Shown in pieces: positions 1-64,000 of a stretch of 64,000 bases of DNA. The notes below the pieces were generated by a model. It saw only the letters and a list, made by a program, of their open reading frames with translations. It searched no databases and was not told the DNA's origin. A program made the translations under genes and the position numbers. Origin of the DNA: Terriglobia bacterium (GTDB lineage: Bacteria > Acidobacteriota > Terriglobia > 2-12-FULL-54-10); assembly GCA_963666975.2 (NCBI GenBank), contig CAXVYR010000004.1, positions 224,001 to 288,000 on the forward strand, read 5' to 3'. How positions within the stretch are numbered: the stretch's first letter is position 1; the number at the start of each line of letters is the position of its first letter.

Positions 1-400
1 TCGAACTTCCCGGTCCTCCCAGTTTTTTGCTGGATGGAATCAGCGATTTGCCGCCGCCCACGGCTGAGCGAAAGGGACCGCCCAGCTTGGGATGCAGGAT
101 GGCCGCCGCGTGCTCGTATTCCCCGTCCACTCCCACGATCGCCGCCTTGCCGTAGCTTTCCACTTCCCCCTTGCCGCCGGCGTCTCGGAGTGCACGGACG
201 GCTTCCTCCCCCAGCAGACCACCCAACTCCTCCCCGATCTCCGTGAGAGGGGACAAGTCCTCGATGAACTGTCCAGCAAAAGGATTGGTGATCACGGCTA
301 TGGCCGCGACCTTCGTGACGGGTTTGCCCTCGACTTGGCGGCCGCCGTCGGCGAGAATCTCTTCCACGACGATGACCTTTTTTCGAATCTTCGACTTCAT
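1..400 (-). CDS. Amino acid synthesis family protein (DUF1185/AA_synth), 3' end runs off window
   Basis: Not in ORF track because it is open at the edge. ATG at 400 with GGAGGG RBS; reads MKSKIRKKVIVVEEILADGG...AVITNPFAG...VESYGKAAIVGVDGEYEHAAAILHPKLG, typical DUF1185 motifs. Confidence 0.85.
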   Translation of the reverse strand, partial: MKSKIRKKVIVVEEILADGGRQVEGKPVTKVAAIAVITNPFAGQFIEDLSPLTEIGEELGGLLGEEAVRALRDAGGKGEVESYGKAAIVGVDGEYEHAAAILHPKLGGPFRSAVGGGKSLIPSSKKLGGPGSS

Positions 401-645
401 GGTTGTACCCTCCGCGGACAGCGCTCATTGGAGGCCGATTTGGTGACGGTCGCCTAGCCCGACCAGTCTTTCGATCTATGTTCTCGGAACCACAACCTGG
501 GGAGGAGCCTCGCGCAGCAGCATACACTACTCCAGGCGAGTATGGAAAAGTAAGAGCTGTTTCCATTTTCAGGAAGCCTGGAAACGATTCTCGCAGGTAA
601 GAAGCAGCAATCGACGCGGTGCTCGTGCCTGGACGCCTCCCAGGT

Positions 646-1812
646 TTACTGGCCTGCCACTTTGGCCATGCGCCGGGCCGGCGGAGTATTGCGGCTTCGC
701 TGCGCGCGAACGGCGCCGTCGATCATGACCAGCGAAATTCCGGGGATATCCCCCAGTTCGATTGCCTGCAAAGCTGTCTCGGCCATTGAACCTTGCGGGG
801 CGTCCATCACGATCAGGTCCGCATCGCCCCCCTCTTGAAGGATCCCGCACGAGAGCCCGTGAACGCGTCTCGTGTTACCCGTGGCAAATGCGACACACTG
901 CTCGGCGGGAATTCCTCCAAAGCAAGCTAGAAAATTCAGAGTGCGCAGGATGCCAAGGGGAATTACGCCGGAGCCCGACGGCGCGTCATTGCCTACGATC
1001 ACACGGGCCAGCGCCCCGTGCTCTCCGGCTGCGCGAATGGTATCCAGAGCGCGGTGAAAGTTGCCGCACTGGACGATCTCCAGCATGAAATCGCTTTCTT
1101 GAACCAGCCGCTCGACGTCCTCCTTGGGAATCGCGGTCGGTCCCCCATTGATGTGCCCGACGATATCGGGACGGATGCGGAACACCTCGTCGGCGCCGTA
1201 TCGTGTGCTGCCGGGAATGGAGGGTCCCCCGGTGTGGATGGTCACTCGCATATTGTATTTTTTGGCCCAGCGCACCATCTCCGCGGCCTCTTCCGGATCC
1301 TTCACCGTGCCCAACCCCACCTCTCCCACCAAGTGGACTCCCTCGGCAGCGAGTTCCTGAAAATCATGTTCTTGGAGGCCTTTCTCTAGCATAACCGCGC
1401 CAGCATGGACTTTCACTCCTGCGGGTCTCAAATTGGAAAAGGATTTGTGCGCCACCAGGGCCAGGGCTTTGGCGCCGGAAGGATCTCGGGGCCGGCCCGG
1501 GTAATGTACTTCTCCGGCGGAGATCATGGCGGTGACGCCGCCCTGGAGCGCGCTGTCGATGAAGTCGAGCGTTCGCTGTCGCGGCGTGAAATCTCCCGCC
1601 ACGGGATGCACATGAGAATCGATCAAGCCGGGGGTGACCGTGGTCCCAGCGGCGTCGATGATCAGCGGGTCGCTGCGGGAAGACAGCTTACTTTCCGGTC
1701 CGATCTTGGCGATCTTTCCCTCCTCAATCAGAATAGCATCGGCATCCAATAGGGGCTTGGCGAGATCGCCTGAAACGAGGACTCCAATGTTTCGTAGGAT
1801 AATGGATTTCAT
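646..1812 (-). CDS. ena: Enamidase-like amidohydrolase (nicotinate pathway, 1,4,5,6-tetrahydro-6-oxonicotinate hydrolase)
   Basis: DSHVH metal motif; segments GEVGLGTVKDPEEAAEMV, HTGGPSIPGS, HINGGPTAI, GNDAPSGSGVIPLGILR and SRNTPPA closely match Eubacterium barkeri enamidase as recalled. Confidence 0.85.
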   Translation of the reverse strand: MKSIILRNIGVLVSGDLAKPLLDADAILIEEGKIAKIGPESKLSSRSDPLIIDAAGTTVTPGLIDSHVHPVAGDFTPRQRTLDFIDSALQGGVTAMISAGEVHYPGRPRDPSGAKALALVAHKSFSNLRPAGVKVHAGAVMLEKGLQEHDFQELAAEGVHLVGEVGLGTVKDPEEAAEMVRWAKKYNMRVTIHTGGPSIPGSTRYGADEVFRIRPDIVGHINGGPTAIPKEDVERLVQESDFMLEIVQCGNFHRALDTIRAAGEHGALARVIVGNDAPSGSGVIPLGILRTLNFLACFGGIPAEQCVAFATGNTRRVHGLSCGILQEGGDADLIVMDAPQGSMAETALQAIELGDIPGISLVMIDGAVRAQRSRNTPPARRMAKVAGQ

Positions 1813-1870
1813 GGATTTCTCATTATAGAAAGCATTCAGAAGTCTTCGGAAAGTTCATCGCAATCGACCC

Positions 1871-1897
1871 AGAGATAAAAGAGATAAAAGAGATAAA
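1871..1897 (+). repeat. Perfect 9-bp tandem repeat (AGAGATAAA)x3
   Basis: Read directly; lies between the ALDH stop and the enamidase start. Confidence 0.9.
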
Positions 1898-1902
1898 GGG
1901 GT

Positions 1903-3366
1903 TCAGCGCTCCAGTGGAGTGTGCCATGTGCTGACGATGACCTTCTTATCTGTATAGAATGACACCGCATCATTGGCTCGTCCGCGAAGGGAGCCGAAAA
2001 ACGAGAGTTTCCGGCCCCCCACCGGGTAGAAAGCGATCGGCGCGGGGGTCCCCACGTTAACTCCGACCTGCCCTGTATTAACCCGGCGGGCGAACTCCCG
2101 GGCCAGAGAGCCATTCTCTGTATAGATCACCGCGGTATGGCCGTAAGAGCTTCGGTTGATGATGGAGATGGCTTCCGACAGATCTCTCACCTTCTTCAGG
2201 CACCGAACCGGCCCGAACAGCTCCTGATCGAACACCTTCATCCCGGGCTCGGCCTCGAGGAGGGTAGGGCCCAAGAAGTATCCCTTGGGGTACTTTGGCA
2301 CTTTCGGGTTCCGGCCATCCAGAACCATTTTCGCGCCTTCCTTGAGCGCGTCGTCGATCTCGGCATGAAACCTATCCAGGGAAGCGCGCGAGATCACCGG
2401 GCCCATATTGACTTCCTTGTCCACGCCGTAACCGAGGACAAACTCCTTGGTTGCGGCCACGAGCCGCTCTTTTAGTTGCTCATAGATGCTAGCAACCATG
2501 AGGAGGTTCGACCCGGCAAAACAACGCTGCGAACTGGCGCCAAAGCAGGAGTTGACGAGATTCGGCATGCACTCGTCCAGCCGGGCACTGTCGGTGACCA
2601 CCAGGTGGTTCTTGGCCCCTCCCTGGCACTGGGCCCTCTTGCCCTGGAGTGAGGCAGCTTTGAAGACCTCTTCGGCCACGCGGGATGAGCCGACAAAGCT
2701 GATGCCAACCATGTCGGGGTGGGTCGCCAAACGTTGCACCGCGTCTGCCCCGCCCAGCACGACGTTCAATACCCCGCGGGGAAAGCCGCATTCCTGAGCC
2801 ATCTCCGCAATCCGTATCATCGTCAGCGGGCAGATCTCGCTGGGCTTGACGATCACCGGGTTTCCGCAAGCCACCGCCCAGGAAAAATAGAGCGGGATCA
2901 TAGCCGGAAAGTTAAACGGCGCGACAATGGCGAATGGACCGAGCGGCTCGTGGATATAGCAAGTGTCCACCCCCGTACCCACATCTTCGGAAATGGAACC
3001 CTTCAGAAGTTCCGGGGCCGCACATGCATGTTCCACATACTCCAGTGCGCGGGCTATCTCTCCTTGGGCGTCTGGATAGTTCTTTCCGTTCTCGTCAATG
3101 ATAATCCGTGTCAACTCTTCCCGGGACTGATCCAGCTTGTGGCGAAGCCGGAACAGAAGGTCCGCCCGCTTCGTGCTAGGCGTAGTCCGCCAACCCCAGA
3201 AGGCTTCCTGGGCCGCAGCGACAGCGGCGTCCACCTCCTCCATCTTCGACATGGGGCACAAGGCGATCACCTCGTCCAGACTCGGATTCCTCACCTCGCT
3301 CCAATCTGTCGCCTTCGACTCGACCCATACACCGTTGATCAGATTGCAGAGTTTTCGTGCTTTCAT
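1903..3366 (-). CDS. CoA-acylating methylmalonate-semialdehyde dehydrogenase-like aldehyde dehydrogenase
   Basis: PFNFPAMIP, KPSE, GGAKNH, catalytic QRC, ELFGP and GQVGVNV motifs of the MmsA/IolA subfamily. Confidence 0.85.
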   Translation of the reverse strand: MKARKLCNLINGVWVESKATDWSEVRNPSLDEVIALCPMSKMEEVDAAVAAAQEAFWGWRTTPSTKRADLLFRLRHKLDQSREELTRIIIDENGKNYPDAQGEIARALEYVEHACAAPELLKGSISEDVGTGVDTCYIHEPLGPFAIVAPFNFPAMIPLYFSWAVACGNPVIVKPSEICPLTMIRIAEMAQECGFPRGVLNVVLGGADAVQRLATHPDMVGISFVGSSRVAEEVFKAASLQGKRAQCQGGAKNHLVVTDSARLDECMPNLVNSCFGASSQRCFAGSNLLMVASIYEQLKERLVAATKEFVLGYGVDKEVNMGPVISRASLDRFHAEIDDALKEGAKMVLDGRNPKVPKYPKGYFLGPTLLEAEPGMKVFDQELFGPVRCLKKVRDLSEAISIINRSSYGHTAVIYTENGSLAREFARRVNTGQVGVNVGTPAPIAFYPVGGRKLSFFGSLRGRANDAVSFYTDKKVIVSTWHTPLER

Positions 3367-3382
3367 AGGAATGCTTTCCTCT

Positions 3383-3615
3383 TAGCGGCCACTCTGGTGC
3401 ACGCCTTAGCAGCCAGCAGTTCTAAGGATCTTGCCTGCGAGGTGGACCGCCGCCACCGGTTCGCGCCAGATCCAGTTTGGGTTGAAGCTCCGATTGTGGC
3501 GGCATGGGAGACGAGGAAGATATGGATCTGCATTTAGGAGCCGGGCAAGTATCGATCCTCCGTCGTGGAATGTTTCCTCGAGGATGCAGAAGAATTTGCT
3601 GATCTGATTGGCCGC
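3383..3615 (-). pseudogene. Possible decayed second DUF1185 gene
   Basis: Minus-strand reading QISKFFCILEETFHDGGSILAR resembles the DUF1185 N-terminus (IRKKVIVVEEILADGG); no clean start or continuous frame. Confidence 0.3.
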
Positions 3616-3718
3616 TTCGTTATAGTGTCCCCCCCGTGGCGCAGCGAGGAATCCTGAGGATGTTTTGAAACTTCGATACCCGCTGATTTTTACAGTGCGC
3701 GTGTTCGGCGCGAGGCAG

Positions 3719-3748
3719 ATTATGACTTTGCGCGGCCCCGGTTGTCAA
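3719..3748 (-). promoter_or_regulatory. sigma70-type promoter toward ALDH-enamidase operon
   Basis: TTGACA-18nt-CATAAT on minus strand; homologous to 49464..49492. Confidence 0.6.
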
Positions 3749-3836
3749 CGACCAAGTCGGCTCCGCGATGCACGCCCTCCGGGGTGCTCTGCCGCGATTG
3801 CATCCAGAGAACCAAGCGCGATGCACAAAAACAAAC

Positions 3837-3865
3837 TTTACTTTCACGTGCCTTGGCGCTATCTT
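3837..3865 (+). promoter_or_regulatory. sigma70-type promoter toward Mo-hydroxylase large subunit 1
   Basis: TTTACT-17nt-TATCTT; homologous to 49344..49372. Confidence 0.55.
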
Positions 3866-4031
3866 GCCGGAATGGCTTACCGCTTCCCGAAAGGCTGTTT
3901 CCTGAAGGTGCCAGCGGCCCTTGGCGAATCTCAATCCGGCTGGTACTCAGCGCGGGAAATGCTCGCAAACAGAAGGCGCTCAACCCGAACCAGACCATGG
4001 GTATTCTGCCTCAAGATTCTCCGGAGAAAAT

Positions 4032-6419
4032 ATGCCCATGGCTGAGCGCTATGTTGGATGCCCCATCAGAAGGCTTGAGGATACGAGGTATCTGCTGGGA
4101 TGTGGCCAGTTTATCGACGATCTTCGACTTCCGGGCATGGTGTGCGCGCATTTTCTCCGAAGCCCGCACGCGCACGCTCGCATCCTAAGGATCGACTCCA
4201 AACAAGCTCTGAAGGCCCCTGGAGTGCTGGGCGTATGGACGGGCCAGGAAATCGGTTCGAAAGTGAAGCCGCTGCGGCCACACGTGGAATCCAAGGGTTA
4301 TCGGGCCTCTGACTGGCATCCTTTGGCTAAAGGCAAGGTGCGCTACGTGGGGGAGGCCGTTGCTGTCGTCGTTGCCACGGATCGTTATCGGGCGGAGGAC
4401 GCCGCCGAATCCGTCTCCGTGGAATACTTTCCTCTGATTCCGGTGCCGGATGTCGATACCAGCTTGAATGCCAAGGACAACGCGATCCATGAGGAACTGG
4501 AGAGCAATATTCTTTTCGAGTTCGAGCACGCGGGCGGCGATGTGGACAAAGCGTTTGAAAAGGCCGACGTCAAAATCAGCAGGTCCTTCAAACACCCTCG
4601 GTGCACCGGACTGGCGATCGAAAACCGGGGCGTCGTGGCGCAATACGACGCATCCAAGCAAGTCCTGACCGTCTGGTCCTCCACCCAGGCGCCCGATCTG
4701 CTGCGCAAGACGGTGGCCGAATGCCTGGGACATCCCGAGCACAGGGTGCGCGTCATCGCCCCCGATGTCGGGGGCGGCTTCGGAATAAAAATGCACGTGT
4801 TTCCCGAAGAATTGATCGTGTCTCACCTGGCTCGCGAGCTTCGGCAACCGGTCAAGTGGATCGAGGATCGGCGCGAGAATCTCATGGCCAGCATGCACGC
4901 CCGGGACCACGTTTTGCATGCGGAAATCGCCGCCCGCAACGATGGCACGATACTCGCTCTCAAAGTGCAGGATTTTTGTGATGTCGGGGCCTACTCAGCC
5001 TACCCGGTCACGGCTGCTCTGGAACCGCTCAGTTGTGCCAGCGTTATGCCCGGACCCTACAAGATCGGCAATTACTATTTCCGGAGCATGGCGGTGGCCA
5101 CGAACAAATGTCCGGTAGGGGCCTACCGGGGTGTTGGATTTGCGCTGAGTCCTTTCGTCACCGAAGCGCTGATGGATTTGGTCGCGCGGGAAGTCCGGAT
5201 AGATCCTGCGGAAATCCGGCGCCGAAATTTCATCCCACCGGAGGAGTTTCCGTTCACCGCCGCCAGCGGCACTATTTATGACAGCGGAAATTACCGTCCC
5301 AGCTTGGAACAGGCTCTGAAATTGGCCGATTACGAAGGAGTGAGAAGCAGCCAGCAACAGCTACGGGGACAAAATCGCTACGTAGGACTCGGCCTCTCCA
5401 GTTTCATTGAACCGACCGGAATGGGACGAAAAGTTTACAGGCGGCGGGGGATGGTGGAGGTTCCGGCTTTCGATTCGGCCACCATCAAGGTGGATTCGTC
5501 GGGAACAGTGCGGGCCTACTTGAGCACCCCGTCCCAGGGTCAAGGCCAGGAGACGACCTTTGCCCAGCTGCTCGCAGAGGAATTGGGGTTCCGGATGGAG
5601 GACATTGCCGTCTTCCTCGGGGATACGGAGACATGTCCTGCCGGAAACGGCACGTTTGCCAGCCGCAGTATTGTCAGTGCAGGGAGCGCGTTGGTGCTGG
5701 TGGCGAGGCAGATTCGGCAGAAGCTGCTGGCCGCCGCAGCCCACCTGCTGCAGGTCCCGGCCGGCGAACTGGAGATCCAGGAGGGGCGGGTTTTCGCGAA
5801 GGCCCGCCCCGATGAGGGCCTCTCCATCCGGGAGTTGGCTCAGGAGTTCCATTCTCCTTTGCATGAATTTCCTGAAGAACTAAGCCCAGGCCTGGAAGCC
5901 ACTCAGTCGTTTTCCTTGACGGGAGCGGCGGTTTCCAGCGGCACCCACGTGGCGATCGTGGAAGTGGATATCGAGACGGGGATCGTCAATATATTGCGGT
6001 ATGTCGCGGTGGAGGATTGCGGCAAGATCATCAATCCAACCATCGTCGATGGCCAGATCCGGGGGGGAGTGGCCCAAGGGGTCGGCTCCGCGCTGTACGA
6101 AGAACTCGTGTATGACGACCAGGGTCAGCTTCTGACCGCCACGCTGATGGACTACCTGGTTCCCGGTTCCACCGAAGTGCCCTCGGTGGAGATTCGCCAC
6201 CTCGAGACCCTTTCTCCGCTGACCCCGAACGGCAGCAAAGGCGTAGGAGAAAGCGGCATCATAGCTTCTCCCGCCGCCATCAACAATGCCATTGCCGATG
6301 CGTTGACTCCTTTCGGCATATCCTTCACGAAATTGCCGGTCTCGCCCCAGAACATCCTGGACGCTCTCCGAGAAAACTCCAAAGTTCGGGCGGGAATAAA
6401 TAAGGAGGGACAGGAATGA
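4032..6419 (+). CDS. Xanthine dehydrogenase/CoxL-like molybdopterin-binding large subunit (L1)
   Basis: RSPHAHA, GGGFG, AYRGVG, QGQET, GTFASRS, GQIRGG and KGVGE motifs; start moved to ATG 4032 after GGAGA. Confidence 0.9.
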   Translation: MPMAERYVGCPIRRLEDTRYLLGCGQFIDDLRLPGMVCAHFLRSPHAHARILRIDSKQALKAPGVLGVWTGQEIGSKVKPLRPHVESKGYRASDWHPLAKGKVRYVGEAVAVVVATDRYRAEDAAESVSVEYFPLIPVPDVDTSLNAKDNAIHEELESNILFEFEHAGGDVDKAFEKADVKISRSFKHPRCTGLAIENRGVVAQYDASKQVLTVWSSTQAPDLLRKTVAECLGHPEHRVRVIAPDVGGGFGIKMHVFPEELIVSHLARELRQPVKWIEDRRENLMASMHARDHVLHAEIAARNDGTILALKVQDFCDVGAYSAYPVTAALEPLSCASVMPGPYKIGNYYFRSMAVATNKCPVGAYRGVGFALSPFVTEALMDLVAREVRIDPAEIRRRNFIPPEEFPFTAASGTIYDSGNYRPSLEQALKLADYEGVRSSQQQLRGQNRYVGLGLSSFIEPTGMGRKVYRRRGMVEVPAFDSATIKVDSSGTVRAYLSTPSQGQGQETTFAQLLAEELGFRMEDIAVFLGDTETCPAGNGTFASRSIVSAGSALVLVARQIRQKLLAAAAHLLQVPAGELEIQEGRVFAKARPDEGLSIRELAQEFHSPLHEFPEELSPGLEATQSFSLTGAAVSSGTHVAIVEVDIETGIVNILRYVAVEDCGKIINPTIVDGQIRGGVAQGVGSALYEELVYDDQGQLLTATLMDYLVPGSTEVPSVEIRHLETLSPLTPNGSKGVGESGIIASPAAINNAIADALTPFGISFTKLPVSPQNILDALRENSKVRAGINKEGQE

Positions 6420-6868
6420 ATCTCAAAGGGACGCACCGGATGAAGGCCAAGCGAGAGCGTGTCTGGGTGTTCTTAAATGACCCCGAGGTTCTTCGGCAGT
6501 GCAGCCCCGGTTGCCAGCAGATGACCCCGGCGGCGGATGGTTCTAATGATTCCTACGATGTCCTGATGGAAGTGGGCATTGGTGCCGTGAAAGGACGCTA
6601 TACCGGAAAGATCCAGATTACCGACCGAATTCCGGGTACTCAGTACAAGCTGGCAGTGACAGGCAACGGAAGTGCCGGGTTTCTGAGCGCTGAGGGCGTC
6701 ATTCGACTGGAAGAAGTGGGAGAGGAAACACTGATCGAGTACTCCGGCCAGGCTCAAGTGGGGGGTCTGATTGCTGGAGTAGGCCAGCGCATTATGGCCG
6801 GTGTGGCCAAGCAGATGGTAGGGCAGTTCTTCCAATGCTTGGAGAAGGCTGTGCTCAAGCCTCAGTGA
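6416..6868 (+). CDS. coxG: CoxG/SRPBCC-family protein
   Basis: VWVFLNDPEVLRQCSPG...VGGLIAGVGQR pattern; ATGA overlap with L1. Confidence 0.85.
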   Translation: MNLKGTHRMKAKRERVWVFLNDPEVLRQCSPGCQQMTPAADGSNDSYDVLMEVGIGAVKGRYTGKIQITDRIPGTQYKLAVTGNGSAGFLSAEGVIRLEEVGEETLIEYSGQAQVGGLIAGVGQRIMAGVAKQMVGQFFQCLEKAVLKPQ

Positions 6869-6988
6869 GAAGGCGGCATCAGGCCTGGGGCGGGACGTGA
6901 ACTGGCTGAAGCTGGCACGGTAGCTCTGGGGAGCGTGCGGTCCTGCCGAAAAGGAGTCCAACACCGACTCGCTAGGATATTTGAACAT

Positions 6989-7182
6989 TATACCGTTTTT
7001 GCAATTGGTGTAGACTGCTCCGCCATCGGGACCAGACCTCTTCATTTTGCTGTCATCCCGAGCGGAGCGAGGGATCTGCTTTTGTACGTGTGGATGAATC
7101 CGTTCCCGGCGGAAAAGCAGATTCCTCGCTCCGCTCGGAATGACATCGCGTTGTGGTTTACACCAATTGTGAAAACGCTCTA
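6989..7182. mobile_element. MITE-like element: TA-ended 27-bp imperfect TIRs enclosing a 33-bp-arm REP-like hairpin (7051..7145)
   Basis: Left TATACCGTTTTTGCAATTGGTGTAGAC vs reverse complement of right TAGAGCGTTTTCACAATTGGTGTAAAC; inner TGTCATCCCGAGCGGAGCGAGGGATCTGCTTTT pairs with AAAAGCAGATTCCTCGCTCCGCTCGGAATGACA; at a convergent gene junction. Confidence 0.75.
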
Positions 7183-7941
7183 GAATGTAACCTGCCGTCT
7201 CCATCGCGTGACCCAGGAATCGATAGCTCCGAAGATCCCGATCTCAATGACGATCAGGACGACGGCAAAGATCAGGGTCCAGGAGAAGACCCCTGCCAAG
7301 TCGAATAAGCTGCCTGCGTGCTTGATTTGAAAGCCGACGCCGGTCTCGCGCGTCAGGAACTCGGCCGTGGCAGTGATCTTCCATGCCAGACCGAGCCCGT
7401 AACGCGATCCCGCCAGGAGGTGAGGGATCAGATGCGGAAGGACGATTTGGCGCACGACTTCGTGACGGGGAATCTGGAAGACGTTGGCCATCCGCAACAG
7501 GTCCCGATCCAGGGCCTGTGTCCCTTTCCAAATATCAAGGGTCAAGAAGGGAATCACGACCAAGGCCACAGGGACATAGACGGCCATCTCCGATAGACGG
7601 AAGAACATGACCCCGAGGAATGCCCAGGACATTCCGGGGATGGTCAACCCCACCAGGACCCATACGCCGAAGGAGTTCTCGACCTCCTTTACGAAGCCCA
7701 TTCCGAGTCCGAGGGGAACACTGATCAGGACGGCCAAGAGAAACCCCACAAAAGTCCGTTGCAGCGAGAACAGCAGATGGTAAAGCGCGTTGCCGGTAGA
7801 TAAATTCTGGTAAGTAAGCTGAAGCACCTCTAGAGGCCGGGGGAAAAAGGCTGGAGGAAAAAACAGGGAGGCCAAATACCAGACTAAAAAGAATAGCCCG
7901 AGCGAGGCAATTTGCACCGGGGAAAACCGCAGCTGTTTCAT
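7180..7941 (-). CDS. NitT/TauT-family ABC transporter permease
   Basis: Multiple TM segments; IVLPHLIP...RYGLGLAWKITATAE...GVG pattern. Confidence 0.9.
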   Translation of the reverse strand: MKQLRFSPVQIASLGLFFLVWYLASLFFPPAFFPRPLEVLQLTYQNLSTGNALYHLLFSLQRTFVGFLLAVLISVPLGLGMGFVKEVENSFGVWVLVGLTIPGMSWAFLGVMFFRLSEMAVYVPVALVVIPFLTLDIWKGTQALDRDLLRMANVFQIPRHEVVRQIVLPHLIPHLLAGSRYGLGLAWKITATAEFLTRETGVGFQIKHAGSLFDLAGVFSWTLIFAVVLIVIEIGIFGAIDSWVTRWRRQVTF

Positions 7942-7983
7942 CGTGGATCTTTCTGCTGCAAGCCGCTCATAGTTCCAGGTTTC

Positions 7984-8754
7984 TTAATCAGGAAGGTTCT
8001 CCCACTGTGACAGAGCCAGCGTCATGACGTGGTGCTCAAGCTTATAGATGCTTTCGGCCCTGTAATCTCGAGGCCTTGGGATATCGACTTGCACTACTTC
8101 AAAGACTCGTCCCGGGGAGGATGTCATCAACAGAATTCGCTCCGAGAGAAAGACGGCTTCGCTGATGTCATGGGTGACAAAGATGATGGTTTTTCCTGTC
8201 TTCTCCCAGATGGTCAGCAGTTCTGCCCGCATCCGCCGGGAGGTCATCTCATCCAGGGTGCTGAACGGCTCGTCCATCAGGACGTAATCCGGATTGACGG
8301 CCAGCGCCCGCGCAATCCCAATCCGATGCCTCTGGCCGCCGGAGAGGGTCAACGGCCAAGCCTTTTCGCATTCTTCCAGCCCCACCATTTTCAAATGACG
8401 TCGGACCACTTCGGTCTGCTGGTGTCGGGACTGGTTGTCCCGGAGATTCTTACCGAGCAACCCCAGACGCACGTTTTCCCCCACCGTCCGCCAGGGAAGA
8501 ATTCGCGGTTCCTGAAACACGTAGCCGACCTTGACAGTGGAAAGGGCCTGGAAGAGATCTTTACCACCCACCTCCACTCGTCCGGTAGTCGGTGCGAGAA
8601 CTCCGCCCAGGATGTTCAGCAGAGTAGACTTACCACAACCGGAAGGCCCGAGGATGGAGAGGAACTCTCCCTGGCGAACCTCCAGATCCGTCTGGTCCAG
8701 GGCCACCTTCTCACCGTATCGCTTGCTTACACCGCTGATTCGAATATAGGCCAT
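7984..8754 (-). CDS. NitT/TauT-family ABC transporter ATP-binding protein
   Basis: GPSGCGKST, FQEPRILPW, LSGGQ, MDEPF and FVTHD. Confidence 0.95.
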   Translation of the reverse strand: MAYIRISGVSKRYGEKVALDQTDLEVRQGEFLSILGPSGCGKSTLLNILGGVLAPTTGRVEVGGKDLFQALSTVKVGYVFQEPRILPWRTVGENVRLGLLGKNLRDNQSRHQQTEVVRRHLKMVGLEECEKAWPLTLSGGQRHRIGIARALAVNPDYVLMDEPFSTLDEMTSRRMRAELLTIWEKTGKTIIFVTHDISEAVFLSERILLMTSSPGRVFEVVQVDIPRPRDYRAESIYKLEHHVMTLALSQWENLPD

Positions 8755-8766
8755 AGGGTTTGCGTC

Positions 8767-9564
8767 CTATTCTGACGCCCTCCTGTACCGGGTCAGGTAG
8801 TTCTCTAGTTGGCTGAAGCCGCCGATCTCCATTGCCATCATTACTGCAATGAAGATGGCCGTCCAAGCCACCGTCGAGGCTGGCTGAATCAGCCGGTACG
8901 AGCTCTGCATTTCGACGCCAACTCCCTGCGATGCCGCAATAACCTCCACGATCACGACGACTTTCCACGCCATGCCGAACCCGTACCGCAGGGTGGCAAA
9001 GAAATAAGGGTAAAGCTGGGGGAGAACGATATCGAGGATGATCCTGAAGCGGCGAAGCTGGAAGAGCTGCCCCATCTCCACCAGACTCATATCCAATGCT
9101 TTAACTCCTTGCCAAAACTGATTGATCATGAAAGGGATGATTGTTACGGTCACGGCAAAGATCAGGGTCCACTCTCCCAACCCAAACCAGATCAACCCCA
9201 TCATCCCCATGGCCGGCGCAGGGATGCTGAGTCCGAAGACTACCCAGAAGCCGAACAGGTCCTCCGCCCACCGTCTGCTTCCCAGCAGAATGCCGCCCAG
9301 GAGGCTGAAGGCCAAACCCAGAATGGCGCTGACGATCACTCGGAAGAACGTCACCCAGAGGGTCTCATAGGTGCCTTTGCTCTGGAGGAGGGCGAAGGTA
9401 GCCGAGGCGACCTCAACGGGCGTCGGCAGGAATGGCAGGTCGCTGGCGAGCGACGTGAGCTGCCAGATCCCGACAAGGCTCGCCACTGAAATGATCTGAT
9501 AGAATGCTTTTCTGCGGAGCAAAAGCCACAAACTGCCAGGCTGCCGCGCCGCTTCCATTTCCAT
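8767..9564 (-). CDS. NitT/TauT-family ABC transporter permease
   Basis: TM-rich; FLPTP, LIWFGLGE and IVLPQLYP...AWKVVVIVE. Confidence 0.9.
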   Translation of the reverse strand: MEMEAARQPGSLWLLLRRKAFYQIISVASLVGIWQLTSLASDLPFLPTPVEVASATFALLQSKGTYETLWVTFFRVIVSAILGLAFSLLGGILLGSRRWAEDLFGFWVVFGLSIPAPAMGMMGLIWFGLGEWTLIFAVTVTIIPFMINQFWQGVKALDMSLVEMGQLFQLRRFRIILDIVLPQLYPYFFATLRYGFGMAWKVVVIVEVIAASQGVGVEMQSSYRLIQPASTVAWTAIFIAVMMAMEIGGFSQLENYLTRYRRASE

Positions 9565-9615
9565 TCTGGTTCCTCGATTGGAAGCAGTAGAACACTTTGG
9601 GACCGGATTCGCTCT

Positions 9616-10650
9616 CTAGGCGAAGTCCTCAAGATCCGCCAAAACCATATCCGGAGCAGAGGGGAGGATCCCCTGTTGGGCGGCGGCCCTGAGGTATTTT
9701 CTCTGCGTCTCTTTCATGGCTTGGTCCCACCGTGCGACGAGCAGCGGCAACTTGATGGTGCGCTCGATGAGCCGAGTGATGGCCGCGTCTTCCCGGATGC
9801 CCGTTAGCTCCTGAAACCGATTTTCCCGAAAGAACTCGTACCCGTTGCGGGACGCCCAATCAACCGTGTCGATCCAGGCGTCTCGGAACCGCCTCATGAT
9901 GTCCATGTTGTTCCGGACGTAGTTGACCGTGACGGTGATTCCGGAGAGGATCTTTGGTGTTCCCCACATTTTCTCGAACTCTTGTGAGTATGGGCCGAAG
10001 ATGATCTTGGCATCCGCTGCGATCTCGGCCCGCAGGGCCAGGGGATCAAACAACGTTGCGGCGTCAATATCCCCCCGCTGCAGCAGAGGAATGAGTCCTG
10101 GCGGGGAGGCTTCGGCCAGATCGAAGATTTGTTCCAGTCGGGGACGGTCCACCCCGAACTTCACTGCCAGCAGGACGGAGAGTTCGTTAAAGTTGGAGGA
10201 ATCGCGGCCAAAGATGCCGAGCTTCGGTTTGCGTCCCCGCCTTTGCTGGAAATTCAGCAGACCGTCCATGCTGTCTATCCCCGAATCGGTCCGGGCGATC
10301 ACGACGTTCGGGCTGCACAGAACACTGTTCAGCATGGTTACGGCGAATCTGGAGGAAGAAATGGCCAACTGGCTCGGACCGAAGTCGAAGGAAACATCCG
10401 ACAGCCCCTGCAGGAAGTTTTGGACGGAGAGATCGGCTCCAAAGGGTTTCACTTCCACGTTGAGTCCCTGCCTTCGTGCCGCTCCGGAGCGGACCAAAAG
10501 GTTGGCTGCCACGGCCGTCATGCCGCCCGACAGGCCGCTGACACGCACGGTGGGCATGGTTTGCCCGAACAGCAGCCCCGATCCGGATTTGCTGAAGGCC
10601 GCCGCCCCTAAGTTCAACCCGCTGTACTTGAAAAACTGTCTGCGATTCAT
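9616..10650 (-). CDS. Tat-exported ABC substrate-binding protein (SBP1, NMT1/TauA-like)
   Basis: MNRRQFFKY twin-arginine signal (probable start 10650); directly upstream of the permeases. Confidence 0.8.
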   Translation of the reverse strand: MNRRQFFKYSGLNLGAAAFSKSGSGLLFGQTMPTVRVSGLSGGMTAVAANLLVRSGAARRQGLNVEVKPFGADLSVQNFLQGLSDVSFDFGPSQLAISSSRFAVTMLNSVLCSPNVVIARTDSGIDSMDGLLNFQQRRGRKPKLGIFGRDSSNFNELSVLLAVKFGVDRPRLEQIFDLAEASPPGLIPLLQRGDIDAATLFDPLALRAEIAADAKIIFGPYSQEFEKMWGTPKILSGITVTVNYVRNNMDIMRRFRDAWIDTVDWASRNGYEFFRENRFQELTGIREDAAITRLIERTIKLPLLVARWDQAMKETQRKYLRAAAQQGILPSAPDMVLADLEDFA

Positions 10651-10756
10651 ACCCTTCCCAAAAGGACTCCTTTCCAGATTCACCATGGAGGGGTGGTTCG
10701 AGCTATCGATCCATTCGACCGATAAGAATCGGAAGACGGAGTTCCACGCTCCCCCA

Positions 10757-12169
10757 TTAAAGGCCGTTGCGGGTCAGCTTCTTCAGCGCCTGCTCCAATA
10801 GGGGGCTGATCTCACAGCCGCCCTGCGGCATCACCCGTTCAAACCGCTTCCGCTCTTCTTTCCGCCATAGAGGCGGCTTGGTGGCGTCGATGGCCATTTT
10901 CCCCCCGACCCGCATCACGGTGACCTCATCGGAGACCTTCGGTACGGAGATGTCCAGAGGATGAATGCGCTCGTGAGGAAGGATGATCACGTCTTTCTCC
11001 GGGTTCACGCGGGTTGAGATCGCCCAGAAGACGTCCCGGGGATCGTGGACGTTCACATCCTCGTCAACGGCGATGACGATCTTCGGATGCAGGTGAGTGC
11101 CGGTCAGCGCCGAAAGCAAAACGTCGCGGGCCTGGCCATCCCACTGGGGCGTCATCTGAACGAAGACGATGAACATGGTCACCCAGGGCGGGATGAAGAC
11201 CTCATGGATCGTGCTGTGCCCGTGGACTTCCCGCATCCGTCGATACAGGCTGGCTTCCATGGGCAGGGAAACGAGCATCTGGTGATCGGTGAACCGCGTG
11301 GCTTGGACATGCCGGAAGATGGGCTCACGGCGGTGCGTGATAGCCGTGATCTGCCAGACCGGGGTTGGGCCCTCGGCCCCTGCGCCGTAGTTGGTGAACT
11401 CCCCGAAAGGGCCTTCCATCTCCCGTTCGGTGGGATGGACCAGTCCTTCGATAATGATCTCGGCTTGAGCGGGAACTTCCAGATCGATGGTCTCGCACTT
11501 CACCAACTCCAGTGTCTCGTTCAGGACGCCGGCGCCCAATTCCAACTCATCCCAGCCCTCGTGGGGTCCGCTGAAGTTCGCAAAAATTTCGTAGGCGGGA
11601 TGCACGCCGATGGCATAAGCCATAGGCATCGGTTTTCCCCGCTCCTGGTATTTTAAGAAGTGGTTCCAATTATGGCGGGCCGCCATCCAGAAGGGCACGC
11701 GGCGCGGGTGCCGAACCAGGGCCCGCACCATTGCCTCGTTTCGCACCCCGGTGTCGGGATCCTTGGTGATGGTTATTCCGGAGCCGATATACCGTCCGGC
11801 GTCCCCTATGGAGTGGACCGGAATCGGCAGTTTAGTCACATCCGCCTGATCTCCGAGCAGCTTCACTTCCTTGCAGGGTCCAGTAGAGACAATGACGGCC
11901 CGGCCCGGCCCGTGGTTAAACATGCGATCGGCTACGTACGGAACCAGATTTTCAACCGGTGCCCCCAGAGCGAGAGCCTGCAATTCCCGTGTGCTCACCA
12001 ACCGGTCACAGAGGCGCCACCCCTCAAAGCCCTTCAGTTTGTGGAGCAGGAAGGGATGTTTGCTCTCCGAGGAAAGAATGCCGACTTCCCGGAGCGGGTC
12101 GATCTCTTCCTCGATGTTGACCAGCCGCCCCCCCAACTCCGCCAGAAATCCGCGCAGTGTAGCCGCCAT
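10757..12169 (-). CDS. UbiD-family prFMN-dependent (de)carboxylase
   Basis: DAGRYI, EIIIEG, EGPFGEFTNY, VDEDVN and KMAIDATKP. Confidence 0.92.
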   Translation of the reverse strand: MAATLRGFLAELGGRLVNIEEEIDPLREVGILSSESKHPFLLHKLKGFEGWRLCDRLVSTRELQALALGAPVENLVPYVADRMFNHGPGRAVIVSTGPCKEVKLLGDQADVTKLPIPVHSIGDAGRYIGSGITITKDPDTGVRNEAMVRALVRHPRRVPFWMAARHNWNHFLKYQERGKPMPMAYAIGVHPAYEIFANFSGPHEGWDELELGAGVLNETLELVKCETIDLEVPAQAEIIIEGLVHPTEREMEGPFGEFTNYGAGAEGPTPVWQITAITHRREPIFRHVQATRFTDHQMLVSLPMEASLYRRMREVHGHSTIHEVFIPPWVTMFIVFVQMTPQWDGQARDVLLSALTGTHLHPKIVIAVDEDVNVHDPRDVFWAISTRVNPEKDVIILPHERIHPLDISVPKVSDEVTVMRVGGKMAIDATKPPLWRKEERKRFERVMPQGGCEISPLLEQALKKLTRNGL

Positions 12170-12248
12170 TGCATGTCCCCCTAAAAGATTCGCTTTCGCC
12201 CCGCAGAGCTTTCCTTAAGGCCTATGCCCCGTTTTTGCATGCTCCAAG

Positions 12249-12320
12249 CCGAGCTTTCGATTTTAGCTTTCGCTGTGCGAAATCATACGCCAGCCGTCCA
12301 GTCTTTTCCAGCTTAGATTG
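12249..12320 (-). promoter_or_regulatory. IS1380-end-like promoter relic facing the UbiD gene
   Basis: TGGAAA-17-TATGAT; shares GGACGGCTGGCGTATG exactly with the 55884..55957 copy; ends in degenerate GCTAAAATCGAAAGCTCGG. Confidence 0.65.
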
Positions 12321-12639
12321 CTGCGGAAAGGCAGTTGGACTCACAGAACTCAAAACATTTCAAAAATTGACTCCAACATTGCTCTGTTCCATTATTAGAG
12401 TTGCTCAGCGGATGATCCCCTTCTGGTCGTCCGGTATTGGGGAAAAGAAAGTGTTCGCAAGGGATTCCCGAGCCTTGCGCTTCCTTTCTTCGGGATCAGC
12501 AATGTACAATCCTCTATCCGAGGGTGCCGACTCTCAGGACCAGAAATCCATGAGAAGGGGCGATGCGCCGGGAGCTGAAACCGGCGGAGCTTTTGCAAGC
12601 AGTTGCCAGAGGCCCCTTTTCTTGACCTAAGGAGTCATC

Positions 12640-14094
12640 ATGAAACTTTCCTCCGTTCTTCTCTTCGTGTTGTCAGTCGTTGCTTGCTCGGTTGCGCTTG
12701 CCCAGATGGCCGAAGAGACCGGCCGGTCCCCCTTCCTGATCATTCAGGGGGGAACGCTCATCGATGGTACCGGAGCCTCTCCCACAAGCAACGGAAGAAT
12801 TGTTGTTCGTGGCAATAAGATCCTGAGTGTTGTTGGTGACACCGACGAGCCACTTCCGGATGGAGCCCGCCTGGTTGACGCGCGAGGAAAATATATTCTT
12901 CCCGGCCTGATCGACGGACATGCGCATTATGCAGGTTATGCCGAGCCTCTCTACCGTTCTAACGGGATTACATCGGTTGTTGACGTAGGAAACCCAACCC
13001 CGTGGATTCTGTCTCAGAAATGGGCCATCGAAAGAGGCTTGCTTCCCGGACCGAGGATCTATGCGACGGGATCTCAGATCGACAATCCCCCGCTGACATT
13101 CGGCTATGGGATCGCCGTCGAGACGGTGGAGGCGGCCAGAAGCGCCGTCCGACGCCAGGTGGAAGCCGGGGTAGACGCAATTAAAGTTTATAAGAAAATC
13201 CGCCCGGAATTATTGCGGGCGGTCATTGAAGAAGCGCACTTCTATGGGATTCCCGTAACCGGGCATATCGCCATGAGCGCTCGGGAGGCCCTCTTGATGG
13301 GGATCGACTCCATCGAGCACGCCGTTGGAATTCACATCCCCACGATGAGGAATCGGGAAAAATTGAAGGAGTTCCAGGAAAAAAGGTATACGGACGTGAA
13401 CTACCTGGCGGCTCATGACACCGTTACGGGAAGTTTCTACTACATGGAACCGGATCTGGTCCCGGACCTGGTAAAGCTCTTCGTGGAAAAGGGAACGTCG
13501 GTAACACCGACATTGGCGTCCTATTGGATCGGAGGCCACGGCTTTGCGGAGCGCTATGCCAGGGAGGATCAAGACCTGTTGTCGAGTCCTGCGTATGCCT
13601 TTGTCCCCGAATTCGATCGTAGGTGGATCATGCAGGCCCACAGTTACTTTGCCCGCATGAAGGCGGGACCCAAATATCGACAAGCCTACAAAAACCTGCA
13701 GTCGTTTCTGAAACAACTGGCCCAGGCGGGAGGAAAGATCGTAGCTGGGACGGATTCTACGGTCTACGAAATGCACGGCATTAACATCCACCGGGAAATG
13801 GAACTTCTGGTGGATGCCGGGTTGACTCCCATGCAGGCGCTTCTGGGAGCCACACGATATGCGGCGGAGAAGGTCCGGAAGTGGAACGAAGTGGGAAGCG
13901 TGGAGTCGGGCAAGTACGCGGACCTTCTGATCCTGGATGCGAACCCGATGGAGGACATCCGGAACACTCGGAAGATTCACATGGTGATCCAGAATGGGGT
14001 TATCTTGGATACGGAGTTGAACCCAAACTTTGTGAATCAGCTTCCCCGCCCGGCACGCGACCCCGAGAAACTGGAGAAGCTGATTTTTCCTTGA
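12640..14094 (+). CDS. Exported metal-dependent amidohydrolase (Amidohydro_1), tandem copy 1
   Basis: Sec signal; PGLIDGHAH, IKVY, TGH, IEH, GTD and GKYADLLILDANP. Confidence 0.9.
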   Translation: MKLSSVLLFVLSVVACSVALAQMAEETGRSPFLIIQGGTLIDGTGASPTSNGRIVVRGNKILSVVGDTDEPLPDGARLVDARGKYILPGLIDGHAHYAGYAEPLYRSNGITSVVDVGNPTPWILSQKWAIERGLLPGPRIYATGSQIDNPPLTFGYGIAVETVEAARSAVRRQVEAGVDAIKVYKKIRPELLRAVIEEAHFYGIPVTGHIAMSAREALLMGIDSIEHAVGIHIPTMRNREKLKEFQEKRYTDVNYLAAHDTVTGSFYYMEPDLVPDLVKLFVEKGTSVTPTLASYWIGGHGFAERYAREDQDLLSSPAYAFVPEFDRRWIMQAHSYFARMKAGPKYRQAYKNLQSFLKQLAQAGGKIVAGTDSTVYEMHGINIHREMELLVDAGLTPMQALLGATRYAAEKVRKWNEVGSVESGKYADLLILDANPMEDIRNTRKIHMVIQNGVILDTELNPNFVNQLPRPARDPEKLEKLIFP

Positions 14095-14166
14095 GGAGGC
14101 TCTGGCCCCAGTGGGAATTTCACCCTGGAAGCACGTTTCCACTCTAGCCGCAGGAAGGACAATCAC

Positions 14167-15630
14167 ATGAAGCAACTCACCGTTCTTTTGGCAATCCTGT
14201 TCCTGGTTCATTGCTCCGCGCGCCCCCCGGAGGGCGAGGAGGTGCGAGGGGGAATCCCGACCCTGGTCATTCGAGGGGGAACGCTCATTGATGGCACCGG
14301 GGCCGGGCCCAGGGAGAACGGGATTATCGTTGTTAGCGACAAGAGAATCCTGAGCGTTTCTCAAAATCCAAACCAGCCCGCACCGGAAGGAGCTCGCCTG
14401 GTTGACGCACAAGGCAAGTACATTCTTCCCGGCCTGATCGACGGACACACGCACTACGACGGAAATGCCGCGCTCCTTTATCTTTCCAATGGGATCACAT
14501 CGGTCATTGACACGGGAAACACCGCCCCCTGGATCTACGCCCAGAAATGGGCGATCGAAAAAGGGCTAGTTCCTGGACCGAGGATCTTTGCGGCGGGGCC
14601 TCATGTCAATTCTCCGCCTGAAATCTTTGCCTCGATGATCATCGAGACCGTGGATGCCGCCAGGACCGCAACGCGGCAAATGATTGAGGACGGGTCGGAT
14701 CTGATCAAGGTTTATAAGCAGCTGCGGCCGGAGCTGCTCCAGGCAGTCATTGAGGAAGCGCACCTCCATGGGATTCCCGTAACAGGCCATCTGGCCATGA
14801 GCGCTCGGGAGGCCGTCTTGATGGGCATTGACTCGCTCGAACACGCCAGCGGAGTTCCCATCGCCACAATGACCGACGAGGAAAAGTTAAAAGAGGTCGA
14901 GGAAAAAAGATACACCGACGCGAACTACCTGGTGGATCATGCCACCCTGCCGGAAAGCTTCTACTATATGCAGCCCGAGCTGGTTTCAGAATTGGTTGAT
15001 CTTTTCATCGAGAAGGGAACGTCGGTGACCCCCACATTGATTTGTTACTGGATGGGAGCAACCGGCTTTGAGGAAGAATATGAAAAGGCTGATCGGGCGT
15101 TCTTTGCGGACTCGGCCTACGGCTTTGTTCCTGAGTTGGAGCGTCGCTGGATTCTCCGGGCCTACGATCATTTCAGCCGCATCAAAGCGGGTCCCAAATA
15201 CGAGCAGGGGTATAAGAATCTGCAGTCGTTTCTCAAACAATTCGCTCAAGCGGGCGGCAAGATCGTGGCTGGGTCCGATGCTTCCGGCTACGGGATGCAC
15301 GGTGTCAGTCTCCACCGCGAGCTGGAGCTTTTGGTTGCCGCCGGCCTCACTCCCATGCAAGCGCTTCTGGGAACCACCCGATATGCGGCGGAGAAGGTCC
15401 GGAAATGGGACGAGGCGGGAAGCGTGGAACCCGGCAAGTACGCGGACCTTCTGATTCTGGAGGCGAACCCGCTGGAGGACATCCGGAACACCCGGAAGAT
15501 TCACATGGTGATACAGAACGGGGTCGTATTGGACACGACCTTGGACCCGAACTTTATCAACCAGATCCCGCGCCCAGCCCCGACAGAGCAGTATATGACG
15601 ATGTATGAGAAGTTACTCTTTGGGAACTAA
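14167..15630 (+). CDS. Exported amidohydrolase (Amidohydro_1), tandem copy 2, possible lipoprotein
   Basis: Signal ending FLVHC; PGLIDGHTH, IKVY, TGH, LEH and GSD. Confidence 0.9.
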   Translation: MKQLTVLLAILFLVHCSARPPEGEEVRGGIPTLVIRGGTLIDGTGAGPRENGIIVVSDKRILSVSQNPNQPAPEGARLVDAQGKYILPGLIDGHTHYDGNAALLYLSNGITSVIDTGNTAPWIYAQKWAIEKGLVPGPRIFAAGPHVNSPPEIFASMIIETVDAARTATRQMIEDGSDLIKVYKQLRPELLQAVIEEAHLHGIPVTGHLAMSAREAVLMGIDSLEHASGVPIATMTDEEKLKEVEEKRYTDANYLVDHATLPESFYYMQPELVSELVDLFIEKGTSVTPTLICYWMGATGFEEEYEKADRAFFADSAYGFVPELERRWILRAYDHFSRIKAGPKYEQGYKNLQSFLKQFAQAGGKIVAGSDASGYGMHGVSLHRELELLVAAGLTPMQALLGTTRYAAEKVRKWDEAGSVEPGKYADLLILEANPLEDIRNTRKIHMVIQNGVVLDTTLDPNFINQIPRPAPTEQYMTMYEKLLFGN

Positions 15631-15703
15631 TCGGTCCAGGCGAGATGCACAAACTTTCAGGGTGACAGAGGATCTGTTGCCAACTTCAGGAGAGAAAAGC
15701 GTC

Positions 15704-17182
15704 ATGAAACACCACACTTTCATTTTTTTCCTCGTCTTCTTCTGCGTAAGTAGCTCTGGCTCTTTCGCTCAGCAGGCCGAGAAGAAAGCGGGAACTGCCT
15801 CCTTGATCATTCAAGGCGGGACTCTCATCGACGGCACCGGGGCCGGGCCAAGGGAAAACGGGACCATCGTAGTTCAAGACAACAAGATTCTCACCGTCTC
15901 TCGCGACCCCATCCAACCATTGCCGGAAGGAGCCCGTGTGATTGATGCGCGGGGCAAATACGTCCTTCCCGGCTTGATTGACGGACATACGCACTATGGC
16001 GGCTATGCCGCGCAACTTTACCTGCACTACGGAATCACATCGGTTGTTGACACAGGCAACACCAGACCGTGGATTCTGGTTCAGAAATGGGCCATTGAAA
16101 GAGGCCTAATTCCCGGACCGAGGATTTACGCTGCGGGGGCCATGATGGATCACCCTCCACTGGTCTTTTTCGATGGGAATACATTCCTGGTCGAGACGGC
16201 GGAGGCCGCTAAAGCTGCCGTGCGACGCCAGGTGTCGGAAGGGGTAGACGCCATCAAGGTTTACAAGCACATGCGGCCGGAGCTGGTGCAGGCGGTCATC
16301 GAGGAAGCGCATTTTCAGGGGGTTCCCGTGACCGGCCATATTTCGTTCAGTGCTCGCGATGCCGTCATGATGGGAATTGACTCGCTCGAGCACGCCAGCG
16401 GAATTCCCATGGCAACGATGACCGATCTGGAAAAACTGAAGGAGATCGAAGAAAGACGGTATACGGATGCAAACTACCTGGTGGATCATGCCTCTCTCCC
16501 CGAAATTTTCTACTATATGCAGGACGAACTGGTGGAGGATTTGGTTGAGCTCCTGGTGGAGAAAGGAACTTCTGTGACGCCCACTTTGGTGTGTTACTGG
16601 ATGGGAGTCCACCGCTTCTCCGAGCGATACGAACAGGAGGATCGAGCCTTCTTATCCAACCCGGCTTATGCTTTTGTCCCAGAATTGGACCGTCGCTGGA
16701 TCTTCCAGGCATATGATCATTTCGGCCGGATCAAGGCAGGCCCTAAATATCAGCAAGCCTACAAGAACCTGCAGGCGTTTCTTAGGAAATTCGCTCAGGC
16801 AGGAGGCAAGATCGTGGCAGGCTCGGATTCCAATCCCGGCTACGAAATGCACGGCGTCAGCCTCCACCGGGAGCTGGAACTCTTGGTGGACGCAGGTCTG
16901 ACTCCGATGCAGGCACTTTTGGGGGCGTCCAAGTATGCGGCTGAGAAATTCCGGAAATGGAACGAAGTAGGCAGCGTCGAGGCGGGCAAGTATGCGGATT
17001 TCGTGATCCTGGATGCCAATCCGTTGGAAGACATCCGGAACACCACAAAGATCCACATGGTGATTCAAAACGGCCGGGTTCTGGATACGGACCTGCACGG
17101 AAACTTCACGGATCAGATCCCTCACCCTCTTCTCAAGGAGGAGGAGATCGGCAGACAGGAGAAACTCCTCTTTGGCGATTAG
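15704..17182 (+). CDS. Exported amidohydrolase (Amidohydro_1), tandem copy 3
   Basis: Start moved to ATG 15704 (MKHHTFIFF signal); same motifs as copies 1-2. Confidence 0.9.
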   Translation: MKHHTFIFFLVFFCVSSSGSFAQQAEKKAGTASLIIQGGTLIDGTGAGPRENGTIVVQDNKILTVSRDPIQPLPEGARVIDARGKYVLPGLIDGHTHYGGYAAQLYLHYGITSVVDTGNTRPWILVQKWAIERGLIPGPRIYAAGAMMDHPPLVFFDGNTFLVETAEAAKAAVRRQVSEGVDAIKVYKHMRPELVQAVIEEAHFQGVPVTGHISFSARDAVMMGIDSLEHASGIPMATMTDLEKLKEIEERRYTDANYLVDHASLPEIFYYMQDELVEDLVELLVEKGTSVTPTLVCYWMGVHRFSERYEQEDRAFLSNPAYAFVPELDRRWIFQAYDHFGRIKAGPKYQQAYKNLQAFLRKFAQAGGKIVAGSDSNPGYEMHGVSLHRELELLVDAGLTPMQALLGASKYAAEKFRKWNEVGSVEAGKYADFVILDANPLEDIRNTTKIHMVIQNGRVLDTDLHGNFTDQIPHPLLKEEEIGRQEKLLFGD

Positions 17183-17270
17183 CCGGGACAACTCCGAACA
17201 GCTGACCGGTTCTGTTCTCATTCCATTCATGCCCGGAGTGGCGCCGTCGGTAGTTGAATTGTCAGATCGC

Positions 17271-19091
17271 TCAGTGAGTGTCAAATGCTGCCTGATACTG
17301 AGCTATCGTGGTTCGGATCGCTTCCAATTCGGATTTTGTCGGATTGTCGGGATCAACCGGCACCGGCAGGGCGCCGAACTTCATCAGGCAAGCCATCAGG
17401 AGCAGGCGAGCTTTGGTAGCGGTCAGATTATTACCTTCGATATATAAGTCGTCTGGATTGGTGGGCGTAATTCCGCCGTGGTTGCCCCGGCCCACTCGGG
17501 CTACAGGAATCCCCCGCAAGACGGCCCCTGTCAAAGCCGCCATTTTCGGTTCGTCAAAAACGCCATATGGCGATTTCCCCTCGACCACAAAACCGGCGAG
17601 AGGAAAATGTTGTAGATTCTTCTCGATCCGAGCCAGGATCTCTACCTCGCTGGCAGCGTCATCAGAATGGTCCGGGGGCGCATACCTGGCGTGTTTCACG
17701 AAGGTTACCATAGGAATCGCCGTCGGGAGCAAGTCTCCCTTCTCATCCTTGATCGAAACCGAAACATTTCTGATCCCATCGCCGATTCGCTGCACCCCCT
17801 GAACGGCGGCAGCCAGCCTCGTCACATTGAACTCGGAAGAATACGTGTGTTGCTTCACAGGCAAGAAAGTAAGCTCCAGGGGATTGAGGCTGCCGATGAT
17901 CCCTCCGTGCCCGCCGGTTGCAATGTAACCGCCGGGCCGATCGTCCCCTTTTTGGACGTCCCGCGCCGTGAAAATCTGTTCTTCCTGAATCATCACGGCG
18001 CCAATCTTGTCGAGCCCGCTTGCATCCTTCCAGACACCGGACACAATGTAGTCGACCGAGTCTACAATATTACGGTCGCCGTCGTTACTCAGCATGCCGT
18101 GCACTCGCTGTGAGGAGTTGCCCACGATGGGCACGGTGGTATCAATCAGCAAGCTGAGCCAGTAAATTGTTTCTTCCGTCGATGGACTCCCCTCCAGCCA
18201 AATCGCACCCGCATAGTCGCCTTTGGCCAGTGCCCGCTGCACCACATTCGTCAAATGCGCCAGAGTTGGCATTGCGGGCTCCTGCCGGAAGGATTCGTAA
18301 GTGAAGAAGTCTTCACCCCACGTTTCATCCGGGATATCCTCCGCACCTACGTCCGTACGCGTACGCTGGGCGGCCGGCAAGCCTTTCCGATACCCACCCG
18401 ACGGAGCAGGCCGGAAGAAATGGAAATCGGCTTTAGAGCTGAGCAGGCCGTTGGTCGCGTTGACCCCAAGGCCGAAACGGTCAATCTCCTCGAAGACACG
18501 TGAGGCATCCGGGTAAAACGACAACCGGCACTTTTCAGGGGGGGCTCCGGGTTGCGCACAATGTCCGTTCCAAGCACTCCCGTCGGCCTGGCGAGCCATG
18601 TAAGGCAGCAAGTACGGTCCGTCTCCCGGGTCCAGTGTGACTTCGAAAACCGGGATGTCGTCAGGCGTTTGGCGTACCCTGCTAAAAGCGCGGGTTTGGG
18701 GGGTGACGTACCCGTCGGGTGGCGCGTAAAGTTCGCTCATGTCTTGCTCCAGGGGATGCGCGCTATATGCTTCAATGTATACCGTCACTGGAGCCGCCAA
18801 GCGTTGAGGTCTCAGGGCGTCAAAGCGCAGGGATGTTCCGTCCCGATGCGTGAGAGGCGGTAGCCCGTATTTCTCCCTCGCCTTATTGCTGGTGACAAGA
18901 GGTTCGCTGTTCAGTATGGTTGCGGTCGGCCCTGAAAACACAGCGATCCTTGGTTTGGCATCCTGCCCGTAGGTCGACAGGGCAACTCCGGCAAAGATCA
19001 TCACGAGTGGCAGTATGCGGGCAGAAATAAGCGAACAGGGACGTCTAATTCCACTCGAGCAGCGATTGCTTTTCCTTAAATTCCTGGACAT
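17271..19091 (-). CDS. Exported asparaginase/glutaminase-fold protein with atypical active site
   Basis: IAVFSGPTAT, EGSPSTEETIYWL, NSSQR, SNDGDRNI, ARDVQK and NNLTATKARLLL; N-terminal hydrophobic signal. Confidence 0.8.
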   Translation of the reverse strand: MSRNLRKSNRCSSGIRRPCSLISARILPLVMIFAGVALSTYGQDAKPRIAVFSGPTATILNSEPLVTSNKAREKYGLPPLTHRDGTSLRFDALRPQRLAAPVTVYIEAYSAHPLEQDMSELYAPPDGYVTPQTRAFSRVRQTPDDIPVFEVTLDPGDGPYLLPYMARQADGSAWNGHCAQPGAPPEKCRLSFYPDASRVFEEIDRFGLGVNATNGLLSSKADFHFFRPAPSGGYRKGLPAAQRTRTDVGAEDIPDETWGEDFFTYESFRQEPAMPTLAHLTNVVQRALAKGDYAGAIWLEGSPSTEETIYWLSLLIDTTVPIVGNSSQRVHGMLSNDGDRNIVDSVDYIVSGVWKDASGLDKIGAVMIQEEQIFTARDVQKGDDRPGGYIATGGHGGIIGSLNPLELTFLPVKQHTYSSEFNVTRLAAAVQGVQRIGDGIRNVSVSIKDEKGDLLPTAIPMVTFVKHARYAPPDHSDDAASEVEILARIEKNLQHFPLAGFVVEGKSPYGVFDEPKMAALTGAVLRGIPVARVGRGNHGGITPTNPDDLYIEGNNLTATKARLLLMACLMKFGALPVPVDPDNPTKSELEAIRTTIAQYQAAFDTH

Positions 19092-19355
19092 TGTTTGGCC
19101 TCCTAACTTTAGGGAAATCTGGGTAGCCTATTTTAGGCCCGATTGAAATCAAGGTGGCCTTTTCTTTAAGATGTTGCCAATTCGCAGGCGTGTTACGTAA
19201 GACGCGCAAGAATCTGGCTGCTTTGTCCCGATGCAGTAGCTTTACTGCGAATTATGGATTTAAACTTCTCTCGGCTCAAGATTGTACGCCAGTAACTCTG
19301 TCAGTTCGGGGAAAATCTGGGAGTGTGATGCAACCCTGATGTCCCGGCTCCTGAA

Positions 19356-19418
19356 CTGGATATAGGAGGAGGGCTGGTGTATGATGTGCGGAAGATGACT
19401 GGAACATGGAAATTCCGA
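19356..19418 (+). promoter_or_regulatory. IS1380-end-like promoter relic facing the GMC operon
   Basis: TGGATA-17-TATGAT with GGCTGGTG before the -10; ends ACATGGAAATTCCGA. Confidence 0.6.
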
Positions 19419-19549
19419 TTGGGTATTTGCCGGATGTCATTAAATTGCTGGTCTGACGAGTTCCACAGGACTGCGGAAGTTCCTGCCTAGATTCCGGAAT
19501 GCTGTGGCATTGGAGAATCCGGAACTTGGCTCCGTGGAGGGAGGCTAGG

Positions 19550-21148
19550 ATGTTACGAGAGAGTTTGTATGACGTAATTATTGTCGGAGCTGGATTTGCT
19601 GGTTCGATCGTTGCCGCCAAAATCGCCCAGAAGGGGGTGAATCCCAGCAACGGCGAGCGGCTGAAGGTTGCGCTGATCGAAGGGGGGCATTACTTCAAAG
19701 GAAGACCCCAATGGGGCTACGGAACCCCTTTGAGACGTCAAATGTTTACTCACATCCCTCAGGATATGATGCAAGGGGATCGATCCAGCCGGTACGCGGA
19801 TGGACAGAGGTTTAAGGGGGTCGGGGGTGGGTCCCTCATGTGGGGCGCGAAGGGACATCCTCCGCACGACAACGATTACGAGTGGTGGGCGCGGGAGACG
19901 GGCGTCGACTGGACCAAAGAGAATATGGCAGGAGCGGTGCAAGAGGTTCTGCGAATGTTTTATTCGCACACGGTTCCCGACGAACTATTATCGGAATACC
20001 ATTTCCGCTTTCGGGATGTGGTCCACTCGTTGGGATACAAAACGGAGAAGATGCTGATTCACAAGAGAAACTGCATCATGTGCGGCACCCACGTGGAATC
20101 TCAACCGCAGTGCCGTTACGACGCCAAGGTCAGTACGCTGCTGACGCATATCCCGATTGCAGAAGACAACGGCGCCGAGATTGTGCCGGATACGAAGGTG
20201 GAGCAGGTCGTTGTCGAAAAGAAGGGCAGCCAGTGGACGGCAACGGGTGTGTGGTACAGAGAAGCCGGAGCCTCTCCGCAAAAGGTCGAAGCAAAGAACG
20301 TGATTCTGGCGGGTTCGGATGGAAATTCCTTGCTGCTGTATGCCTCCGGCTATGGGCCGAAGGATCTCTTGGGGGACAAGCTGCTCGTCGAGAATCCCAA
20401 TGTGGGAGCCAATGTGGATGGACATCCATGGTCCACGATGCTTCCCGTCAGCGCCCGCTTTGAGGACCTGATCGTGCATGAACCGCGGGACGGCAACTTC
20501 GGGTTTTGGTTTCTGGATGACAGTGACAGCACGGGCGCCGACCGTTTGTTCATCTTGAGCGGGGCGGATACGACGGACCACGCTCTGTTCGCCGGAGCAC
20601 ATTCGTACGCTCAAAGCCAATGGGCTCCGGAATTCGGGCACAAACACAAGGATTGGATGCGAAACAACTGGAAAGGATGGCGACACATGTTGGGCAATCC
20701 TTTCTACTTTGGCCCTGCTGTAGCCTACTCGCATTGGTCAGCCCCGAAAGGGCGCATGCTTCCTAACGGAAGGCTCGAATTTGACACGGAACACCCCCTG
20801 CTCAAAAAGCGGGAAAGAGAATGCGTAGAGCTGCTGCGGGCTATTCTCGAAAAAATAGGGGCAGCGGAGATACGGGACGATACTGCGCAGCCGTGGGTGA
20901 AAATCGGCGCAACGATCATTCACGAAACAGGTGCTTGCCGGGCGGGAACAGACCCGAAGAACTCTGTCATTAACCCCAACTTCGAGTGCCACGACATCGA
21001 TAACCTATTCGTCGTGGATTCAACCTCCCACCCGCGAGTCACGAGTCTGTGGAGCGGTGGGACAGTGGCGGCTGTAGTGGGAACGTTCGCTGCGGATCGC
21101 ATCATAGCCAACCATTTCCGGCGAAGCCGGATCAGCCAGGATATGTAG
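19550..21148 (+). CDS. GMC-family FAD oxidoreductase, catalytic subunit
   Basis: VGAGFAG, GVGGGSLMW, Cys cluster NCIMC...C and HETGACRAG...NLFVVD; start ATG 19550 after GGAGG. Confidence 0.9.
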   Translation: MLRESLYDVIIVGAGFAGSIVAAKIAQKGVNPSNGERLKVALIEGGHYFKGRPQWGYGTPLRRQMFTHIPQDMMQGDRSSRYADGQRFKGVGGGSLMWGAKGHPPHDNDYEWWARETGVDWTKENMAGAVQEVLRMFYSHTVPDELLSEYHFRFRDVVHSLGYKTEKMLIHKRNCIMCGTHVESQPQCRYDAKVSTLLTHIPIAEDNGAEIVPDTKVEQVVVEKKGSQWTATGVWYREAGASPQKVEAKNVILAGSDGNSLLLYASGYGPKDLLGDKLLVENPNVGANVDGHPWSTMLPVSARFEDLIVHEPRDGNFGFWFLDDSDSTGADRLFILSGADTTDHALFAGAHSYAQSQWAPEFGHKHKDWMRNNWKGWRHMLGNPFYFGPAVAYSHWSAPKGRMLPNGRLEFDTEHPLLKKRERECVELLRAILEKIGAAEIRDDTAQPWVKIGATIIHETGACRAGTDPKNSVINPNFECHDIDNLFVVDSTSHPRVTSLWSGGTVAAVVGTFAADRIIANHFRRSRISQDM

Positions 21149-21199
21149 CTGATCGGCTGAATCCGGATCTTGGACTTCCACGAACGAAGGAGCATACAA

Positions 21200-21853
21200 A
21201 TGAGCCGTAAAGATGTTTCGAGAAGAGCCTTTTTGAAAACAAGCGCCTTAAGCAGCGCCGCGCTGGCTGGTGGGAGCGCAATAGCGGTCGCCCAAACCCC
21301 TGCAGGTGCAGAACTATCCGCGGACCGCTATGCCATCGTTGCTGCTCTGGGCGACACCCTGGTTCCTTCCACACCTGATCCCGGCTATAAGAGCTTGGAA
21401 CCTTACAATATCACCGCTGAGGCACTGAAGGGCCTGACCATCTTACGGGATGCTGAGTTGCAAGACTTTAATGAAGGGAGTCGCCCCTATTTTGGAGGGA
21501 AGTTATTCGTTCAGCTCAGTGAGGTCGAGCGAGAGCAGTATCTCAATACGATTATAGAGGGCAGTCCAATCAAAGACGCCAGGCTGCTCCGGACCTTGCA
21601 GAAAGTTTATCGGTTGACCCGGAACCGGATTTTCACCGTGTACTACAGTAATTATCCGGAGCACGTGGTCCCGCGCGACGAAAACGATGTCCCCATACTT
21701 CCACCGGGAGATCAACACCAAATAACAAACCCCAATAGCAAGCGCATAACGACTGGGTGGGACATAGCCGGTTATGAGCCACAGCTAAGCTGGGAACACG
21801 AAGAAGAAAGGAGAGCGAGGGCCAAGAAGCTGGGGATGTGGGACGGTGAGTGA
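21200..21853 (+). CDS. Tat-signal small subunit (gluconate-2-dehydrogenase subunit 3-like) of GMC enzyme
   Basis: SRRAFLK signal; LGDTLVPS...FVQLSEVER...YYS...GWDIAGY pattern; follows the GMC gene. Confidence 0.7.
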   Translation: MSRKDVSRRAFLKTSALSSAALAGGSAIAVAQTPAGAELSADRYAIVAALGDTLVPSTPDPGYKSLEPYNITAEALKGLTILRDAELQDFNEGSRPYFGGKLFVQLSEVEREQYLNTIIEGSPIKDARLLRTLQKVYRLTRNRIFTVYYSNYPEHVVPRDENDVPILPPGDQHQITNPNSKRITTGWDIAGYEPQLSWEHEEERRARAKKLGMWDGE

Positions 21854-22010
21854 TCGAACACTGGCCGGGTGCTTGTTGCGGAATGCAATTGACGGTGCTG
21901 TCTTTACTCCGCTGTGACCCGGCTGGGAAACCAAGGATCGAATCAGTATCCACTGCTTGCTGAGCAGGCAGTAACGGCGGATCCGAAGAGGCAGGGCGAA
22001 AGGGTGCGTT

Positions 22011-22607
22011 ATGTTTTCCAGGAAAGTTTGGGATTGTCTCTTGGTTTTGCTGCTTCTTTCGATGTTGCTTGTTTCCCCCAGAAGCTATGGCGAAAGTCGC
22101 ATCGCATCGCTTTCCACTCAAAGGGATTCATATCTGCCTCCGGGAGAAGGCAAAGAACTGCTCAAGGTTTTGTGTAGTTCTTGTCATGATATAGCCAGAG
22201 TAATTACCCAGAGGAGGGACAGTGAAACATGGAAACGAACCGTTGACGAAATGCTGGCTGGTTGGGATCCCCGTTATTCAGAATATCTTGGAGATGACGT
22301 GGAAGCCTTATCGAGATATTTAGCGCTGTATTTTGGTCCCCTCATTCCTTCCCATGAAACCCTCCAAAGGGACGCTAAGCTTCGAGAGAAATACTTGAGA
22401 GGAGAAATACAATCTCTCATTAATATCAATACCGCTTCGCTCGCTGAGTTGACAAAGCTCCCGGGCATCAGTAAACACACGGCAGAAATGATTATTCAGT
22501 ATCGGAAAACACAAGGCTCATTCAAATCGAGTGAGGATCTGAGAACACTAATGGGAATCGGCGAACCGGAGTTTGAGAAGCTGAGCTTGCTCATCACAGT
22601 GGATTAG
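22011..22607 (+). CDS. Exported monoheme cytochrome c fused to ComEA-type helix-hairpin-helix domain
   Basis: Signal peptide; LPPGEGKELLKVLCSSCH haem motif, WKRTVDEM distal Met; C-terminal ININTASLAELTKLPGIS...GSFKSSEDL...GIG. Confidence 0.85.
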   Translation: MFSRKVWDCLLVLLLLSMLLVSPRSYGESRIASLSTQRDSYLPPGEGKELLKVLCSSCHDIARVITQRRDSETWKRTVDEMLAGWDPRYSEYLGDDVEALSRYLALYFGPLIPSHETLQRDAKLREKYLRGEIQSLININTASLAELTKLPGISKHTAEMIIQYRKTQGSFKSSEDLRTLMGIGEPEFEKLSLLITVD

Positions 22608-22780
22608 GTTCTTTTTCTCGGTTGCCAGGAGAGAGGCCGCTGGGGGAATCCACCGGCTCCAAATAGAGACCAAACAGAGCACGGCGAATTACGGGAATTA
22701 AGGGCGAAATTCGGGAATATCGAAACGGAGCCCCAATAGCCGTTCCGTCGAAGCTGCTTTCCTATACAAGGAGGTTGATC

Positions 22781-24715
22781 ATGTCAGCAAGGTTTGTGGT
22801 CGCTTTGTTTCTCATCATACTTTTTCCGACCAGCCTGTTTTCACAGGCGCAGGTTCCTCCGGAGCTGGTGAGCTACCCGGAAATCATACTGTTCAACGGC
22901 AAGATCGCGACGTTCGATGGGCCTCTTATGAATGAGGAGATCGTCTTCTATCAAGCGATTGCAATTCGGGACGGCAAGGTTCTGTCGGCGGGAAGGGATG
23001 AGGAAGTTCTCCGACTGAAGGGGTCGCAGACGTCGGTCATGGACCTGAAGGGCAAAACCGTCTTGCCGGGTTTTGTGGACAACCACAACCATCCTCATGA
23101 GTGGGTTCATTACTTCCGGTATGACACTTTCTTCCCCAACGTCAAACTCATCTTTGTACCTGGCCCGGATGACGAGATCCGAGAAAACCGCCCGGATATG
23201 TTCTATGGGTGGGGACCGGTGCTGGAGAACCCTCCGGCAGAAATCGCTCAGAGCCTGGAAGCCCGGTTGAAAAATGCGGCGGCGGAACTGGGGCCTGGAA
23301 AAGACAAATGGATCCTCGCCACTGTGACCCGCCAAGGCAAGAATCTCATTGGGGAAGTCATCAATAAGGATTGGCTGGATCGAGTTGTGCCGGATAATTC
23401 CGTCCTGGTCGTTGCGGATTTTATCCCGAATCCGATCACGATGAATACAACGGGACTGGCGGCCATTCGTGAAAGCGATCCAGACCCCTACATGGCGGCT
23501 TTGTTTGAAGATCTGGAACAAAATGGCAGCAACCCATCCTGGGCTGTAACCATGCGTCTCTACGCGGGAATCCAAGCCATTGGTGCTCGGAACTTCGAGG
23601 CTTTCCAGCAAAGCCTGAAGTATGTCATGCTGGAAATCGCCCGATATGGCGCTACCAGCATCGCCGGAAGAGTTGATTATCCAACCGACCTTTCCGCGCA
23701 CGCCGAACTGGCCAGAACGGGAGCAGCACCGCTCCGGTACGGGTGGTCCCACCACTTGATGCGGCGGTTGCTGGGCACCGACGAGGCTCCTCGCGCCTTT
23801 TCTCTGGTGGGCGACTTCAACAATATTGGCAACGAGCTGTTCTGGAATATCGGAGTCGGCGCAGAAGGCCCTCCGGACTTGCCCTTTGCCCAGGTCTTCT
23901 GCACGTCGGCCCGCTTTCGGGAAGAATCCAACCACGCATTTTCTCCTTACTGCGGCCTGGAACCGGGTACTCAGATGAGAGAAGGCATTGTCCGGATGGT
24001 CGCGAACCGCGTCAGGGTCTCCGGAATACACGGTTCCGCGGACATGACCGTCGATTACCTCATGGAAGCGGTGCTCGAAGGAATGAAGATCGGGAATCTG
24101 ACCATGGAAGAGGTGAGAAAGTTGAGAATCACTTTTGATCATGTGATCCTTGCCAGACCCGATCAAATTGAGAAGGTGAAATACTTTGGCATGATCCCTG
24201 CCGTGACACCCCTCTACATCTATCAGGGGGAACAGATTCTTGAAATGTTTGGTCCGGAGTCGGAAGAATGGTTGTTCTTGATCAATAGCTTCGTCAAGAA
24301 CGGTATTCCGGTAACGGTTAATCTGGACCGGATACCCACGCCCGATCATCCATATTTTGAAGAGGTCGAATTATTAGTTACCAGGAACTTTCGCGGGAAA
24401 GTATACAACGCGAAGGAGGCAGTAGACAGGACAACAGCGCTGAAGACAGTGACAACGTGGGGCGCCAGGTACTTGATGCGCGAGGCCGTGATTGGCAACC
24501 TCAAACCCGGCTACTTTGCGGATTTGATGGTTCTGGACAAGGATTACTTTTCTGTTCCAGAGAATCAGATTCACGATATCAAAGTACTGATGACCATACT
24601 GGGAGGCAGGATCACCTGGGTCGAGAAGAGCTTTGAGACCGGACTTTTAGAAAGCTATGAGAAGCTCCTACACCCGACATTCATTGAGTTTAAGGAGCAA
24701 CTCCAAGGCCCCTGA
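22781..24715 (+). CDS. Exported Amidohydro_3 (YtcJ-like) protein, copy A
   Basis: Signal peptide; PGFVDNHNH, IHGSAD, FDH and GNLKPGYFADLMVLDKDY; AAGGAGG RBS. Confidence 0.88.
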   Translation: MSARFVVALFLIILFPTSLFSQAQVPPELVSYPEIILFNGKIATFDGPLMNEEIVFYQAIAIRDGKVLSAGRDEEVLRLKGSQTSVMDLKGKTVLPGFVDNHNHPHEWVHYFRYDTFFPNVKLIFVPGPDDEIRENRPDMFYGWGPVLENPPAEIAQSLEARLKNAAAELGPGKDKWILATVTRQGKNLIGEVINKDWLDRVVPDNSVLVVADFIPNPITMNTTGLAAIRESDPDPYMAALFEDLEQNGSNPSWAVTMRLYAGIQAIGARNFEAFQQSLKYVMLEIARYGATSIAGRVDYPTDLSAHAELARTGAAPLRYGWSHHLMRRLLGTDEAPRAFSLVGDFNNIGNELFWNIGVGAEGPPDLPFAQVFCTSARFREESNHAFSPYCGLEPGTQMREGIVRMVANRVRVSGIHGSADMTVDYLMEAVLEGMKIGNLTMEEVRKLRITFDHVILARPDQIEKVKYFGMIPAVTPLYIYQGEQILEMFGPESEEWLFLINSFVKNGIPVTVNLDRIPTPDHPYFEEVELLVTRNFRGKVYNAKEAVDRTTALKTVTTWGARYLMREAVIGNLKPGYFADLMVLDKDYFSVPENQIHDIKVLMTILGGRITWVEKSFETGLLESYEKLLHPTFIEFKEQLQGP

Positions 24716-24801
24716 ATGGATTGGGATTCAGCGGGGGCTATGGCTGTCGAGTCCTTGCATGACGTCTAACATTTCGCTTGGACCATGAATTGTCTTTCCT
24801 C

Positions 24802-26277
24802 CTAGGTGATTGTCACTATTGCTTCTGCTCGCTTTTCTTCCTCCACTGAAGGCGGCCTCCCCAGGCTGCCGATCACGAAAATCCCCGTTCCGGCCACCAG
24901 ACCCAGCAGGCCAGGAGAAAGGCCTCCCAGCAGAGGCGCGTCCAGAGCCCAGTTCGTGAGGGAAAAGACCGCCGTGCCGACAACCATGCTTGCCAGCGCT
25001 CCTGTCCTGTTTGCTCGCTTCCAGTAAAGCCCGCCGACAAATGCCGGCGCCAGTTGCATTGTGCCGGCAAAGGAGTCGATGGCAAGCTCTACAATCAACT
25101 GGGGGGGACGGATGCTCAGTAAAATCGCGATACCCGCCGCCAGCATTACAGCCAATCGTCCTACCCATAATTGGGCCGCATCGCTCGGCCGCCAATCGCG
25201 CCGCATGTTCAAGTACAGGTCTTTTGCCACCAGCGATCCTAAAGCCAGCAATTGCCCGCTCACTGTGGACATCGACGCCGCCACAACACCGCAGATCACC
25301 AAACCAGTCAAAGCTGCTGAAACATGACTGCTCAGGATCTGACCCAGGACCATATCGCCGGAGGCCAGGTTCGGGAAGACGGCGGCGGCGCCCAGGCCAA
25401 GGATCATCGCCGGGATCAACATCAGGAAGGCATAGACCGGTGTGGCTGCCATCATGAACCGCATGGATTGCACCGAGCGCGGGATGAAGAACCGTGTGGA
25501 CATCTGCGGCTGGGTGATGGGAATGCAGATAATCATAAAAAAGTAAGAAATCATGATTGGATAAGTGAAATAGTTCTGCGGGCCCGGAACCGAAAGCAAG
25601 GCCGGTTCGGTTTGCTCCACGGTCCGGAACATCGCTTCCGGGCTGCTCCAGTTGGCAAAGAGGAAGACGAGGGCAACCGTGAAACTCATGACGAACAGAA
25701 GCACTCCCTGGACGGCGTCGTTCCAGACAACCGCTCGCATCCCACCCATGCTCGTGTAGACCAGTACGATGGCTAGGAACACCAACGAGGCGGGGAGATA
25801 GGGAAGTTCTCCCCCGGTGGTTGTTTCGACGATTTTCCCGATGCCGACAACCTGCGTCGCCACGTACGGCAGTAGAAATACAAAACTGATCAGGACGCCG
25901 ACAACCATCACGGAGTTACTGATGTAGCGATACCGTAGGAACTCGGTCGGCGTGACAAAATTGAACTTTTTCCCCAGCAGCCAGAATTTCCGGCCAAAGT
26001 AGTAAATCAGCACCGCCTGGAAGACGTCGGCAAACCCGATGAACGCCCACGAGCCGATGCCGTGAGTGTAGAAAAAGGCTGGCATGCCCACCAGGGCGAA
26101 AGCGCTGAAGAGGGTGGCACTGTAGGTGAGGAATGCGAGGACCGGTCCGATCTGTCGGTCCGCAACGAAATAGCCGGTTAGGCCTCGGCTCCTTTTCCAA
26201 CCCACATAACCGAAATACAAGAAGACAGCCATGAAGGCGCCCAGCTCCAGGAGGAGAATCCCTGTCTTCTGATTCAA
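24802..26277 (-). CDS. Sodium:solute symporter (SSS), copy 1
   Basis: YFVADR, SATLFSAF, GGMRAVVWND, ASMST and GLYWKRA; TTG start. Confidence 0.92.
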   Translation of the reverse strand: MNQKTGILLLELGAFMAVFLYFGYVGWKRSRGLTGYFVADRQIGPVLAFLTYSATLFSAFALVGMPAFFYTHGIGSWAFIGFADVFQAVLIYYFGRKFWLLGKKFNFVTPTEFLRYRYISNSVMVVGVLISFVFLLPYVATQVVGIGKIVETTTGGELPYLPASLVFLAIVLVYTSMGGMRAVVWNDAVQGVLLFVMSFTVALVFLFANWSSPEAMFRTVEQTEPALLSVPGPQNYFTYPIMISYFFMIICIPITQPQMSTRFFIPRSVQSMRFMMAATPVYAFLMLIPAMILGLGAAAVFPNLASGDMVLGQILSSHVSAALTGLVICGVVAASMSTVSGQLLALGSLVAKDLYLNMRRDWRPSDAAQLWVGRLAVMLAAGIAILLSIRPPQLIVELAIDSFAGTMQLAPAFVGGLYWKRANRTGALASMVVGTAVFSLTNWALDAPLLGGLSPGLLGLVAGTGIFVIGSLGRPPSVEEEKRAEAIVTIT

Positions 26278-26345
26278 TTTCGATCCCCTTCTTCGCCCGT
26301 TTCCGCCCCGTAAACACTACGAACAGCAAAATGCTCAACCGCGAG
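26274..26345 (-). pseudogene. Frameshifted 3' remnant of the small SSS accessory membrane protein
   Basis: LSILLFVVF... then GEEGDRN* in a different frame; matches the C-terminus VSILLFVVFGWREEDKGGDGD* of 49732..49998, with the same TTGA overlap. Confidence 0.6.
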
Positions 26346-26391
26346 GGAAGGGAATGCAGCGGCCCGCTTCCCTTCGACGCTCACGCTTCGC

Positions 26392-28035
26392 CTACGCGCC
26401 TTCCCGAATACGCTGAGCAACATCGGCCCGCAAGGCGAACTTCTGTATCTTGCCACTCAGTGTCCGCGGTAACTCGCCATACAATTCCACGCGCTCCGGC
26501 CAAAACGGTCGCGCCACTTTCTGGCCAGCCAGGAACTCTCTCATTTCAGTCAGGTCCAGGTGTTGCTTGTGTCGTGGAACAATACACGCACAGGCCTTCT
26601 CTCCTAATCGATTATCAGCCATCGCCACAATTGCTACGTCGAGAATTCCCGGGTGCAGAAAGAGGATATCCTCAATCTCTTTGACCGGAACGTTTTCGCC
26701 GCCGCGCACGATGATGTCCTTCATCCTCCCGGTTATCCGGAGGTAGCCATCTTTGTCCAGATAGGCGAGGTCGCCGGTATCAAACCACCCGTCTTCCCGG
26801 AAAAAGCGGTTCGTGAACTCACGGCCCTGGATGTATCCGACGAAGTTGAACGGCCCTCGGGCCAGCAGCACGCCTTCCTGCCCGGGTGGCAGGTCACGCC
26901 CCTCCCCGTCCACAATTTTAAGTTCTACTTCAGGTTGCGGGGAGCCATCTGTGGACACGACCTTTTCAAGCGGCGAGAATTCATCGGTCCCCGTACAGAC
27001 GCCCATCTCCGTCATTCCCCACAGCGGGCACAGCCGCCCTGGGAGTCGGTTCACCACCTCCGCCGCCAATGAAGGAGGGATGTTCGCTCCACCACACTGG
27101 CTAAGACGAAGGGAGCTGAGATCGTGCGATGCCAGATCCGGCACGTTGAGCAGATCAACGAACATAGCCGTCGAACCACTCGTATATGTCACCCGCTCGG
27201 CTTCGAAAAGGCGAACGGCCTCCGACGCATCCCACACATCCTGATACACAGCGGTCCCGCCGACTTGTAACGGCATGCGGACGCCCCAGTAGTAGCCCAC
27301 GCCATGTCCAACGGTCGATGCCATGTGCACGACCTCGTCTGAACGAAGCTTCTGCCGACGAATCGACGAATTCACCATTGCGATGAGCGTATTATGTGTT
27401 TGCATGACCCCCTTAGGCTCGCCCGTCGTCCCGGAAGTGAACGCCAGCATCACGACTGCGTTCGGATCCGGCTGCAAAAACTCGAGACATCGCTTGTCGA
27501 GCTTTCTTTCCCGGGCGGCGTCTACGAAGTCAACCCAGCGGATGCAGCCCTCCGGCACGGCCCCGCCGACAACGATTACGTGGTCAAGATCAGGACTTCC
27601 TGACCGCAACTTCAATGCCATACCGGCGTGATCAAACTCTTTGAACGCATCCGGTACGATCAAGGCCCGCGACCGGGCGACAGAAAGCATTCCTGACACT
27701 TCCCGCTCACGCATTAATGGAGATATCGGGTTGATTACGCCGCCGATTCGCTCCAGGGCCAGTGCGATAATTGGGAATTCGTTCCAGTTGGGCAGCTGGA
27801 CGCTCACCACATCGCCTGGTCGAATACCCATCTCGAGAAAACCCAGCGCGACGCGGTCTGATAAGTCAACCAGCTGACGGTACGAGTACCGCGATTTACG
27901 ATCCGCTACGGCAATCTTTTCTGGAGTATTCATGGCATGCTGCAGGAAGTAATCATGGAGAACGAGGTTCTTCCAGTAACCGGATGCGCTGTATTTATCA
28001 ATAAGAGCGCGGGTGAGTCGGGTTTCTAGGAACAC
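26392..28035 (-). CDS. Acyl-CoA ligase, cyclohexanecarboxylate-CoA ligase-like
   Basis: FTSGTTGEPKG, WGMTE, TGD, GRMKDIIVRGGEN and SGKIQK; GTG start with AAGGAGG. Confidence 0.9.
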   Translation of the reverse strand: MFLETRLTRALIDKYSASGYWKNLVLHDYFLQHAMNTPEKIAVADRKSRYSYRQLVDLSDRVALGFLEMGIRPGDVVSVQLPNWNEFPIIALALERIGGVINPISPLMREREVSGMLSVARSRALIVPDAFKEFDHAGMALKLRSGSPDLDHVIVVGGAVPEGCIRWVDFVDAARERKLDKRCLEFLQPDPNAVVMLAFTSGTTGEPKGVMQTHNTLIAMVNSSIRRQKLRSDEVVHMASTVGHGVGYYWGVRMPLQVGGTAVYQDVWDASEAVRLFEAERVTYTSGSTAMFVDLLNVPDLASHDLSSLRLSQCGGANIPPSLAAEVVNRLPGRLCPLWGMTEMGVCTGTDEFSPLEKVVSTDGSPQPEVELKIVDGEGRDLPPGQEGVLLARGPFNFVGYIQGREFTNRFFREDGWFDTGDLAYLDKDGYLRITGRMKDIIVRGGENVPVKEIEDILFLHPGILDVAIVAMADNRLGEKACACIVPRHKQHLDLTEMREFLAGQKVARPFWPERVELYGELPRTLSGKIQKFALRADVAQRIREGA

Positions 28036-28157
28036 GGGAGACCTCCTTCCATCTCGCCCTCAGAAACACGTACGATCATGGAATAGGTTTCGCGGAATTC
28101 CTTTTCGGGTGGCGAACCCAACAAATGCCAGGGAACCGCCGGCCGTGCAAAACGAAC

Positions 28158-29156
28158 TTAGCTGGAAGGTGTGTGCAGTCGCAGGCACCGGGCGGCGTTG
28201 CCCCCCATGATCAGTTGCATCTCCTCGTCGGTGAAGCTGATCCCGAGCTTCGCCGCACGCTCGGGCAGATCCTCGAACCAGCGGACGATCTTGGGGAGAA
28301 AAGCGCGACCTCTCACGCGGGCTCCCGAGACATGATCACTGCCGAACAGAAGCCGGTGTGGGCCCAGCCGATCCCTCGCCAAAGCCAGCCGTCGGAGAAA
28401 CAGCTCCTCTTCTTCCTCCGTGGTGTCATGGTAGATCCAGACGGACAGTTCCAAATAGGAATTGACGCCGTTCGCGGCGACCGTGACAGCCTCGTCCCAC
28501 CAGAGCTTTGCTCCCGCGTGCCCTAGCCATACGATCAGCCGAGGGAAGCGCGCTTGCACCTCCTGCACATATAGGGGATTCGCAAATCGGGGCGCCGTAA
28601 TCGCCAGAGATAGTTCGCCCGTGTGGAACAGAACGGGCAACTCCTCGGCTTCACAGAGTTCGTACAACGGGTAAGCGGCCTTGTCGTAGGGGTAAAATCC
28701 CATCGGTGGATAGAGCTTGAGACCCCGGACTCCGAGCTTGCGTATGGCCCACTCCAGCAACTCGGGAGCTTTCGGGCGACGCGGATCGATGCCCGCAAAC
28801 GCAATGAAACGCCCGGGGTATTTCGCCTGCAGGCCAGCGGCATGCTCCACAACTCTATCGGGCGGCACACTTCGTCCCTGGTCAAAGTCCGGGCCCCAGT
28901 CGATCGGCAGGATGACCGCCGTGTCTACGCCCGCGGCGTCCATGTCCGCCACCATACGACTGCCGTCTGGATCGGTCAAACCGGATTCGATCCTGGGCCG
29001 AACGACGGCAGGGTCACGATATGGAGGTCTGCTTCGGGCCCAACTGTACGCAACCCAGTCGAACCACTGTGCCGGCCAGAAGCCCTCGTCAAGAATGTGG
29101 ACGTGCGCGTCGATGATCAGGGAATTCTCCACTCCAGCAAAGCGTTGTCGCGGCAC
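28158..29156 (-). CDS. Amidohydro_2 family protein
   Basis: IDAHVH, GLKLYP, LFHTG, LGHAG and LFGSD. Confidence 0.9.
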   Translation of the reverse strand: MPRQRFAGVENSLIIDAHVHILDEGFWPAQWFDWVAYSWARSRPPYRDPAVVRPRIESGLTDPDGSRMVADMDAAGVDTAVILPIDWGPDFDQGRSVPPDRVVEHAAGLQAKYPGRFIAFAGIDPRRPKAPELLEWAIRKLGVRGLKLYPPMGFYPYDKAAYPLYELCEAEELPVLFHTGELSLAITAPRFANPLYVQEVQARFPRLIVWLGHAGAKLWWDEAVTVAANGVNSYLELSVWIYHDTTEEEEELFLRRLALARDRLGPHRLLFGSDHVSGARVRGRAFLPKIVRWFEDLPERAAKLGISFTDEEMQLIMGGNAARCLRLHTPSS

Positions 29157-29162
29157 TGGCTT

Positions 29163-29570
29163 CTATGCCGGTTCGAACATGGGTATATTCCACGTCGCAT
29201 CGGCCCTTACAAACGTGAGTTGCACGGACAGACCAATGTTCACCCTTTCCGGCGCGCAATTAATAATGTTACTCAGAACCTTGACGCCTTCGTCGAGTTC
29301 CACGAGGGCAACGACATAGGGAACCTCCTCCTGGAACCCCGGCATGCGAGTTCGATGCACAACCGTGTAGGACCACACTCTCCCGCGACCACTGGCCTCC
29401 ACGTCCTCAATCTTCCCTGTCCAGCAGTGCGAGCAGAATCCCCTGTAGTGGTATTGATACTTCCCACACGTCCTGCAACGCTGAATGAGAAATCGTCCTT
29501 CTCGACAGGCGTCCCAAAAGGGCTTCGTCTCGCCACTCTCGACAGGCAACGGCTTCTTCCATGCAGGCAT
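29163..29570 (-). CDS. Zn-ribbon/OB-fold protein (DUF35)
   Basis: PFWDAC...QRCRTCG...CSHC...GRGRVWSYTV...PYVVALVELDEG. Confidence 0.92.
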   Translation of the reverse strand: MPAWKKPLPVESGETKPFWDACREGRFLIQRCRTCGKYQYHYRGFCSHCWTGKIEDVEASGRGRVWSYTVVHRTRMPGFQEEVPYVVALVELDEGVKVLSNIINCAPERVNIGLSVQLTFVRADATWNIPMFEPA

Positions 29571-29573
29571 CGG

Positions 29574-30776
29574 TCAATCCCTCGCCAGGATGTGGACAGC
29601 GCTCCCCCGACGAGCAAGAAACGCTGCGCCGGTTGCAGTGCAGGCCGCGATCTTACAATTCGGCACTTGGCGTGCTCCCGCCTCGCCACGCAGTTGTTTG
29701 GTCGCTTCGACGAACAGGAAGATGCCGCGACGTCCTGGGTGCGTTGAGGAGAGCCCGCCACCGTCGGGATTGACGGGCAGCCGCCCGGCGAGCTCAATGT
29801 GGCCCTCTTCCACGAAGGCGCCGCCTTGTCCGACCGGACAGAACCCCATGCCCTCCAGATCGATCGGCACATTCAGCGTAAAGGCGTCATACACCATTGC
29901 CGTATCGATATCGTCTGGGGTTAAGCCCGCCATCCCAAACGCGTGCGTCGCCGCCCGATGGACCATCTGTCGGGTTCCTTTCGCCCAATCCCCGTAACCC
30001 GCTTCATGATGCATGAAGGACTCTCCAAACCCGAGAATCCAAACCGGCGGTTTCTTGCAACTGCGAGCGAACTCCGGTGAGGCAACGATCACCGCGGCTC
30101 CGCCGTCTGTGATGACACAACAGTCCAGCCTGTGCAACGGCGACGCGATCACCGGCGAGTTCAACACATCGTCCACGGTGATCGGATCGCGAAACATCGC
30201 AACCGGGTTTAACGATGCATGCTTCCGCATCGTCACGGCCACTCGTGCTAATTGTTCCGAGGTGAGCCCGTAATCGTGCATGTACCGTTGCGCGATGATC
30301 CCCATGAGACCTACAACGGTCAGCCCGTAGGGTTCCTCAAAACTGTCCGGAGTCGGCGACATCTCTTTCCCGACAAGCCGGTTGTACCCGATAGTTCCTA
30401 TGGGCACCTTGCGCGACCGTGCGGTCGCTCCATACGCGATCAAGGCGCACCGGAACAGGCCTGCATGGATCCCAATCACTGCGCGATTCAGGTAGTAGCC
30501 GAACGACGCGCCTCCGACGTCTGTTTCGTCAATGAACGCAGGATGGATGTTCAGGTAATCCGCCATCATGATGGCGGCGTGCGGGCCAAGATATCCCCCC
30601 TCCGGCGCCGTTGCTGAGGTAAAGTACGCATCGATGTCGCCCGGCTTGAGCCCTGCATCTTCGAGCGCTCCGATCGCCGATTCGGCCTGAATCAGCCATT
30701 CGCTTTTTTCTGGCGCGTATCGACTCGGATGCTCGTACACGCCGACAATCGATGCCGATTTCTTCAGGTCAGCCAT
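29574..30776 (-). CDS. SCP2/Ltp2-type thiolase-superfamily protein
   Basis: Start MADLKK at 30776; DVGGAS (no nucleophilic Cys), DCCVITDGG, YDAFT, NPDGGGLSSTH and QLRG. Confidence 0.88.
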   Translation of the reverse strand: MADLKKSASIVGVYEHPSRYAPEKSEWLIQAESAIGALEDAGLKPGDIDAYFTSATAPEGGYLGPHAAIMMADYLNIHPAFIDETDVGGASFGYYLNRAVIGIHAGLFRCALIAYGATARSRKVPIGTIGYNRLVGKEMSPTPDSFEEPYGLTVVGLMGIIAQRYMHDYGLTSEQLARVAVTMRKHASLNPVAMFRDPITVDDVLNSPVIASPLHRLDCCVITDGGAAVIVASPEFARSCKKPPVWILGFGESFMHHEAGYGDWAKGTRQMVHRAATHAFGMAGLTPDDIDTAMVYDAFTLNVPIDLEGMGFCPVGQGGAFVEEGHIELAGRLPVNPDGGGLSSTHPGRRGIFLFVEATKQLRGEAGARQVPNCKIAACTATGAAFLARRGSAVHILARD

Positions 30777-31818
30777 CGTGTGTGTTCCCGCGCACCGGCA
30801 GTGAGTTAGAAGGCCCGCTCTCGACGGCTCGGGCAACTTCAGCCAGCGCCTGAAGCCGGCTCAGCCGTCCACCCGATAGCAGGGACAAGGTGATGCGGTC
30901 GACGCCCAGCGAAGCCAGCGCATGCAACTTCGCAACGCAATGGCCGGCGTCGCCTGCGATAGCCATGACGTCGGCCATTTCGTCGCTCACCACCTCGCGG
31001 TGTGCCGCATGCAACGATAAGTGCTCCAGGTAATCGTACGTCCGGGTCGCCTGCTCGATTTCGGTGCCGCGCACTGCCGCAGCGACTTCGCGCGGCCAGT
31101 TCGTCGTCTTGCCCCACCACCACTTGGACTGACTCGCCACCCATGGTTTTACATCATCCAGAGCCTGCTGCCGATTGTCGGACACCGAAATCGTCTGCCA
31201 GAGATCGATACATATTTCGCTTCTCTTCCTGCCGGCTTCTCGTGCTCCGGCAATCACGGTGTCGATCTGCTCCTGTACCAGGCGCGGGGTGGAAGACCCC
31301 ATCAGAATCACCCCATCGCCCACCCGGCCCGCCAGACGGAGCATCTTGGGCTGGCTGGCGGAAATGAAGATCGGCACCCGTCCCTGAGTCGTAGCCAGAC
31401 GCACGTCCTGTCCCCGTTGCCGCACCGTCTCTCCAGCCAGCAACCTTCGTATCACGTTCACAGTTTCTTCAACCGTTTGCACACGAGCCGGTTTTAGCCC
31501 GATCCCTTCAACCGAAGTCATCCCAGCCCCTATCCCGAGGATGGCGCGACCCTTGCTCACCTCCTGGATCGCCGATATCGCACAGGCGGTCACCGTCGGA
31601 TCACGCGTGATGGGATTCGTGACACCGGTTCCCAGCTGAATCTGTTCCGTATTCATGGCGCAGAGCGCCAGCGTAACATAGACGTCCTTCATCGCGAGTT
31701 GAAAATCGATGAAGTACAAACGCTCGAATCCGCCTTTTTCCGCTTCGCGCGCGATCTCCGGCGCGCGCAGCAGCGGTTCTCGCGCACTAACGCCTACGGA
31801 AAGACCAAACGGTACCAT
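30769..31818 (-). CDS. LLM-class flavin-dependent oxidoreductase (Mer-like)
   Basis: LGTGVTNPITRDP, GRAILGIGAG and PKMLRLAGRVGDG; start MVPFG at 31818. Confidence 0.88.
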   Translation of the reverse strand: MVPFGLSVGVSAREPLLRAPEIAREAEKGGFERLYFIDFQLAMKDVYVTLALCAMNTEQIQLGTGVTNPITRDPTVTACAISAIQEVSKGRAILGIGAGMTSVEGIGLKPARVQTVEETVNVIRRLLAGETVRQRGQDVRLATTQGRVPIFISASQPKMLRLAGRVGDGVILMGSSTPRLVQEQIDTVIAGAREAGRKRSEICIDLWQTISVSDNRQQALDDVKPWVASQSKWWWGKTTNWPREVAAAVRGTEIEQATRTYDYLEHLSLHAAHREVVSDEMADVMAIAGDAGHCVAKLHALASLGVDRITLSLLSGGRLSRLQALAEVARAVESGPSNSLPVRGNTHDG

Positions 31819-32030
31819 ATGTGTCTCCACGCCGCCTTTGGAAGAATCGCGCAAAGTTCACGGCCGCAAACCCGAACTGGGTGCGCCAGCTCTCACGCAA
31901 CGGACGATTCGACGCCGGAGGAACCCGTCCCATCGCACGCCCTGATTTGCTCCAGACCCTCACCAAACTCTTGAGGTTCCCGATGCAGAACGTGTCGGGA
32001 CCAAAACCGCCGATGCGATCCTTATTCCAG

Positions 32031-32068
32031 GCAAAACATACGCCAATCGCCCGGTCGACTCAAGCTCA
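32031..32068 (-). promoter_or_regulatory. IS1380-end-like promoter relic facing the LLM operon (terminal repeat eroded)
   Basis: TTGAGT-17-TATGTT with TGGCG before the -10; aligns with 55917..55952. Confidence 0.6.
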
Positions 32069-32114
32069 AACCATTGGCCCCTTTCTGTTGTCCTCTGGCG
32101 GGCAAGACGGTGCG

Positions 32115-32162
32115 AGGTTTGGGTGGCGCTTTCTTGGAAGAACTTGTGTATGATGAGGCGGG
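32115..32162 (+). pseudogene. 48-bp orphan fragment of Mo-hydroxylase L2 (GLGGAFLEELVYDEAG region)
   Basis: 46/48 identical to the reverse complement of 47171..47218. Confidence 0.8.
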
Positions 32163-32250
32163 GCCTTTGCTCTCCACGACCTTTAGGGGGCCGAAGAATT
32201 GATCTTCGTTTTTGTGCTATTGGCCGCTTGATGGAAGGAAGAGGCAGACA

Positions 32251-33192
32251 ATGCCAAAGACGCTGATTAACGGGGTGAACCTCTACTACGAAGTTCACGG
32301 CCGGGGATTTCCATTAGTGTGGAGTCACGAATTCGCCGGCGACTATCGCTCGTGGAAAACCCAGGTCGAGTTCTTCCAGCGCCGCTACCGCGTGATTACT
32401 TACAACGCCAGGGGCTACCCTCCTTCCGATGTGCCAATGGACTTGTCCCTGTACACGCAGGAGAAGGCGGTGGAAGACCTTCGCGGGCTGCTCGACCACC
32501 TGAGCATTGCGCAGGCACATGTCGGTGGCTTTTCTATGGGCGGGAGCGTCGCTCTGAACTTTGGCCTGGCCTATCCTCAGATGGCGAGGTCCTTGATTGT
32601 GGCAGGTGCCGGAACGGGTTCCGCCGATCCGGAACTGTTTCGCCGGGGGCTGGAGGAGATTGCGCACCGTCTGGAGACCGAAGGAATGCCGAGCATGGCC
32701 GATTATCTGCACGGGCCCCACCGAGTACAGCTCCTCCACAAAAACCCCAAGGCTTGGCGGGAACTTTCCCGGCATTTCTCGGAGCATTCGAACAGAGGCA
32801 TGGCATTGACGTTGCGCGGTATCCAGGGTGGCCGCCCATCGATTTTTGAACTCGAGGCGAAATTGCGTACCCTCGATGTTCCTGTGCTGCTCATGGTAGG
32901 CGACGAGGACGACCCCTGTCTCGAGCCGAGCGTCTTCATGAAGCGTTGCATCCCCCGGTCCGGTCTGGCAGTATTTCCCCGGACCGGCCACACCATCAAC
33001 CTGGAGGATCCTCGGTTCTTCAACCAGACAGTGCTGGGTTTCTTAAAGGCGGTTGAGGCAGACAATTGGGCGAAACGCGCCGCGGGCATTGCCTCCGCCT
33101 CCCTGGTAACCCGATCGGGTCGGATCGCTGGAGTAGCGGCTCCTCCTGAGCGTTCTGAGTCGGCTGGCAATAGCGTACCCTCTAACTCTTGA
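32251..33192 (+). CDS. Alpha/beta-fold hydrolase
   Basis: YNARGYPPS, GFSMGG nucleophile elbow, GDEDD and GHTINLE; ATG 32251. Confidence 0.9.
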   Translation: MPKTLINGVNLYYEVHGRGFPLVWSHEFAGDYRSWKTQVEFFQRRYRVITYNARGYPPSDVPMDLSLYTQEKAVEDLRGLLDHLSIAQAHVGGFSMGGSVALNFGLAYPQMARSLIVAGAGTGSADPELFRRGLEEIAHRLETEGMPSMADYLHGPHRVQLLHKNPKAWRELSRHFSEHSNRGMALTLRGIQGGRPSIFELEAKLRTLDVPVLLMVGDEDDPCLEPSVFMKRCIPRSGLAVFPRTGHTINLEDPRFFNQTVLGFLKAVEADNWAKRAAGIASASLVTRSGRIAGVAAPPERSESAGNSVPSNS

Positions 33193-33207
33193 GGCACGGG
33201 AGAAAGC

Positions 33208-34179
33208 ATGATGCAAAACCCAAAGTTGTTTGCGGTCGCCCAGCGAGTGGTACAGGAGAGCGTTCAACTCCACTCCGGTGAAAGGGTATGCGTCGTCACG
33301 GATACAGAAAAGCAGACGTTGGCTGAGGTCTTTATGGATGCAGCGCGCAGCCGCGAGACAGACCCTGTGATGGCTCTCATGGCGCCGCGCAGTCAGCACG
33401 GCCAAGAAGTTCCCGAAGTGGTCGCTTCTGCGATGGCAGGGGCTGATGCGGTCTTTCAAGTGGTGACTCATGCAATGACGCACACCGCTGCCACCAAACG
33501 GGCGATGGCGGCAGGCGCGCGTATCCTTGTGTTGCGGGGAGTCACCGAAGATCTCATGCTCAACGGCGCAATTAACGCAGATTATAAACAGATAGCTGCC
33601 ATCTGCGCTCAACTGGCCATGGAGATGAAAGAGGCCAAACGGGCGCGCGTACGCACGGCACAAGGGACGGATATGGTGATGGATCTGACGGGCCGCTTGC
33701 CCCTGGTGTTGGATGGGATAGTGAAAGGACCAGGCACGTTTGCAGCAATGCCTGACGGCGAGACGGCTATTGTGCCCGTGGAAGGTTCCTCGGAGGGCGT
33801 GCTAGTCGTAGACAAGACCATGGATGGTATCGGCTCGCTCGATCAGCCTATACGAATGCGCGTGGCTCAAGGAAAGGTCATCTCGATTGAGGGGGGTGAG
33901 GCTGCTCGCCGGCTGCAGCATATAATCGAGACGTCCGATGATAATGCCACCAATATTGCTGAGTTTGCTATCGGAACGAATCCGAAGGCACGAATTATTG
34001 GTAACATGGCCGAAGACAAAAAGCTGGAAGGGTCTGTGCACATTGCGATTGGGGATAGTCACGTCATTGGCGGGACAGTCAAGAGTAACATCCATCTGGA
34101 TGGTTTGCTGCTCAACCCCACTGTAGAACTTGACGGAAAGCTCGTTGTCGATGAGGGCCGTTTGCTTCTCAGAAAATGA
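33208..34179 (+). CDS. Aminopeptidase T/M29-like metallohydrolase
   Basis: MPDGE, IAEFAIGTN, EDKK..GSVHIAIG and NIHLD. Confidence 0.8.
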   Translation: MMQNPKLFAVAQRVVQESVQLHSGERVCVVTDTEKQTLAEVFMDAARSRETDPVMALMAPRSQHGQEVPEVVASAMAGADAVFQVVTHAMTHTAATKRAMAAGARILVLRGVTEDLMLNGAINADYKQIAAICAQLAMEMKEAKRARVRTAQGTDMVMDLTGRLPLVLDGIVKGPGTFAAMPDGETAIVPVEGSSEGVLVVDKTMDGIGSLDQPIRMRVAQGKVISIEGGEAARRLQHIIETSDDNATNIAEFAIGTNPKARIIGNMAEDKKLEGSVHIAIGDSHVIGGTVKSNIHLDGLLLNPTVELDGKLVVDEGRLLLRK

Positions 34180-34330
34180 ACAGGGCTTTCTCCATACAAA
34201 CGATTGCACGATTGGCGCAGCGACCGAATGCGATCCCCGATGGTGGGGAAAAGTAGTCCCCCTGTGCTGATATCCACCCATCCGTGCAGTTTTCCTGGCG
34301 TTTGGGTTTAGCTCTTCGGAGCTGGCAAAG

Positions 34331-35179
34331 ATGAAGGTAGCGGTAGCGCAACTCGCTCCTGAGTTCGATCCAACGCGGAACGTTGAAAAGACCCTCGATG
34401 CAATGCGAGAAGCGGCGGGGCGGGGCGCTCAGCTGGTCGTACTGCCTGAGATGTGTCTGAGTCCGTATCAGCTTGAAGGCGAACCGCTTGAGCGCTGGGC
34501 GCAGGAGATTCCTGGGGGGATTTCCGTGCAGCGCTGGCTCCGTGAGAGCAAAGCGCTTGGAATCTATGTGGTAGCTGGCCTGCTGGAACGGGCGGGAGCC
34601 GATTACTACAACACGGCGGCAGTGCTGGGTCCTCAGGGGTTTCTATCGTACTATCGCAAAGCACACCTTTTCGGTTGGGAGCGACACCGCCTAGCTGCAG
34701 GTAATCGTGGATTCCTCTCGGTAGAAATCCAGGGAACGCGGCTGGGAATTTTGATCTGCTACGACTTACGCTTTATGGAAGCCGTGCGCCTGCTGGCATT
34801 GGAGAAGGTCCAGTTGTTGTGCGTTCCCACTGCCTGGTCAGACATAGGCAAACCTCAGCCGTTGGATCGATATGGTCTGTGCGCGGCAGCTCACATGTCA
34901 TTGGGCTATGCCTATGCCAACCGCTTGTTTGTCCTCTGTGCGAATCGTGTCGGCAGAGAGAAAGGCGTAGGGTACCTGGGTAACAGCCTTGTCGCTGGGC
35001 CGGCAGGGGAGACATTGGCAGGACCGGCGGGTCCTGAGGAAACAACGATACTGGTCGCCGACGTTGACCCAAAGCAAGCGGACGACAAACACGTGGGCGA
35101 AGACAACGATGTATTGGCTGACAGGCGCGTTGACTTATATACCATAGGATTGGCCGGGAGAAATTCTGCGTCGGATTAA
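34331..35179 (+). CDS. Carbon-nitrogen hydrolase (nitrilase superfamily)
   Basis: E-K-C triad in LPE, YRKAHL and ICYD. Confidence 0.92.
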   Translation: MKVAVAQLAPEFDPTRNVEKTLDAMREAAGRGAQLVVLPEMCLSPYQLEGEPLERWAQEIPGGISVQRWLRESKALGIYVVAGLLERAGADYYNTAAVLGPQGFLSYYRKAHLFGWERHRLAAGNRGFLSVEIQGTRLGILICYDLRFMEAVRLLALEKVQLLCVPTAWSDIGKPQPLDRYGLCAAAHMSLGYAYANRLFVLCANRVGREKGVGYLGNSLVAGPAGETLAGPAGPEETTILVADVDPKQADDKHVGEDNDVLADRRVDLYTIGLAGRNSASD

Positions 35180-35198
35180 GACCGCGAAACGGAGACCG

Positions 35199-35996
35199 AT
35201 GGATTTAGGGCTGAAGGGTAAAATTGCGCTGGTGACGGGGGGAAGCAGAGGCATCGGTAAGGCGATTGCGCTTGCCTTGGCACAGGAGGGATGCCGCATC
35301 GCGATTTGTGCGCGCGGGGAAGCCCTCCTCAAGCAGACCAGTGAAGAGATTCGGCGCACAACCAGCGGCGAGGCAGTGCCCTTCATTGCAGACCTAACCC
35401 GCATGGAAGAAGTCACCCGCATGGTGGACGGGATGATCCGCCATTTTGGACGTATTGATATATTGGTAAACAATGCGGGCAACGCGCCGGGCGGCCTACT
35501 GGAAAATCTTACAGAAGAAGATTGGGCGCAGGCTTTGCAGCTCAAGTTCATGGGCTATGTGCGCTGCTGCAAGGCCGTCCTGCCGCACATGCGAGCGCAG
35601 GGGCGGGGACGGGTTATTAACATTGTAGGGAACGATGGCGTCAAGCACTCTTTCTGGGAGATTTCCCCCGGTGCTGTCAATGCGGCCGACCTCAACCTGA
35701 CGCTCTCCTTGGCGGAGCAGTACGGCAAACAGAACATTACCTTCGTGGCAGTGAATCCAGGCCCAGTGCGCACTGAGCGTTGGGACGGGTTGGTTCAGGC
35801 ACTAGCGCGGGACAGGGGCACCAGCGAGAAGGAGGCCGACCGGCGCGCTGTCGCAAGCATCCCTTTGGGGCGAATCTGTACCCCGGAAGAGGTAGCCGAT
35901 CTGGCTACATTTTTGGCTTCCGATCGAGCCCATTTTATCAATGGCACGATGATCAATATTGACGGTGGCCAGCGCAAGGCCGTCATGGATATCTAA
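35199..35996 (+). CDS. Short-chain dehydrogenase/reductase
   Basis: TGGSRGIG, LVNNAG, VNPGPV and IDGG; the canonical YxxxK is absent (PGAVN). Confidence 0.88.
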   Translation: MDLGLKGKIALVTGGSRGIGKAIALALAQEGCRIAICARGEALLKQTSEEIRRTTSGEAVPFIADLTRMEEVTRMVDGMIRHFGRIDILVNNAGNAPGGLLENLTEEDWAQALQLKFMGYVRCCKAVLPHMRAQGRGRVINIVGNDGVKHSFWEISPGAVNAADLNLTLSLAEQYGKQNITFVAVNPGPVRTERWDGLVQALARDRGTSEKEADRRAVASIPLGRICTPEEVADLATFLASDRAHFINGTMINIDGGQRKAVMDI

Positions 35997-36063
35997 CTCC
36001 ATTCCTTCGCAAGTCCTCATCGCACTGTGCGTCTTCAGGACATTTGAGGCAGGCTGACGCACA

Positions 36064-36120
36064 GACGGCTGACGTTTGGTTTGAGGCGAAGAGGAAAGCG
36101 CAAATCGGAAATTCCGTTAA
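36064..36120 (+). mobile_element. IS1380-end-like relic immediately before the M20 start codon
   Basis: GACGGCTGACGTTTGGTTTGAGGCGAAGAGGAAAGCGCAAATCGGAAATTCCG-TTAA aligns with the minus strand of 55884..55936; -10 decayed. Confidence 0.65.
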
Positions 36121-36121
36121 G

Positions 36122-37405
36122 ATGAAGCGAGAACAAGTTGTGCAGGACATCCTGGACCGAATCAATCCCAACGAGCTGGTGAAGGTCGCGCTGGATTTGG
36201 GCAACATCGACAGCCCAACCGGCCAAGAGGGAGAGATAGCCGAGTTTGTCTACGGCTGGTTGGGGCAACAGGGCTTTGCTCCGCGCAAGCTGGGGTTGTT
36301 CCGGAATCGCTTCAACGTCGCAGCCACTTTGCCGGGGAACTCCCGTGGCAGGAGCCTGGTTTTCAACAGCCACATGGATACCACCATCGCCAAGGAGGAG
36401 GTTTGGACCACGCGAAGGGCGGCAGACCCGATTTTCCACTCGGCGTGGCGGGAGGGCGACCTGCTCATCGGCAACGGCATCTGCAACGATAAAGGGCCGA
36501 TGGCCTCCTGGCTGATCGCGGCGAAGGCGATCCGTGAGAGCGGCGTTAGCATGAAGGGCGACCTCGTTCTGACGGCCGTCGTCGGGGAAATCGGTCTTGA
36601 ACCGGTGGACGAATTCGAGTCTCCGGAATATCTGGCCAAAGAGGCCGGGACGCGATACGCTGTAACGCACGGGGCAGTCGGCGATTACGCGCTGGTCGCA
36701 GAGGGGACCGATTTCGGCCTGGTCTGGGTGGAGGCGGGAAAAGCTTTCTTTAAGATCACCGTCTTTGGGGAAGACGTGCCCATCTATACGCCCTACATTC
36801 AGCGGCCGGTGTCGACCGAGAAGAACCCGAATGCCATCGTTCGCATGACCCGCTTGATCGAACATCTGGAGAGCTGGGCGTACGATTACGAGCGGCGGAA
36901 CCGCTACGAATGCCCCGGCGGCGTGGTAGTCCCCAAAGTCAATATCGGCGCGATCAGGGGAGGCGTACCTTACAAAATCACCAAGACCGTCCAGCAATGC
37001 GCGATCTACGTGGATGTCCGTATTACGCCGACTCAGAATCCTCTGGACGTGAGGGAGGAGCTACGCGGTCTGCTTTCCAGCGCGGGACTGAACGGCGAGG
37101 TCGAGCTGTATGTCTACCGGCGAGGATACGAGGGTCGTCAGGTGGAGCCTCTGGCTGGGTCCATCCGGCAATCCCACCGGCAGATCTTCGGCGAGCTTCC
37201 CAAGCTCGCCCCGGCCCCGTATTCCAGCATGTGGCGGGACATTAATGTCTTCAACGAGATGGGGATTCCCGCCATCACCTACGGACCCGGAGCCAGCGTG
37301 GGAGGCGGCAACTTTGCCATGCGCATCGAGGATCTGGTCGCAGCCGCGAAACTCTATGCGCTCATCGCGCTGGATGTCTGTAACCAGGAGAGAAACGCGG
37401 ACTGA
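36122..37405 (+). CDS. M20-family metallohydrolase (ArgE/DapE-like)
   Basis: FNSHMDT, GICNDKG, VVGEI, AEGT and YGPG; start ATG 36122. Confidence 0.88.
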   Translation: MKREQVVQDILDRINPNELVKVALDLGNIDSPTGQEGEIAEFVYGWLGQQGFAPRKLGLFRNRFNVAATLPGNSRGRSLVFNSHMDTTIAKEEVWTTRRAADPIFHSAWREGDLLIGNGICNDKGPMASWLIAAKAIRESGVSMKGDLVLTAVVGEIGLEPVDEFESPEYLAKEAGTRYAVTHGAVGDYALVAEGTDFGLVWVEAGKAFFKITVFGEDVPIYTPYIQRPVSTEKNPNAIVRMTRLIEHLESWAYDYERRNRYECPGGVVVPKVNIGAIRGGVPYKITKTVQQCAIYVDVRITPTQNPLDVREELRGLLSSAGLNGEVELYVYRRGYEGRQVEPLAGSIRQSHRQIFGELPKLAPAPYSSMWRDINVFNEMGIPAITYGPGASVGGGNFAMRIEDLVAAAKLYALIALDVCNQERNAD

Positions 37406-37512
37406 GTTGCCGAGGTGGTCCGGCAAAGAGAACCCCTGCCGTGGCTAGCAGCCTGGGGAACTATGTCACTCCGCTGCGGGAAATGGGCCGGGAGACCCAG
37501 AAAGGAATTTCT

Positions 37513-38556
37513 ATGAGCGGTATCAATCGCAGACAGTTTCTCAGATATAGCGGCTCGAGCATAGGAACGGCCATTTGCAGCAGGGGAAGTTCAGTCGCTC
37601 TCTTTGGCCAAAACCCGTCGACGGTGCGTCTCTGCAGCCTCTCCGGCGGGATGAGCGCCGTAGCAGCCAACCTTTTGGTCCGCTCCGGAGCCGCACAAAA
37701 GCGGGGACTGAACGTGGAATTGCGGTCCTTCGGATCCGATGTTTCCGTCCAGAACTTCCTGCAAGGTCTCGCAGACGTTTCCTTCGACTTCGGTCCTAGC
37801 CAGGTAGCCCTTGCCTGGTCTAGATTTCCCACGGCAATCATCAACAGCGTTCAGTGCAGCCAAAATGCGGTGATTGCCCGGACCGATTCGGGGATTGAGA
37901 GGATGGAGGATCTCCTCAACTTCGAGCAAAGGCGCGGACGAAAACCAAAATTGGGGATTTTCGGTCGGGACTCTTCCAACTTCAATGAACTTACGGTGTT
38001 ATTGGCTGTAAAGTTTGGAGTGAATCGTCCCCGGCTGGAACAAACCTTCGATCTCGTGGAGGCCTCTCCTCCAGGGCTTATTCCCTTACTGAGCCGCGGG
38101 GACATTGATGCCGCGACGTTGTTTGACCCCCTGGTCTTACGGGCTGAAATCGATGCCAATGCCCAGATCATCTTCGGTCCGTATACACAAGAGTTCGAGG
38201 CTATCTGGGGGGCGCCCAAAATCCTGGTTGGTATCACTGTCCAGGTTGATTTCCTTCGGAAGAACCTTGACCTGATAAAGCGCTTCCGAGAGGCCTGGAT
38301 CGAGACGGTCGAGTGGGCGTCCAGTAACGGGTACGAGTTCTTTCGAGAAGACCGCTTCAAGCAGCTAACGGGCATCCGGGAAAACGGCGACATCAATCGC
38401 CTGATAGAGCGCAATATCAAGTTGCCGCTGTTTATTGCACGTTGGGACCAGGCAATGAAGCAGACTCAGCTCAATTATCTCAGGGTCGCCGCCCAACAAG
38501 GCATCCTTCCCTCCATTCCGGACACACCTATGACAGATCTTGAAAACTTCATCTAG
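37513..38556 (+). CDS. Tat-exported ABC substrate-binding protein (SBP2, orphan paralogue)
   Basis: INRRQFLRY; collinear and highly similar to SBP1. Confidence 0.85.
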   Translation: MSGINRRQFLRYSGSSIGTAICSRGSSVALFGQNPSTVRLCSLSGGMSAVAANLLVRSGAAQKRGLNVELRSFGSDVSVQNFLQGLADVSFDFGPSQVALAWSRFPTAIINSVQCSQNAVIARTDSGIERMEDLLNFEQRRGRKPKLGIFGRDSSNFNELTVLLAVKFGVNRPRLEQTFDLVEASPPGLIPLLSRGDIDAATLFDPLVLRAEIDANAQIIFGPYTQEFEAIWGAPKILVGITVQVDFLRKNLDLIKRFREAWIETVEWASSNGYEFFREDRFKQLTGIRENGDINRLIERNIKLPLFIARWDQAMKQTQLNYLRVAAQQGILPSIPDTPMTDLENFI

Positions 38557-38584
38557 GGGGTTGTTGGAAAAGTGGTGTATGGGT

Positions 38585-38629
38585 CCGCTTGCTCACCCCT
38601 CGGCTTCGCTCGGGACAGGCACGCACGGG
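38585..38629. repeat. Nested REP-like repeats at a convergent junction
   Basis: CCGCTTGCTCA [CCCCTCGGCTTCGCTCGGGACAGG] CACGCACGGG; the inner unit matches 51556..51580 in reverse. Confidence 0.6.
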
Positions 38630-38652
38630 TCGGTTGGGCAGTTCATTCCATA

Positions 38653-40458
38653 CTAAAAATTCGGAGACCGAAAGACGATCTTCCCTCCCAGGCCGGTCAT
38701 CAGGTTCTTGATGTTAAAAAGCTCTCTCGGAGGAATGGTGAAATAATCCCGGTCGATCACGGCAAAGTCGGCCAGCTTGCCTGGCTCGAGCGTGCCGATT
38801 TCCTTTTCGCGGAGAACATACTCAGCCGCCCAGTTGGTCCAACCCCTCAGGGCGGAGATGCGGTCGATCCGCTCCTCCGGCGTCCAGACCTTGCCCTTCA
38901 GTTCCCGCGTCACATAAAAGGCGACCCATGGCCAGACCGAGTCGCGGTAAGGCCAGTCCCGGATCAGAGCCTCCTGGATCATCTTCTCCGCATTGTCGCC
39001 CAGTCTCCCAATGTGGGCGTCTGAGGAGAAGATCATCCGCGCGCCCGAGTCCAGCCAACTCTTGGCCGGCTCAATCCAGGGGACGTATTGCTCCCCGTAG
39101 TCTCTCTCGGTGAGGAGCCGAGCCCGCGAAAACTGCGTGGCCTGGAAGCTCATGAAAAAGCCGAACCGGGCCGCGATGGCAGGTTGCTCCGGCCGGATCA
39201 TTAGGCCATGTTCAAAACCCCAGCGCATCTTCCGAATTTCCTCCAGCGTCAGGGCGTCCCGGCCCTTCATGGCCTCCCCGGCCAATTGGAAGGCGCCGTC
39301 GAGCATCCCGTCGCTGGTGGCATGCAGAATGGCCACCCGTAAACCGGATTTCACCGCGGACAGCAGAGCGTCAAAGTAGGGTTGCCCCGGCACGGTCTGG
39401 CAGGCGGTCCGCCGGTCGCGCTCTCGAACCGCTTCCGTGAGGCCGATGGCCTGCGTGCACCCCTGGCCCCAGGACTCTCCTCCCACGCCCATGTTCCACA
39501 AAAAATCGGTCCCATGCCCCACAATGTCTCCCATCAGCCGGTAGAACTCCACCGGGTCTTTGGCCAGGGAAAAGCCGGCGCGATGGACCCAGGCAAATCG
39601 CATGGGCATCCTTCCTTGCTGGTCCAACAATTTCAGAGCCCGCAAGACATTCTGCGGTTCGATGTGACTCCCAAACGTGGTGAGCCCATAGGCTGAGTTC
39701 TCCGCCATCTCTTCTTCCATGAAGTCGGCGATGACGGGCAACCGGTCTCGCAGAATGATGTCGTGAGGGACAAGATAGCGGGCGCGCAACCCGTATACCA
39801 CTGTTCCCAGGTTTTCCCGCATGAGCTGTCTGGCTTTGCTGTTGGAAAAGCCGCCCAGGTAGCCGGACTCGATCAGGACCGGGTTGTCCGGAGCCAAACG
39901 GTCCAACTCCTCCTGGGTAATCACGTTCTCCTCGATGGCCTGATCCCCGTCGGCCAACTGCCAAGGGATGTTGACGCTGACCCATTTCCCCTTCCCCAGT
40001 TCCCGAATGCGGTTTTGGATGGTGGGTCCCAGCTTCGAGCGGAGTTCATCCAGGTTGCTGGCCGGCAAAAAGACGGGTTCCAGTTGTTTGTCGTACTTTC
40101 CCCCCAGGTGCCACAGACCCCACAGGTGCGGATGCGTGTGGGCATCAATGATGCCCGGAACCACGGTCCTCCCCTTCAAGTCAATCATTTCGGTCTGCGG
40201 CCCGGCCAGCGGCGTGATCTGCGCGTCTGTCCCCAGCCTCCAGATCCGGTCCTCGCGCACCGCCATTGCATTGTAGAAGGTCAGGCTCGGGTCCATGCTG
40301 GCAATCTTGCCGTTGTGCAGGATCAGGGTCGGGTAGACGGCCAGCTCCCGCAGCGTGCCCATGTCTTGCGCCTGGGAGCTTTTGCTCGGAAAACAAACAG
40401 CCACCAGAATCAGGAATGCCAAGCTGAAAAAGGAGACAAACAATTTTTTCATCATCAT
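38653..40458 (-). CDS. Exported Amidohydro_3 protein, copy B
   Basis: MMMKK signal after GGAGGG; PGIIDAHTH, LHATSD, FEH, SSDAH and GTLEPGKLAD. Confidence 0.9.
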   Translation of the reverse strand: MMMKKLFVSFFSLAFLILVAVCFPSKSSQAQDMGTLRELAVYPTLILHNGKIASMDPSLTFYNAMAVREDRIWRLGTDAQITPLAGPQTEMIDLKGRTVVPGIIDAHTHPHLWGLWHLGGKYDKQLEPVFLPASNLDELRSKLGPTIQNRIRELGKGKWVSVNIPWQLADGDQAIEENVITQEELDRLAPDNPVLIESGYLGGFSNSKARQLMRENLGTVVYGLRARYLVPHDIILRDRLPVIADFMEEEMAENSAYGLTTFGSHIEPQNVLRALKLLDQQGRMPMRFAWVHRAGFSLAKDPVEFYRLMGDIVGHGTDFLWNMGVGGESWGQGCTQAIGLTEAVRERDRRTACQTVPGQPYFDALLSAVKSGLRVAILHATSDGMLDGAFQLAGEAMKGRDALTLEEIRKMRWGFEHGLMIRPEQPAIAARFGFFMSFQATQFSRARLLTERDYGEQYVPWIEPAKSWLDSGARMIFSSDAHIGRLGDNAEKMIQEALIRDWPYRDSVWPWVAFYVTRELKGKVWTPEERIDRISALRGWTNWAAEYVLREKEIGTLEPGKLADFAVIDRDYFTIPPRELFNIKNLMTGLGGKIVFRSPNF

Positions 40459-40533
40459 TCCCTCCGGCAGACCCCCAAGTGGGAGGTTGCCCACGCAGTT
40501 TAGCATCCGTTGCAGGTCCTAGCGCGATCCGGA

Positions 40534-40598
40534 CTAAAAATTGGGAGAGCGGTACACGATCTTCCCTCACAGGCCGGTCATCAGGTTCCTGATATTAA
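40534..40598 (-). pseudogene. 3'-terminal remnant of another Amidohydro_3 paralogue
   Basis: Reads NIRNLMTGL*GKIVYRSPNF*, near-identical to the end of copy B (NIKNLMTGLGGKIVFRSPNF*). Confidence 0.8.
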
Positions 40599-40675
40599 CC
40601 GGAATTAATTTTTTGGCTCTCCGGCAGTTGCGAGTATACACCCATCAGCCTCCAACTGAGCCCTTCCAGCACAGG
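40599..40675 (-). promoter_or_regulatory. IS1380-end-like relic (subfamily 2) facing Amidohydro_3 copy B
   Basis: GGGTGTATACTCGCAACTGCCGGAGAGCCAAAAAATTAATTCCGG-TTAA; closely matches 56505..56581 and 62998..63042. Confidence 0.7.
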
Positions 40676-40807
40676 TTTGCTGCCAGCCCATCGAGATTCG
40701 GTACGCTGTTAGTTAAGGTGAGGTGGTTCAATTTGCGGCTCGGGTTCTGGGATGACGGATGGTCTATCGGGAAACCTGTGGACTTACTCCTATGCTGCTG
40801 CTGCCGC

Positions 40808-40911
40808 GGTGATTCCGCAATCTAGTGTTGTTAGCGCATCCCTATCTCCAACAACGTATTGAACATTACAGCGTTATGCTCATCTCACCAACACTCGATT
40901 GCGGAATCACC
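40808..40911. repeat. Long hairpin (23-bp arms, 1 mismatch) just downstream of Amidohydro_3 copy C; terminator or MITE
   Basis: GGTGATTCCGCAATCTAGTGTTG ... CAACACTCGATTGCGGAATCACC. Confidence 0.75.
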
Positions 40912-40919
40912 CTGCGGAT

Positions 40920-42869
40920 TCAGTAGTTCGAGGCTCTGTAGACCGTCTTTCCACCTACCGAGGTCAGCAAAGTCTGGATGGTGCCGATCTGATCCTCCGG
41001 AATCGTGAAATAGTCCTTATCAATCACAATGAAATCGGCGAGCTTTCCCACTTCCAGCGAGCCGATGTTTTTCTCGTTCAGCGCCTGTTCGGCCCCCCAG
41101 ATCGTAGCCGCCTTCATGAGTGTCGCCCGATCCATTGCCTCATTTCGGTTATAGGTGATCCCGTCATGCGGCATCCGGCGGGTCACAAAGAATTCGATAA
41201 ATCCCCAGATGTTGCCATCCCACTGGGGCGGATAGTCCATGTCCTTGGATTCGATCCGAACCTTGTGCAGGTGCGCGTCGGTGTTGAACACCGGACGCCC
41301 GCCGGCCTGCACCAAACTTTTCATCGGCGCCATCCAGCCCATATACTGCTCCCCATAGGCTTTCAGGAAAGCTCCTCCTTTAATGTTTCCCTGAACCTGG
41401 TACCCGTTAAAGCCCGGCATGATGTTGTACCGGGCCATCTTCTGAATCTGATCGGGGCGAACGATCGGGTTGTGCTCGAAGCTGATCCGCGCGTTTCGGA
41501 CCTGCTCCAGGGTCATCTTGCCCTCCGCCAGCGTCTCTTCGATGATTCGGAACAGGGCATCGTAGGTTCCATCGCTGTAGCCGTGCAGAAACGCAATTCG
41601 CAGTCCGGCCTCCAGCGCCGCCCGCACATTCCGGTAGCCGCCTTGATTTTCATAGTCAGGCAAGTCGGCGCAATCGGGCCGGAGACCTCCTAATATATCC
41701 AGGACAGATCCGCCGGCTCCGACTTCAGCGGTGCTGAGCGGCGTGGCGGTGGTGCAGGCAAGACCCGTTTCCCAAGCTTCGTTGGAAACACCTGCATTCC
41801 AGATGTAATCGTTGCCGATTCCCCGAAAGTCTCCCAGGTTCTGGTAAAAGAAATTGAGATCCCCCTCGGGGGCGCCGCCGACTATCAAGTTTGGGCCAGC
41901 ATTATTGCCCCAGAGAGTGCCCAAATACCAAGCCCACCGGACGGGCAACTCATCCCGCTCGTACAACAAACGGTAAATCTTCATAATGGAAGGGGAGCCG
42001 TAGTAATGGTTGCCAAAAGTAGTGATCCCTTGAGCCACCACGCATTCGAGCAGTTCCCGCTTCAAAAAGTCGATCGTTTCTTCGGTCCGCCCACGGAAGA
42101 GAATGTCATACGTTACCCCGGTGCGCGCCTGTAATCCGAATACTTCGCGGCCCAGAATCCTTTCCATTTCCTCTTTGGCTTTCGTGTTGTTCATGCTGGG
42201 CCCGATGGCTTCGCTGGCAAACACCATGAGGGGGTTGTCCGGGGCGAGCGTGTCCAAAAACTCCCGGGTAATCGTCCCCGGTTGACCTCCTGCTTGCATA
42301 AAGAGGGGATAAAGAATTTCTCTTGAATCGGTGAGGCTGTTTTTTCCAAACAACCCAATCCAAATCCACTTGCCGGGGCCTAGCTCTTGCGCTCTTTGCC
42401 GAACCACCCGTTCGAGCGACCGCAACACTTCGCTCCGGTCATTCCCCTTGGCGTAGGTGATCTTCAGTTGCGGGTCGTTGTACTTCTGGGAAATAAAATC
42501 CCCTTCCGCCCCTAACCAGTGCTCCACAGCCCAGAGATGCGGGTGGGTGTGGCCATCAATCAGGCCCGGCAGCACCCGGCGCCCCTTCGCGTCCAGCACC
42601 TCGGTGTTCGTGCCGGCCAGAAACCGGATTTCGTCATTCGTTCCCAGCGCCAGAATCCGGTTGTTCTTCACCGCCATGGCCTCGACCTCGGTCAGCCGTT
42701 CATCGATTGTGGAGATCTTTCCGTTGACGACGATCAGATCCGGATAGGCATTCAACCGCTCCAGTTTCCTCGTCAACTCAGCGGCGCTTTGTCCCTGCGC
42801 AATTCCGGGTACAAGAAAGAAAATCAGGGCAAATAAAATCATGCTGCTAAAAAAGCCGGTTCGTTTCAT
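40920..42869 (-). CDS. Exported Amidohydro_3 protein, copy C
   Basis: Signal peptide; PGLIDGHTH, LHGYSD, FEH, NTDAH and GSLEVGKLAD. Confidence 0.9.
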   Translation of the reverse strand: MKRTGFFSSMILFALIFFLVPGIAQGQSAAELTRKLERLNAYPDLIVVNGKISTIDERLTEVEAMAVKNNRILALGTNDEIRFLAGTNTEVLDAKGRRVLPGLIDGHTHPHLWAVEHWLGAEGDFISQKYNDPQLKITYAKGNDRSEVLRSLERVVRQRAQELGPGKWIWIGLFGKNSLTDSREILYPLFMQAGGQPGTITREFLDTLAPDNPLMVFASEAIGPSMNNTKAKEEMERILGREVFGLQARTGVTYDILFRGRTEETIDFLKRELLECVVAQGITTFGNHYYGSPSIMKIYRLLYERDELPVRWAWYLGTLWGNNAGPNLIVGGAPEGDLNFFYQNLGDFRGIGNDYIWNAGVSNEAWETGLACTTATPLSTAEVGAGGSVLDILGGLRPDCADLPDYENQGGYRNVRAALEAGLRIAFLHGYSDGTYDALFRIIEETLAEGKMTLEQVRNARISFEHNPIVRPDQIQKMARYNIMPGFNGYQVQGNIKGGAFLKAYGEQYMGWMAPMKSLVQAGGRPVFNTDAHLHKVRIESKDMDYPPQWDGNIWGFIEFFVTRRMPHDGITYNRNEAMDRATLMKAATIWGAEQALNEKNIGSLEVGKLADFIVIDKDYFTIPEDQIGTIQTLLTSVGGKTVYRASNY

Positions 42870-43015
42870 GAGACTTTACCTCCACTGCAAGATTCTCGAT
42901 TCATATTGGGTTGTGCCGCCTCTCTCCCCCATTGTTCGCAAAAACGGTCTCAGACGCCGACGACGTCATCTAATCAATCACTGGCGCTGGTACAAAAAAT
43001 CGGTCCGGTCACGGT

Positions 43016-44041
43016 CTATCCGGACCCCGCCTGGGGCAGCTTCAGAAGGCGGCGGGCGTTTTCTTCGTAAATCTTGGCGCGGTCCGAGGGGGCAATCGAC
43101 ACAGCCTCGACAGCGCGGATTGTTTCACGGATAAAACCGGGCCCTTTTTCCGGGTCATAGGGCATATCGGTACCGAACAGCACATGGTCCATCCCAAAGA
43201 ATGCCAGGCCGCATTCGACCGGAGCCACCGGCCCGAACAGGGCCGTGTCGGCGTAAAACATCCGAAAGTAATCGAGCGGACGCCGTTTGAGGTTGCATTT
43301 CACCAACTCGCTGTCCTCCTCCGGGGTACGGGCTCCTAACTGGTCCCAGCCGGGGCCTATCCGGCCCTCGAAGTAGGGCACCATCGCACCCATGTGATGC
43401 GTGATAATTTTCAGGTTCGGAAAGGCGTCAAACAACCCGGAAAATACGATTCGGGCCATGGCGACGCTGGTCTCATAAGGCCATCCGAAGACAAACCACA
43501 CCTCGTAGCGGGATTTTTTCTCCACGGGGTAGTCGGCGAAGGTGGAAGGGCGGGCCGGATGCAGCCAGATGGGGAGGTCGTAGGCGGCCATCCGCTCAAA
43601 CAGGGGCCGAAACTCGGGGTCATCCAATGGCCGCCCGTTGACATTGCTGTAAATCTGCACTCCTCGGGCTCCGAGATCCCGCACGGCCCGGTCCACCTCC
43701 ACGAGGCAGGCGTCCGGGTTGTTCATCGGCAGAGCAGCTGCGAATGTGGCAAACCGGTCGGGGTGCTTTGCCACCAGTTCGGCCAGTTCGTCGTTGGCGA
43801 TGCGCGCCAGCTCGGGGGAAGTCCGGGAATCCCCAACCGATTCCACAGGAGTCGAGGCCATCGTGAGCACCTGCTGGTAGCCAGGAAACCGGTCCATGAT
43901 CCGGAATCGCAAATCCAGATCGAACAAAACGGGTATCTCCCGCGCGCGTTTCTGCATGTAGCCGGCGTGGCCGGATAACTGATGCATCCTCTCGCTAAAG
44001 CGATGTGGGATTATGTGCGCGTATATGTCGATTTTCACCAT
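43016..44041 (-). CDS. Amidohydro_2 family protein (ACMSD/aromatic decarboxylase-like)
   Basis: IDIYAH, ARIANDELA, IWLHP, FGWPYET, THHMG and FGTDMPY. Confidence 0.88.
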   Translation of the reverse strand: MVKIDIYAHIIPHRFSERMHQLSGHAGYMQKRAREIPVLFDLDLRFRIMDRFPGYQQVLTMASTPVESVGDSRTSPELARIANDELAELVAKHPDRFATFAAALPMNNPDACLVEVDRAVRDLGARGVQIYSNVNGRPLDDPEFRPLFERMAAYDLPIWLHPARPSTFADYPVEKKSRYEVWFVFGWPYETSVAMARIVFSGLFDAFPNLKIITHHMGAMVPYFEGRIGPGWDQLGARTPEEDSELVKCNLKRRPLDYFRMFYADTALFGPVAPVECGLAFFGMDHVLFGTDMPYDPEKGPGFIRETIRAVEAVSIAPSDRAKIYEENARRLLKLPQAGSG

Positions 44042-44212
44042 GACCTCACAGGAAGAAGGTTTCTCGATTCTCGCCGATTCAATGGAGTCGCGATCCGGTC
44101 GTCGGTTGGGTGGCGGGCTGCCTCACACGGCTGCCTAGCCGGTTGCTGCCCGGCGGTCCACTCACTCCCAGCCCATCGGTCCGTGAGATTCATCCAAAGC
44201 TCGGATTGAGCT

Positions 44213-45247
44213 TTAGGCGAAGTCCTCCAGCCCAGCTATGGCTGTGTCCGAAACGGAGGGAAGGATCCCCTGTTGCGCCGCGACCCTGAGGAATTGGCGC
44301 TGGGTTTCCTTCATGGCCCGGTCCCAACGCGCGGTGAACAGGGGCAATTGGATGCTGCGTTCGATGAGCCGGGTGACAGCTTCCTCTTCCCGAATGCCCG
44401 TCAGGTCCTGAAACCGGTCTTCTCGAAAGAACTCGTACCCGTTCCGGAACGCCCATTCCACTGTGTCGATCCAGGCATCGCGGACCCGCGTGACGAGGTC
44501 AAGGTTCTTCCGAAGGAAGTCGACCCGGACGGCAATTCCAGCCAGGATCTTCGGCGCGCCCCAGATTTTTTCGAACTCATGGGAGTACGGACCGTAGATG
44601 GTCTTCGCATTGGCATCGGACTCGGCCCGCAGCGCCAGGGGGTCATATAACGTCGCGGCGTCGATATCCCCGCGCCTCAGCAGGGGAATCAATCCCGGAG
44701 GAGCGGCTTCGACGAGATCGAAGATCTGTTCGAGTCGGGGACTATTCACCCCGAACTTTACGGCCAGCAGGACCGCGAGCTCGTTGAAGCCGGAAGAGTC
44801 ACGGCCGTAGATGCCGAGCTTCGGTTTGCGCCCCTCCCTTTGCTGGAAGTTCAGCAGGTCCTCCATCGTGTCCACCCCCGAATCGGCCCGGGCCATCACC
44901 ACGTTCTGGGTGTTCTGCACGCTGTGGATGATCGTTGTGGCGAATCTCGAGGAGGCAATGGCTATCTGGCTGGGACCGAAGTCGAAGGAGACGTCCGACA
45001 GTCCTTGCAAGAAGTTTTGGACTCGCACGTCGGCTCCGAAGGACCTCACCTCCACATGCAGTCCCCGCCTTTGCGGCGCTCCGGAGCGGACCAACAGGTT
45101 GGCTGCGACGGCCGTCATTCCGCTCGACAGGCTACTGACCCGCACGGTGGACAGGGCCTGTCCGGGCAATACCGCCGGCCTGGCCCCGCTGAAAAACGCC
45201 GTTCCCAAGCCCAACCCGCTGTATTTGAGAAACTGTCTGCGATGCAT
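44213..45247 (-). CDS. Tat-exported ABC substrate-binding protein (SBP3, orphan paralogue)
   Basis: MHRRQFLKY at 45247; paralogue of SBP1. Confidence 0.85.
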   Translation of the reverse strand: MHRRQFLKYSGLGLGTAFFSGARPAVLPGQALSTVRVSSLSSGMTAVAANLLVRSGAPQRRGLHVEVRSFGADVRVQNFLQGLSDVSFDFGPSQIAIASSRFATTIIHSVQNTQNVVMARADSGVDTMEDLLNFQQREGRKPKLGIYGRDSSGFNELAVLLAVKFGVNSPRLEQIFDLVEAAPPGLIPLLRRGDIDAATLYDPLALRAESDANAKTIYGPYSHEFEKIWGAPKILAGIAVRVDFLRKNLDLVTRVRDAWIDTVEWAFRNGYEFFREDRFQDLTGIREEEAVTRLIERSIQLPLFTARWDRAMKETQRQFLRVAAQQGILPSVSDTAIAGLEDFA

Positions 45248-45327
45248 ACCTTTCAAAAAGGCCTCCCGGCTTGTTTCACAGGGGATGGGGTTTCCTTTCC
45301 TCCATCGATGGCTATATCGCGCGGCGA

Positions 45328-45831
45328 TCAACCGTCCGCCCCATTTCCACCTTGCATCTGGGCCGAAGCAGCGGCGATGGCTTGCACGATGTTCTCATAG
45401 CCCGTGCACCGACAAAGATTCCCGGAAATCGCTATTCGGATCTCCTCCGGAGACGGCCTGGGATTCTCTTTCAGCAGGGCCAAGGCAGTCATCAGAAAAC
45501 CAGGGGTGCAAAACCCGCATTGCAGCGCGTGGTGCTCCCAAAACGCCTGCTGAATCGGATGGAGTTCGTCGCCCCTCGCCAGGGATTCGACCGTGTTCAA
45601 TTCGGCTCGATCGGCTTGAACCGCGAAAAGGAGGCAGGAACGAACGGTCTGGCCATTCATCAAAACAGTGCAGGCTCCGCAAACACCGTGCTCGCAGCCG
45701 ACGTGGGTCCCCGTCAGACCCAACCTTTCTCTCAGAAAGTCCACGAGAGTCATCCGGGTCTCGACAACCTCTTCGTAGAGATTGCCGTTGACTTTCAGGG
45801 AAATCTTCCGTTCTTCCTTCGCTGGGTCCAT
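45328..45831 (-). CDS. (2Fe-2S)-binding small subunit (CoxS-like)
   Basis: GCEHGVCGAC...SC, QCGFC and NLCRC. Confidence 0.95.
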   Translation of the reverse strand: MDPAKEERKISLKVNGNLYEEVVETRMTLVDFLRERLGLTGTHVGCEHGVCGACTVLMNGQTVRSCLLFAVQADRAELNTVESLARGDELHPIQQAFWEHHALQCGFCTPGFLMTALALLKENPRPSPEEIRIAISGNLCRCTGYENIVQAIAAASAQMQGGNGADG

Positions 45832-45840
45832 GGATTCCTT

Positions 45841-46713
45841 TTAGCCTTTCCCCAGGCGTTGCTGGGCCGCAACTAACCCCCTCCGCGTGAGCACGCCTGC
45901 TACGGTACGCCGATACTCGGCCGAAGCGTGCAGGTCCGAATCAGGCTCTAGTTCCTCCGTGACGGCGCTGGCGACGTGCTCAAACAAACCCTCACCCAGC
46001 CGCTCCCCTCGCAAACGCTGTTCTGCCGTCCGGGCCCTCACCGGGCACGGCCCCACGCCCGTGAGCGCGATGGCGACGTCGGTGCAGATCCCGTTTCCGT
46101 CTGCCGTCAGCCAGATCGCCACCCCCACTATCGCGAAATCCCCGTAGCGCCGGCTCACTTCCAGAAAAGCCCAGCCCGCCCCCCGGGGCAATACCGGGAC
46201 CCGGACCTCGACGAGAATTTCCGAGGGGTCCAGGCAGGTTGTAAAGTAGGTAACAAAGAAATCGCTGGCGGAAACGCGCCTCTCTCCCTGGGGTCCTTGG
46301 AGGACCAGGGTTGCGTCCATCAGCATGGCCAAAACGGGCCACTCGGCCGCGGGGTCCGCGTGGGCCAAGCTCCCGCCCACGGTTCCCCGGTTGCGAATGG
46401 CGGGATGGCCGATATAGCAGGTCGCCTCCACCACGAGCGGGTGCTGCTCCCGCACCAGATCGGACTTCTCCACCGTTCGCTGCCGGGTCAACGTTCCAAT
46501 GGCGAGCGTCTGATCCTCCAAGCGGACGTAATCCAGGGACGAAACCTTATTAATGTCGATCAGGTGCTGGGGCCGGGCCAGGCGAAAGTTCATCATCGGG
46601 ACCAGGCTCTGCCCGCCCGCGAGAATTTTCGAATCCTCGCCGAACTGTCCCAGCAAGGGGATTAGCTCTTGCACCGTCTCCGGGTCATAGTAATGGAATT
46701 TCGCAGGCTTCAC
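45841..46713 (-). CDS. FAD-binding medium subunit (CoxM-like)
   Basis: AGGQSL, IRNRGTVGGS.AHADP and GDFA; GTG start. Confidence 0.95.
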   Translation of the reverse strand: MKPAKFHYYDPETVQELIPLLGQFGEDSKILAGGQSLVPMMNFRLARPQHLIDINKVSSLDYVRLEDQTLAIGTLTRQRTVEKSDLVREQHPLVVEATCYIGHPAIRNRGTVGGSLAHADPAAEWPVLAMLMDATLVLQGPQGERRVSASDFFVTYFTTCLDPSEILVEVRVPVLPRGAGWAFLEVSRRYGDFAIVGVAIWLTADGNGICTDVAIALTGVGPCPVRARTAEQRLRGERLGEGLFEHVASAVTEELEPDSDLHASAEYRRTVAGVLTRRGLVAAQQRLGKG

Positions 46714-46875
46714 GATATGTTCCTTCCCCCGCCAGGGCCCCCGCCGCTCTCTCCCGCAGACGGGAGCGCGACCCTCGCAAAACGCGCAACGCCCTGCTTC
46801 ACAAACTCCTGAGCCATGCCGTCGTTCATGGCCCGGCCCAAGCCCTCCATCAGCCTCTCCGCAAGAGCACGGCCT

Positions 46876-49227
46876 TCAGCCCATGGGTTCTCCTGCGGAC
46901 TCATGATTCCGTCGCGATTTCGAAATCAGCTCCCGGAGCTTGTTCGGACTCAGCGGCAAATCGGTGATCTGAATACCGAGGGGTTTTAAGGCATCCGAAA
47001 CCGCGTTGGCCATGGCGCCACCCACCCCCGCCGTGCCACCCTCTCCTCCACCTTTCACCCCCAGAGGGTTGAGGGGAGATGGGTCGTTTTCAAACAGGTG
47101 AACCTCCACGGGAGGCATCTCCATGCTCGACGGCAGAAGGTAATCCATGAAGGAGGTGCAAAGCAACTGTCCCGCCTCATCATACACAAGTTCTTCCAGA
47201 AAAGCGCCACCCAAACCTTGCGCCACGCCTCCCAAGATTTGACCTTCCAGGAGCATCGGGTTGATGGCCCTTCCCACATCATAAAGCGACCAGAACTTTT
47301 TCACCGTCACCACGCCGGTGCCTGCATCCACCTCGGCCAAAGCTACCTGAACGCCGTGGGGAAAAACCATTTTTTTCGCCTCAAAATAGTGTGTGGCTTC
47401 GAGGTCGAGCCCGCTCACGCCCCAGTTCCAAGAGTCGGAAGCGTGCCGCATCAGTTCGCCCAAGGAGAGGGCTTCCCGCCTCCCGCTTTTGGCAGAAAGG
47501 GTGGATCCCTCGAACTGGATCTCCTCTTCCGAACAGCCGAAATACTCCGCCGCCAACCGGACCACTTTCTCCCGGAGCTTCCTGGCGGCCAGCAGCACTG
47601 CGTTTCCTCCCATCACTGTCACACGGCTCGCAAAAGTCCCGGTGCTGTGTGGCGCCAGGGAGGTGTCGCCGTGAACCACGGTGACGTCGTCCATATCCAG
47701 GCCCAGCTCGTCGGCGCAGATTTGCGCCAGCGTGGTCTCCAGCCCCTGTCCAACCGAGGTCGCGCCCGTGTACACCACCGCCTTGCCGGAAGGGTCCATC
47801 CGAACTCTGGCCGCTTCGAAGGGACCCAGGCCGGTTTTTTCCACAAAACAGGCGAAACCGATTCCTATATATTTCCCATCCGCGCGCTGGCTTGCCTGTT
47901 CCTTCCGGAGGCGGCCATAGCCGCTGAGGTCAATGGCCTTCTGCATCAGCCTGGGATAGTCGCCGCTGTCATAGATGATCGGAGTTTCCAGCACGCTCGT
48001 GCCCACGCTGTAAGGCATCTCCTGCGGCTGGATAAAATTACGAAACCGTACGGCAGTGGGATCCATACCCAGACGAAGGCCGATCAAGTCCATCAGTCTT
48101 TCTCTTACAAAATTACATTCGTACCGGCCCGGGGCCCGGTAGGTGCCAATAGGTGTCTTGTTGGTGACGACTGCATTCCATTCGCACCAATAGTTGGGAA
48201 GCCGGTAGGGGCCGGGGAAAATGGTGGCGCTCAGAGCGGGAACCGTCGCGCTATGGGTTCGGATGTAGGCGCCCATGTCGTTCCAGATTCTTGCTTTTAC
48301 CGCCTGAAGATCGCCCTCTTTCCCCGCTGCCACTTCCACTTCCCACTGCTGTTCGCGGGAGTGATTGGTGGCCAGAAAATGTTCTCTCCGGTCTTCAATC
48401 CACTTCACAGGACGGCCCAAAGAGAGGGCGAGAAACGGGACCAGAAAATCCTCGGGATAAAATTCTCCCCTCACCCCGAAGCCGCCTCCCACATCCGGTT
48501 CGATGAAGTGGACGCTGTGCTCCGGCAGCCCCAACAAGGAGGCCAGCACCGAGCGATTGAAGTAAGGAACCTTGGTGGGTCCCCAAACCGTCAAGACCTT
48601 TGTGCCTCGATTGTACTCCGCAACCAACCCCCGGGTCTCCATCGGCATGCCGGTATGCCTCTGGATCGTGAATTGCTCCGAGAAGGTCAACCCGGCCTTC
48701 CGGAAGGCCCCCTCCACATCGCCCAGATCGACCACGCCGCTGCCGGCCAGATTGCCTTGGGTCTGCTCGTGAATCCGCACGGCATCTGTCTTCATCGCGC
48801 TCCGCGCATCCACGACCGCCGGAAGAGGCTCATAGTCCGTTTGGATGGACTCCAACGCGTCCTCCGCAATATACCGGCTGCCAGCAACCACAACGGCCAC
48901 CGGCTCCCCCACGTATCGAACCTTCTCTTTGGCCAGCGGATATTGAAGATATGGAACGAAGGAAGGATGGACCTCCAGGCGCATGGGGATGGGCTTTGCC
49001 AAATGAGAAATGTCGTGGAACGTGATGACGCTCAGCACCCCGGGAATCCGGCGTGCTTCCCGGGTGTTCACCGCTCGAATCCGGGCGTGCGCGTGGGGAC
49101 TTCGCAACAGGGCCGCATGTGCCATCCCGTGGAGATGGATGTCATCCACGTAGTTGCCTTCCCCGCGCAGGAAGCGGGGATCTTCCTTCCGCTTGACCCG
49201 CTGGCCGATGAATCTCCCTCGGTGCAT
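46876..49227 (-). CDS. Mo-hydroxylase large subunit (L2)
   Basis: Start MHRGRF at 49227 (as in L3); GGGFG, TYRAPGR, GQGLET, GTFASR and KGGGE. Confidence 0.92.
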   Translation of the reverse strand: MHRGRFIGQRVKRKEDPRFLRGEGNYVDDIHLHGMAHAALLRSPHAHARIRAVNTREARRIPGVLSVITFHDISHLAKPIPMRLEVHPSFVPYLQYPLAKEKVRYVGEPVAVVVAGSRYIAEDALESIQTDYEPLPAVVDARSAMKTDAVRIHEQTQGNLAGSGVVDLGDVEGAFRKAGLTFSEQFTIQRHTGMPMETRGLVAEYNRGTKVLTVWGPTKVPYFNRSVLASLLGLPEHSVHFIEPDVGGGFGVRGEFYPEDFLVPFLALSLGRPVKWIEDRREHFLATNHSREQQWEVEVAAGKEGDLQAVKARIWNDMGAYIRTHSATVPALSATIFPGPYRLPNYWCEWNAVVTNKTPIGTYRAPGRYECNFVRERLMDLIGLRLGMDPTAVRFRNFIQPQEMPYSVGTSVLETPIIYDSGDYPRLMQKAIDLSGYGRLRKEQASQRADGKYIGIGFACFVEKTGLGPFEAARVRMDPSGKAVVYTGATSVGQGLETTLAQICADELGLDMDDVTVVHGDTSLAPHSTGTFASRVTVMGGNAVLLAARKLREKVVRLAAEYFGCSEEEIQFEGSTLSAKSGRREALSLGELMRHASDSWNWGVSGLDLEATHYFEAKKMVFPHGVQVALAEVDAGTGVVTVKKFWSLYDVGRAINPMLLEGQILGGVAQGLGGAFLEELVYDEAGQLLCTSFMDYLLPSSMEMPPVEVHLFENDPSPLNPLGVKGGGEGGTAGVGGAMANAVSDALKPLGIQITDLPLSPNKLRELISKSRRNHESAGEPMG

Positions 49228-49343
49228 TATGACGCCTCTCCATCTGCTCTCTTTCCAGCACTGGGGTTTTCTCGGAGAACGTCCAGGATGTTGGGGGACG
49301 GAATGGGCAACTTCGTGAAGGTTCCTCCCAAAGGAATCAACGC

Positions 49344-49492
49344 ATGATAGCGCCAGGGTCAGCGAAAGTAAAGTTTGGTTTGTTGCGGGTTCTTCCTCCT
49401 GTTGTTTGAAACGATCCGTATGGAGCGATCCGGAGGGGGTGGGACCTGGCCGCGACTTCGGCGTTGACAACCCAGTTGGGCAAGGTCATAAT
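49344..49492. promoter_or_regulatory. Divergent sigma70 promoter pair
   Basis: Plus strand TTGACA(49464)-17-CATAAT toward SSS2; minus strand TTTACT-17-TATCAT (49372..49344) toward L2; homologous to 3719..3865. Confidence 0.65.
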
Positions 49493-49731
49493 CTGCCGCG
49501 CGGCGAATCCATACGCTACAAGAATCAGCCCGGCATAGAAACTTGAAAAACTCCGTAGGATTTGTCGTCGTGCCATCCGGATGACACGATCAGCGACGCG
49601 GCCATGCAGATGGGAAATCCAGGCTGCCCCCTCGAGGAACACCACACGATGGCGGGCCGCCACCCGCCAAGCCCCCGGGACAAGGTCGCGTCTCCGGCAG
49701 TGAAAAAGGACGAGGCGGAAAAGGAAGACGA

Positions 49732-49998
49732 ATGGAAATGAAGGTCCGCAAGGAGACAGAGTCCCCCCGCAAGAGGCCCTCCTGGGCCCTCAAGCTTTGG
49801 ATGGCCTTTTTTGTCCTCCTGGCCGGATTGGTCTATTCACCCTGGGTGGCGCCATACGGCAAGCATGAACCATTCATCCTGGGGCTGCCTTACACGCTGT
49901 TCTGGTGGATGCTGCTTTCCTTCTTGTTGCTTGTCAGTATCTTGCTCTTTGTCGTTTTCGGGTGGCGCGAAGAGGACAAGGGGGGAGACGGAGATTGA
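49732..49998 (+). CDS. Small two-TM SSS accessory protein (DUF3311-like)
   Basis: EPFILGLPYTLFW motif, two hydrophobic helices, stop overlapping the SSS start. Confidence 0.75.
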   Translation: MEMKVRKETESPRKRPSWALKLWMAFFVLLAGLVYSPWVAPYGKHEPFILGLPYTLFWWMLLSFLLLVSILLFVVFGWREEDKGGDGD

Positions 49999-51470
49999 GC
50001 CAGAAAACGTGGATTCTGTTGCTGGAGCTGGGAGCTTTTCTCGTCTTTTTTTTCTATCTGGGATACTCCGGCTGGAAACGAAGCAGAGGAGTGGCGGGCT
50101 TTTTCATCGCCGACAGAGAGATCGGCCCGGTGGTCTCGTTCCTCACCTACAGCGCCACTCTGTTCAGCGCTTTCACACTGGTGGGCATGCCGGGGTTTTT
50201 CTACACGCATGGCATCGGCTCTTGGGCGTTTATCGGTTTCGCAGACATTTTTATGGCGGTGATAATCTTCGTTTTCGGCAGAAAATTCTGGCTGCTGGGA
50301 TGGAAGTTCAACTTTGTCACGCCCACCGAATTTCTCAAATATCGCTATAACAGCGCCGCCGTGATGGCCTTGGGCGTTCTCATCAGCGTTGTTTTCCTGC
50401 TCCCTTTTGTGGCCACGCAACTTATCGGCATCGGCAAGATCGTGGAGAGCGCCACAGGAGGAGAACTTTCCTACCTGCCGGTATCCTTCTTTTTCATGGT
50501 CATCGTGCTGGCCTACACCGGGCTGGGCGGGATGAGAGCCGTGGCCTGGAACGACGCCGTGCAGGGCGTCCTGCTTTTCGTCATGAGCTATGTCATTGCC
50601 TTCATCTTTCTTTTTGCGAACTGGAGCGGCCCCGCAGCCATGTTTCAGGCGGTCGCCCAAACCAAACCCGATTTGCTTTCGGTGCCCGGCCCCCGGGATT
50701 ATTTCACCTATTCGACTATGATCTCGTATTTCTTTCTCATTATCGCGATTCCCATCACCCAGCCACAGATGTCTTGCCGTTTTTTCATCCCGCGCTCCTT
50801 TTCATCGCTGCGCTTCATGATGATGGCCTCGCCCGTCTATGCCTTTCTGATTCTCATCCCGGCAGTGATCCTGGGGCTGGGAGCCTCCGTCGTCTTTCCC
50901 GGATTGGCCTCCGGCGACCTGGTCCTGGCCCAGGTTCTTAATACCCACACGTCCGCGGCCGTGGGCGGGCTGGTGATTTGTGGCGTCGTGGCGGCCGCCA
51001 TGTCCACGGTCAGCTCGCTCCTGCTGGTGCTGGGTTCGCTCGCCGCCAAGGACTTGTATGCAAATATGAAGTGGGGCGGGCCGAAAAGCGAAGCCACACA
51101 GGTGTGGGTCGGACGCGGAGCCGGTGTCCTGGTCGCTCTTTTGGCTTTTCTGGCGAGCGTCCGTCCACCCCCATTGATCGTGGAGCTTTCCATCGACACA
51201 TTCGGGGGAATGCTACAACTATTGCCGGTTTTTATCGGAGGCCTCTACTGGAAAAGGGCTACACGAGCCGGAGCCCTGGCCAGTATGATCGTGGGCATCA
51301 CCGTCTTCATCCTGACCAACTGGGGAGTGGACAGGCATCTGCTCGGGGGCATTCACCCCGGAGCATTGGGGCTGGTGGCCGGATCAGTCAGTTTCGTCGC
51401 AGGCAGCCTTCTGAGGGGTGCTTCGCGGGAGGAGCAAAAGAGGGCGGAAGCAATTATGGCGGTCACCTAG
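49995..51470 (+). CDS. Sodium:solute symporter (SSS), copy 2
   Basis: TTG at 49995 equivalent to copy 1; same SSS motifs, collinear. Confidence 0.92.
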   Translation: MSQKTWILLLELGAFLVFFFYLGYSGWKRSRGVAGFFIADREIGPVVSFLTYSATLFSAFTLVGMPGFFYTHGIGSWAFIGFADIFMAVIIFVFGRKFWLLGWKFNFVTPTEFLKYRYNSAAVMALGVLISVVFLLPFVATQLIGIGKIVESATGGELSYLPVSFFFMVIVLAYTGLGGMRAVAWNDAVQGVLLFVMSYVIAFIFLFANWSGPAAMFQAVAQTKPDLLSVPGPRDYFTYSTMISYFFLIIAIPITQPQMSCRFFIPRSFSSLRFMMMASPVYAFLILIPAVILGLGASVVFPGLASGDLVLAQVLNTHTSAAVGGLVICGVVAAAMSTVSSLLLVLGSLAAKDLYANMKWGGPKSEATQVWVGRGAGVLVALLAFLASVRPPPLIVELSIDTFGGMLQLLPVFIGGLYWKRATRAGALASMIVGITVFILTNWGVDRHLLGGIHPGALGLVAGSVSFVAGSLLRGASREEQKRAEAIMAVT

Positions 51471-51797
51471 ACCTGTTTCACAGTTGGGCGGTTTCAGAGT
51501 TGGTGTAAAGTGCCTTGTGGGTGAATCCATCCGAGCCGCGAGAGCCTGCCCCGAGCCTTGTCCCGAGCGAAACCGAGGGAAGAGTCGAGGGTCAGGGAGC
51601 GGCCAACCAAGCTCTGGTTGCTCACTTGGCGTTCGAGGTCCGCTTGCTTGCGCGCGGGACTCTGACTATCCACGAACTGTGAAAGCTCTATAAAGCACGC
51701 TTTGGTTCACAGCATTTCGGCACGTCTAAATAAAGGCGTGCCCTGACGGGATACGCAATTCGTAAGAACAGTCTACACCTGCTGTGAAAATGGCCTA
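51468..51797. mobile_element. MITE-like element(s) containing nested REP-like repeats
   Basis: TAGACCTGTTTCACAGTT ... AACTGTGAAAGCTCTA (51690) inverted ends; a second right-end-like TACACCTGCTGTGAAAATGGCCTA near 51774..51797; similar to the ends of 6989..7182. Confidence 0.6.
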
Positions 51798-51837
51798 GAC
51801 ATCCTGGCCTCGGCTCCCACGATGGAAACGACATGCC

Positions 51838-52224
51838 TCAGGGTTCGCGCAAGAGCGCTCCGCTGGCCTTTAACAACGCCATATCGGCAGGACACGGCCC
51901 TCCCACGCTCTCGATCCTGCTTCCCCGGTCTGCGCTTACGGCGTGACGGAGCCCGGCGGGCACGTGGATCACCTGGCCCGCCTCGAACTCGATCCGCACC
52001 CCACTGGTGAGATCCTCGACCGTTCCCTTCCCGTCGAGAACGAAGATCGTGTCTTCGGAGTCGGCATGCACGTGAGGAACGTTCTTCTCTCCCGGCTGCA
52101 TGTCCACATAATTCATGTTCGCAGTGTGTGCGCCAACCCCAGGCCAGACGACGAGACGCGCATCGCGCGCGATTATGGGTAGCATTCGGTCCGGCTGGTC
52201 GCGGTGGAATACCCGGATCGACAT
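51838..52224 (-). CDS. Cupin-domain protein (intact metal motif)
   Basis: PHVHADSED...HVPAGLRH. Confidence 0.85.
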   Translation of the reverse strand: MSIRVFHRDQPDRMLPIIARDARLVVWPGVGAHTANMNYVDMQPGEKNVPHVHADSEDTIFVLDGKGTVEDLTSGVRIEFEAGQVIHVPAGLRHAVSADRGSRIESVGGPCPADMALLKASGALLREP

Positions 52225-52583
52225 TAGTCCGCCTCCCGCTCGAGAATTTCCAAACCGCGTCCATCGGTCCGGGCGGGGGAGACGATGCTCAGAACCTCTG
52301 CCCCTTCCGGTCCGGCCACCGCCTGATGGGGGATGTCGGATGGAATCACGATCAGATCGCCGGCGGCCAGCGGGTGAGGCTCTCCGCCGACCACGAACGT
52401 CAGCCGGCCGCCGAGAAGATAGGTGATCTGCTCCTGGTCATGCACATGGTCGGGGAAGCGGCCGCCAGGGGCGAAGCTGTAGCGCGTCACCGTCATACGG
52501 GTCCCGTCTACCACCTTCTTGCGAAGCTGCGGATCCACCTGCTCCCATTCCATCGCGGATAAAAAGTGGGAAGTTGCGCTCAT
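52224..52583 (-). CDS. Cupin-domain protein
   Basis: PDHVHDQEQ...IPSDIPH; TAATG coupling at both ends. Confidence 0.85.
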   Translation of the reverse strand: MSATSHFLSAMEWEQVDPQLRKKVVDGTRMTVTRYSFAPGGRFPDHVHDQEQITYLLGGRLTFVVGGEPHPLAAGDLIVIPSDIPHQAVAGPEGAEVLSIVSPARTDGRGLEILEREAD

Positions 52584-52966
52584 TAGCCCTCCGTATGTGC
52601 GTACATTGCCGGATCCGGCGGACAAGGTCCTCCGACGATCTCAACTCCGTTATTACCAGCGATGAAGACATACGAGGTTCCCGAATCGACATGCACCATG
52701 GAACCCCTCACCAATTCCTGGTGTGAGTCGTTGCTAGGATCCACGACCACAGCCGTACCATCGATCACGTAGTAAACCGCTTCCATGGGATGGCGCAACT
52801 CAACGGTTCGGGCACGACATGCGAGCGAGATACGGTGCAGCGAGCGGCTTTGGGCACCTACCCCAGGCCATACCACCGCCCAAGCGGTTCCTTCACCCTC
52901 GACGATCGGCAGGATCGGACATCTTTTGCGCGCATCGAACACGCGGACCGGGTGTTGTTCCGGCAT
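52583..52966 (-). CDS. Cupin-like protein with degenerate metal site
   Basis: Start MPEQHP; LRHPMEAVYYVIDG, second-motif His replaced by Tyr; VVWPGVGA shared with 51838..52224. Confidence 0.7.
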   Translation of the reverse strand: MPEQHPVRVFDARKRCPILPIVEGEGTAWAVVWPGVGAQSRSLHRISLACRARTVELRHPMEAVYYVIDGTAVVVDPSNDSHQELVRGSMVHVDSGTSYVFIAGNNGVEIVGGPCPPDPAMYAHTEG

Positions 52967-53010
52967 TACAGACTCCAGGCGGCGTTTTCGCCGCCTTGTG
53001 GAACAGGTCT

Positions 53011-53838
53011 TCAGGAAAGCCGCCCGATCTCCTCCACCGAGAGGTCCCCCACGTCGAAGAAGGCGATGATCCGGCACGGACAGGCTTCGCCGCCTTCAAA
53101 TTTCCAGGGAAACGCGCCTATAATGCAGCGCTGATTTAGCACCTTGGCTATATCGCCACCTACATTTTCAGCGTGGACGCAGCCGCTCGGAAACAGCAAG
53201 TAGTGCATTGGGAAAAGGTCTTCTTTCACGAGGCGACCACTCTGGGGATGCTTGTACTCGTACTCCCCGAAGTATTTCTCGACTGGCATTCCCACCCTCT
53301 CCTCAAACCGCTTGGTGAGATCGGGCCGCATGGTGCGAATGGTCGTATTCATCGGATGATCCGCGGAACCGGTGTCCACTCCCCACCAGGAGATTTCCAT
53401 GTCCAGCATCCACGAGGCCATCTCATTGGTAGCCCCCGGATGCATGCAGAAGTATCGTGTAAGGTCCTTCTCGGGCATGCCTTCGTAGTACTGGTGGTAT
53501 CCGGTGTGGATAATCAGGATATCGCCCTTCTTCACCTTGACTTTGTCGGTGATGTGTTTGGGCTTGATGATGTCCCAATCGCCGACACCATCCGACACAT
53601 CCACAATCACGCCCTCATGCACCAGCTTCGTCAACGGCAAGGAGGCGACGTCGCCGATGGCATCGGCCGCATGCATCGGCGCGTCAATGTGCGTTCCCAC
53701 ATGCAGTGAAGTCTCGATTCGCTGGGAGACAATACGGTTCGTCTGCAACGTTTGCGTGTAATAGATTTTCGAACCGGGATAGCCGATCCACCCCGGGGTG
53801 TGCACGTTCCATGGATGCGAGAGATCAACAAGCTTCAT
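53011..53838 (-). CDS. Cyclase family protein (kynurenine formamidase-like)
   Basis: DLSH, HVGTHIDAPMH, GVDTGSAD, ENV and GGEACPCR. Confidence 0.9.
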   Translation of the reverse strand: MKLVDLSHPWNVHTPGWIGYPGSKIYYTQTLQTNRIVSQRIETSLHVGTHIDAPMHAADAIGDVASLPLTKLVHEGVIVDVSDGVGDWDIIKPKHITDKVKVKKGDILIIHTGYHQYYEGMPEKDLTRYFCMHPGATNEMASWMLDMEISWWGVDTGSADHPMNTTIRTMRPDLTKRFEERVGMPVEKYFGEYEYKHPQSGRLVKEDLFPMHYLLFPSGCVHAENVGGDIAKVLNQRCIIGAFPWKFEGGEACPCRIIAFFDVGDLSVEEIGRLS

Positions 53839-53958
53839 TCATTTTCCTCCCAAGCTCGGCGCCATGCGCCCCTAATACTCTCACTCTTATGAAACCGTGG
53901 TGCAAGCCCTTTCCGGGGATGAGGCCATAGTGTCTTCGCTCCATTAATCCCGGTTGTT

Positions 53959-55866
53959 TCAGTAGCTTCGGGCCTTGAACACGATCTTTCCGCCCACCGC
54001 TGTCAGCAAGTTCTGGATGGTGTGGATTTGGTCCTCGGGAATAGTGAAATAGTCTTTGCTGATAACGATAAAGTCCGCCAGCTTCCCCATCTCCAGCGAG
54101 CCGATGTGTTTCTCCCGCAGCACCTGCTCGGCTCCCCAAATAGTGGCCGCCTTCATCAGGGTTACCCGATCCATTGCCTCATTTCGGTTATAGGTGATCC
54201 CGTCACTGGGCATCCGGCGAGTCACAAAAAATTCGATAAAACCCCAAATGTTGCCATCCCACTGAGAAGGGTAGTCCATATCCTTGGACTCGATCGGGAC
54301 CTTGTTCAGGTGCGCATCGGAGTTGAACACGACATGTACACCGGCGTCTGCCAGGCTTTTCATGGGGACCATCCAGCTCATGTACTGCTCGCCATGGTCT
54401 TCGAGAAAAAGCCTACCCTGGTCGTTCTTCTGTATCTGGTAACCGTTAAAAGCCGGCATAATTCCATACTTGGCTATCTTCGCGATCTGGTCGGGGCGAA
54501 CGAATGGATTGTGCTCCGTACCGATCTTGAGGGCTCGTACTTGCTCGAGAGTCATCTTGCCCTCGGCTATCGCCTGTTCAATCATGTGAAATAAAGCATC
54601 GTAGGTGCCGTCAATATAGGTGTGCAGGTTTGTGATTCGCAGCCCGGACTCCAGCGCCGCCCGCACGTTGCGGTAGCCGGCAAACTCCTCGTAGTCCGTT
54701 CTGTCGGAAGCAGACGGAAAAACGGCGCTCGGATTATCGGGAGCGCGCGGCTTGGCGCGTGTACCAAAACCCCAGATGGCGGGTTCCCAAGCTTCGTTGG
54801 AAACTCCGGCGTTCCAGATGTAATCGTTCCCGATTCCCTGGAAGTCTCCCAGATTGCGGTAAAAGAACTGGAGATCACCCTTGTCGCGCGTTTCATACTC
54901 CTCATTGCCCCAAAGGGTGCCCAGGAACCAGGCCCATCGGACAGGCATCTCGCCCCGCTGGTAGAGCAGATTAAATATCTTCATCGTGGTGGGGGAGCCG
55001 TAGTAATGGTTGCCAAAGGTAGTGACGCCCGCTGCCGCCACACATTCGAGCAGCTCCCGCCGGAGGAAGTCCGCCGCCTCCTCCGTGCGCCCCCGGAAGA
55101 GAATGTCATACAGCACCGCAGTGCGGGCCGGTAACCCCCCGGCTTCCCAGCCCAGGAGCTTTACCATTTGCTCCACGGCTCTGGTGTTGTTGATGTTGGG
55201 CCCGAGGGCATCGCTCCCGAACGTCATGAGGGGATTGTCGGGCGCCAGCGTATCCAAATACTCCCTGGTAATCGGCGCACTGGGTCCGCCGGGTTGCTGA
55301 AAGAGAGGGAAGACAATCTCTCTTGATTCCGGGATGCTGTTTTTGGCAAACAGGCTGACCCAAATCCACTTGCCCGGGCCTAACTCTTGTGCTCTCTGCC
55401 GAACCACCCGTTCCAAGGACCTTAACAGTTCCGCCCCGTCATTCCCCTTGGCGTAGACGATCCTCAGTTGGGGATCGTTGTACTTCTTGGAGGTAAACTC
55501 CCCTTCCGCACCCAGCCAATGCTCGGCGGCCCATAGCGGCGGATGGGTGTGGCCATCAATCAGGCCCGGCAGCACCCGGCGCCCCTTCGCGTCCAGCACC
55601 TCGGTGTTCGGACCGGCCAGAAACCGAATTTCGTCATTCGTTCCCAGCGCGAGGATCCGGTTGTTCCTCACCGCCATGGCTTCCACCTCGGTCAGCCGTT
55701 CATCCATGGTGGAAATCTTGCCGTTGACGACAATCAAGTCTGGATAAGCTTTCAGGAGTTCCAGTTTCCTGGCCAAATCATTCGCGTTTTGCCCAGAAGC
55801 ACTAGCCTGCAGGAAAAGAGCAAGTAGGATTACTAACCCCAGCAGACCAAAGTGTCTCACCCTCAT
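53959..55866 (-). CDS. Exported Amidohydro_3 protein, copy D (close paralogue of copy C)
   Basis: Signal peptide; PGLIDGHTH, LHTYID, TEH and NSDAH; long stretches identical to copy C. Confidence 0.9.
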   Translation of the reverse strand: MRVRHFGLLGLVILLALFLQASASGQNANDLARKLELLKAYPDLIVVNGKISTMDERLTEVEAMAVRNNRILALGTNDEIRFLAGPNTEVLDAKGRRVLPGLIDGHTHPPLWAAEHWLGAEGEFTSKKYNDPQLRIVYAKGNDGAELLRSLERVVRQRAQELGPGKWIWVSLFAKNSIPESREIVFPLFQQPGGPSAPITREYLDTLAPDNPLMTFGSDALGPNINNTRAVEQMVKLLGWEAGGLPARTAVLYDILFRGRTEEAADFLRRELLECVAAAGVTTFGNHYYGSPTTMKIFNLLYQRGEMPVRWAWFLGTLWGNEEYETRDKGDLQFFYRNLGDFQGIGNDYIWNAGVSNEAWEPAIWGFGTRAKPRAPDNPSAVFPSASDRTDYEEFAGYRNVRAALESGLRITNLHTYIDGTYDALFHMIEQAIAEGKMTLEQVRALKIGTEHNPFVRPDQIAKIAKYGIMPAFNGYQIQKNDQGRLFLEDHGEQYMSWMVPMKSLADAGVHVVFNSDAHLNKVPIESKDMDYPSQWDGNIWGFIEFFVTRRMPSDGITYNRNEAMDRVTLMKAATIWGAEQVLREKHIGSLEMGKLADFIVISKDYFTIPEDQIHTIQNLLTAVGGKIVFKARSY

Positions 55867-55883
55867 CGTTTTCCCCCGTTAAA

Positions 55884-56300
55884 CCGGAATTTCCGTTTTG
55901 ACTTTCCCTCTCGCCCAAAAGCATACGCCAGCCGTCCTATCTACTCAATCTCGGATTGTCATGGCCTTTTGGGTGGCATTGTAGCTCGTATTGGCCGTTC
56001 TGCGCAGTCGCTGTGCGGGGTTTTCCAGCCCCAACCGCCCTTGCCGCTGACACTTCCCCGCTGGATGGCTTCCGAGCGCTCACTTGCCTTCTGTCCTGGT
56101 TCATTAGCCGTCCGGCAGCGGCAATGCTGCGATCATCCTCAGCATACTCGCAAACGGTCTCCGACTCAAATGCCCCTCGGCGAGCAAAAGCCAATAATAC
56201 CGTGCGTGGTGCCTGACCAGCCGACCTCCGTCTTCACCAACCGCTGCTGCAAGCTCGTCAACGACCATTTCCTGATTCTTTGCGGCGATTTCGGTCTCCC
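55884..56300 (-). mobile_element. IS1380-family remnant: frameshifted transposase C-terminus plus right end with outward promoter
   Basis: WSLTSLQQRLVK / GGRLVRHHARYYWLLLAEGHLSRRPFASMLRMIAALP* (stop at 56104) resembles the IS1380 transposase tail; TTGAGT-17-TATGCT at 55948..55920; terminal GTCAAAACGGAAATTCCGG then TTTAA. Confidence 0.8.
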
Positions 56301-56504
56301 CGCTCAATCGAACGATCCCTGCCGCTTGCAACGCATTCGTCAACCTTCCTCGGTAGCAGCCGGTAGCACTCCGTGGCAGACGGGAGTCCACACACCAGGA
56401 CTTGCGCGGTTGGCTCGGATGGCCGTGGGGTTTCAGCAAAAAACAGCTGAGCCGATGGGTTCTTAGGAGCTAAGAGAACCGCTCGGAGCGTACGGAGAGA
56501 AAAA

Positions 56505-56581
56505 AACTGTCCTGGAAGGGCTCATCTGGAGGCTCCTGGGTTATACTCGCAACCGTCGGAGGGCTAAAAAATTAATTCCGG
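56505..56581 (+). promoter_or_regulatory. IS1380-end-like relic (subfamily 2) facing the LVIVD gene
   Basis: CTGGAAGGGCTCA...TATACTCGCAACCGTCGGAGGGCTAAAAAATTAATTCCGG, matches 40599..40675. Confidence 0.7.
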
Positions 56582-56744
56582 GTAAACTCTCTTACTGGCA
56601 CTGGCACAAAAAATCGGTCCGGTCAGACGGGGAAGCATCGGCGCAATCGCTGGGAAAAAGGGTAGTTCCAGATGTTCCCGTACCTGGAAGAGGCAGGACT
56701 GACTGCCTCTGGGGCAGTGAAGGCATGCATGATGAAAAATTCTG

Positions 56745-56805
56745 TTGCAACGAAAGCAGTTGGGCGTATAACTTTTCGTGGCGGAATCCAAAATGGAAAT
56801 CCTCG
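56745..56805 (+). promoter_or_regulatory. Further IS1380-end-like relic facing the LVIVD gene
   Basis: TTGCAA-16-TATAAC with GGGCG before the -10; ends CCAAAATGGAAATCCTCG. Confidence 0.5.
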
Positions 56806-56939
56806 ATGCATAGAACAAAAAAACCCGCTTATTTTTCCTATGCTCAGGGAACGGGGTGGCAGGTCTTCGCCTCGAGAATCCTCTCAGGATCGGGAAGGGC
56901 TTTCACAGTCAGGTAACCTGATAATCTGGAGGGCACACC

Positions 56940-58574
56940 ATGAAAAGAGTGATCTGGTTGAGATTCGGGCTTGGGTTCCTGTTCGCACTTACCCTTCCTG
57001 CGGCTTGCCAGAGAGTCGCCGACGGCCCTGTCGAAGATGCCGTGAACATAAAATACGTAGGCAGCGCCACCACCAGCGACGGCCAAGTCGATCTGGGGGC
57101 CTATTCGAAGCTCGCCCCGTGGCCCGATACCGACGGCCGCTACCTGTACTCCGGCTGTTACGACCCCGGTCCGCTTGTTGCTGAAATCCCCGGGGAAGAT
57201 CGCTGCTTCATGACGGTCGATCTGGAGGATCCCGAGAAGCCGGTGCGTCTGGCCACGGTGTACGGGTTCGAACGAGTCGCCTCACCGTCGCCCCCGGCGG
57301 GACATATTGTGTGGTCCTCGACATACGTGTTCCCGAACCTGCCCGTCCAGGTCCCGTGCAACGTCAACTGGGACGATCCGGGGATCGCGGCTGGAACCAC
57401 TAAACCTGCGTGCTGGGACCCCGGCTGGAACACGCACAGCCATTACGTGGCACAGGCCCCTGGGAAGATCCTCGCGGTCAATCAGGAGCGGTACCGCAGC
57501 GGCACGGACCGGCAGGCGAGTTACCACGGCGTCAAGTTTTACGACATCTCCAACCCCGCGAAGCCCGTGTTCCACTCCTACTGGGAATCGCCCGCGTCCG
57601 ACCCCGATCCCGAAACCGGGGTATGGCCCGACGCCGTCGGGACGCACCACTTCAACTTTCAAGACCGGCATCTCTACCTCGGGACGACGTATGAGGGGTA
57701 CATAGCGAGGATCCTCGTGATCCTCGACGTGACGGATTCCCGGAACCCTGTCGAAGCCGGGAAGTGGTGGGTCAAGGGGCAGAAGACCCCGGAGGAGGAT
57801 GCGGTCCGCGACTGGGTCCCGCAGTCCAACGACAGCGCCCTGCGTAGCCCTATCGTCGATCAAGGCGGGAAGTGGACGAAGCATGTGGGGATGCACTATG
57901 TCTCGATCTATGAAAACCGCGCCTACCTCTCGTACCATCAAGCCGGGCTGGTCATCCTGGACGTCAGCGACAACAGCAACCCCCAACTCATCTCGCGGCT
58001 CGACTACCTGGTTCCAAGCTTCGACCCAGAAACCCCGGATCGGGATGCCTGCAGCAAGGCCGCAGGTGGGAAATCCGCGGCGTGCGGCAATACGCACTCC
58101 GCCAAGCTCGTGCCTGGCAACAACAACCTGCTCTGGGTCACCGACGAGTACTTCAGCTGTCCCTATGGCCACCTGCGTATGGTGGACATCAGCGACGAGA
58201 CGAAGCCCGAGATCATCTCACACTTCCTGTACCCCGAGAACATCGCCTGTGACCCCAACAACCCTAGCCAGACGGCCGATCCGACACGATTCCCAAGGCG
58301 GGGCCCCTCGTCACACATCGGCAATACCTGGGGTGACAGCCTCCTCTTCCTGGCGTGGTACGGCATGGGAGTGCGGGTGATCGACATCGCGGATCCGACG
58401 CATCCGACGGAGGCGGCACACTACATGTATGACATCGACCAAAACACCCCAGCCTATGCCGGTTCCATGACCTACGATGTCATCTTCGGGCGCGGAGGCT
58501 ACCTTTACGTGTCGGATGGCACGAGCGGCCTACGGGTGCTGAAATACACGGGTCGAGGGGATCCTGCTGAGTAG
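56940..58574 (+). CDS. LVIVD-repeat beta-propeller lipoprotein
   Basis: Lipobox LPAAC; repeats GVKFYDISNP, LVILDVTDSRNP, GLVILDVSD, LRMVDISD and GVRVIDIADP. Confidence 0.85.
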   Translation: MKRVIWLRFGLGFLFALTLPAACQRVADGPVEDAVNIKYVGSATTSDGQVDLGAYSKLAPWPDTDGRYLYSGCYDPGPLVAEIPGEDRCFMTVDLEDPEKPVRLATVYGFERVASPSPPAGHIVWSSTYVFPNLPVQVPCNVNWDDPGIAAGTTKPACWDPGWNTHSHYVAQAPGKILAVNQERYRSGTDRQASYHGVKFYDISNPAKPVFHSYWESPASDPDPETGVWPDAVGTHHFNFQDRHLYLGTTYEGYIARILVILDVTDSRNPVEAGKWWVKGQKTPEEDAVRDWVPQSNDSALRSPIVDQGGKWTKHVGMHYVSIYENRAYLSYHQAGLVILDVSDNSNPQLISRLDYLVPSFDPETPDRDACSKAAGGKSAACGNTHSAKLVPGNNNLLWVTDEYFSCPYGHLRMVDISDETKPEIISHFLYPENIACDPNNPSQTADPTRFPRRGPSSHIGNTWGDSLLFLAWYGMGVRVIDIADPTHPTEAAHYMYDIDQNTPAYAGSMTYDVIFGRGGYLYVSDGTSGLRVLKYTGRGDPAE

Positions 58575-59080
58575 GATGGCCATCTGCGGGGTGTGTCAGG
58601 AAACCGATCCTTGCTTCCACCTTGTATTCAATGCATTTATCCAATAGCACTGCTGTCCGGTTAAAAGTCGAACAGAATCAAGTGGTTGTGATCTGCGACT
58701 AAATTGTCCTGGCAGTTTGATGCTTCCAACACCTGTAAAATGGGCACTTTTTCAAAAAGCGTCACACTGAGAATCTGTATTGAAACGAAGGACTGACCGT
58801 AGAACTACGAAATTCTCTCCACCCATTACCACTGTCCGAGTACTGTCCGAAAACTCCTGCCGAAAGGATCCAACTCAGGCCAAAAGCGTTAGCGGAGAGC
58901 CACCTGACTCGCCGGCTGTTTGCTAGCATGCTGGGGCGGATAGATGGACTACCGCTTCCGTCGGGATAGCCGAGGCTGCGGCACCCAAGAAAACGATTCC
59001 GCTATCCTCCCAGGGATGGAGCGTTGTCTGAAAAAGCTGGTTTGGGTGCCGTGCCTACGGATTATTAGGACTCGGAAAAA

Positions 59081-59231
59081 GGTGGCTGGGAGCCGGTATG
59101 TGGCGGAGGACGCGTTGGAGTCCATCCAAACGGACTATGAGCCCCTTCCGGCGGTCGTGGATGCGCGGAGCGCGGTGAAGACAGATGCCGTGCGGATTCA
59201 CGAGGAGACCCAAGGCAATCTGGCCGGCAGC
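59081..59231 (+). pseudogene. ~150-bp orphan fragment of the L2/L3 Mo-hydroxylase gene
   Basis: Encodes VAGSRYVAEDALESIQTDYEPLPAVVDARSAVKTDAVRIHEETQGNLAGS, near-identical to L2/L3, opposite orientation. Confidence 0.88.
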
Positions 59232-59514
59232 AGATACGCTTGCTCTGGGTTGTAGATCAAGAATTTCATCGCTCCTCCTTGAGGCGCATTATACAAGGTT
59301 CGCCAATAAAGGTTTCCACACAGACTCTATAGCCCTTTCCCGCCAATGAAACCAGTTTCACAACCCCAGGCTGTGATGTAGACTCTCTCACTGAGACTGG
59401 CACAAAATATCGGTCTGGTCCCCCATCCTTTGATCCGGGCACTGTCCGGCAATTCTGTTGAAAGAAGAGGTGAGGGTGCTCCGGGTCATAGTTTCTCCTC
59501 GGTTGAATCGCGCT

Positions 59515-60549
59515 CTAGGCGAAGTCCTCAAGATCAGCTATGGCTGCGACCGGGACGGAGGGCAGGATTCCCTGTTGGGCGGCAACCTTGAGGAACTGAA
59601 GCTGGGTTTCCTTCATGGCCGTGTCCCACCGCGCGATGAACAGTGGCAATGAAATGTTGCGCTCGATGAGGCGGTCGATGGCCCTGTTTTCCCGGATGCC
59701 CGTTAGCTGCTTAAACCGATCTTCTCGAAAGAACTCGTACCCGTTGCGGGAAGCCCATTCGACCGTGTCGATCCAGGCATCGCGGAGCCGCCTGAGGATG
59801 TCCAGGTTCTTCCGAAGGTAGTCGACCCGGACGGTGATTCCAGACAGGATCTTGGGCGTTCCCCAGATTTTCTCGAACTCCTGTGCAAACGGACCAAAGA
59901 TGCTCTTAGCGTTCGCATCGAGTTCGGCCCGCAGGGCCAGGGGGTCAAACAAATTGGCGGCGTCAACATTCCCATGCCTCAGCAAGGGGATGAGCCCCGG
60001 CGGAGAGGCCTCCACCAGATCGAAGATCTGATCGAGCCGGGGACGATTCACTCCGAACTTTACGGCCAGCAGGACCGCGAGCTCGTTGAAGCCGGAAGAG
60101 TCACGGCCGTAGATGCCAAACTTCGGTTTGCGCCCCTCCCGTTGCTGGAAGTTCAGCAGGTCCTCTATGCGATCCATTCCGGAATCCGCACGGACAATCA
60201 CCATGTCCTGAGTAGCCTGAACACTGTTGACGATAGTAGTAGGGAATCTTGAGAACGCAATGGCTACCTGGCTCGGACCGAAGTCGAAGGAGACGTCCGA
60301 GAGGCCCTGCAAGAAGTTTTGGGCCCGTACGTCGGCTCCGAAGGGCTTCACTTCCACATGGAGCCCCCGCCTTTCCGCCGCTCCGGAGCGGACCAATAGG
60401 TTGGCTGCTACGGCAGTCATCCCGCTCGACAGGCCGCTGACCCGCACGGTGGGCAGGTTCTGCCCGAGCAATGCCTCCGGTCTCGCCCCGCTGAAAACCG
60501 CTGCACCTAAGCCCAGCCCGCTGTATGTGAAAAACTGTCGGCGATTCAT
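59515..60549 (-). CDS. Tat-exported ABC substrate-binding protein (SBP4, orphan paralogue)
   Basis: MNRRQFFTY signal (probable start about 60549); paralogue of SBP1/3. Confidence 0.85.
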   Translation of the reverse strand: MNRRQFFTYSGLGLGAAVFSGARPEALLGQNLPTVRVSGLSSGMTAVAANLLVRSGAAERRGLHVEVKPFGADVRAQNFLQGLSDVSFDFGPSQVAIAFSRFPTTIVNSVQATQDMVIVRADSGMDRIEDLLNFQQREGRKPKFGIYGRDSSGFNELAVLLAVKFGVNRPRLDQIFDLVEASPPGLIPLLRHGNVDAANLFDPLALRAELDANAKSIFGPFAQEFEKIWGTPKILSGITVRVDYLRKNLDILRRLRDAWIDTVEWASRNGYEFFREDRFKQLTGIRENRAIDRLIERNISLPLFIARWDTAMKETQLQFLKVAAQQGILPSVPVAAIADLEDFA

Positions 60550-60620
60550 ACCCGAAAGGCCTCCACCGTTGTTTGCGCGCGAACGATCCGGCAATCAAAC
60601 CGTTTGAGCCCGCCCTCCGT

Positions 60621-62960
60621 CTATGCTTCCCCTGGAGATCCCTCCATCCGTCGCGATTTCGCAATCAGCTCCTGGAGCTTGTTCGGACTCAGCGGCAAAT
60701 CGGTGATCTGAATACCGAGGGGTTTTAAGGCATCCGAAACCGCGTTGGCCATGGCGCCGCCCACCCCCGCTGTGCCACCCTCTCCTCCACCTTTCACCCC
60801 CAGAGGGTTGAGGGGAGATGGGTCGTTTTCAAACAGGTGAACCTCCACGGGAGGCATCTCCATGCTCGACGGCAGAAGGTAATCCATGAAGGAGGTGCAA
60901 AGCAACTGTCCCGCCTCATCATACACAAGCTCTTCCAGAAAAGCGCCACCCAAACCCTGCGCCACGCCCCCCAAGATTTGACCTTCCAGGAGCATCGGGT
61001 TGATGGCCCTTCCCACATCATAAAGCGACCAGAACTTCTTCACCGTCACCACGCCGGTGCCTGCATCCACCTCGGCCAAAGCCACCTGTACGCCGTGGGG
61101 ATAAGTCATGTGCTTTGCTTCAAAGTAGTGTGTGGCTTCGAGGTCGAGCCCGCTCACGCCCCAGTTCCAGGAGTCGGAAGCGTGCCGCATCAGTTCACCC
61201 AAGGAGAGGGCTTCCCGCTTCCCGCTTTTGGCAGAAAGAGTCGATCCCTCGAACTGGATCTCCTCTTCCGAACAGCCGAAATACTCCGCCGCCAGCCGGA
61301 CTACTTTCTCCCGGAGCTTCCTGGCGGCCAGCAGCACTGCATTTCCGCCCATCACTGTCACACGGCTCGCAAAAGTCCCGGTGCTGTGTGGGGCCAGGGA
61401 GGTGTCGCCGTGAACCACGGTGACGTCGTAAATATCCAGGCCCAGTTCGTCGGCGCAGATTTGCGCCAGCGTGGTCTCCAGCCCTTGTCCCAGCGAGGTT
61501 GCACCCGTGTACACCACCGCCTTGCCGGAACGGTCCATCCGAACTCTGACGGCTTCGAACGGGCCTCTGCCGGTCTTCTCCACAAAACAGGCGAAACCGA
61601 TTCCTATATATTTCCCATCCGCGCGCTGGCTTGCCTGTTCCTTCCGAAGGCGGCCATAGTCGCTGAGCTCAACGGCTTTCTGCATCAGCCTGGGATAGTC
61701 GCCGCTGTCATAGGTGATCGGAGTTTTGAACACGCTCGTGCCCACGCTGTAAGGCATCTCCTGCGGCTGGATAAAATTGCGGAACCTCACAGCGGCAGGG
61801 TCCAGATCCAGACGCAAGCTGATCAAGTCCATCAGTCTTTCTCTCACAAAGTTGCTTTCGTACCGGCCCGGGGCCCGGTAGGTGCCAACGGGTGTCTTGT
61901 TGGTGATGACTGCATTCCATTCGCACCAATAATTGGGGAGCCGGTACGGTCCTGGAAACACGCCAGCGGCCAGGGCTGGAATCGTCGAGCCTCGAATATA
62001 GGCGCCCATGTCGTTCCAGATTCTTGCTTTTACCGCCTGAAGATCGCCCTCTTTCCCCGCTGCCACTTCCACTTCCCACTGCTGTTCGCGGGAGTGATTG
62101 GTGGCCAGAAAATGTTCTCTCCGGTCTTCGATCCACTTCACAGGACGGCCCAAAGAGAGGGCGAGAAACGGGACCAGAAAATCCTCGGGATAAAATTCTC
62201 CCCGCACCCCGAAGCCGCCTCCCACATCCGGTTCGATGAAGTGGACGCTGTGCTCCGGCAGCCCCAACAAGGAGGCCAGCACCGAGCGATTGAAGTAAGG
62301 AACCTTGGTGGGTCCCCAAACCGTCAAGACCTTTGTGCCTCGATTGTACTCCGCAACCAACCCCCGGGTCTCCATCGGCATGCCGGTATGCCTCTGGATC
62401 GTAAATTGCTCCGAGAAGGTCAACCCGGCCTTCCGGAAGGCCCCCTCCACATCGCCCAGATCGACCACGCCGCTGCCGGCCAGATTGCCTTGAGTCTCCT
62501 CGTGAATCCGCACGGCATCTGTCTTCACCGCGCTCCGCGCATCCACGACCGCCGGAAGAGGCTCATAGTCCGTTTGGATAGACTCCAACGCGTCCTCCGC
62601 AATATACCGGCTGTCGGCAACCACAATGGCCACCGGCTCCCCCACGTATCGAACCTTCTCTTTGGCCAGCGGATATTGAAGATATGAAACGAAGGAAGGA
62701 TGGGACTCCAGGCGCATGGGGATGAGCTTTGCCAAATGAGAAATGTCGTGGAACGTGATTACGCTCAGCACCCCGGGAATCCGGAGCGCTTCCCGGGTGT
62801 TCACCGCTCGAATCCGGGCGTGCGCGTGGGGACTCCGCAACAGGGCCGCATGCGCCATCCTGTGGAGTCGGATGTCATCCACGTAGTTGCCTTCCCCGCG
62901 CAGGAAGCGGGGATCTTCTTTTCGCTTGACCCGCTGGCCGATGAATCTCCCTCGGTGCAT
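60621..62960 (-). CDS. Mo-hydroxylase large subunit (L3), near-identical duplicate of L2
   Basis: Long DNA-level identity with 46876..49227; same motifs. Confidence 0.92.
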   Translation of the reverse strand: MHRGRFIGQRVKRKEDPRFLRGEGNYVDDIRLHRMAHAALLRSPHAHARIRAVNTREALRIPGVLSVITFHDISHLAKLIPMRLESHPSFVSYLQYPLAKEKVRYVGEPVAIVVADSRYIAEDALESIQTDYEPLPAVVDARSAVKTDAVRIHEETQGNLAGSGVVDLGDVEGAFRKAGLTFSEQFTIQRHTGMPMETRGLVAEYNRGTKVLTVWGPTKVPYFNRSVLASLLGLPEHSVHFIEPDVGGGFGVRGEFYPEDFLVPFLALSLGRPVKWIEDRREHFLATNHSREQQWEVEVAAGKEGDLQAVKARIWNDMGAYIRGSTIPALAAGVFPGPYRLPNYWCEWNAVITNKTPVGTYRAPGRYESNFVRERLMDLISLRLDLDPAAVRFRNFIQPQEMPYSVGTSVFKTPITYDSGDYPRLMQKAVELSDYGRLRKEQASQRADGKYIGIGFACFVEKTGRGPFEAVRVRMDRSGKAVVYTGATSLGQGLETTLAQICADELGLDIYDVTVVHGDTSLAPHSTGTFASRVTVMGGNAVLLAARKLREKVVRLAAEYFGCSEEEIQFEGSTLSAKSGKREALSLGELMRHASDSWNWGVSGLDLEATHYFEAKHMTYPHGVQVALAEVDAGTGVVTVKKFWSLYDVGRAINPMLLEGQILGGVAQGLGGAFLEELVYDEAGQLLCTSFMDYLLPSSMEMPPVEVHLFENDPSPLNPLGVKGGGEGGTAGVGGAMANAVSDALKPLGIQITDLPLSPNKLQELIAKSRRMEGSPGEA

Positions 62961-62997
62961 TACGATCCCTCTCGGTTTACTTTCTTGCTGCTTTAAG

Positions 62998-63042
62998 TCG
63001 GGATTAACGTTTTGGCCCTCCGGCGGTTGCGAGTATACACCC
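62998..63042 (-). promoter_or_regulatory. Truncated IS1380-end-like relic (subfamily 2) facing L3
   Basis: GGGTGTATACTCGCAACCGCCGGAGGGCCAAAACGTTAATCCCGA-CTTAA; upstream part replaced by the IS6 remnant. Confidence 0.65.
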
Positions 63043-63630
63043 GCTGAAACCGACCAACAAATCCTGGCGCGTGGATGAAACCTATGTTCGGATCAAAGGC
63101 CGGTGGTCTTACCTGTATCGAGCGATCGGCTCGGCCGGTGCGACCATCGACTTTTCCCGGTCAGCGGTTCGCTCCGCCGATGCAGCCAAAGCGTTGTTTG
63201 CCAAGGTGCTGGCGAACCCTTTTCACCTACAGCCAGGGGTAATCCACACGAACAAAGCCAAGTGCTATCCGCCAGCGATTCAGGAGTCGAAGCAAGAAGG
63301 AGTCCGACGACGACGCTGCCGTCATCGACCGGTTCAATATCTGAATAACATTCTGGAGCAAGACCACCGCGCCATCAAGAAACGGATTTGCGCCAAGCAG
63401 CATTTTCTTCCGTTCGGTTGTGCCCGAAGGACGATTCCCCGAAGGACGATTCAAGGATACGAGGTGATGCACAAGATTCGGAAAGGGCAAATGAGGTGGG
63501 TGAAGAAGGACGATGTCCGAGCACAGAACCAGTTCATCGATCGTGTGTTCTGCCTCGCCTCATGAACTCACAACTGTGTCCCGCTATTCCACTCACTCCT
63601 TGTCTTCTCTTCAATCTTTGCAACACATCC
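63041..63630 (+). mobile_element. 5'-truncated IS6-family element (DDE transposase remnant plus right IR)
   Basis: LKPTNKSWRVDETY..YLYRA..NNILEQDHR; second catalytic D appears as N (TNKA); 12-bp internal duplication GAAGGACGATTC; IR TTTGCAACACATCC at 63617..63630. Confidence 0.88.
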
Positions 63631-63718
63631 GGTTTTGAGGTGGTTAAGTCACAAAACACGGCACAAAGCGCGATACGCGGTCAAGCCGTCTATGCTAATC
63701 TACTGATATCACTGCATC

Positions 63719-63808
<90 letters not shown>

Positions 63809-64000
63809 TATTTCTCTCTCCTTATATTCGCCCACTCAATGAAACCGGCACTGCCCGGGACAAACCGTTCAGGTATTCCAGCCGGCAACTCGTTCAGGAA
63901 GCAACCTACGAGCCTCCGCGGCGAAGCTGGAAATATACTCCTCCCCGAATCTGAAAAGGCGTGCCAATCACCTCCACCGGGGTGCGGCGGACAAGAATCT

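Follow-up and report, generated by a model that had tools for sequence, protein, structure and literature searches.

The window, a stretch of 64,000 nucleotides from a Terriglobia bacterium (contig CAXVYR010000004.1), was searched alone with a profile built from 111 copies of a short repeated element found in the genome. The initial annotation had described a dispersed family of such elements; the sequences were present where it had placed them, and its 10 sites were exactly the ten best profile matches in the window, eight at E 1e-18 to 0.004 and two weak (E 0.11 at 32033-32069 and E 0.4 at 19357-19420). No match better than E 1.1 was obtained in five mononucleotide shuffles of the window. 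Six window copies are contained in the profile and were first found with profiles made from other copies, except that at 55884 (a seed). As had also been claimed, every copy points into the adjacent gene (10/10). The copies, genes and transposase remnants are as follows.

10757-12169 (-): UbiD-family gene
12246..12320 (-; tip 12249): solo right-end relic of an IS1380 element with a -10-like box, TATGAT, and a degenerate tip (match 12319-12246, E 4.2e-5); tip 79 nt upstream of the start of the UbiD-family gene
17271-19091 (-): asparaginase-domain gene
19249..19305 (-): weak, diverged right-end relic (profile match 19305-19249, E 0.0036), lying approximately 157 nt ahead of the asparaginase-domain gene
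19357..19420 (+; also given as 19356-19418): marginal right-end relic, TATGAT ... GGAAATTCCGA (E 0.4, beating all 5 shuffles), with the GMC oxidoreductase gene starting 78 nt downstream
19499-21148 (+): GMC oxidoreductase gene
30769-31854 (-): luciferase-like monooxygenase gene
32033..32069 (-; also given as 32031-32068): partial relic, -35/-10 half only (TTGAGT, 17 nt, TATGTT), without the terminal repeat (E 0.11), approximately 178 nt upstream of the monooxygenase gene
36064..36117 (+): solo relic inside an operon, degenerate -10 TTTGGT (match 36064-36116, E 3.5e-5), 4 nt ahead of the ATG of an M20 peptidase gene
38653-40506 (-): Amidohydro_3 gene
40599..40681 (-): solo relic, TATACT box, of a subfamily with intact copies in the genome (match 40671-40594, E 1.1e-18; second search 3.9e-22), 92 nt upstream of the preceding gene
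53959-55866 (-): Amidohydro_3 gene
55884..55957 (-): right end, TTGAGT, 17 nt, TATGCT (match 55955-55879, E 7.2e-14; other searches 5.7e-14), 17 nt upstream of the preceding gene
56107..56285 (-): IS1380 transposase C-terminus remnant (aa 399-457 of 457, with a single frame break; tblastn E 6e-16)
56479..56581 (+): 103-nt solo relic with a TATACT box (match 56512-56586, E 1.5e-12; second search 5.2e-19), the LVIVD-repeat gene starting 358 nt downstream
56749..56805 (+): diverged, from another subfamily (TTGCAA, 16 nt, TATAAC; relic matched at 56749-56802, E 0.0019), approximately 136 nt ahead of the LVIVD-repeat gene
56940-58574 (+): LVIVD-repeat gene
58889..59100 (+): IS1380 remnant missing from the original list, transposase tail (aa 432-457) and approximately 130 nt of 3' region (tblastn E 5e-8)
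60621-62960 (-): molybdopterin-binding dehydrogenase large-subunit gene
62998..63045 (-): solo relic cut to 47 nt, TATACT box and tip kept (match 63046-62993, E 7.5e-12; second search 2.5e-9), 37 nt upstream of the dehydrogenase gene

The relics at 19249 and 19357 stand back to back, and that at 56749 aligns with three genome copies of its own subfamily. The 55884 copy is, as had been noted, still attached to a transposase tail lying directly behind it; copies 74% identical to 55879-56286 occur in another genome (G036) with intact IS1380 transposase genes beside them. By comparison with intact copies, the remnant at 58889 is truncated ahead of the right end.

Some relics are common to two species. 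In the same-genus genome G001 the 12246 relic is found at the orthologous site, where synteny stops 24 nt past its inner edge, and the 40599 relic and its gene are inverted together, with synteny stopping at the inner edge of the relic. The 32033 relic is absent from the syntenic place in G001, as is the 62998 relic from its orthologous site, where the alignment stops 12 nt short of the tip.

Origin of the repeated element

With the IS1380 transposase model NF033539, twelve full-length matches (355-376 bits; cut-off 180 bits) and additional fragments were identified in the genome, and both ends of the insertion sequence were derived from an alignment of these 12 copies with their flanks. In the eight copies with both ends located the element measures 1648-1660 bp, and the 5-bp target duplications, close to NTWAA, match in five. 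The left tip is CCCGCATTTCC, and the right end carries TAnnnT, then 32-37 nt, then AA(A/T)TTCCGG. The solo relics are collinear with the final 45-283 nt of intact copies of the same genome (in the window, those at 40599, 56479 and 62998), and their lengths are spread continuously over this range. Judged by sequence comparison, the repeated element is the right end of decayed ISPme1-like IS1380 insertion sequences, in agreement with the family assignment made initially. The TTAA/TAAA-like sequence noted after the tips recurred genome-wide: of 108 copies with distinct flanks, 78 have T at position 2 and 85 have A at position 4; this AT-rich sequence is the target duplication. The choice of right end is flexible, two genome copies terminating at an internal ATGATTCCGA, 193 nt before the usual end, with duplications that match.

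Copy numbers differed sharply between the two ends (111 right, 34 left). No left end lay within 2.5 kb of 76 of the 111 right ends, and solo right ends outnumbered solo left ends (without transposase and without right end) by 76 to 5, so that the descriptions of the copies as relics of eroded insertions and of the right end as preferentially kept were both upheld. Six strict copies lie in the window compared with 1.7 expected per 64 kb. The idea that they are special to this island did not survive: four other 64-kb bins of the genome hold 5-6 strict copies each and relatives carry tens of such ends. The phenomenon is genome-wide and lineage-wide.

Orientation, distance and the promoter-like box

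With genes called by a crude ORF caller, on which the orientation and distance figures depend, 64/76 solo right ends were co-oriented with the downstream gene compared with 53.5% of 20,000 random intergenic points, and 45/76 lay within 150 nt of it compared with 20.2% of such points. With duplicated flanks removed, both biases persisted (63/74, P = 9e-9, and 44/74, P = 2e-13), bearing out the orientation bias relative to start codons for which a check had been proposed. A general strand bias is excluded, because only 42/76 solo elements have a same-strand gene behind them. In 1.3 Mb of G001, used as a replicate, 15/16 solo ends were co-oriented (P = 7e-4) compared with 7/15 intact copies. In the genome under study the intact copies (13/15 co-oriented) are as biased as the relics, so that young and old copies show no contrast there.

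The right end contains an outward-reading, -10-like TAnnnT box, which ends 32-37 nt short of the tip; it was found in 104/111 copies compared with 10.5% by chance, including 69/76 solo copies, and matched TATAAT at four or more of six positions in 92/104. Conservation of 90% or above among 33 copies from five subfamilies was confined to the columns of the T, A and T of the box, one preceding G, two A of an A-run and the tip ATTCC. Mean conservation in 38 solo copies was approximately 0.93 over the six box positions compared with 0.77 overall, which may merely reflect constraint within active source elements. A -35 with at least 4/6 matches at 16-18 nt was present in only 24/104 copies (9% by chance); a strict rule left only six, and the commonest subfamily has none.

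Several observations speak against a promoter reading. A canonical -35 is missing from the remaining 80/104 copies, and a strict sigma-70 scan of two stretches gave 0 promoters in 55800-56950 and 0 in 40450-40950. The M20 relic, whose degenerate TTTGGT box has lost the -10 A, is nevertheless kept with that same box at the orthologous site of G001, and is thus conserved in two species. Four metatranscriptome runs (contigs only) yielded no transcript start, and no relic was covered by pieces among the matches listed.

The relics may alternatively be inert debris or rearrangement scars that initiate no transcription, the genes being transcribed from promoters further upstream or by read-through, and insertions or remnants in the wrong orientation having been purged where they come between a gene and its promoter or direct transcription of the transposase strand into the gene. 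We regard this as unlikely, although the missing -35, the empty strict scan, the M20 relic conserved within an operon despite its dead -10 and the interruption of G001 synteny at two relics' inner edges all favour it, as does the finding that the -10 box was not significantly better kept at operon heads (41/43) than inside operons (9/11; P = 0.18). Nor did its retention differ significantly between solo ends near a co-oriented gene (50/54) and the remaining solo ends (19/22; P = 0.41). However, purging of the wrong orientation makes sense only if the right one restores expression, and an outward promoter would therefore be implied. Moreover, at 18 solo relics the gene to the rear is divergent and a co-oriented one lies within 150 nt ahead, the median gap to the upstream gene being 321 nt, and read-through is therefore impossible at these sites. 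Neutral decay cannot explain the excess of solo right over solo left ends, nor the retention of TAnnnT in most solo copies.

Gene capture, a binding site or mobile units

It had also been proposed that one-ended IS1380 transposition captured and carried the genes next to the relics, and that the island was assembled from such modules; ISEcp1-blaCTX-M and ISPme1 are the parallel cases. This behaviour is described for the family (PMC9330008, PMC3281130), and the flexible right-end choice and the heavy rearrangement of the region relative to G001 are in keeping with it; we nevertheless hold it to be decidedly unlikely. The scan for capture modules covered intact copies, as solo relics have no left end, and within 20 kb of the three intact copies with unmatched duplications it turned up no module that runs from IRL to an alternative IRR and has a matching 5-bp duplication. 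The sole candidate (a 7/8 match at +16,671) was rejected, being within chance, and its copy is better explained by an internal end. In addition, 14 Amidohydro_3 genes carry ends of differing subfamilies at differing distances, which fits independent insertions upstream of resident genes, and the G001 orthologue of the 60621-62960 gene is in place without a relic, one case of a gene preceding the insertion.

It is very unlikely that the terminal repeat, at approximately +10 to +27 of the proposed transcript, was kept as a putative binding site for transposase or a host factor, making each relic a promoter plus operator cassette and the relic-headed genes a co-regulated set. The last 12 nt are conserved at 0.86 in the 38 solo copies compared with 0.71 for each segment flanking the -10 box, the tip is conserved across five subfamilies, 12 full-length transposase genes are present in the genome, and no DNA-binding regulator domain was found among the 46 window ORFs of at least 100 aa. 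Against this, similarity-based detection favours copies retaining the tip, which is missing in 32033-32069 and degenerate in 12246-12320. That the copies are non-autonomous, still mobile MITE-like units with two terminal repeats is hardly credible, for although six right ends are accompanied within 2.5 kb by a left end but no transposase, one of these copies (G000 C4:2284589) joining approximately 100 nt of left end to approximately 150 nt of right end, most right ends have no such partner, short IRL-like words were no commoner upstream of solo ends (13) than in downstream controls (16), and relic lengths are continuous.

Known systems and the proposed role of the relics

Plasmid-borne relatives, of which one carries the annotation 'ISPme1 family', match the genome's transposase at 51-55% identity, and the element shares its length of approximately 1.65 kb and its 5-bp duplication with the ISPme1/IS1247 group of Paracoccus and Xanthobacter (Table 2 of PMC3281130 gives IS1247 as 1672 bp, IR 16/13, DR 5). 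The left end of a Microvirga relative also begins CCCGCATTTCC, and relatives end in GGGGAATGTCGG followed by TTAAG or GTAAC. What differs here is that most copies are solo right ends without transposase and that several diverged subfamilies coexist.

ISEcp1, found upstream of blaCTX-M and other resistance genes, belongs to the same family and has the same layout, its right end carrying an outward promoter (putative in the copies here) that reads across the terminal repeat to the adjoining gene, and an AT-rich 5-bp target; on an E. coli plasmid its TTGAAA and TACAAT are 18 nt apart, the tip GGAATTTAGG follows after a further 74 nt, and TTAGA comes next. In contrast to the copies described here, its -10 ends 74 nt rather than 32-37 nt from the tip, it has a good -35, which most copies here lack, its transposase is only 25% identical to that of the genome, and its known cases are single loci under antibiotic selection, whereas this environmental genome has tens of relics ahead of catabolic genes. 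In Bordetella pertussis many copies of one element, IS481, supply transcription to their neighbours, but these are intact. The solo LTRs of eukaryotic retrotransposons are terminal fragments which outlive the element and serve as promoters; they arise by recombination between two identical ends, a route which cannot yield these relics.

Complete outward promoters are reported as proven in the IS1380 family by PMC9330008, which describes that at the 3' end of ISPme1 as surpassing that element's transposase promoter 150-fold in strength and records a deletion after which approximately 200 bp of ISEcp1, with its promoter, remained upstream of blaOXA-232. Service as the promoter of a neighbouring gene has been demonstrated by experiment for ISEcp1, for ISPme1 and for one ISEcp1 remnant of approximately 200 bp. 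The corresponding promoter is putative in the genome's copies, where sequence and analogy suggest both outward activity of the relics and selection for it.

On balance we favour, with some confidence, the reading that the relics are decayed ISPme1-like IS1380 right ends surviving as promoters of neighbouring genes. Intact copies would have inserted upstream of genes and over time lost the transposase gene and left end, the last 45-280 nt surviving where they face a gene, most likely because transcription would start approximately 27 nt inside the tip and run across the terminal repeat and on into the adjacent gene. The relics thus probably switch on many catabolic genes through an outward promoter-like box and, if this is true, each relic would be the promoter of its neighbouring gene.

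Identity and ends of the dispersed copies

The ten sequences listed in the initial annotation were re-read and found present, with a common layout of a G and TAnnnT, about 20 variable bases, an A-run and then GGAAATTCCGG or CTAATTCCGG. The exact word GGAAATTCC was found to occur 131 times in the 4.23-Mb genome, and 15 of its copies were used as seeds for nhmmer iterated over the genome, giving approximately 55 matches. The ten top matches of the all-copy profile on the window alone were the same ten sites, eight with E values from 1e-18 to 0.004 and two weak (32033-32069, E 0.11; 19357-19420, E 0.4); the best E value in five shuffled windows was 1.1. Strict copies numbered 6 in the window compared to 1.7 expected per 64 kb, and 5-6 were present in each of four other 64-kb bins. 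A known RNA family was ruled out (Rfam gathering thresholds on the window returned a tRNA alone), and the idea of GGAAATTCC as a sigma-54 promoter or palindromic operator was dropped, as the motif turned out to be the tip (outer right terminus) of an insertion sequence.

The IS1380 transposase model NF033539 gave 12 full-length matches in the genome (355-376 bits; cut-off 180) and about 20 fragments, and several motif matches lay approximately 230 nt past a transposase stop codon. Element borders were set where similarity begins and stops in an alignment of 12 flanked copies. Both ends were located in 8 copies, which defines an element of 1648-1660 bp with left end CCCGCATTTCCAGTTTGAAA and, reverse-complemented, right end CCGGAATTAGTTTTTTGGCC (short terminal inverted repeats); the right terminus reads ...GGGCCAAAAAACTAATTCCGG or ...GCTAAAAAGGAAATTCCGG. 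A 5-bp target duplication was identical in 5 of the 8 two-ended copies (CTGAC, ATTAA, GTTAG, CTTAA, TTTAC) and mismatched in 3. The ends and the 5-bp repeats thus identify the motif as the right terminal repeat together with the preceding 40-80 nt. Collinearity of the listed copies with intact right ends was confirmed: a profile made solely from the last 110 nt of the 8 intact copies recovered 40599-40681, 56479-56581 and 62999-63045 (E 4e-22 to 3e-9). Their identity as IS1380 right-end relics, as initially proposed, is near certain. The flank consensus beyond the tip was NTWAA: of 108 distinct flanks, 78 have T as the second base and 85 have A as the fourth. The 'TTAA-like' bases that had been noted after the copies accordingly belong to the target.

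The transposase shares 51-55% identity with relatives borne on plasmids, one of which carries the annotation ISPme1 family; its identity to ISEcp1 is 25%. Alphaproteobacterial relatives terminate in ...GGGGAATGTCGG, followed by TTAAG or GTAAC, and IS1247, of the IS1380 family, is tabulated with 1672 bp and a 5-bp repeat (PMC3281130, Table 2). A palindrome of about 60 nt was observed within the first 110 nt of the element, just upstream of the transposase start (e.g. approximately 1385-1445 of sequence L002), and positions 38-99 of the left-end profile match both strands of every copy.

Transposase remains in the window are tails only (NF033539 family), and the copy at 55884 was indeed found still attached to one of them:

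56107-56285 (-): transposase tail, attached to the right end at 55884
58889-58966 (+): second transposase tail, without a right end and with IS sequence to approximately 59100 (sequence comparison)

The subfamily of the 55884 copy has no intact member in this genome; it shows 74% identity to many copies in G036, a genome of the same class, in which intact IS1380 transposase genes adjoin them. The stretch 58889-59255 comprises the second tail and about 130 nt of IS 3' sequence, a break at approximately 59100 and then unrelated sequence, spanned by an open frame at 58944-59255. Right ends lie back to back with their tips outwards twice in the window (19249-19420 and 55884-56581), both times in a divergent intergenic region with one end facing each gene. 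Just past the last relic, an IS6/IS240-type DDE transposase fragment adjoins a tRNA-Ser(GGA) gene (63071-63565, 63719-63808).

Solo right ends and their orientation

Right ends were counted with two profiles (the last 110 nt of the 8 intact copies, and the seeds) at E <= 1e-3, and left ends with a left-end profile. The genome was found to hold 111 right ends compared to 34 left ends, and the relics derive from several element subfamilies.

Right ends in the genome by what accompanies them
Transposase of at least 400 aa behind: 15
Transposase fragments: 14
Left end, without transposase: 6
Solo right ends: 76

A left end was absent within 2.5 kb for 76 of the 111 right ends, while only 5 left ends lacked both a transposase and a right end. 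Short words resembling the left terminal repeat numbered 13 upstream of solo ends and 16 in downstream controls, so that the solo copies are not MITEs (miniature inverted-repeat elements), short units that would carry two terminal repeats and a target duplication. Similarity to the intact element extends 45-283 nt back from the tip with no favoured length among 34 solo copies of the main subfamily; the lower bound of 45 nt coincides with the detection limit and so provides no evidence for a minimal promoter.

Genes were called with a crude in-house ORF caller (3323 genes). Solo ends were co-oriented with the downstream gene in 64 of 76 cases, at a median distance of 71.5 nt and within 150 nt in 45 of 76, compared to 53.5% co-oriented and 20.2% within 150 nt for 20,000 random intergenic points. 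The bias held when copies with shared flanks were removed (63/74 co-oriented, P = 9e-9; 44/74 within 150 nt, P = 2e-13), in agreement with the earlier observation that the window copies point into the adjacent gene. Only 42 of the 76 solo ends share their strand with the gene behind, so that it is the gene ahead to which the bias applies. In 18 cases the solo end has a divergent gene at its back and a co-oriented one no more than 150 nt ahead.

The same pipeline was applied to 1.3 Mb (about one third) of G001, a genome of the same genus, where it identified 32 right ends and 22 left ends. Solo ends were co-oriented in 15 of 16 cases (P = 7e-4), 3 of the 16 being common with the window, compared to 7 of 15 intact copies, a random orientation to the next gene; intact copies in the genome holding the window are as biased as its relics (13/15), and the contrast in orientation between young and old copies therefore rests on one genome. 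Transposase matches in G001 (contigs C2, C4 and C7) numbered at least 32 and scored almost alike, a sign that one IS1380 element may have multiplied recently in a burst.

It had also been proposed that the island was assembled by one-ended IS1380 transposition with capture of adjacent genes. This was unsupported, as no module with matching repeats was found: within 20 kb of the 3 intact copies with unmatched duplications, no module from a left end to an alternative right end carried a matching duplication. Two copies on contig C3 of the genome holding the window, 757138(+) and 1162572(-), stop 193 nt early at an internal ...ATGATTCCGA and are bordered by matching target repeats (CTAAA; TTTCAA). 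This 1467-bp variant represents the use of an alternative right end, and the outward box is absent from it.

The outward -10-like box

Five subfamilies, represented by 33 copies, were compared column by column; conservation reached 90% or above only at the three fixed bases of TAnnnT, one preceding G, two A positions of the A-run and the tip ATTCC. Of the 111 copies, 104 carry TAnnnT at 27-52 nt before the tip, compared to 10.5% of random windows; its last base was 32-37 nt from the tip in 98 of the 104, and the commonest boxes were TATACT (40), TATGCT (13) and TAGGTT (8). A -35 element with at least 4 of 6 matches at 16-18 nt spacing accompanied only 24 of the 104 boxes, compared to 9% by chance, and 6 pass the usual E. 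coli rule. Most promoters of some phyla show only TANNNT. A strict sigma-70 promoter scan identified 0 sites in 55800-56950 and 0 in 40450-40950, and at the M20 copy the box is replaced by TTTGGT, in the genome holding the window as well as in G001.

Retention of the box was not significantly higher at operon heads (41/43) than inside operons (9/11; P = 0.18). Per-position conservation across 38 solo copies was suggestive, if confounded by differences between source subfamilies. In each of five metatranscriptome runs, 5-8% of the words of window positions 53900-57900 were present, and four of these runs gave, over 38600-58599, short contigs inside genes only, which are uninformative on transcript starts, strand and level.

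ISEcp1, on an E. coli plasmid, carries TTGAAA, 18 nt and TACAAT, 74 nt before its tip ...GTGGAATTTAGG, and the -10-like box at the right end here would fit this known design of the family. For IS1380 members, the portions of PMC9330008 consulted describe proven complete outward promoters, an ISPme1 outward promoter 150-fold stronger than its transposase promoter, and an ISEcp1 deletion that left approximately 200 bp, including the promoter, upstream of blaOXA-232. We infer that the relics act as promoters for the gene ahead; this is the explanation that fits best and, on balance, a probable one.

Regional history, gene families and significance

Three relics, those upstream of the UbiD, M20 and amidohydrolase-B genes, recur in G001 at orthologous sites (91-93% identity), while the G001 orthologue of the 60621-62960 gene has no relic before it. 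The amidohydrolase-B gene and its relic are inverted in G001, and synteny stops at the inner edges of two relics. Window positions 12345-32122 (19.8 kb; three Amidohydro_1 genes, an asparaginase-domain gene, a GMC oxidoreductase, a symporter, an acyl-CoA ligase and others) are absent from the syntenic place in G001, which holds 60 unrelated bases instead. As some relics are common to G001 and others absent, they are of mixed age in a region rearranged around them. In the 1.3 Mb of G001, a match of 85% or above was found for the flanks of 10 of 111 relics and for 69 of 600 control gene starts (P = 0.51); no more than 3 junctions there are common to both genomes, too few to compare substitution rates. 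With the query used, five relatives gave no orthologue of the LVIVD gene. Beyond close kin, the nearest homologues of the M20 peptidase (36125-37405) are in Methylomirabilota/Rokubacteria and Alphaproteobacteria MAGs (70-78% amino-acid identity), and there are hints that the M20 gene cluster may be of horizontal origin.

A sequence-only right-end model was run on 40 relatives.

Right-end model matches in relatives
G001, same genus: at least 76
G002, same genus: at least 83
G036, same class: at least 107
G028, same class: at least 37
G003, same family: at least 23
G005, same family: at least 17

G005 gave a single weak transposase match, in a fragmented assembly.

Using four window members as blastp queries, 86 paralogues of Amidohydro_3 (YtcJ-like, approximately 630 aa) were identified in the genome holding the window. 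The window examples are:

22775-24715: Amidohydro_3 gene
38653-40506: Amidohydro_3 gene (amidohydrolase B)
40920-42869: Amidohydro_3 gene
53959-55866: Amidohydro_3 gene

A right end was located no more than 300 nt upstream of 14 of the 86 paralogues compared to 63 of 3237 other genes (odds ratio 9.8, P = 5e-9), and the right ends before Amidohydro_3 genes are of differing subfamilies at differing distances.

To our knowledge, insertion sequences with outward promoters have been described mostly at individual antibiotic-resistance loci. Literature searches covering sources outside subscription journals gave, among the matches listed, no account of IS1380 elements acting in this way in Acidobacteria and no genome-wide collection of solo IS ends that serve as promoters. 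Such a mechanism is of a known kind; within the reach of these searches, what is new is its scale, together with its repeated appearance before one gene family and its occurrence in an environmental lineage.

One tentative joint reading, which we consider possible rather than probable, is that a soil-bacterial lineage may have turned the IS1380 right tip into a standard portable promoter-plus-leader cassette, a counterpart of the solo LTR, which would head about 60 genes per genome and would have been recruited independently at least 14 times before one expanding family of exported amidohydrolases; through the retained terminal repeat, which would lie immediately after the start of transcription, transposase or a host protein could co-regulate these genes. 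If the relics are active, the outward-promoter process would operate at the scale of a regulatory network in this genome; annotators would then be warned that upstream 'repeat debris' can be a promoter, and how newly acquired or duplicated bacterial genes come to be expressed, long debated, would become directly testable in an environmental organism.
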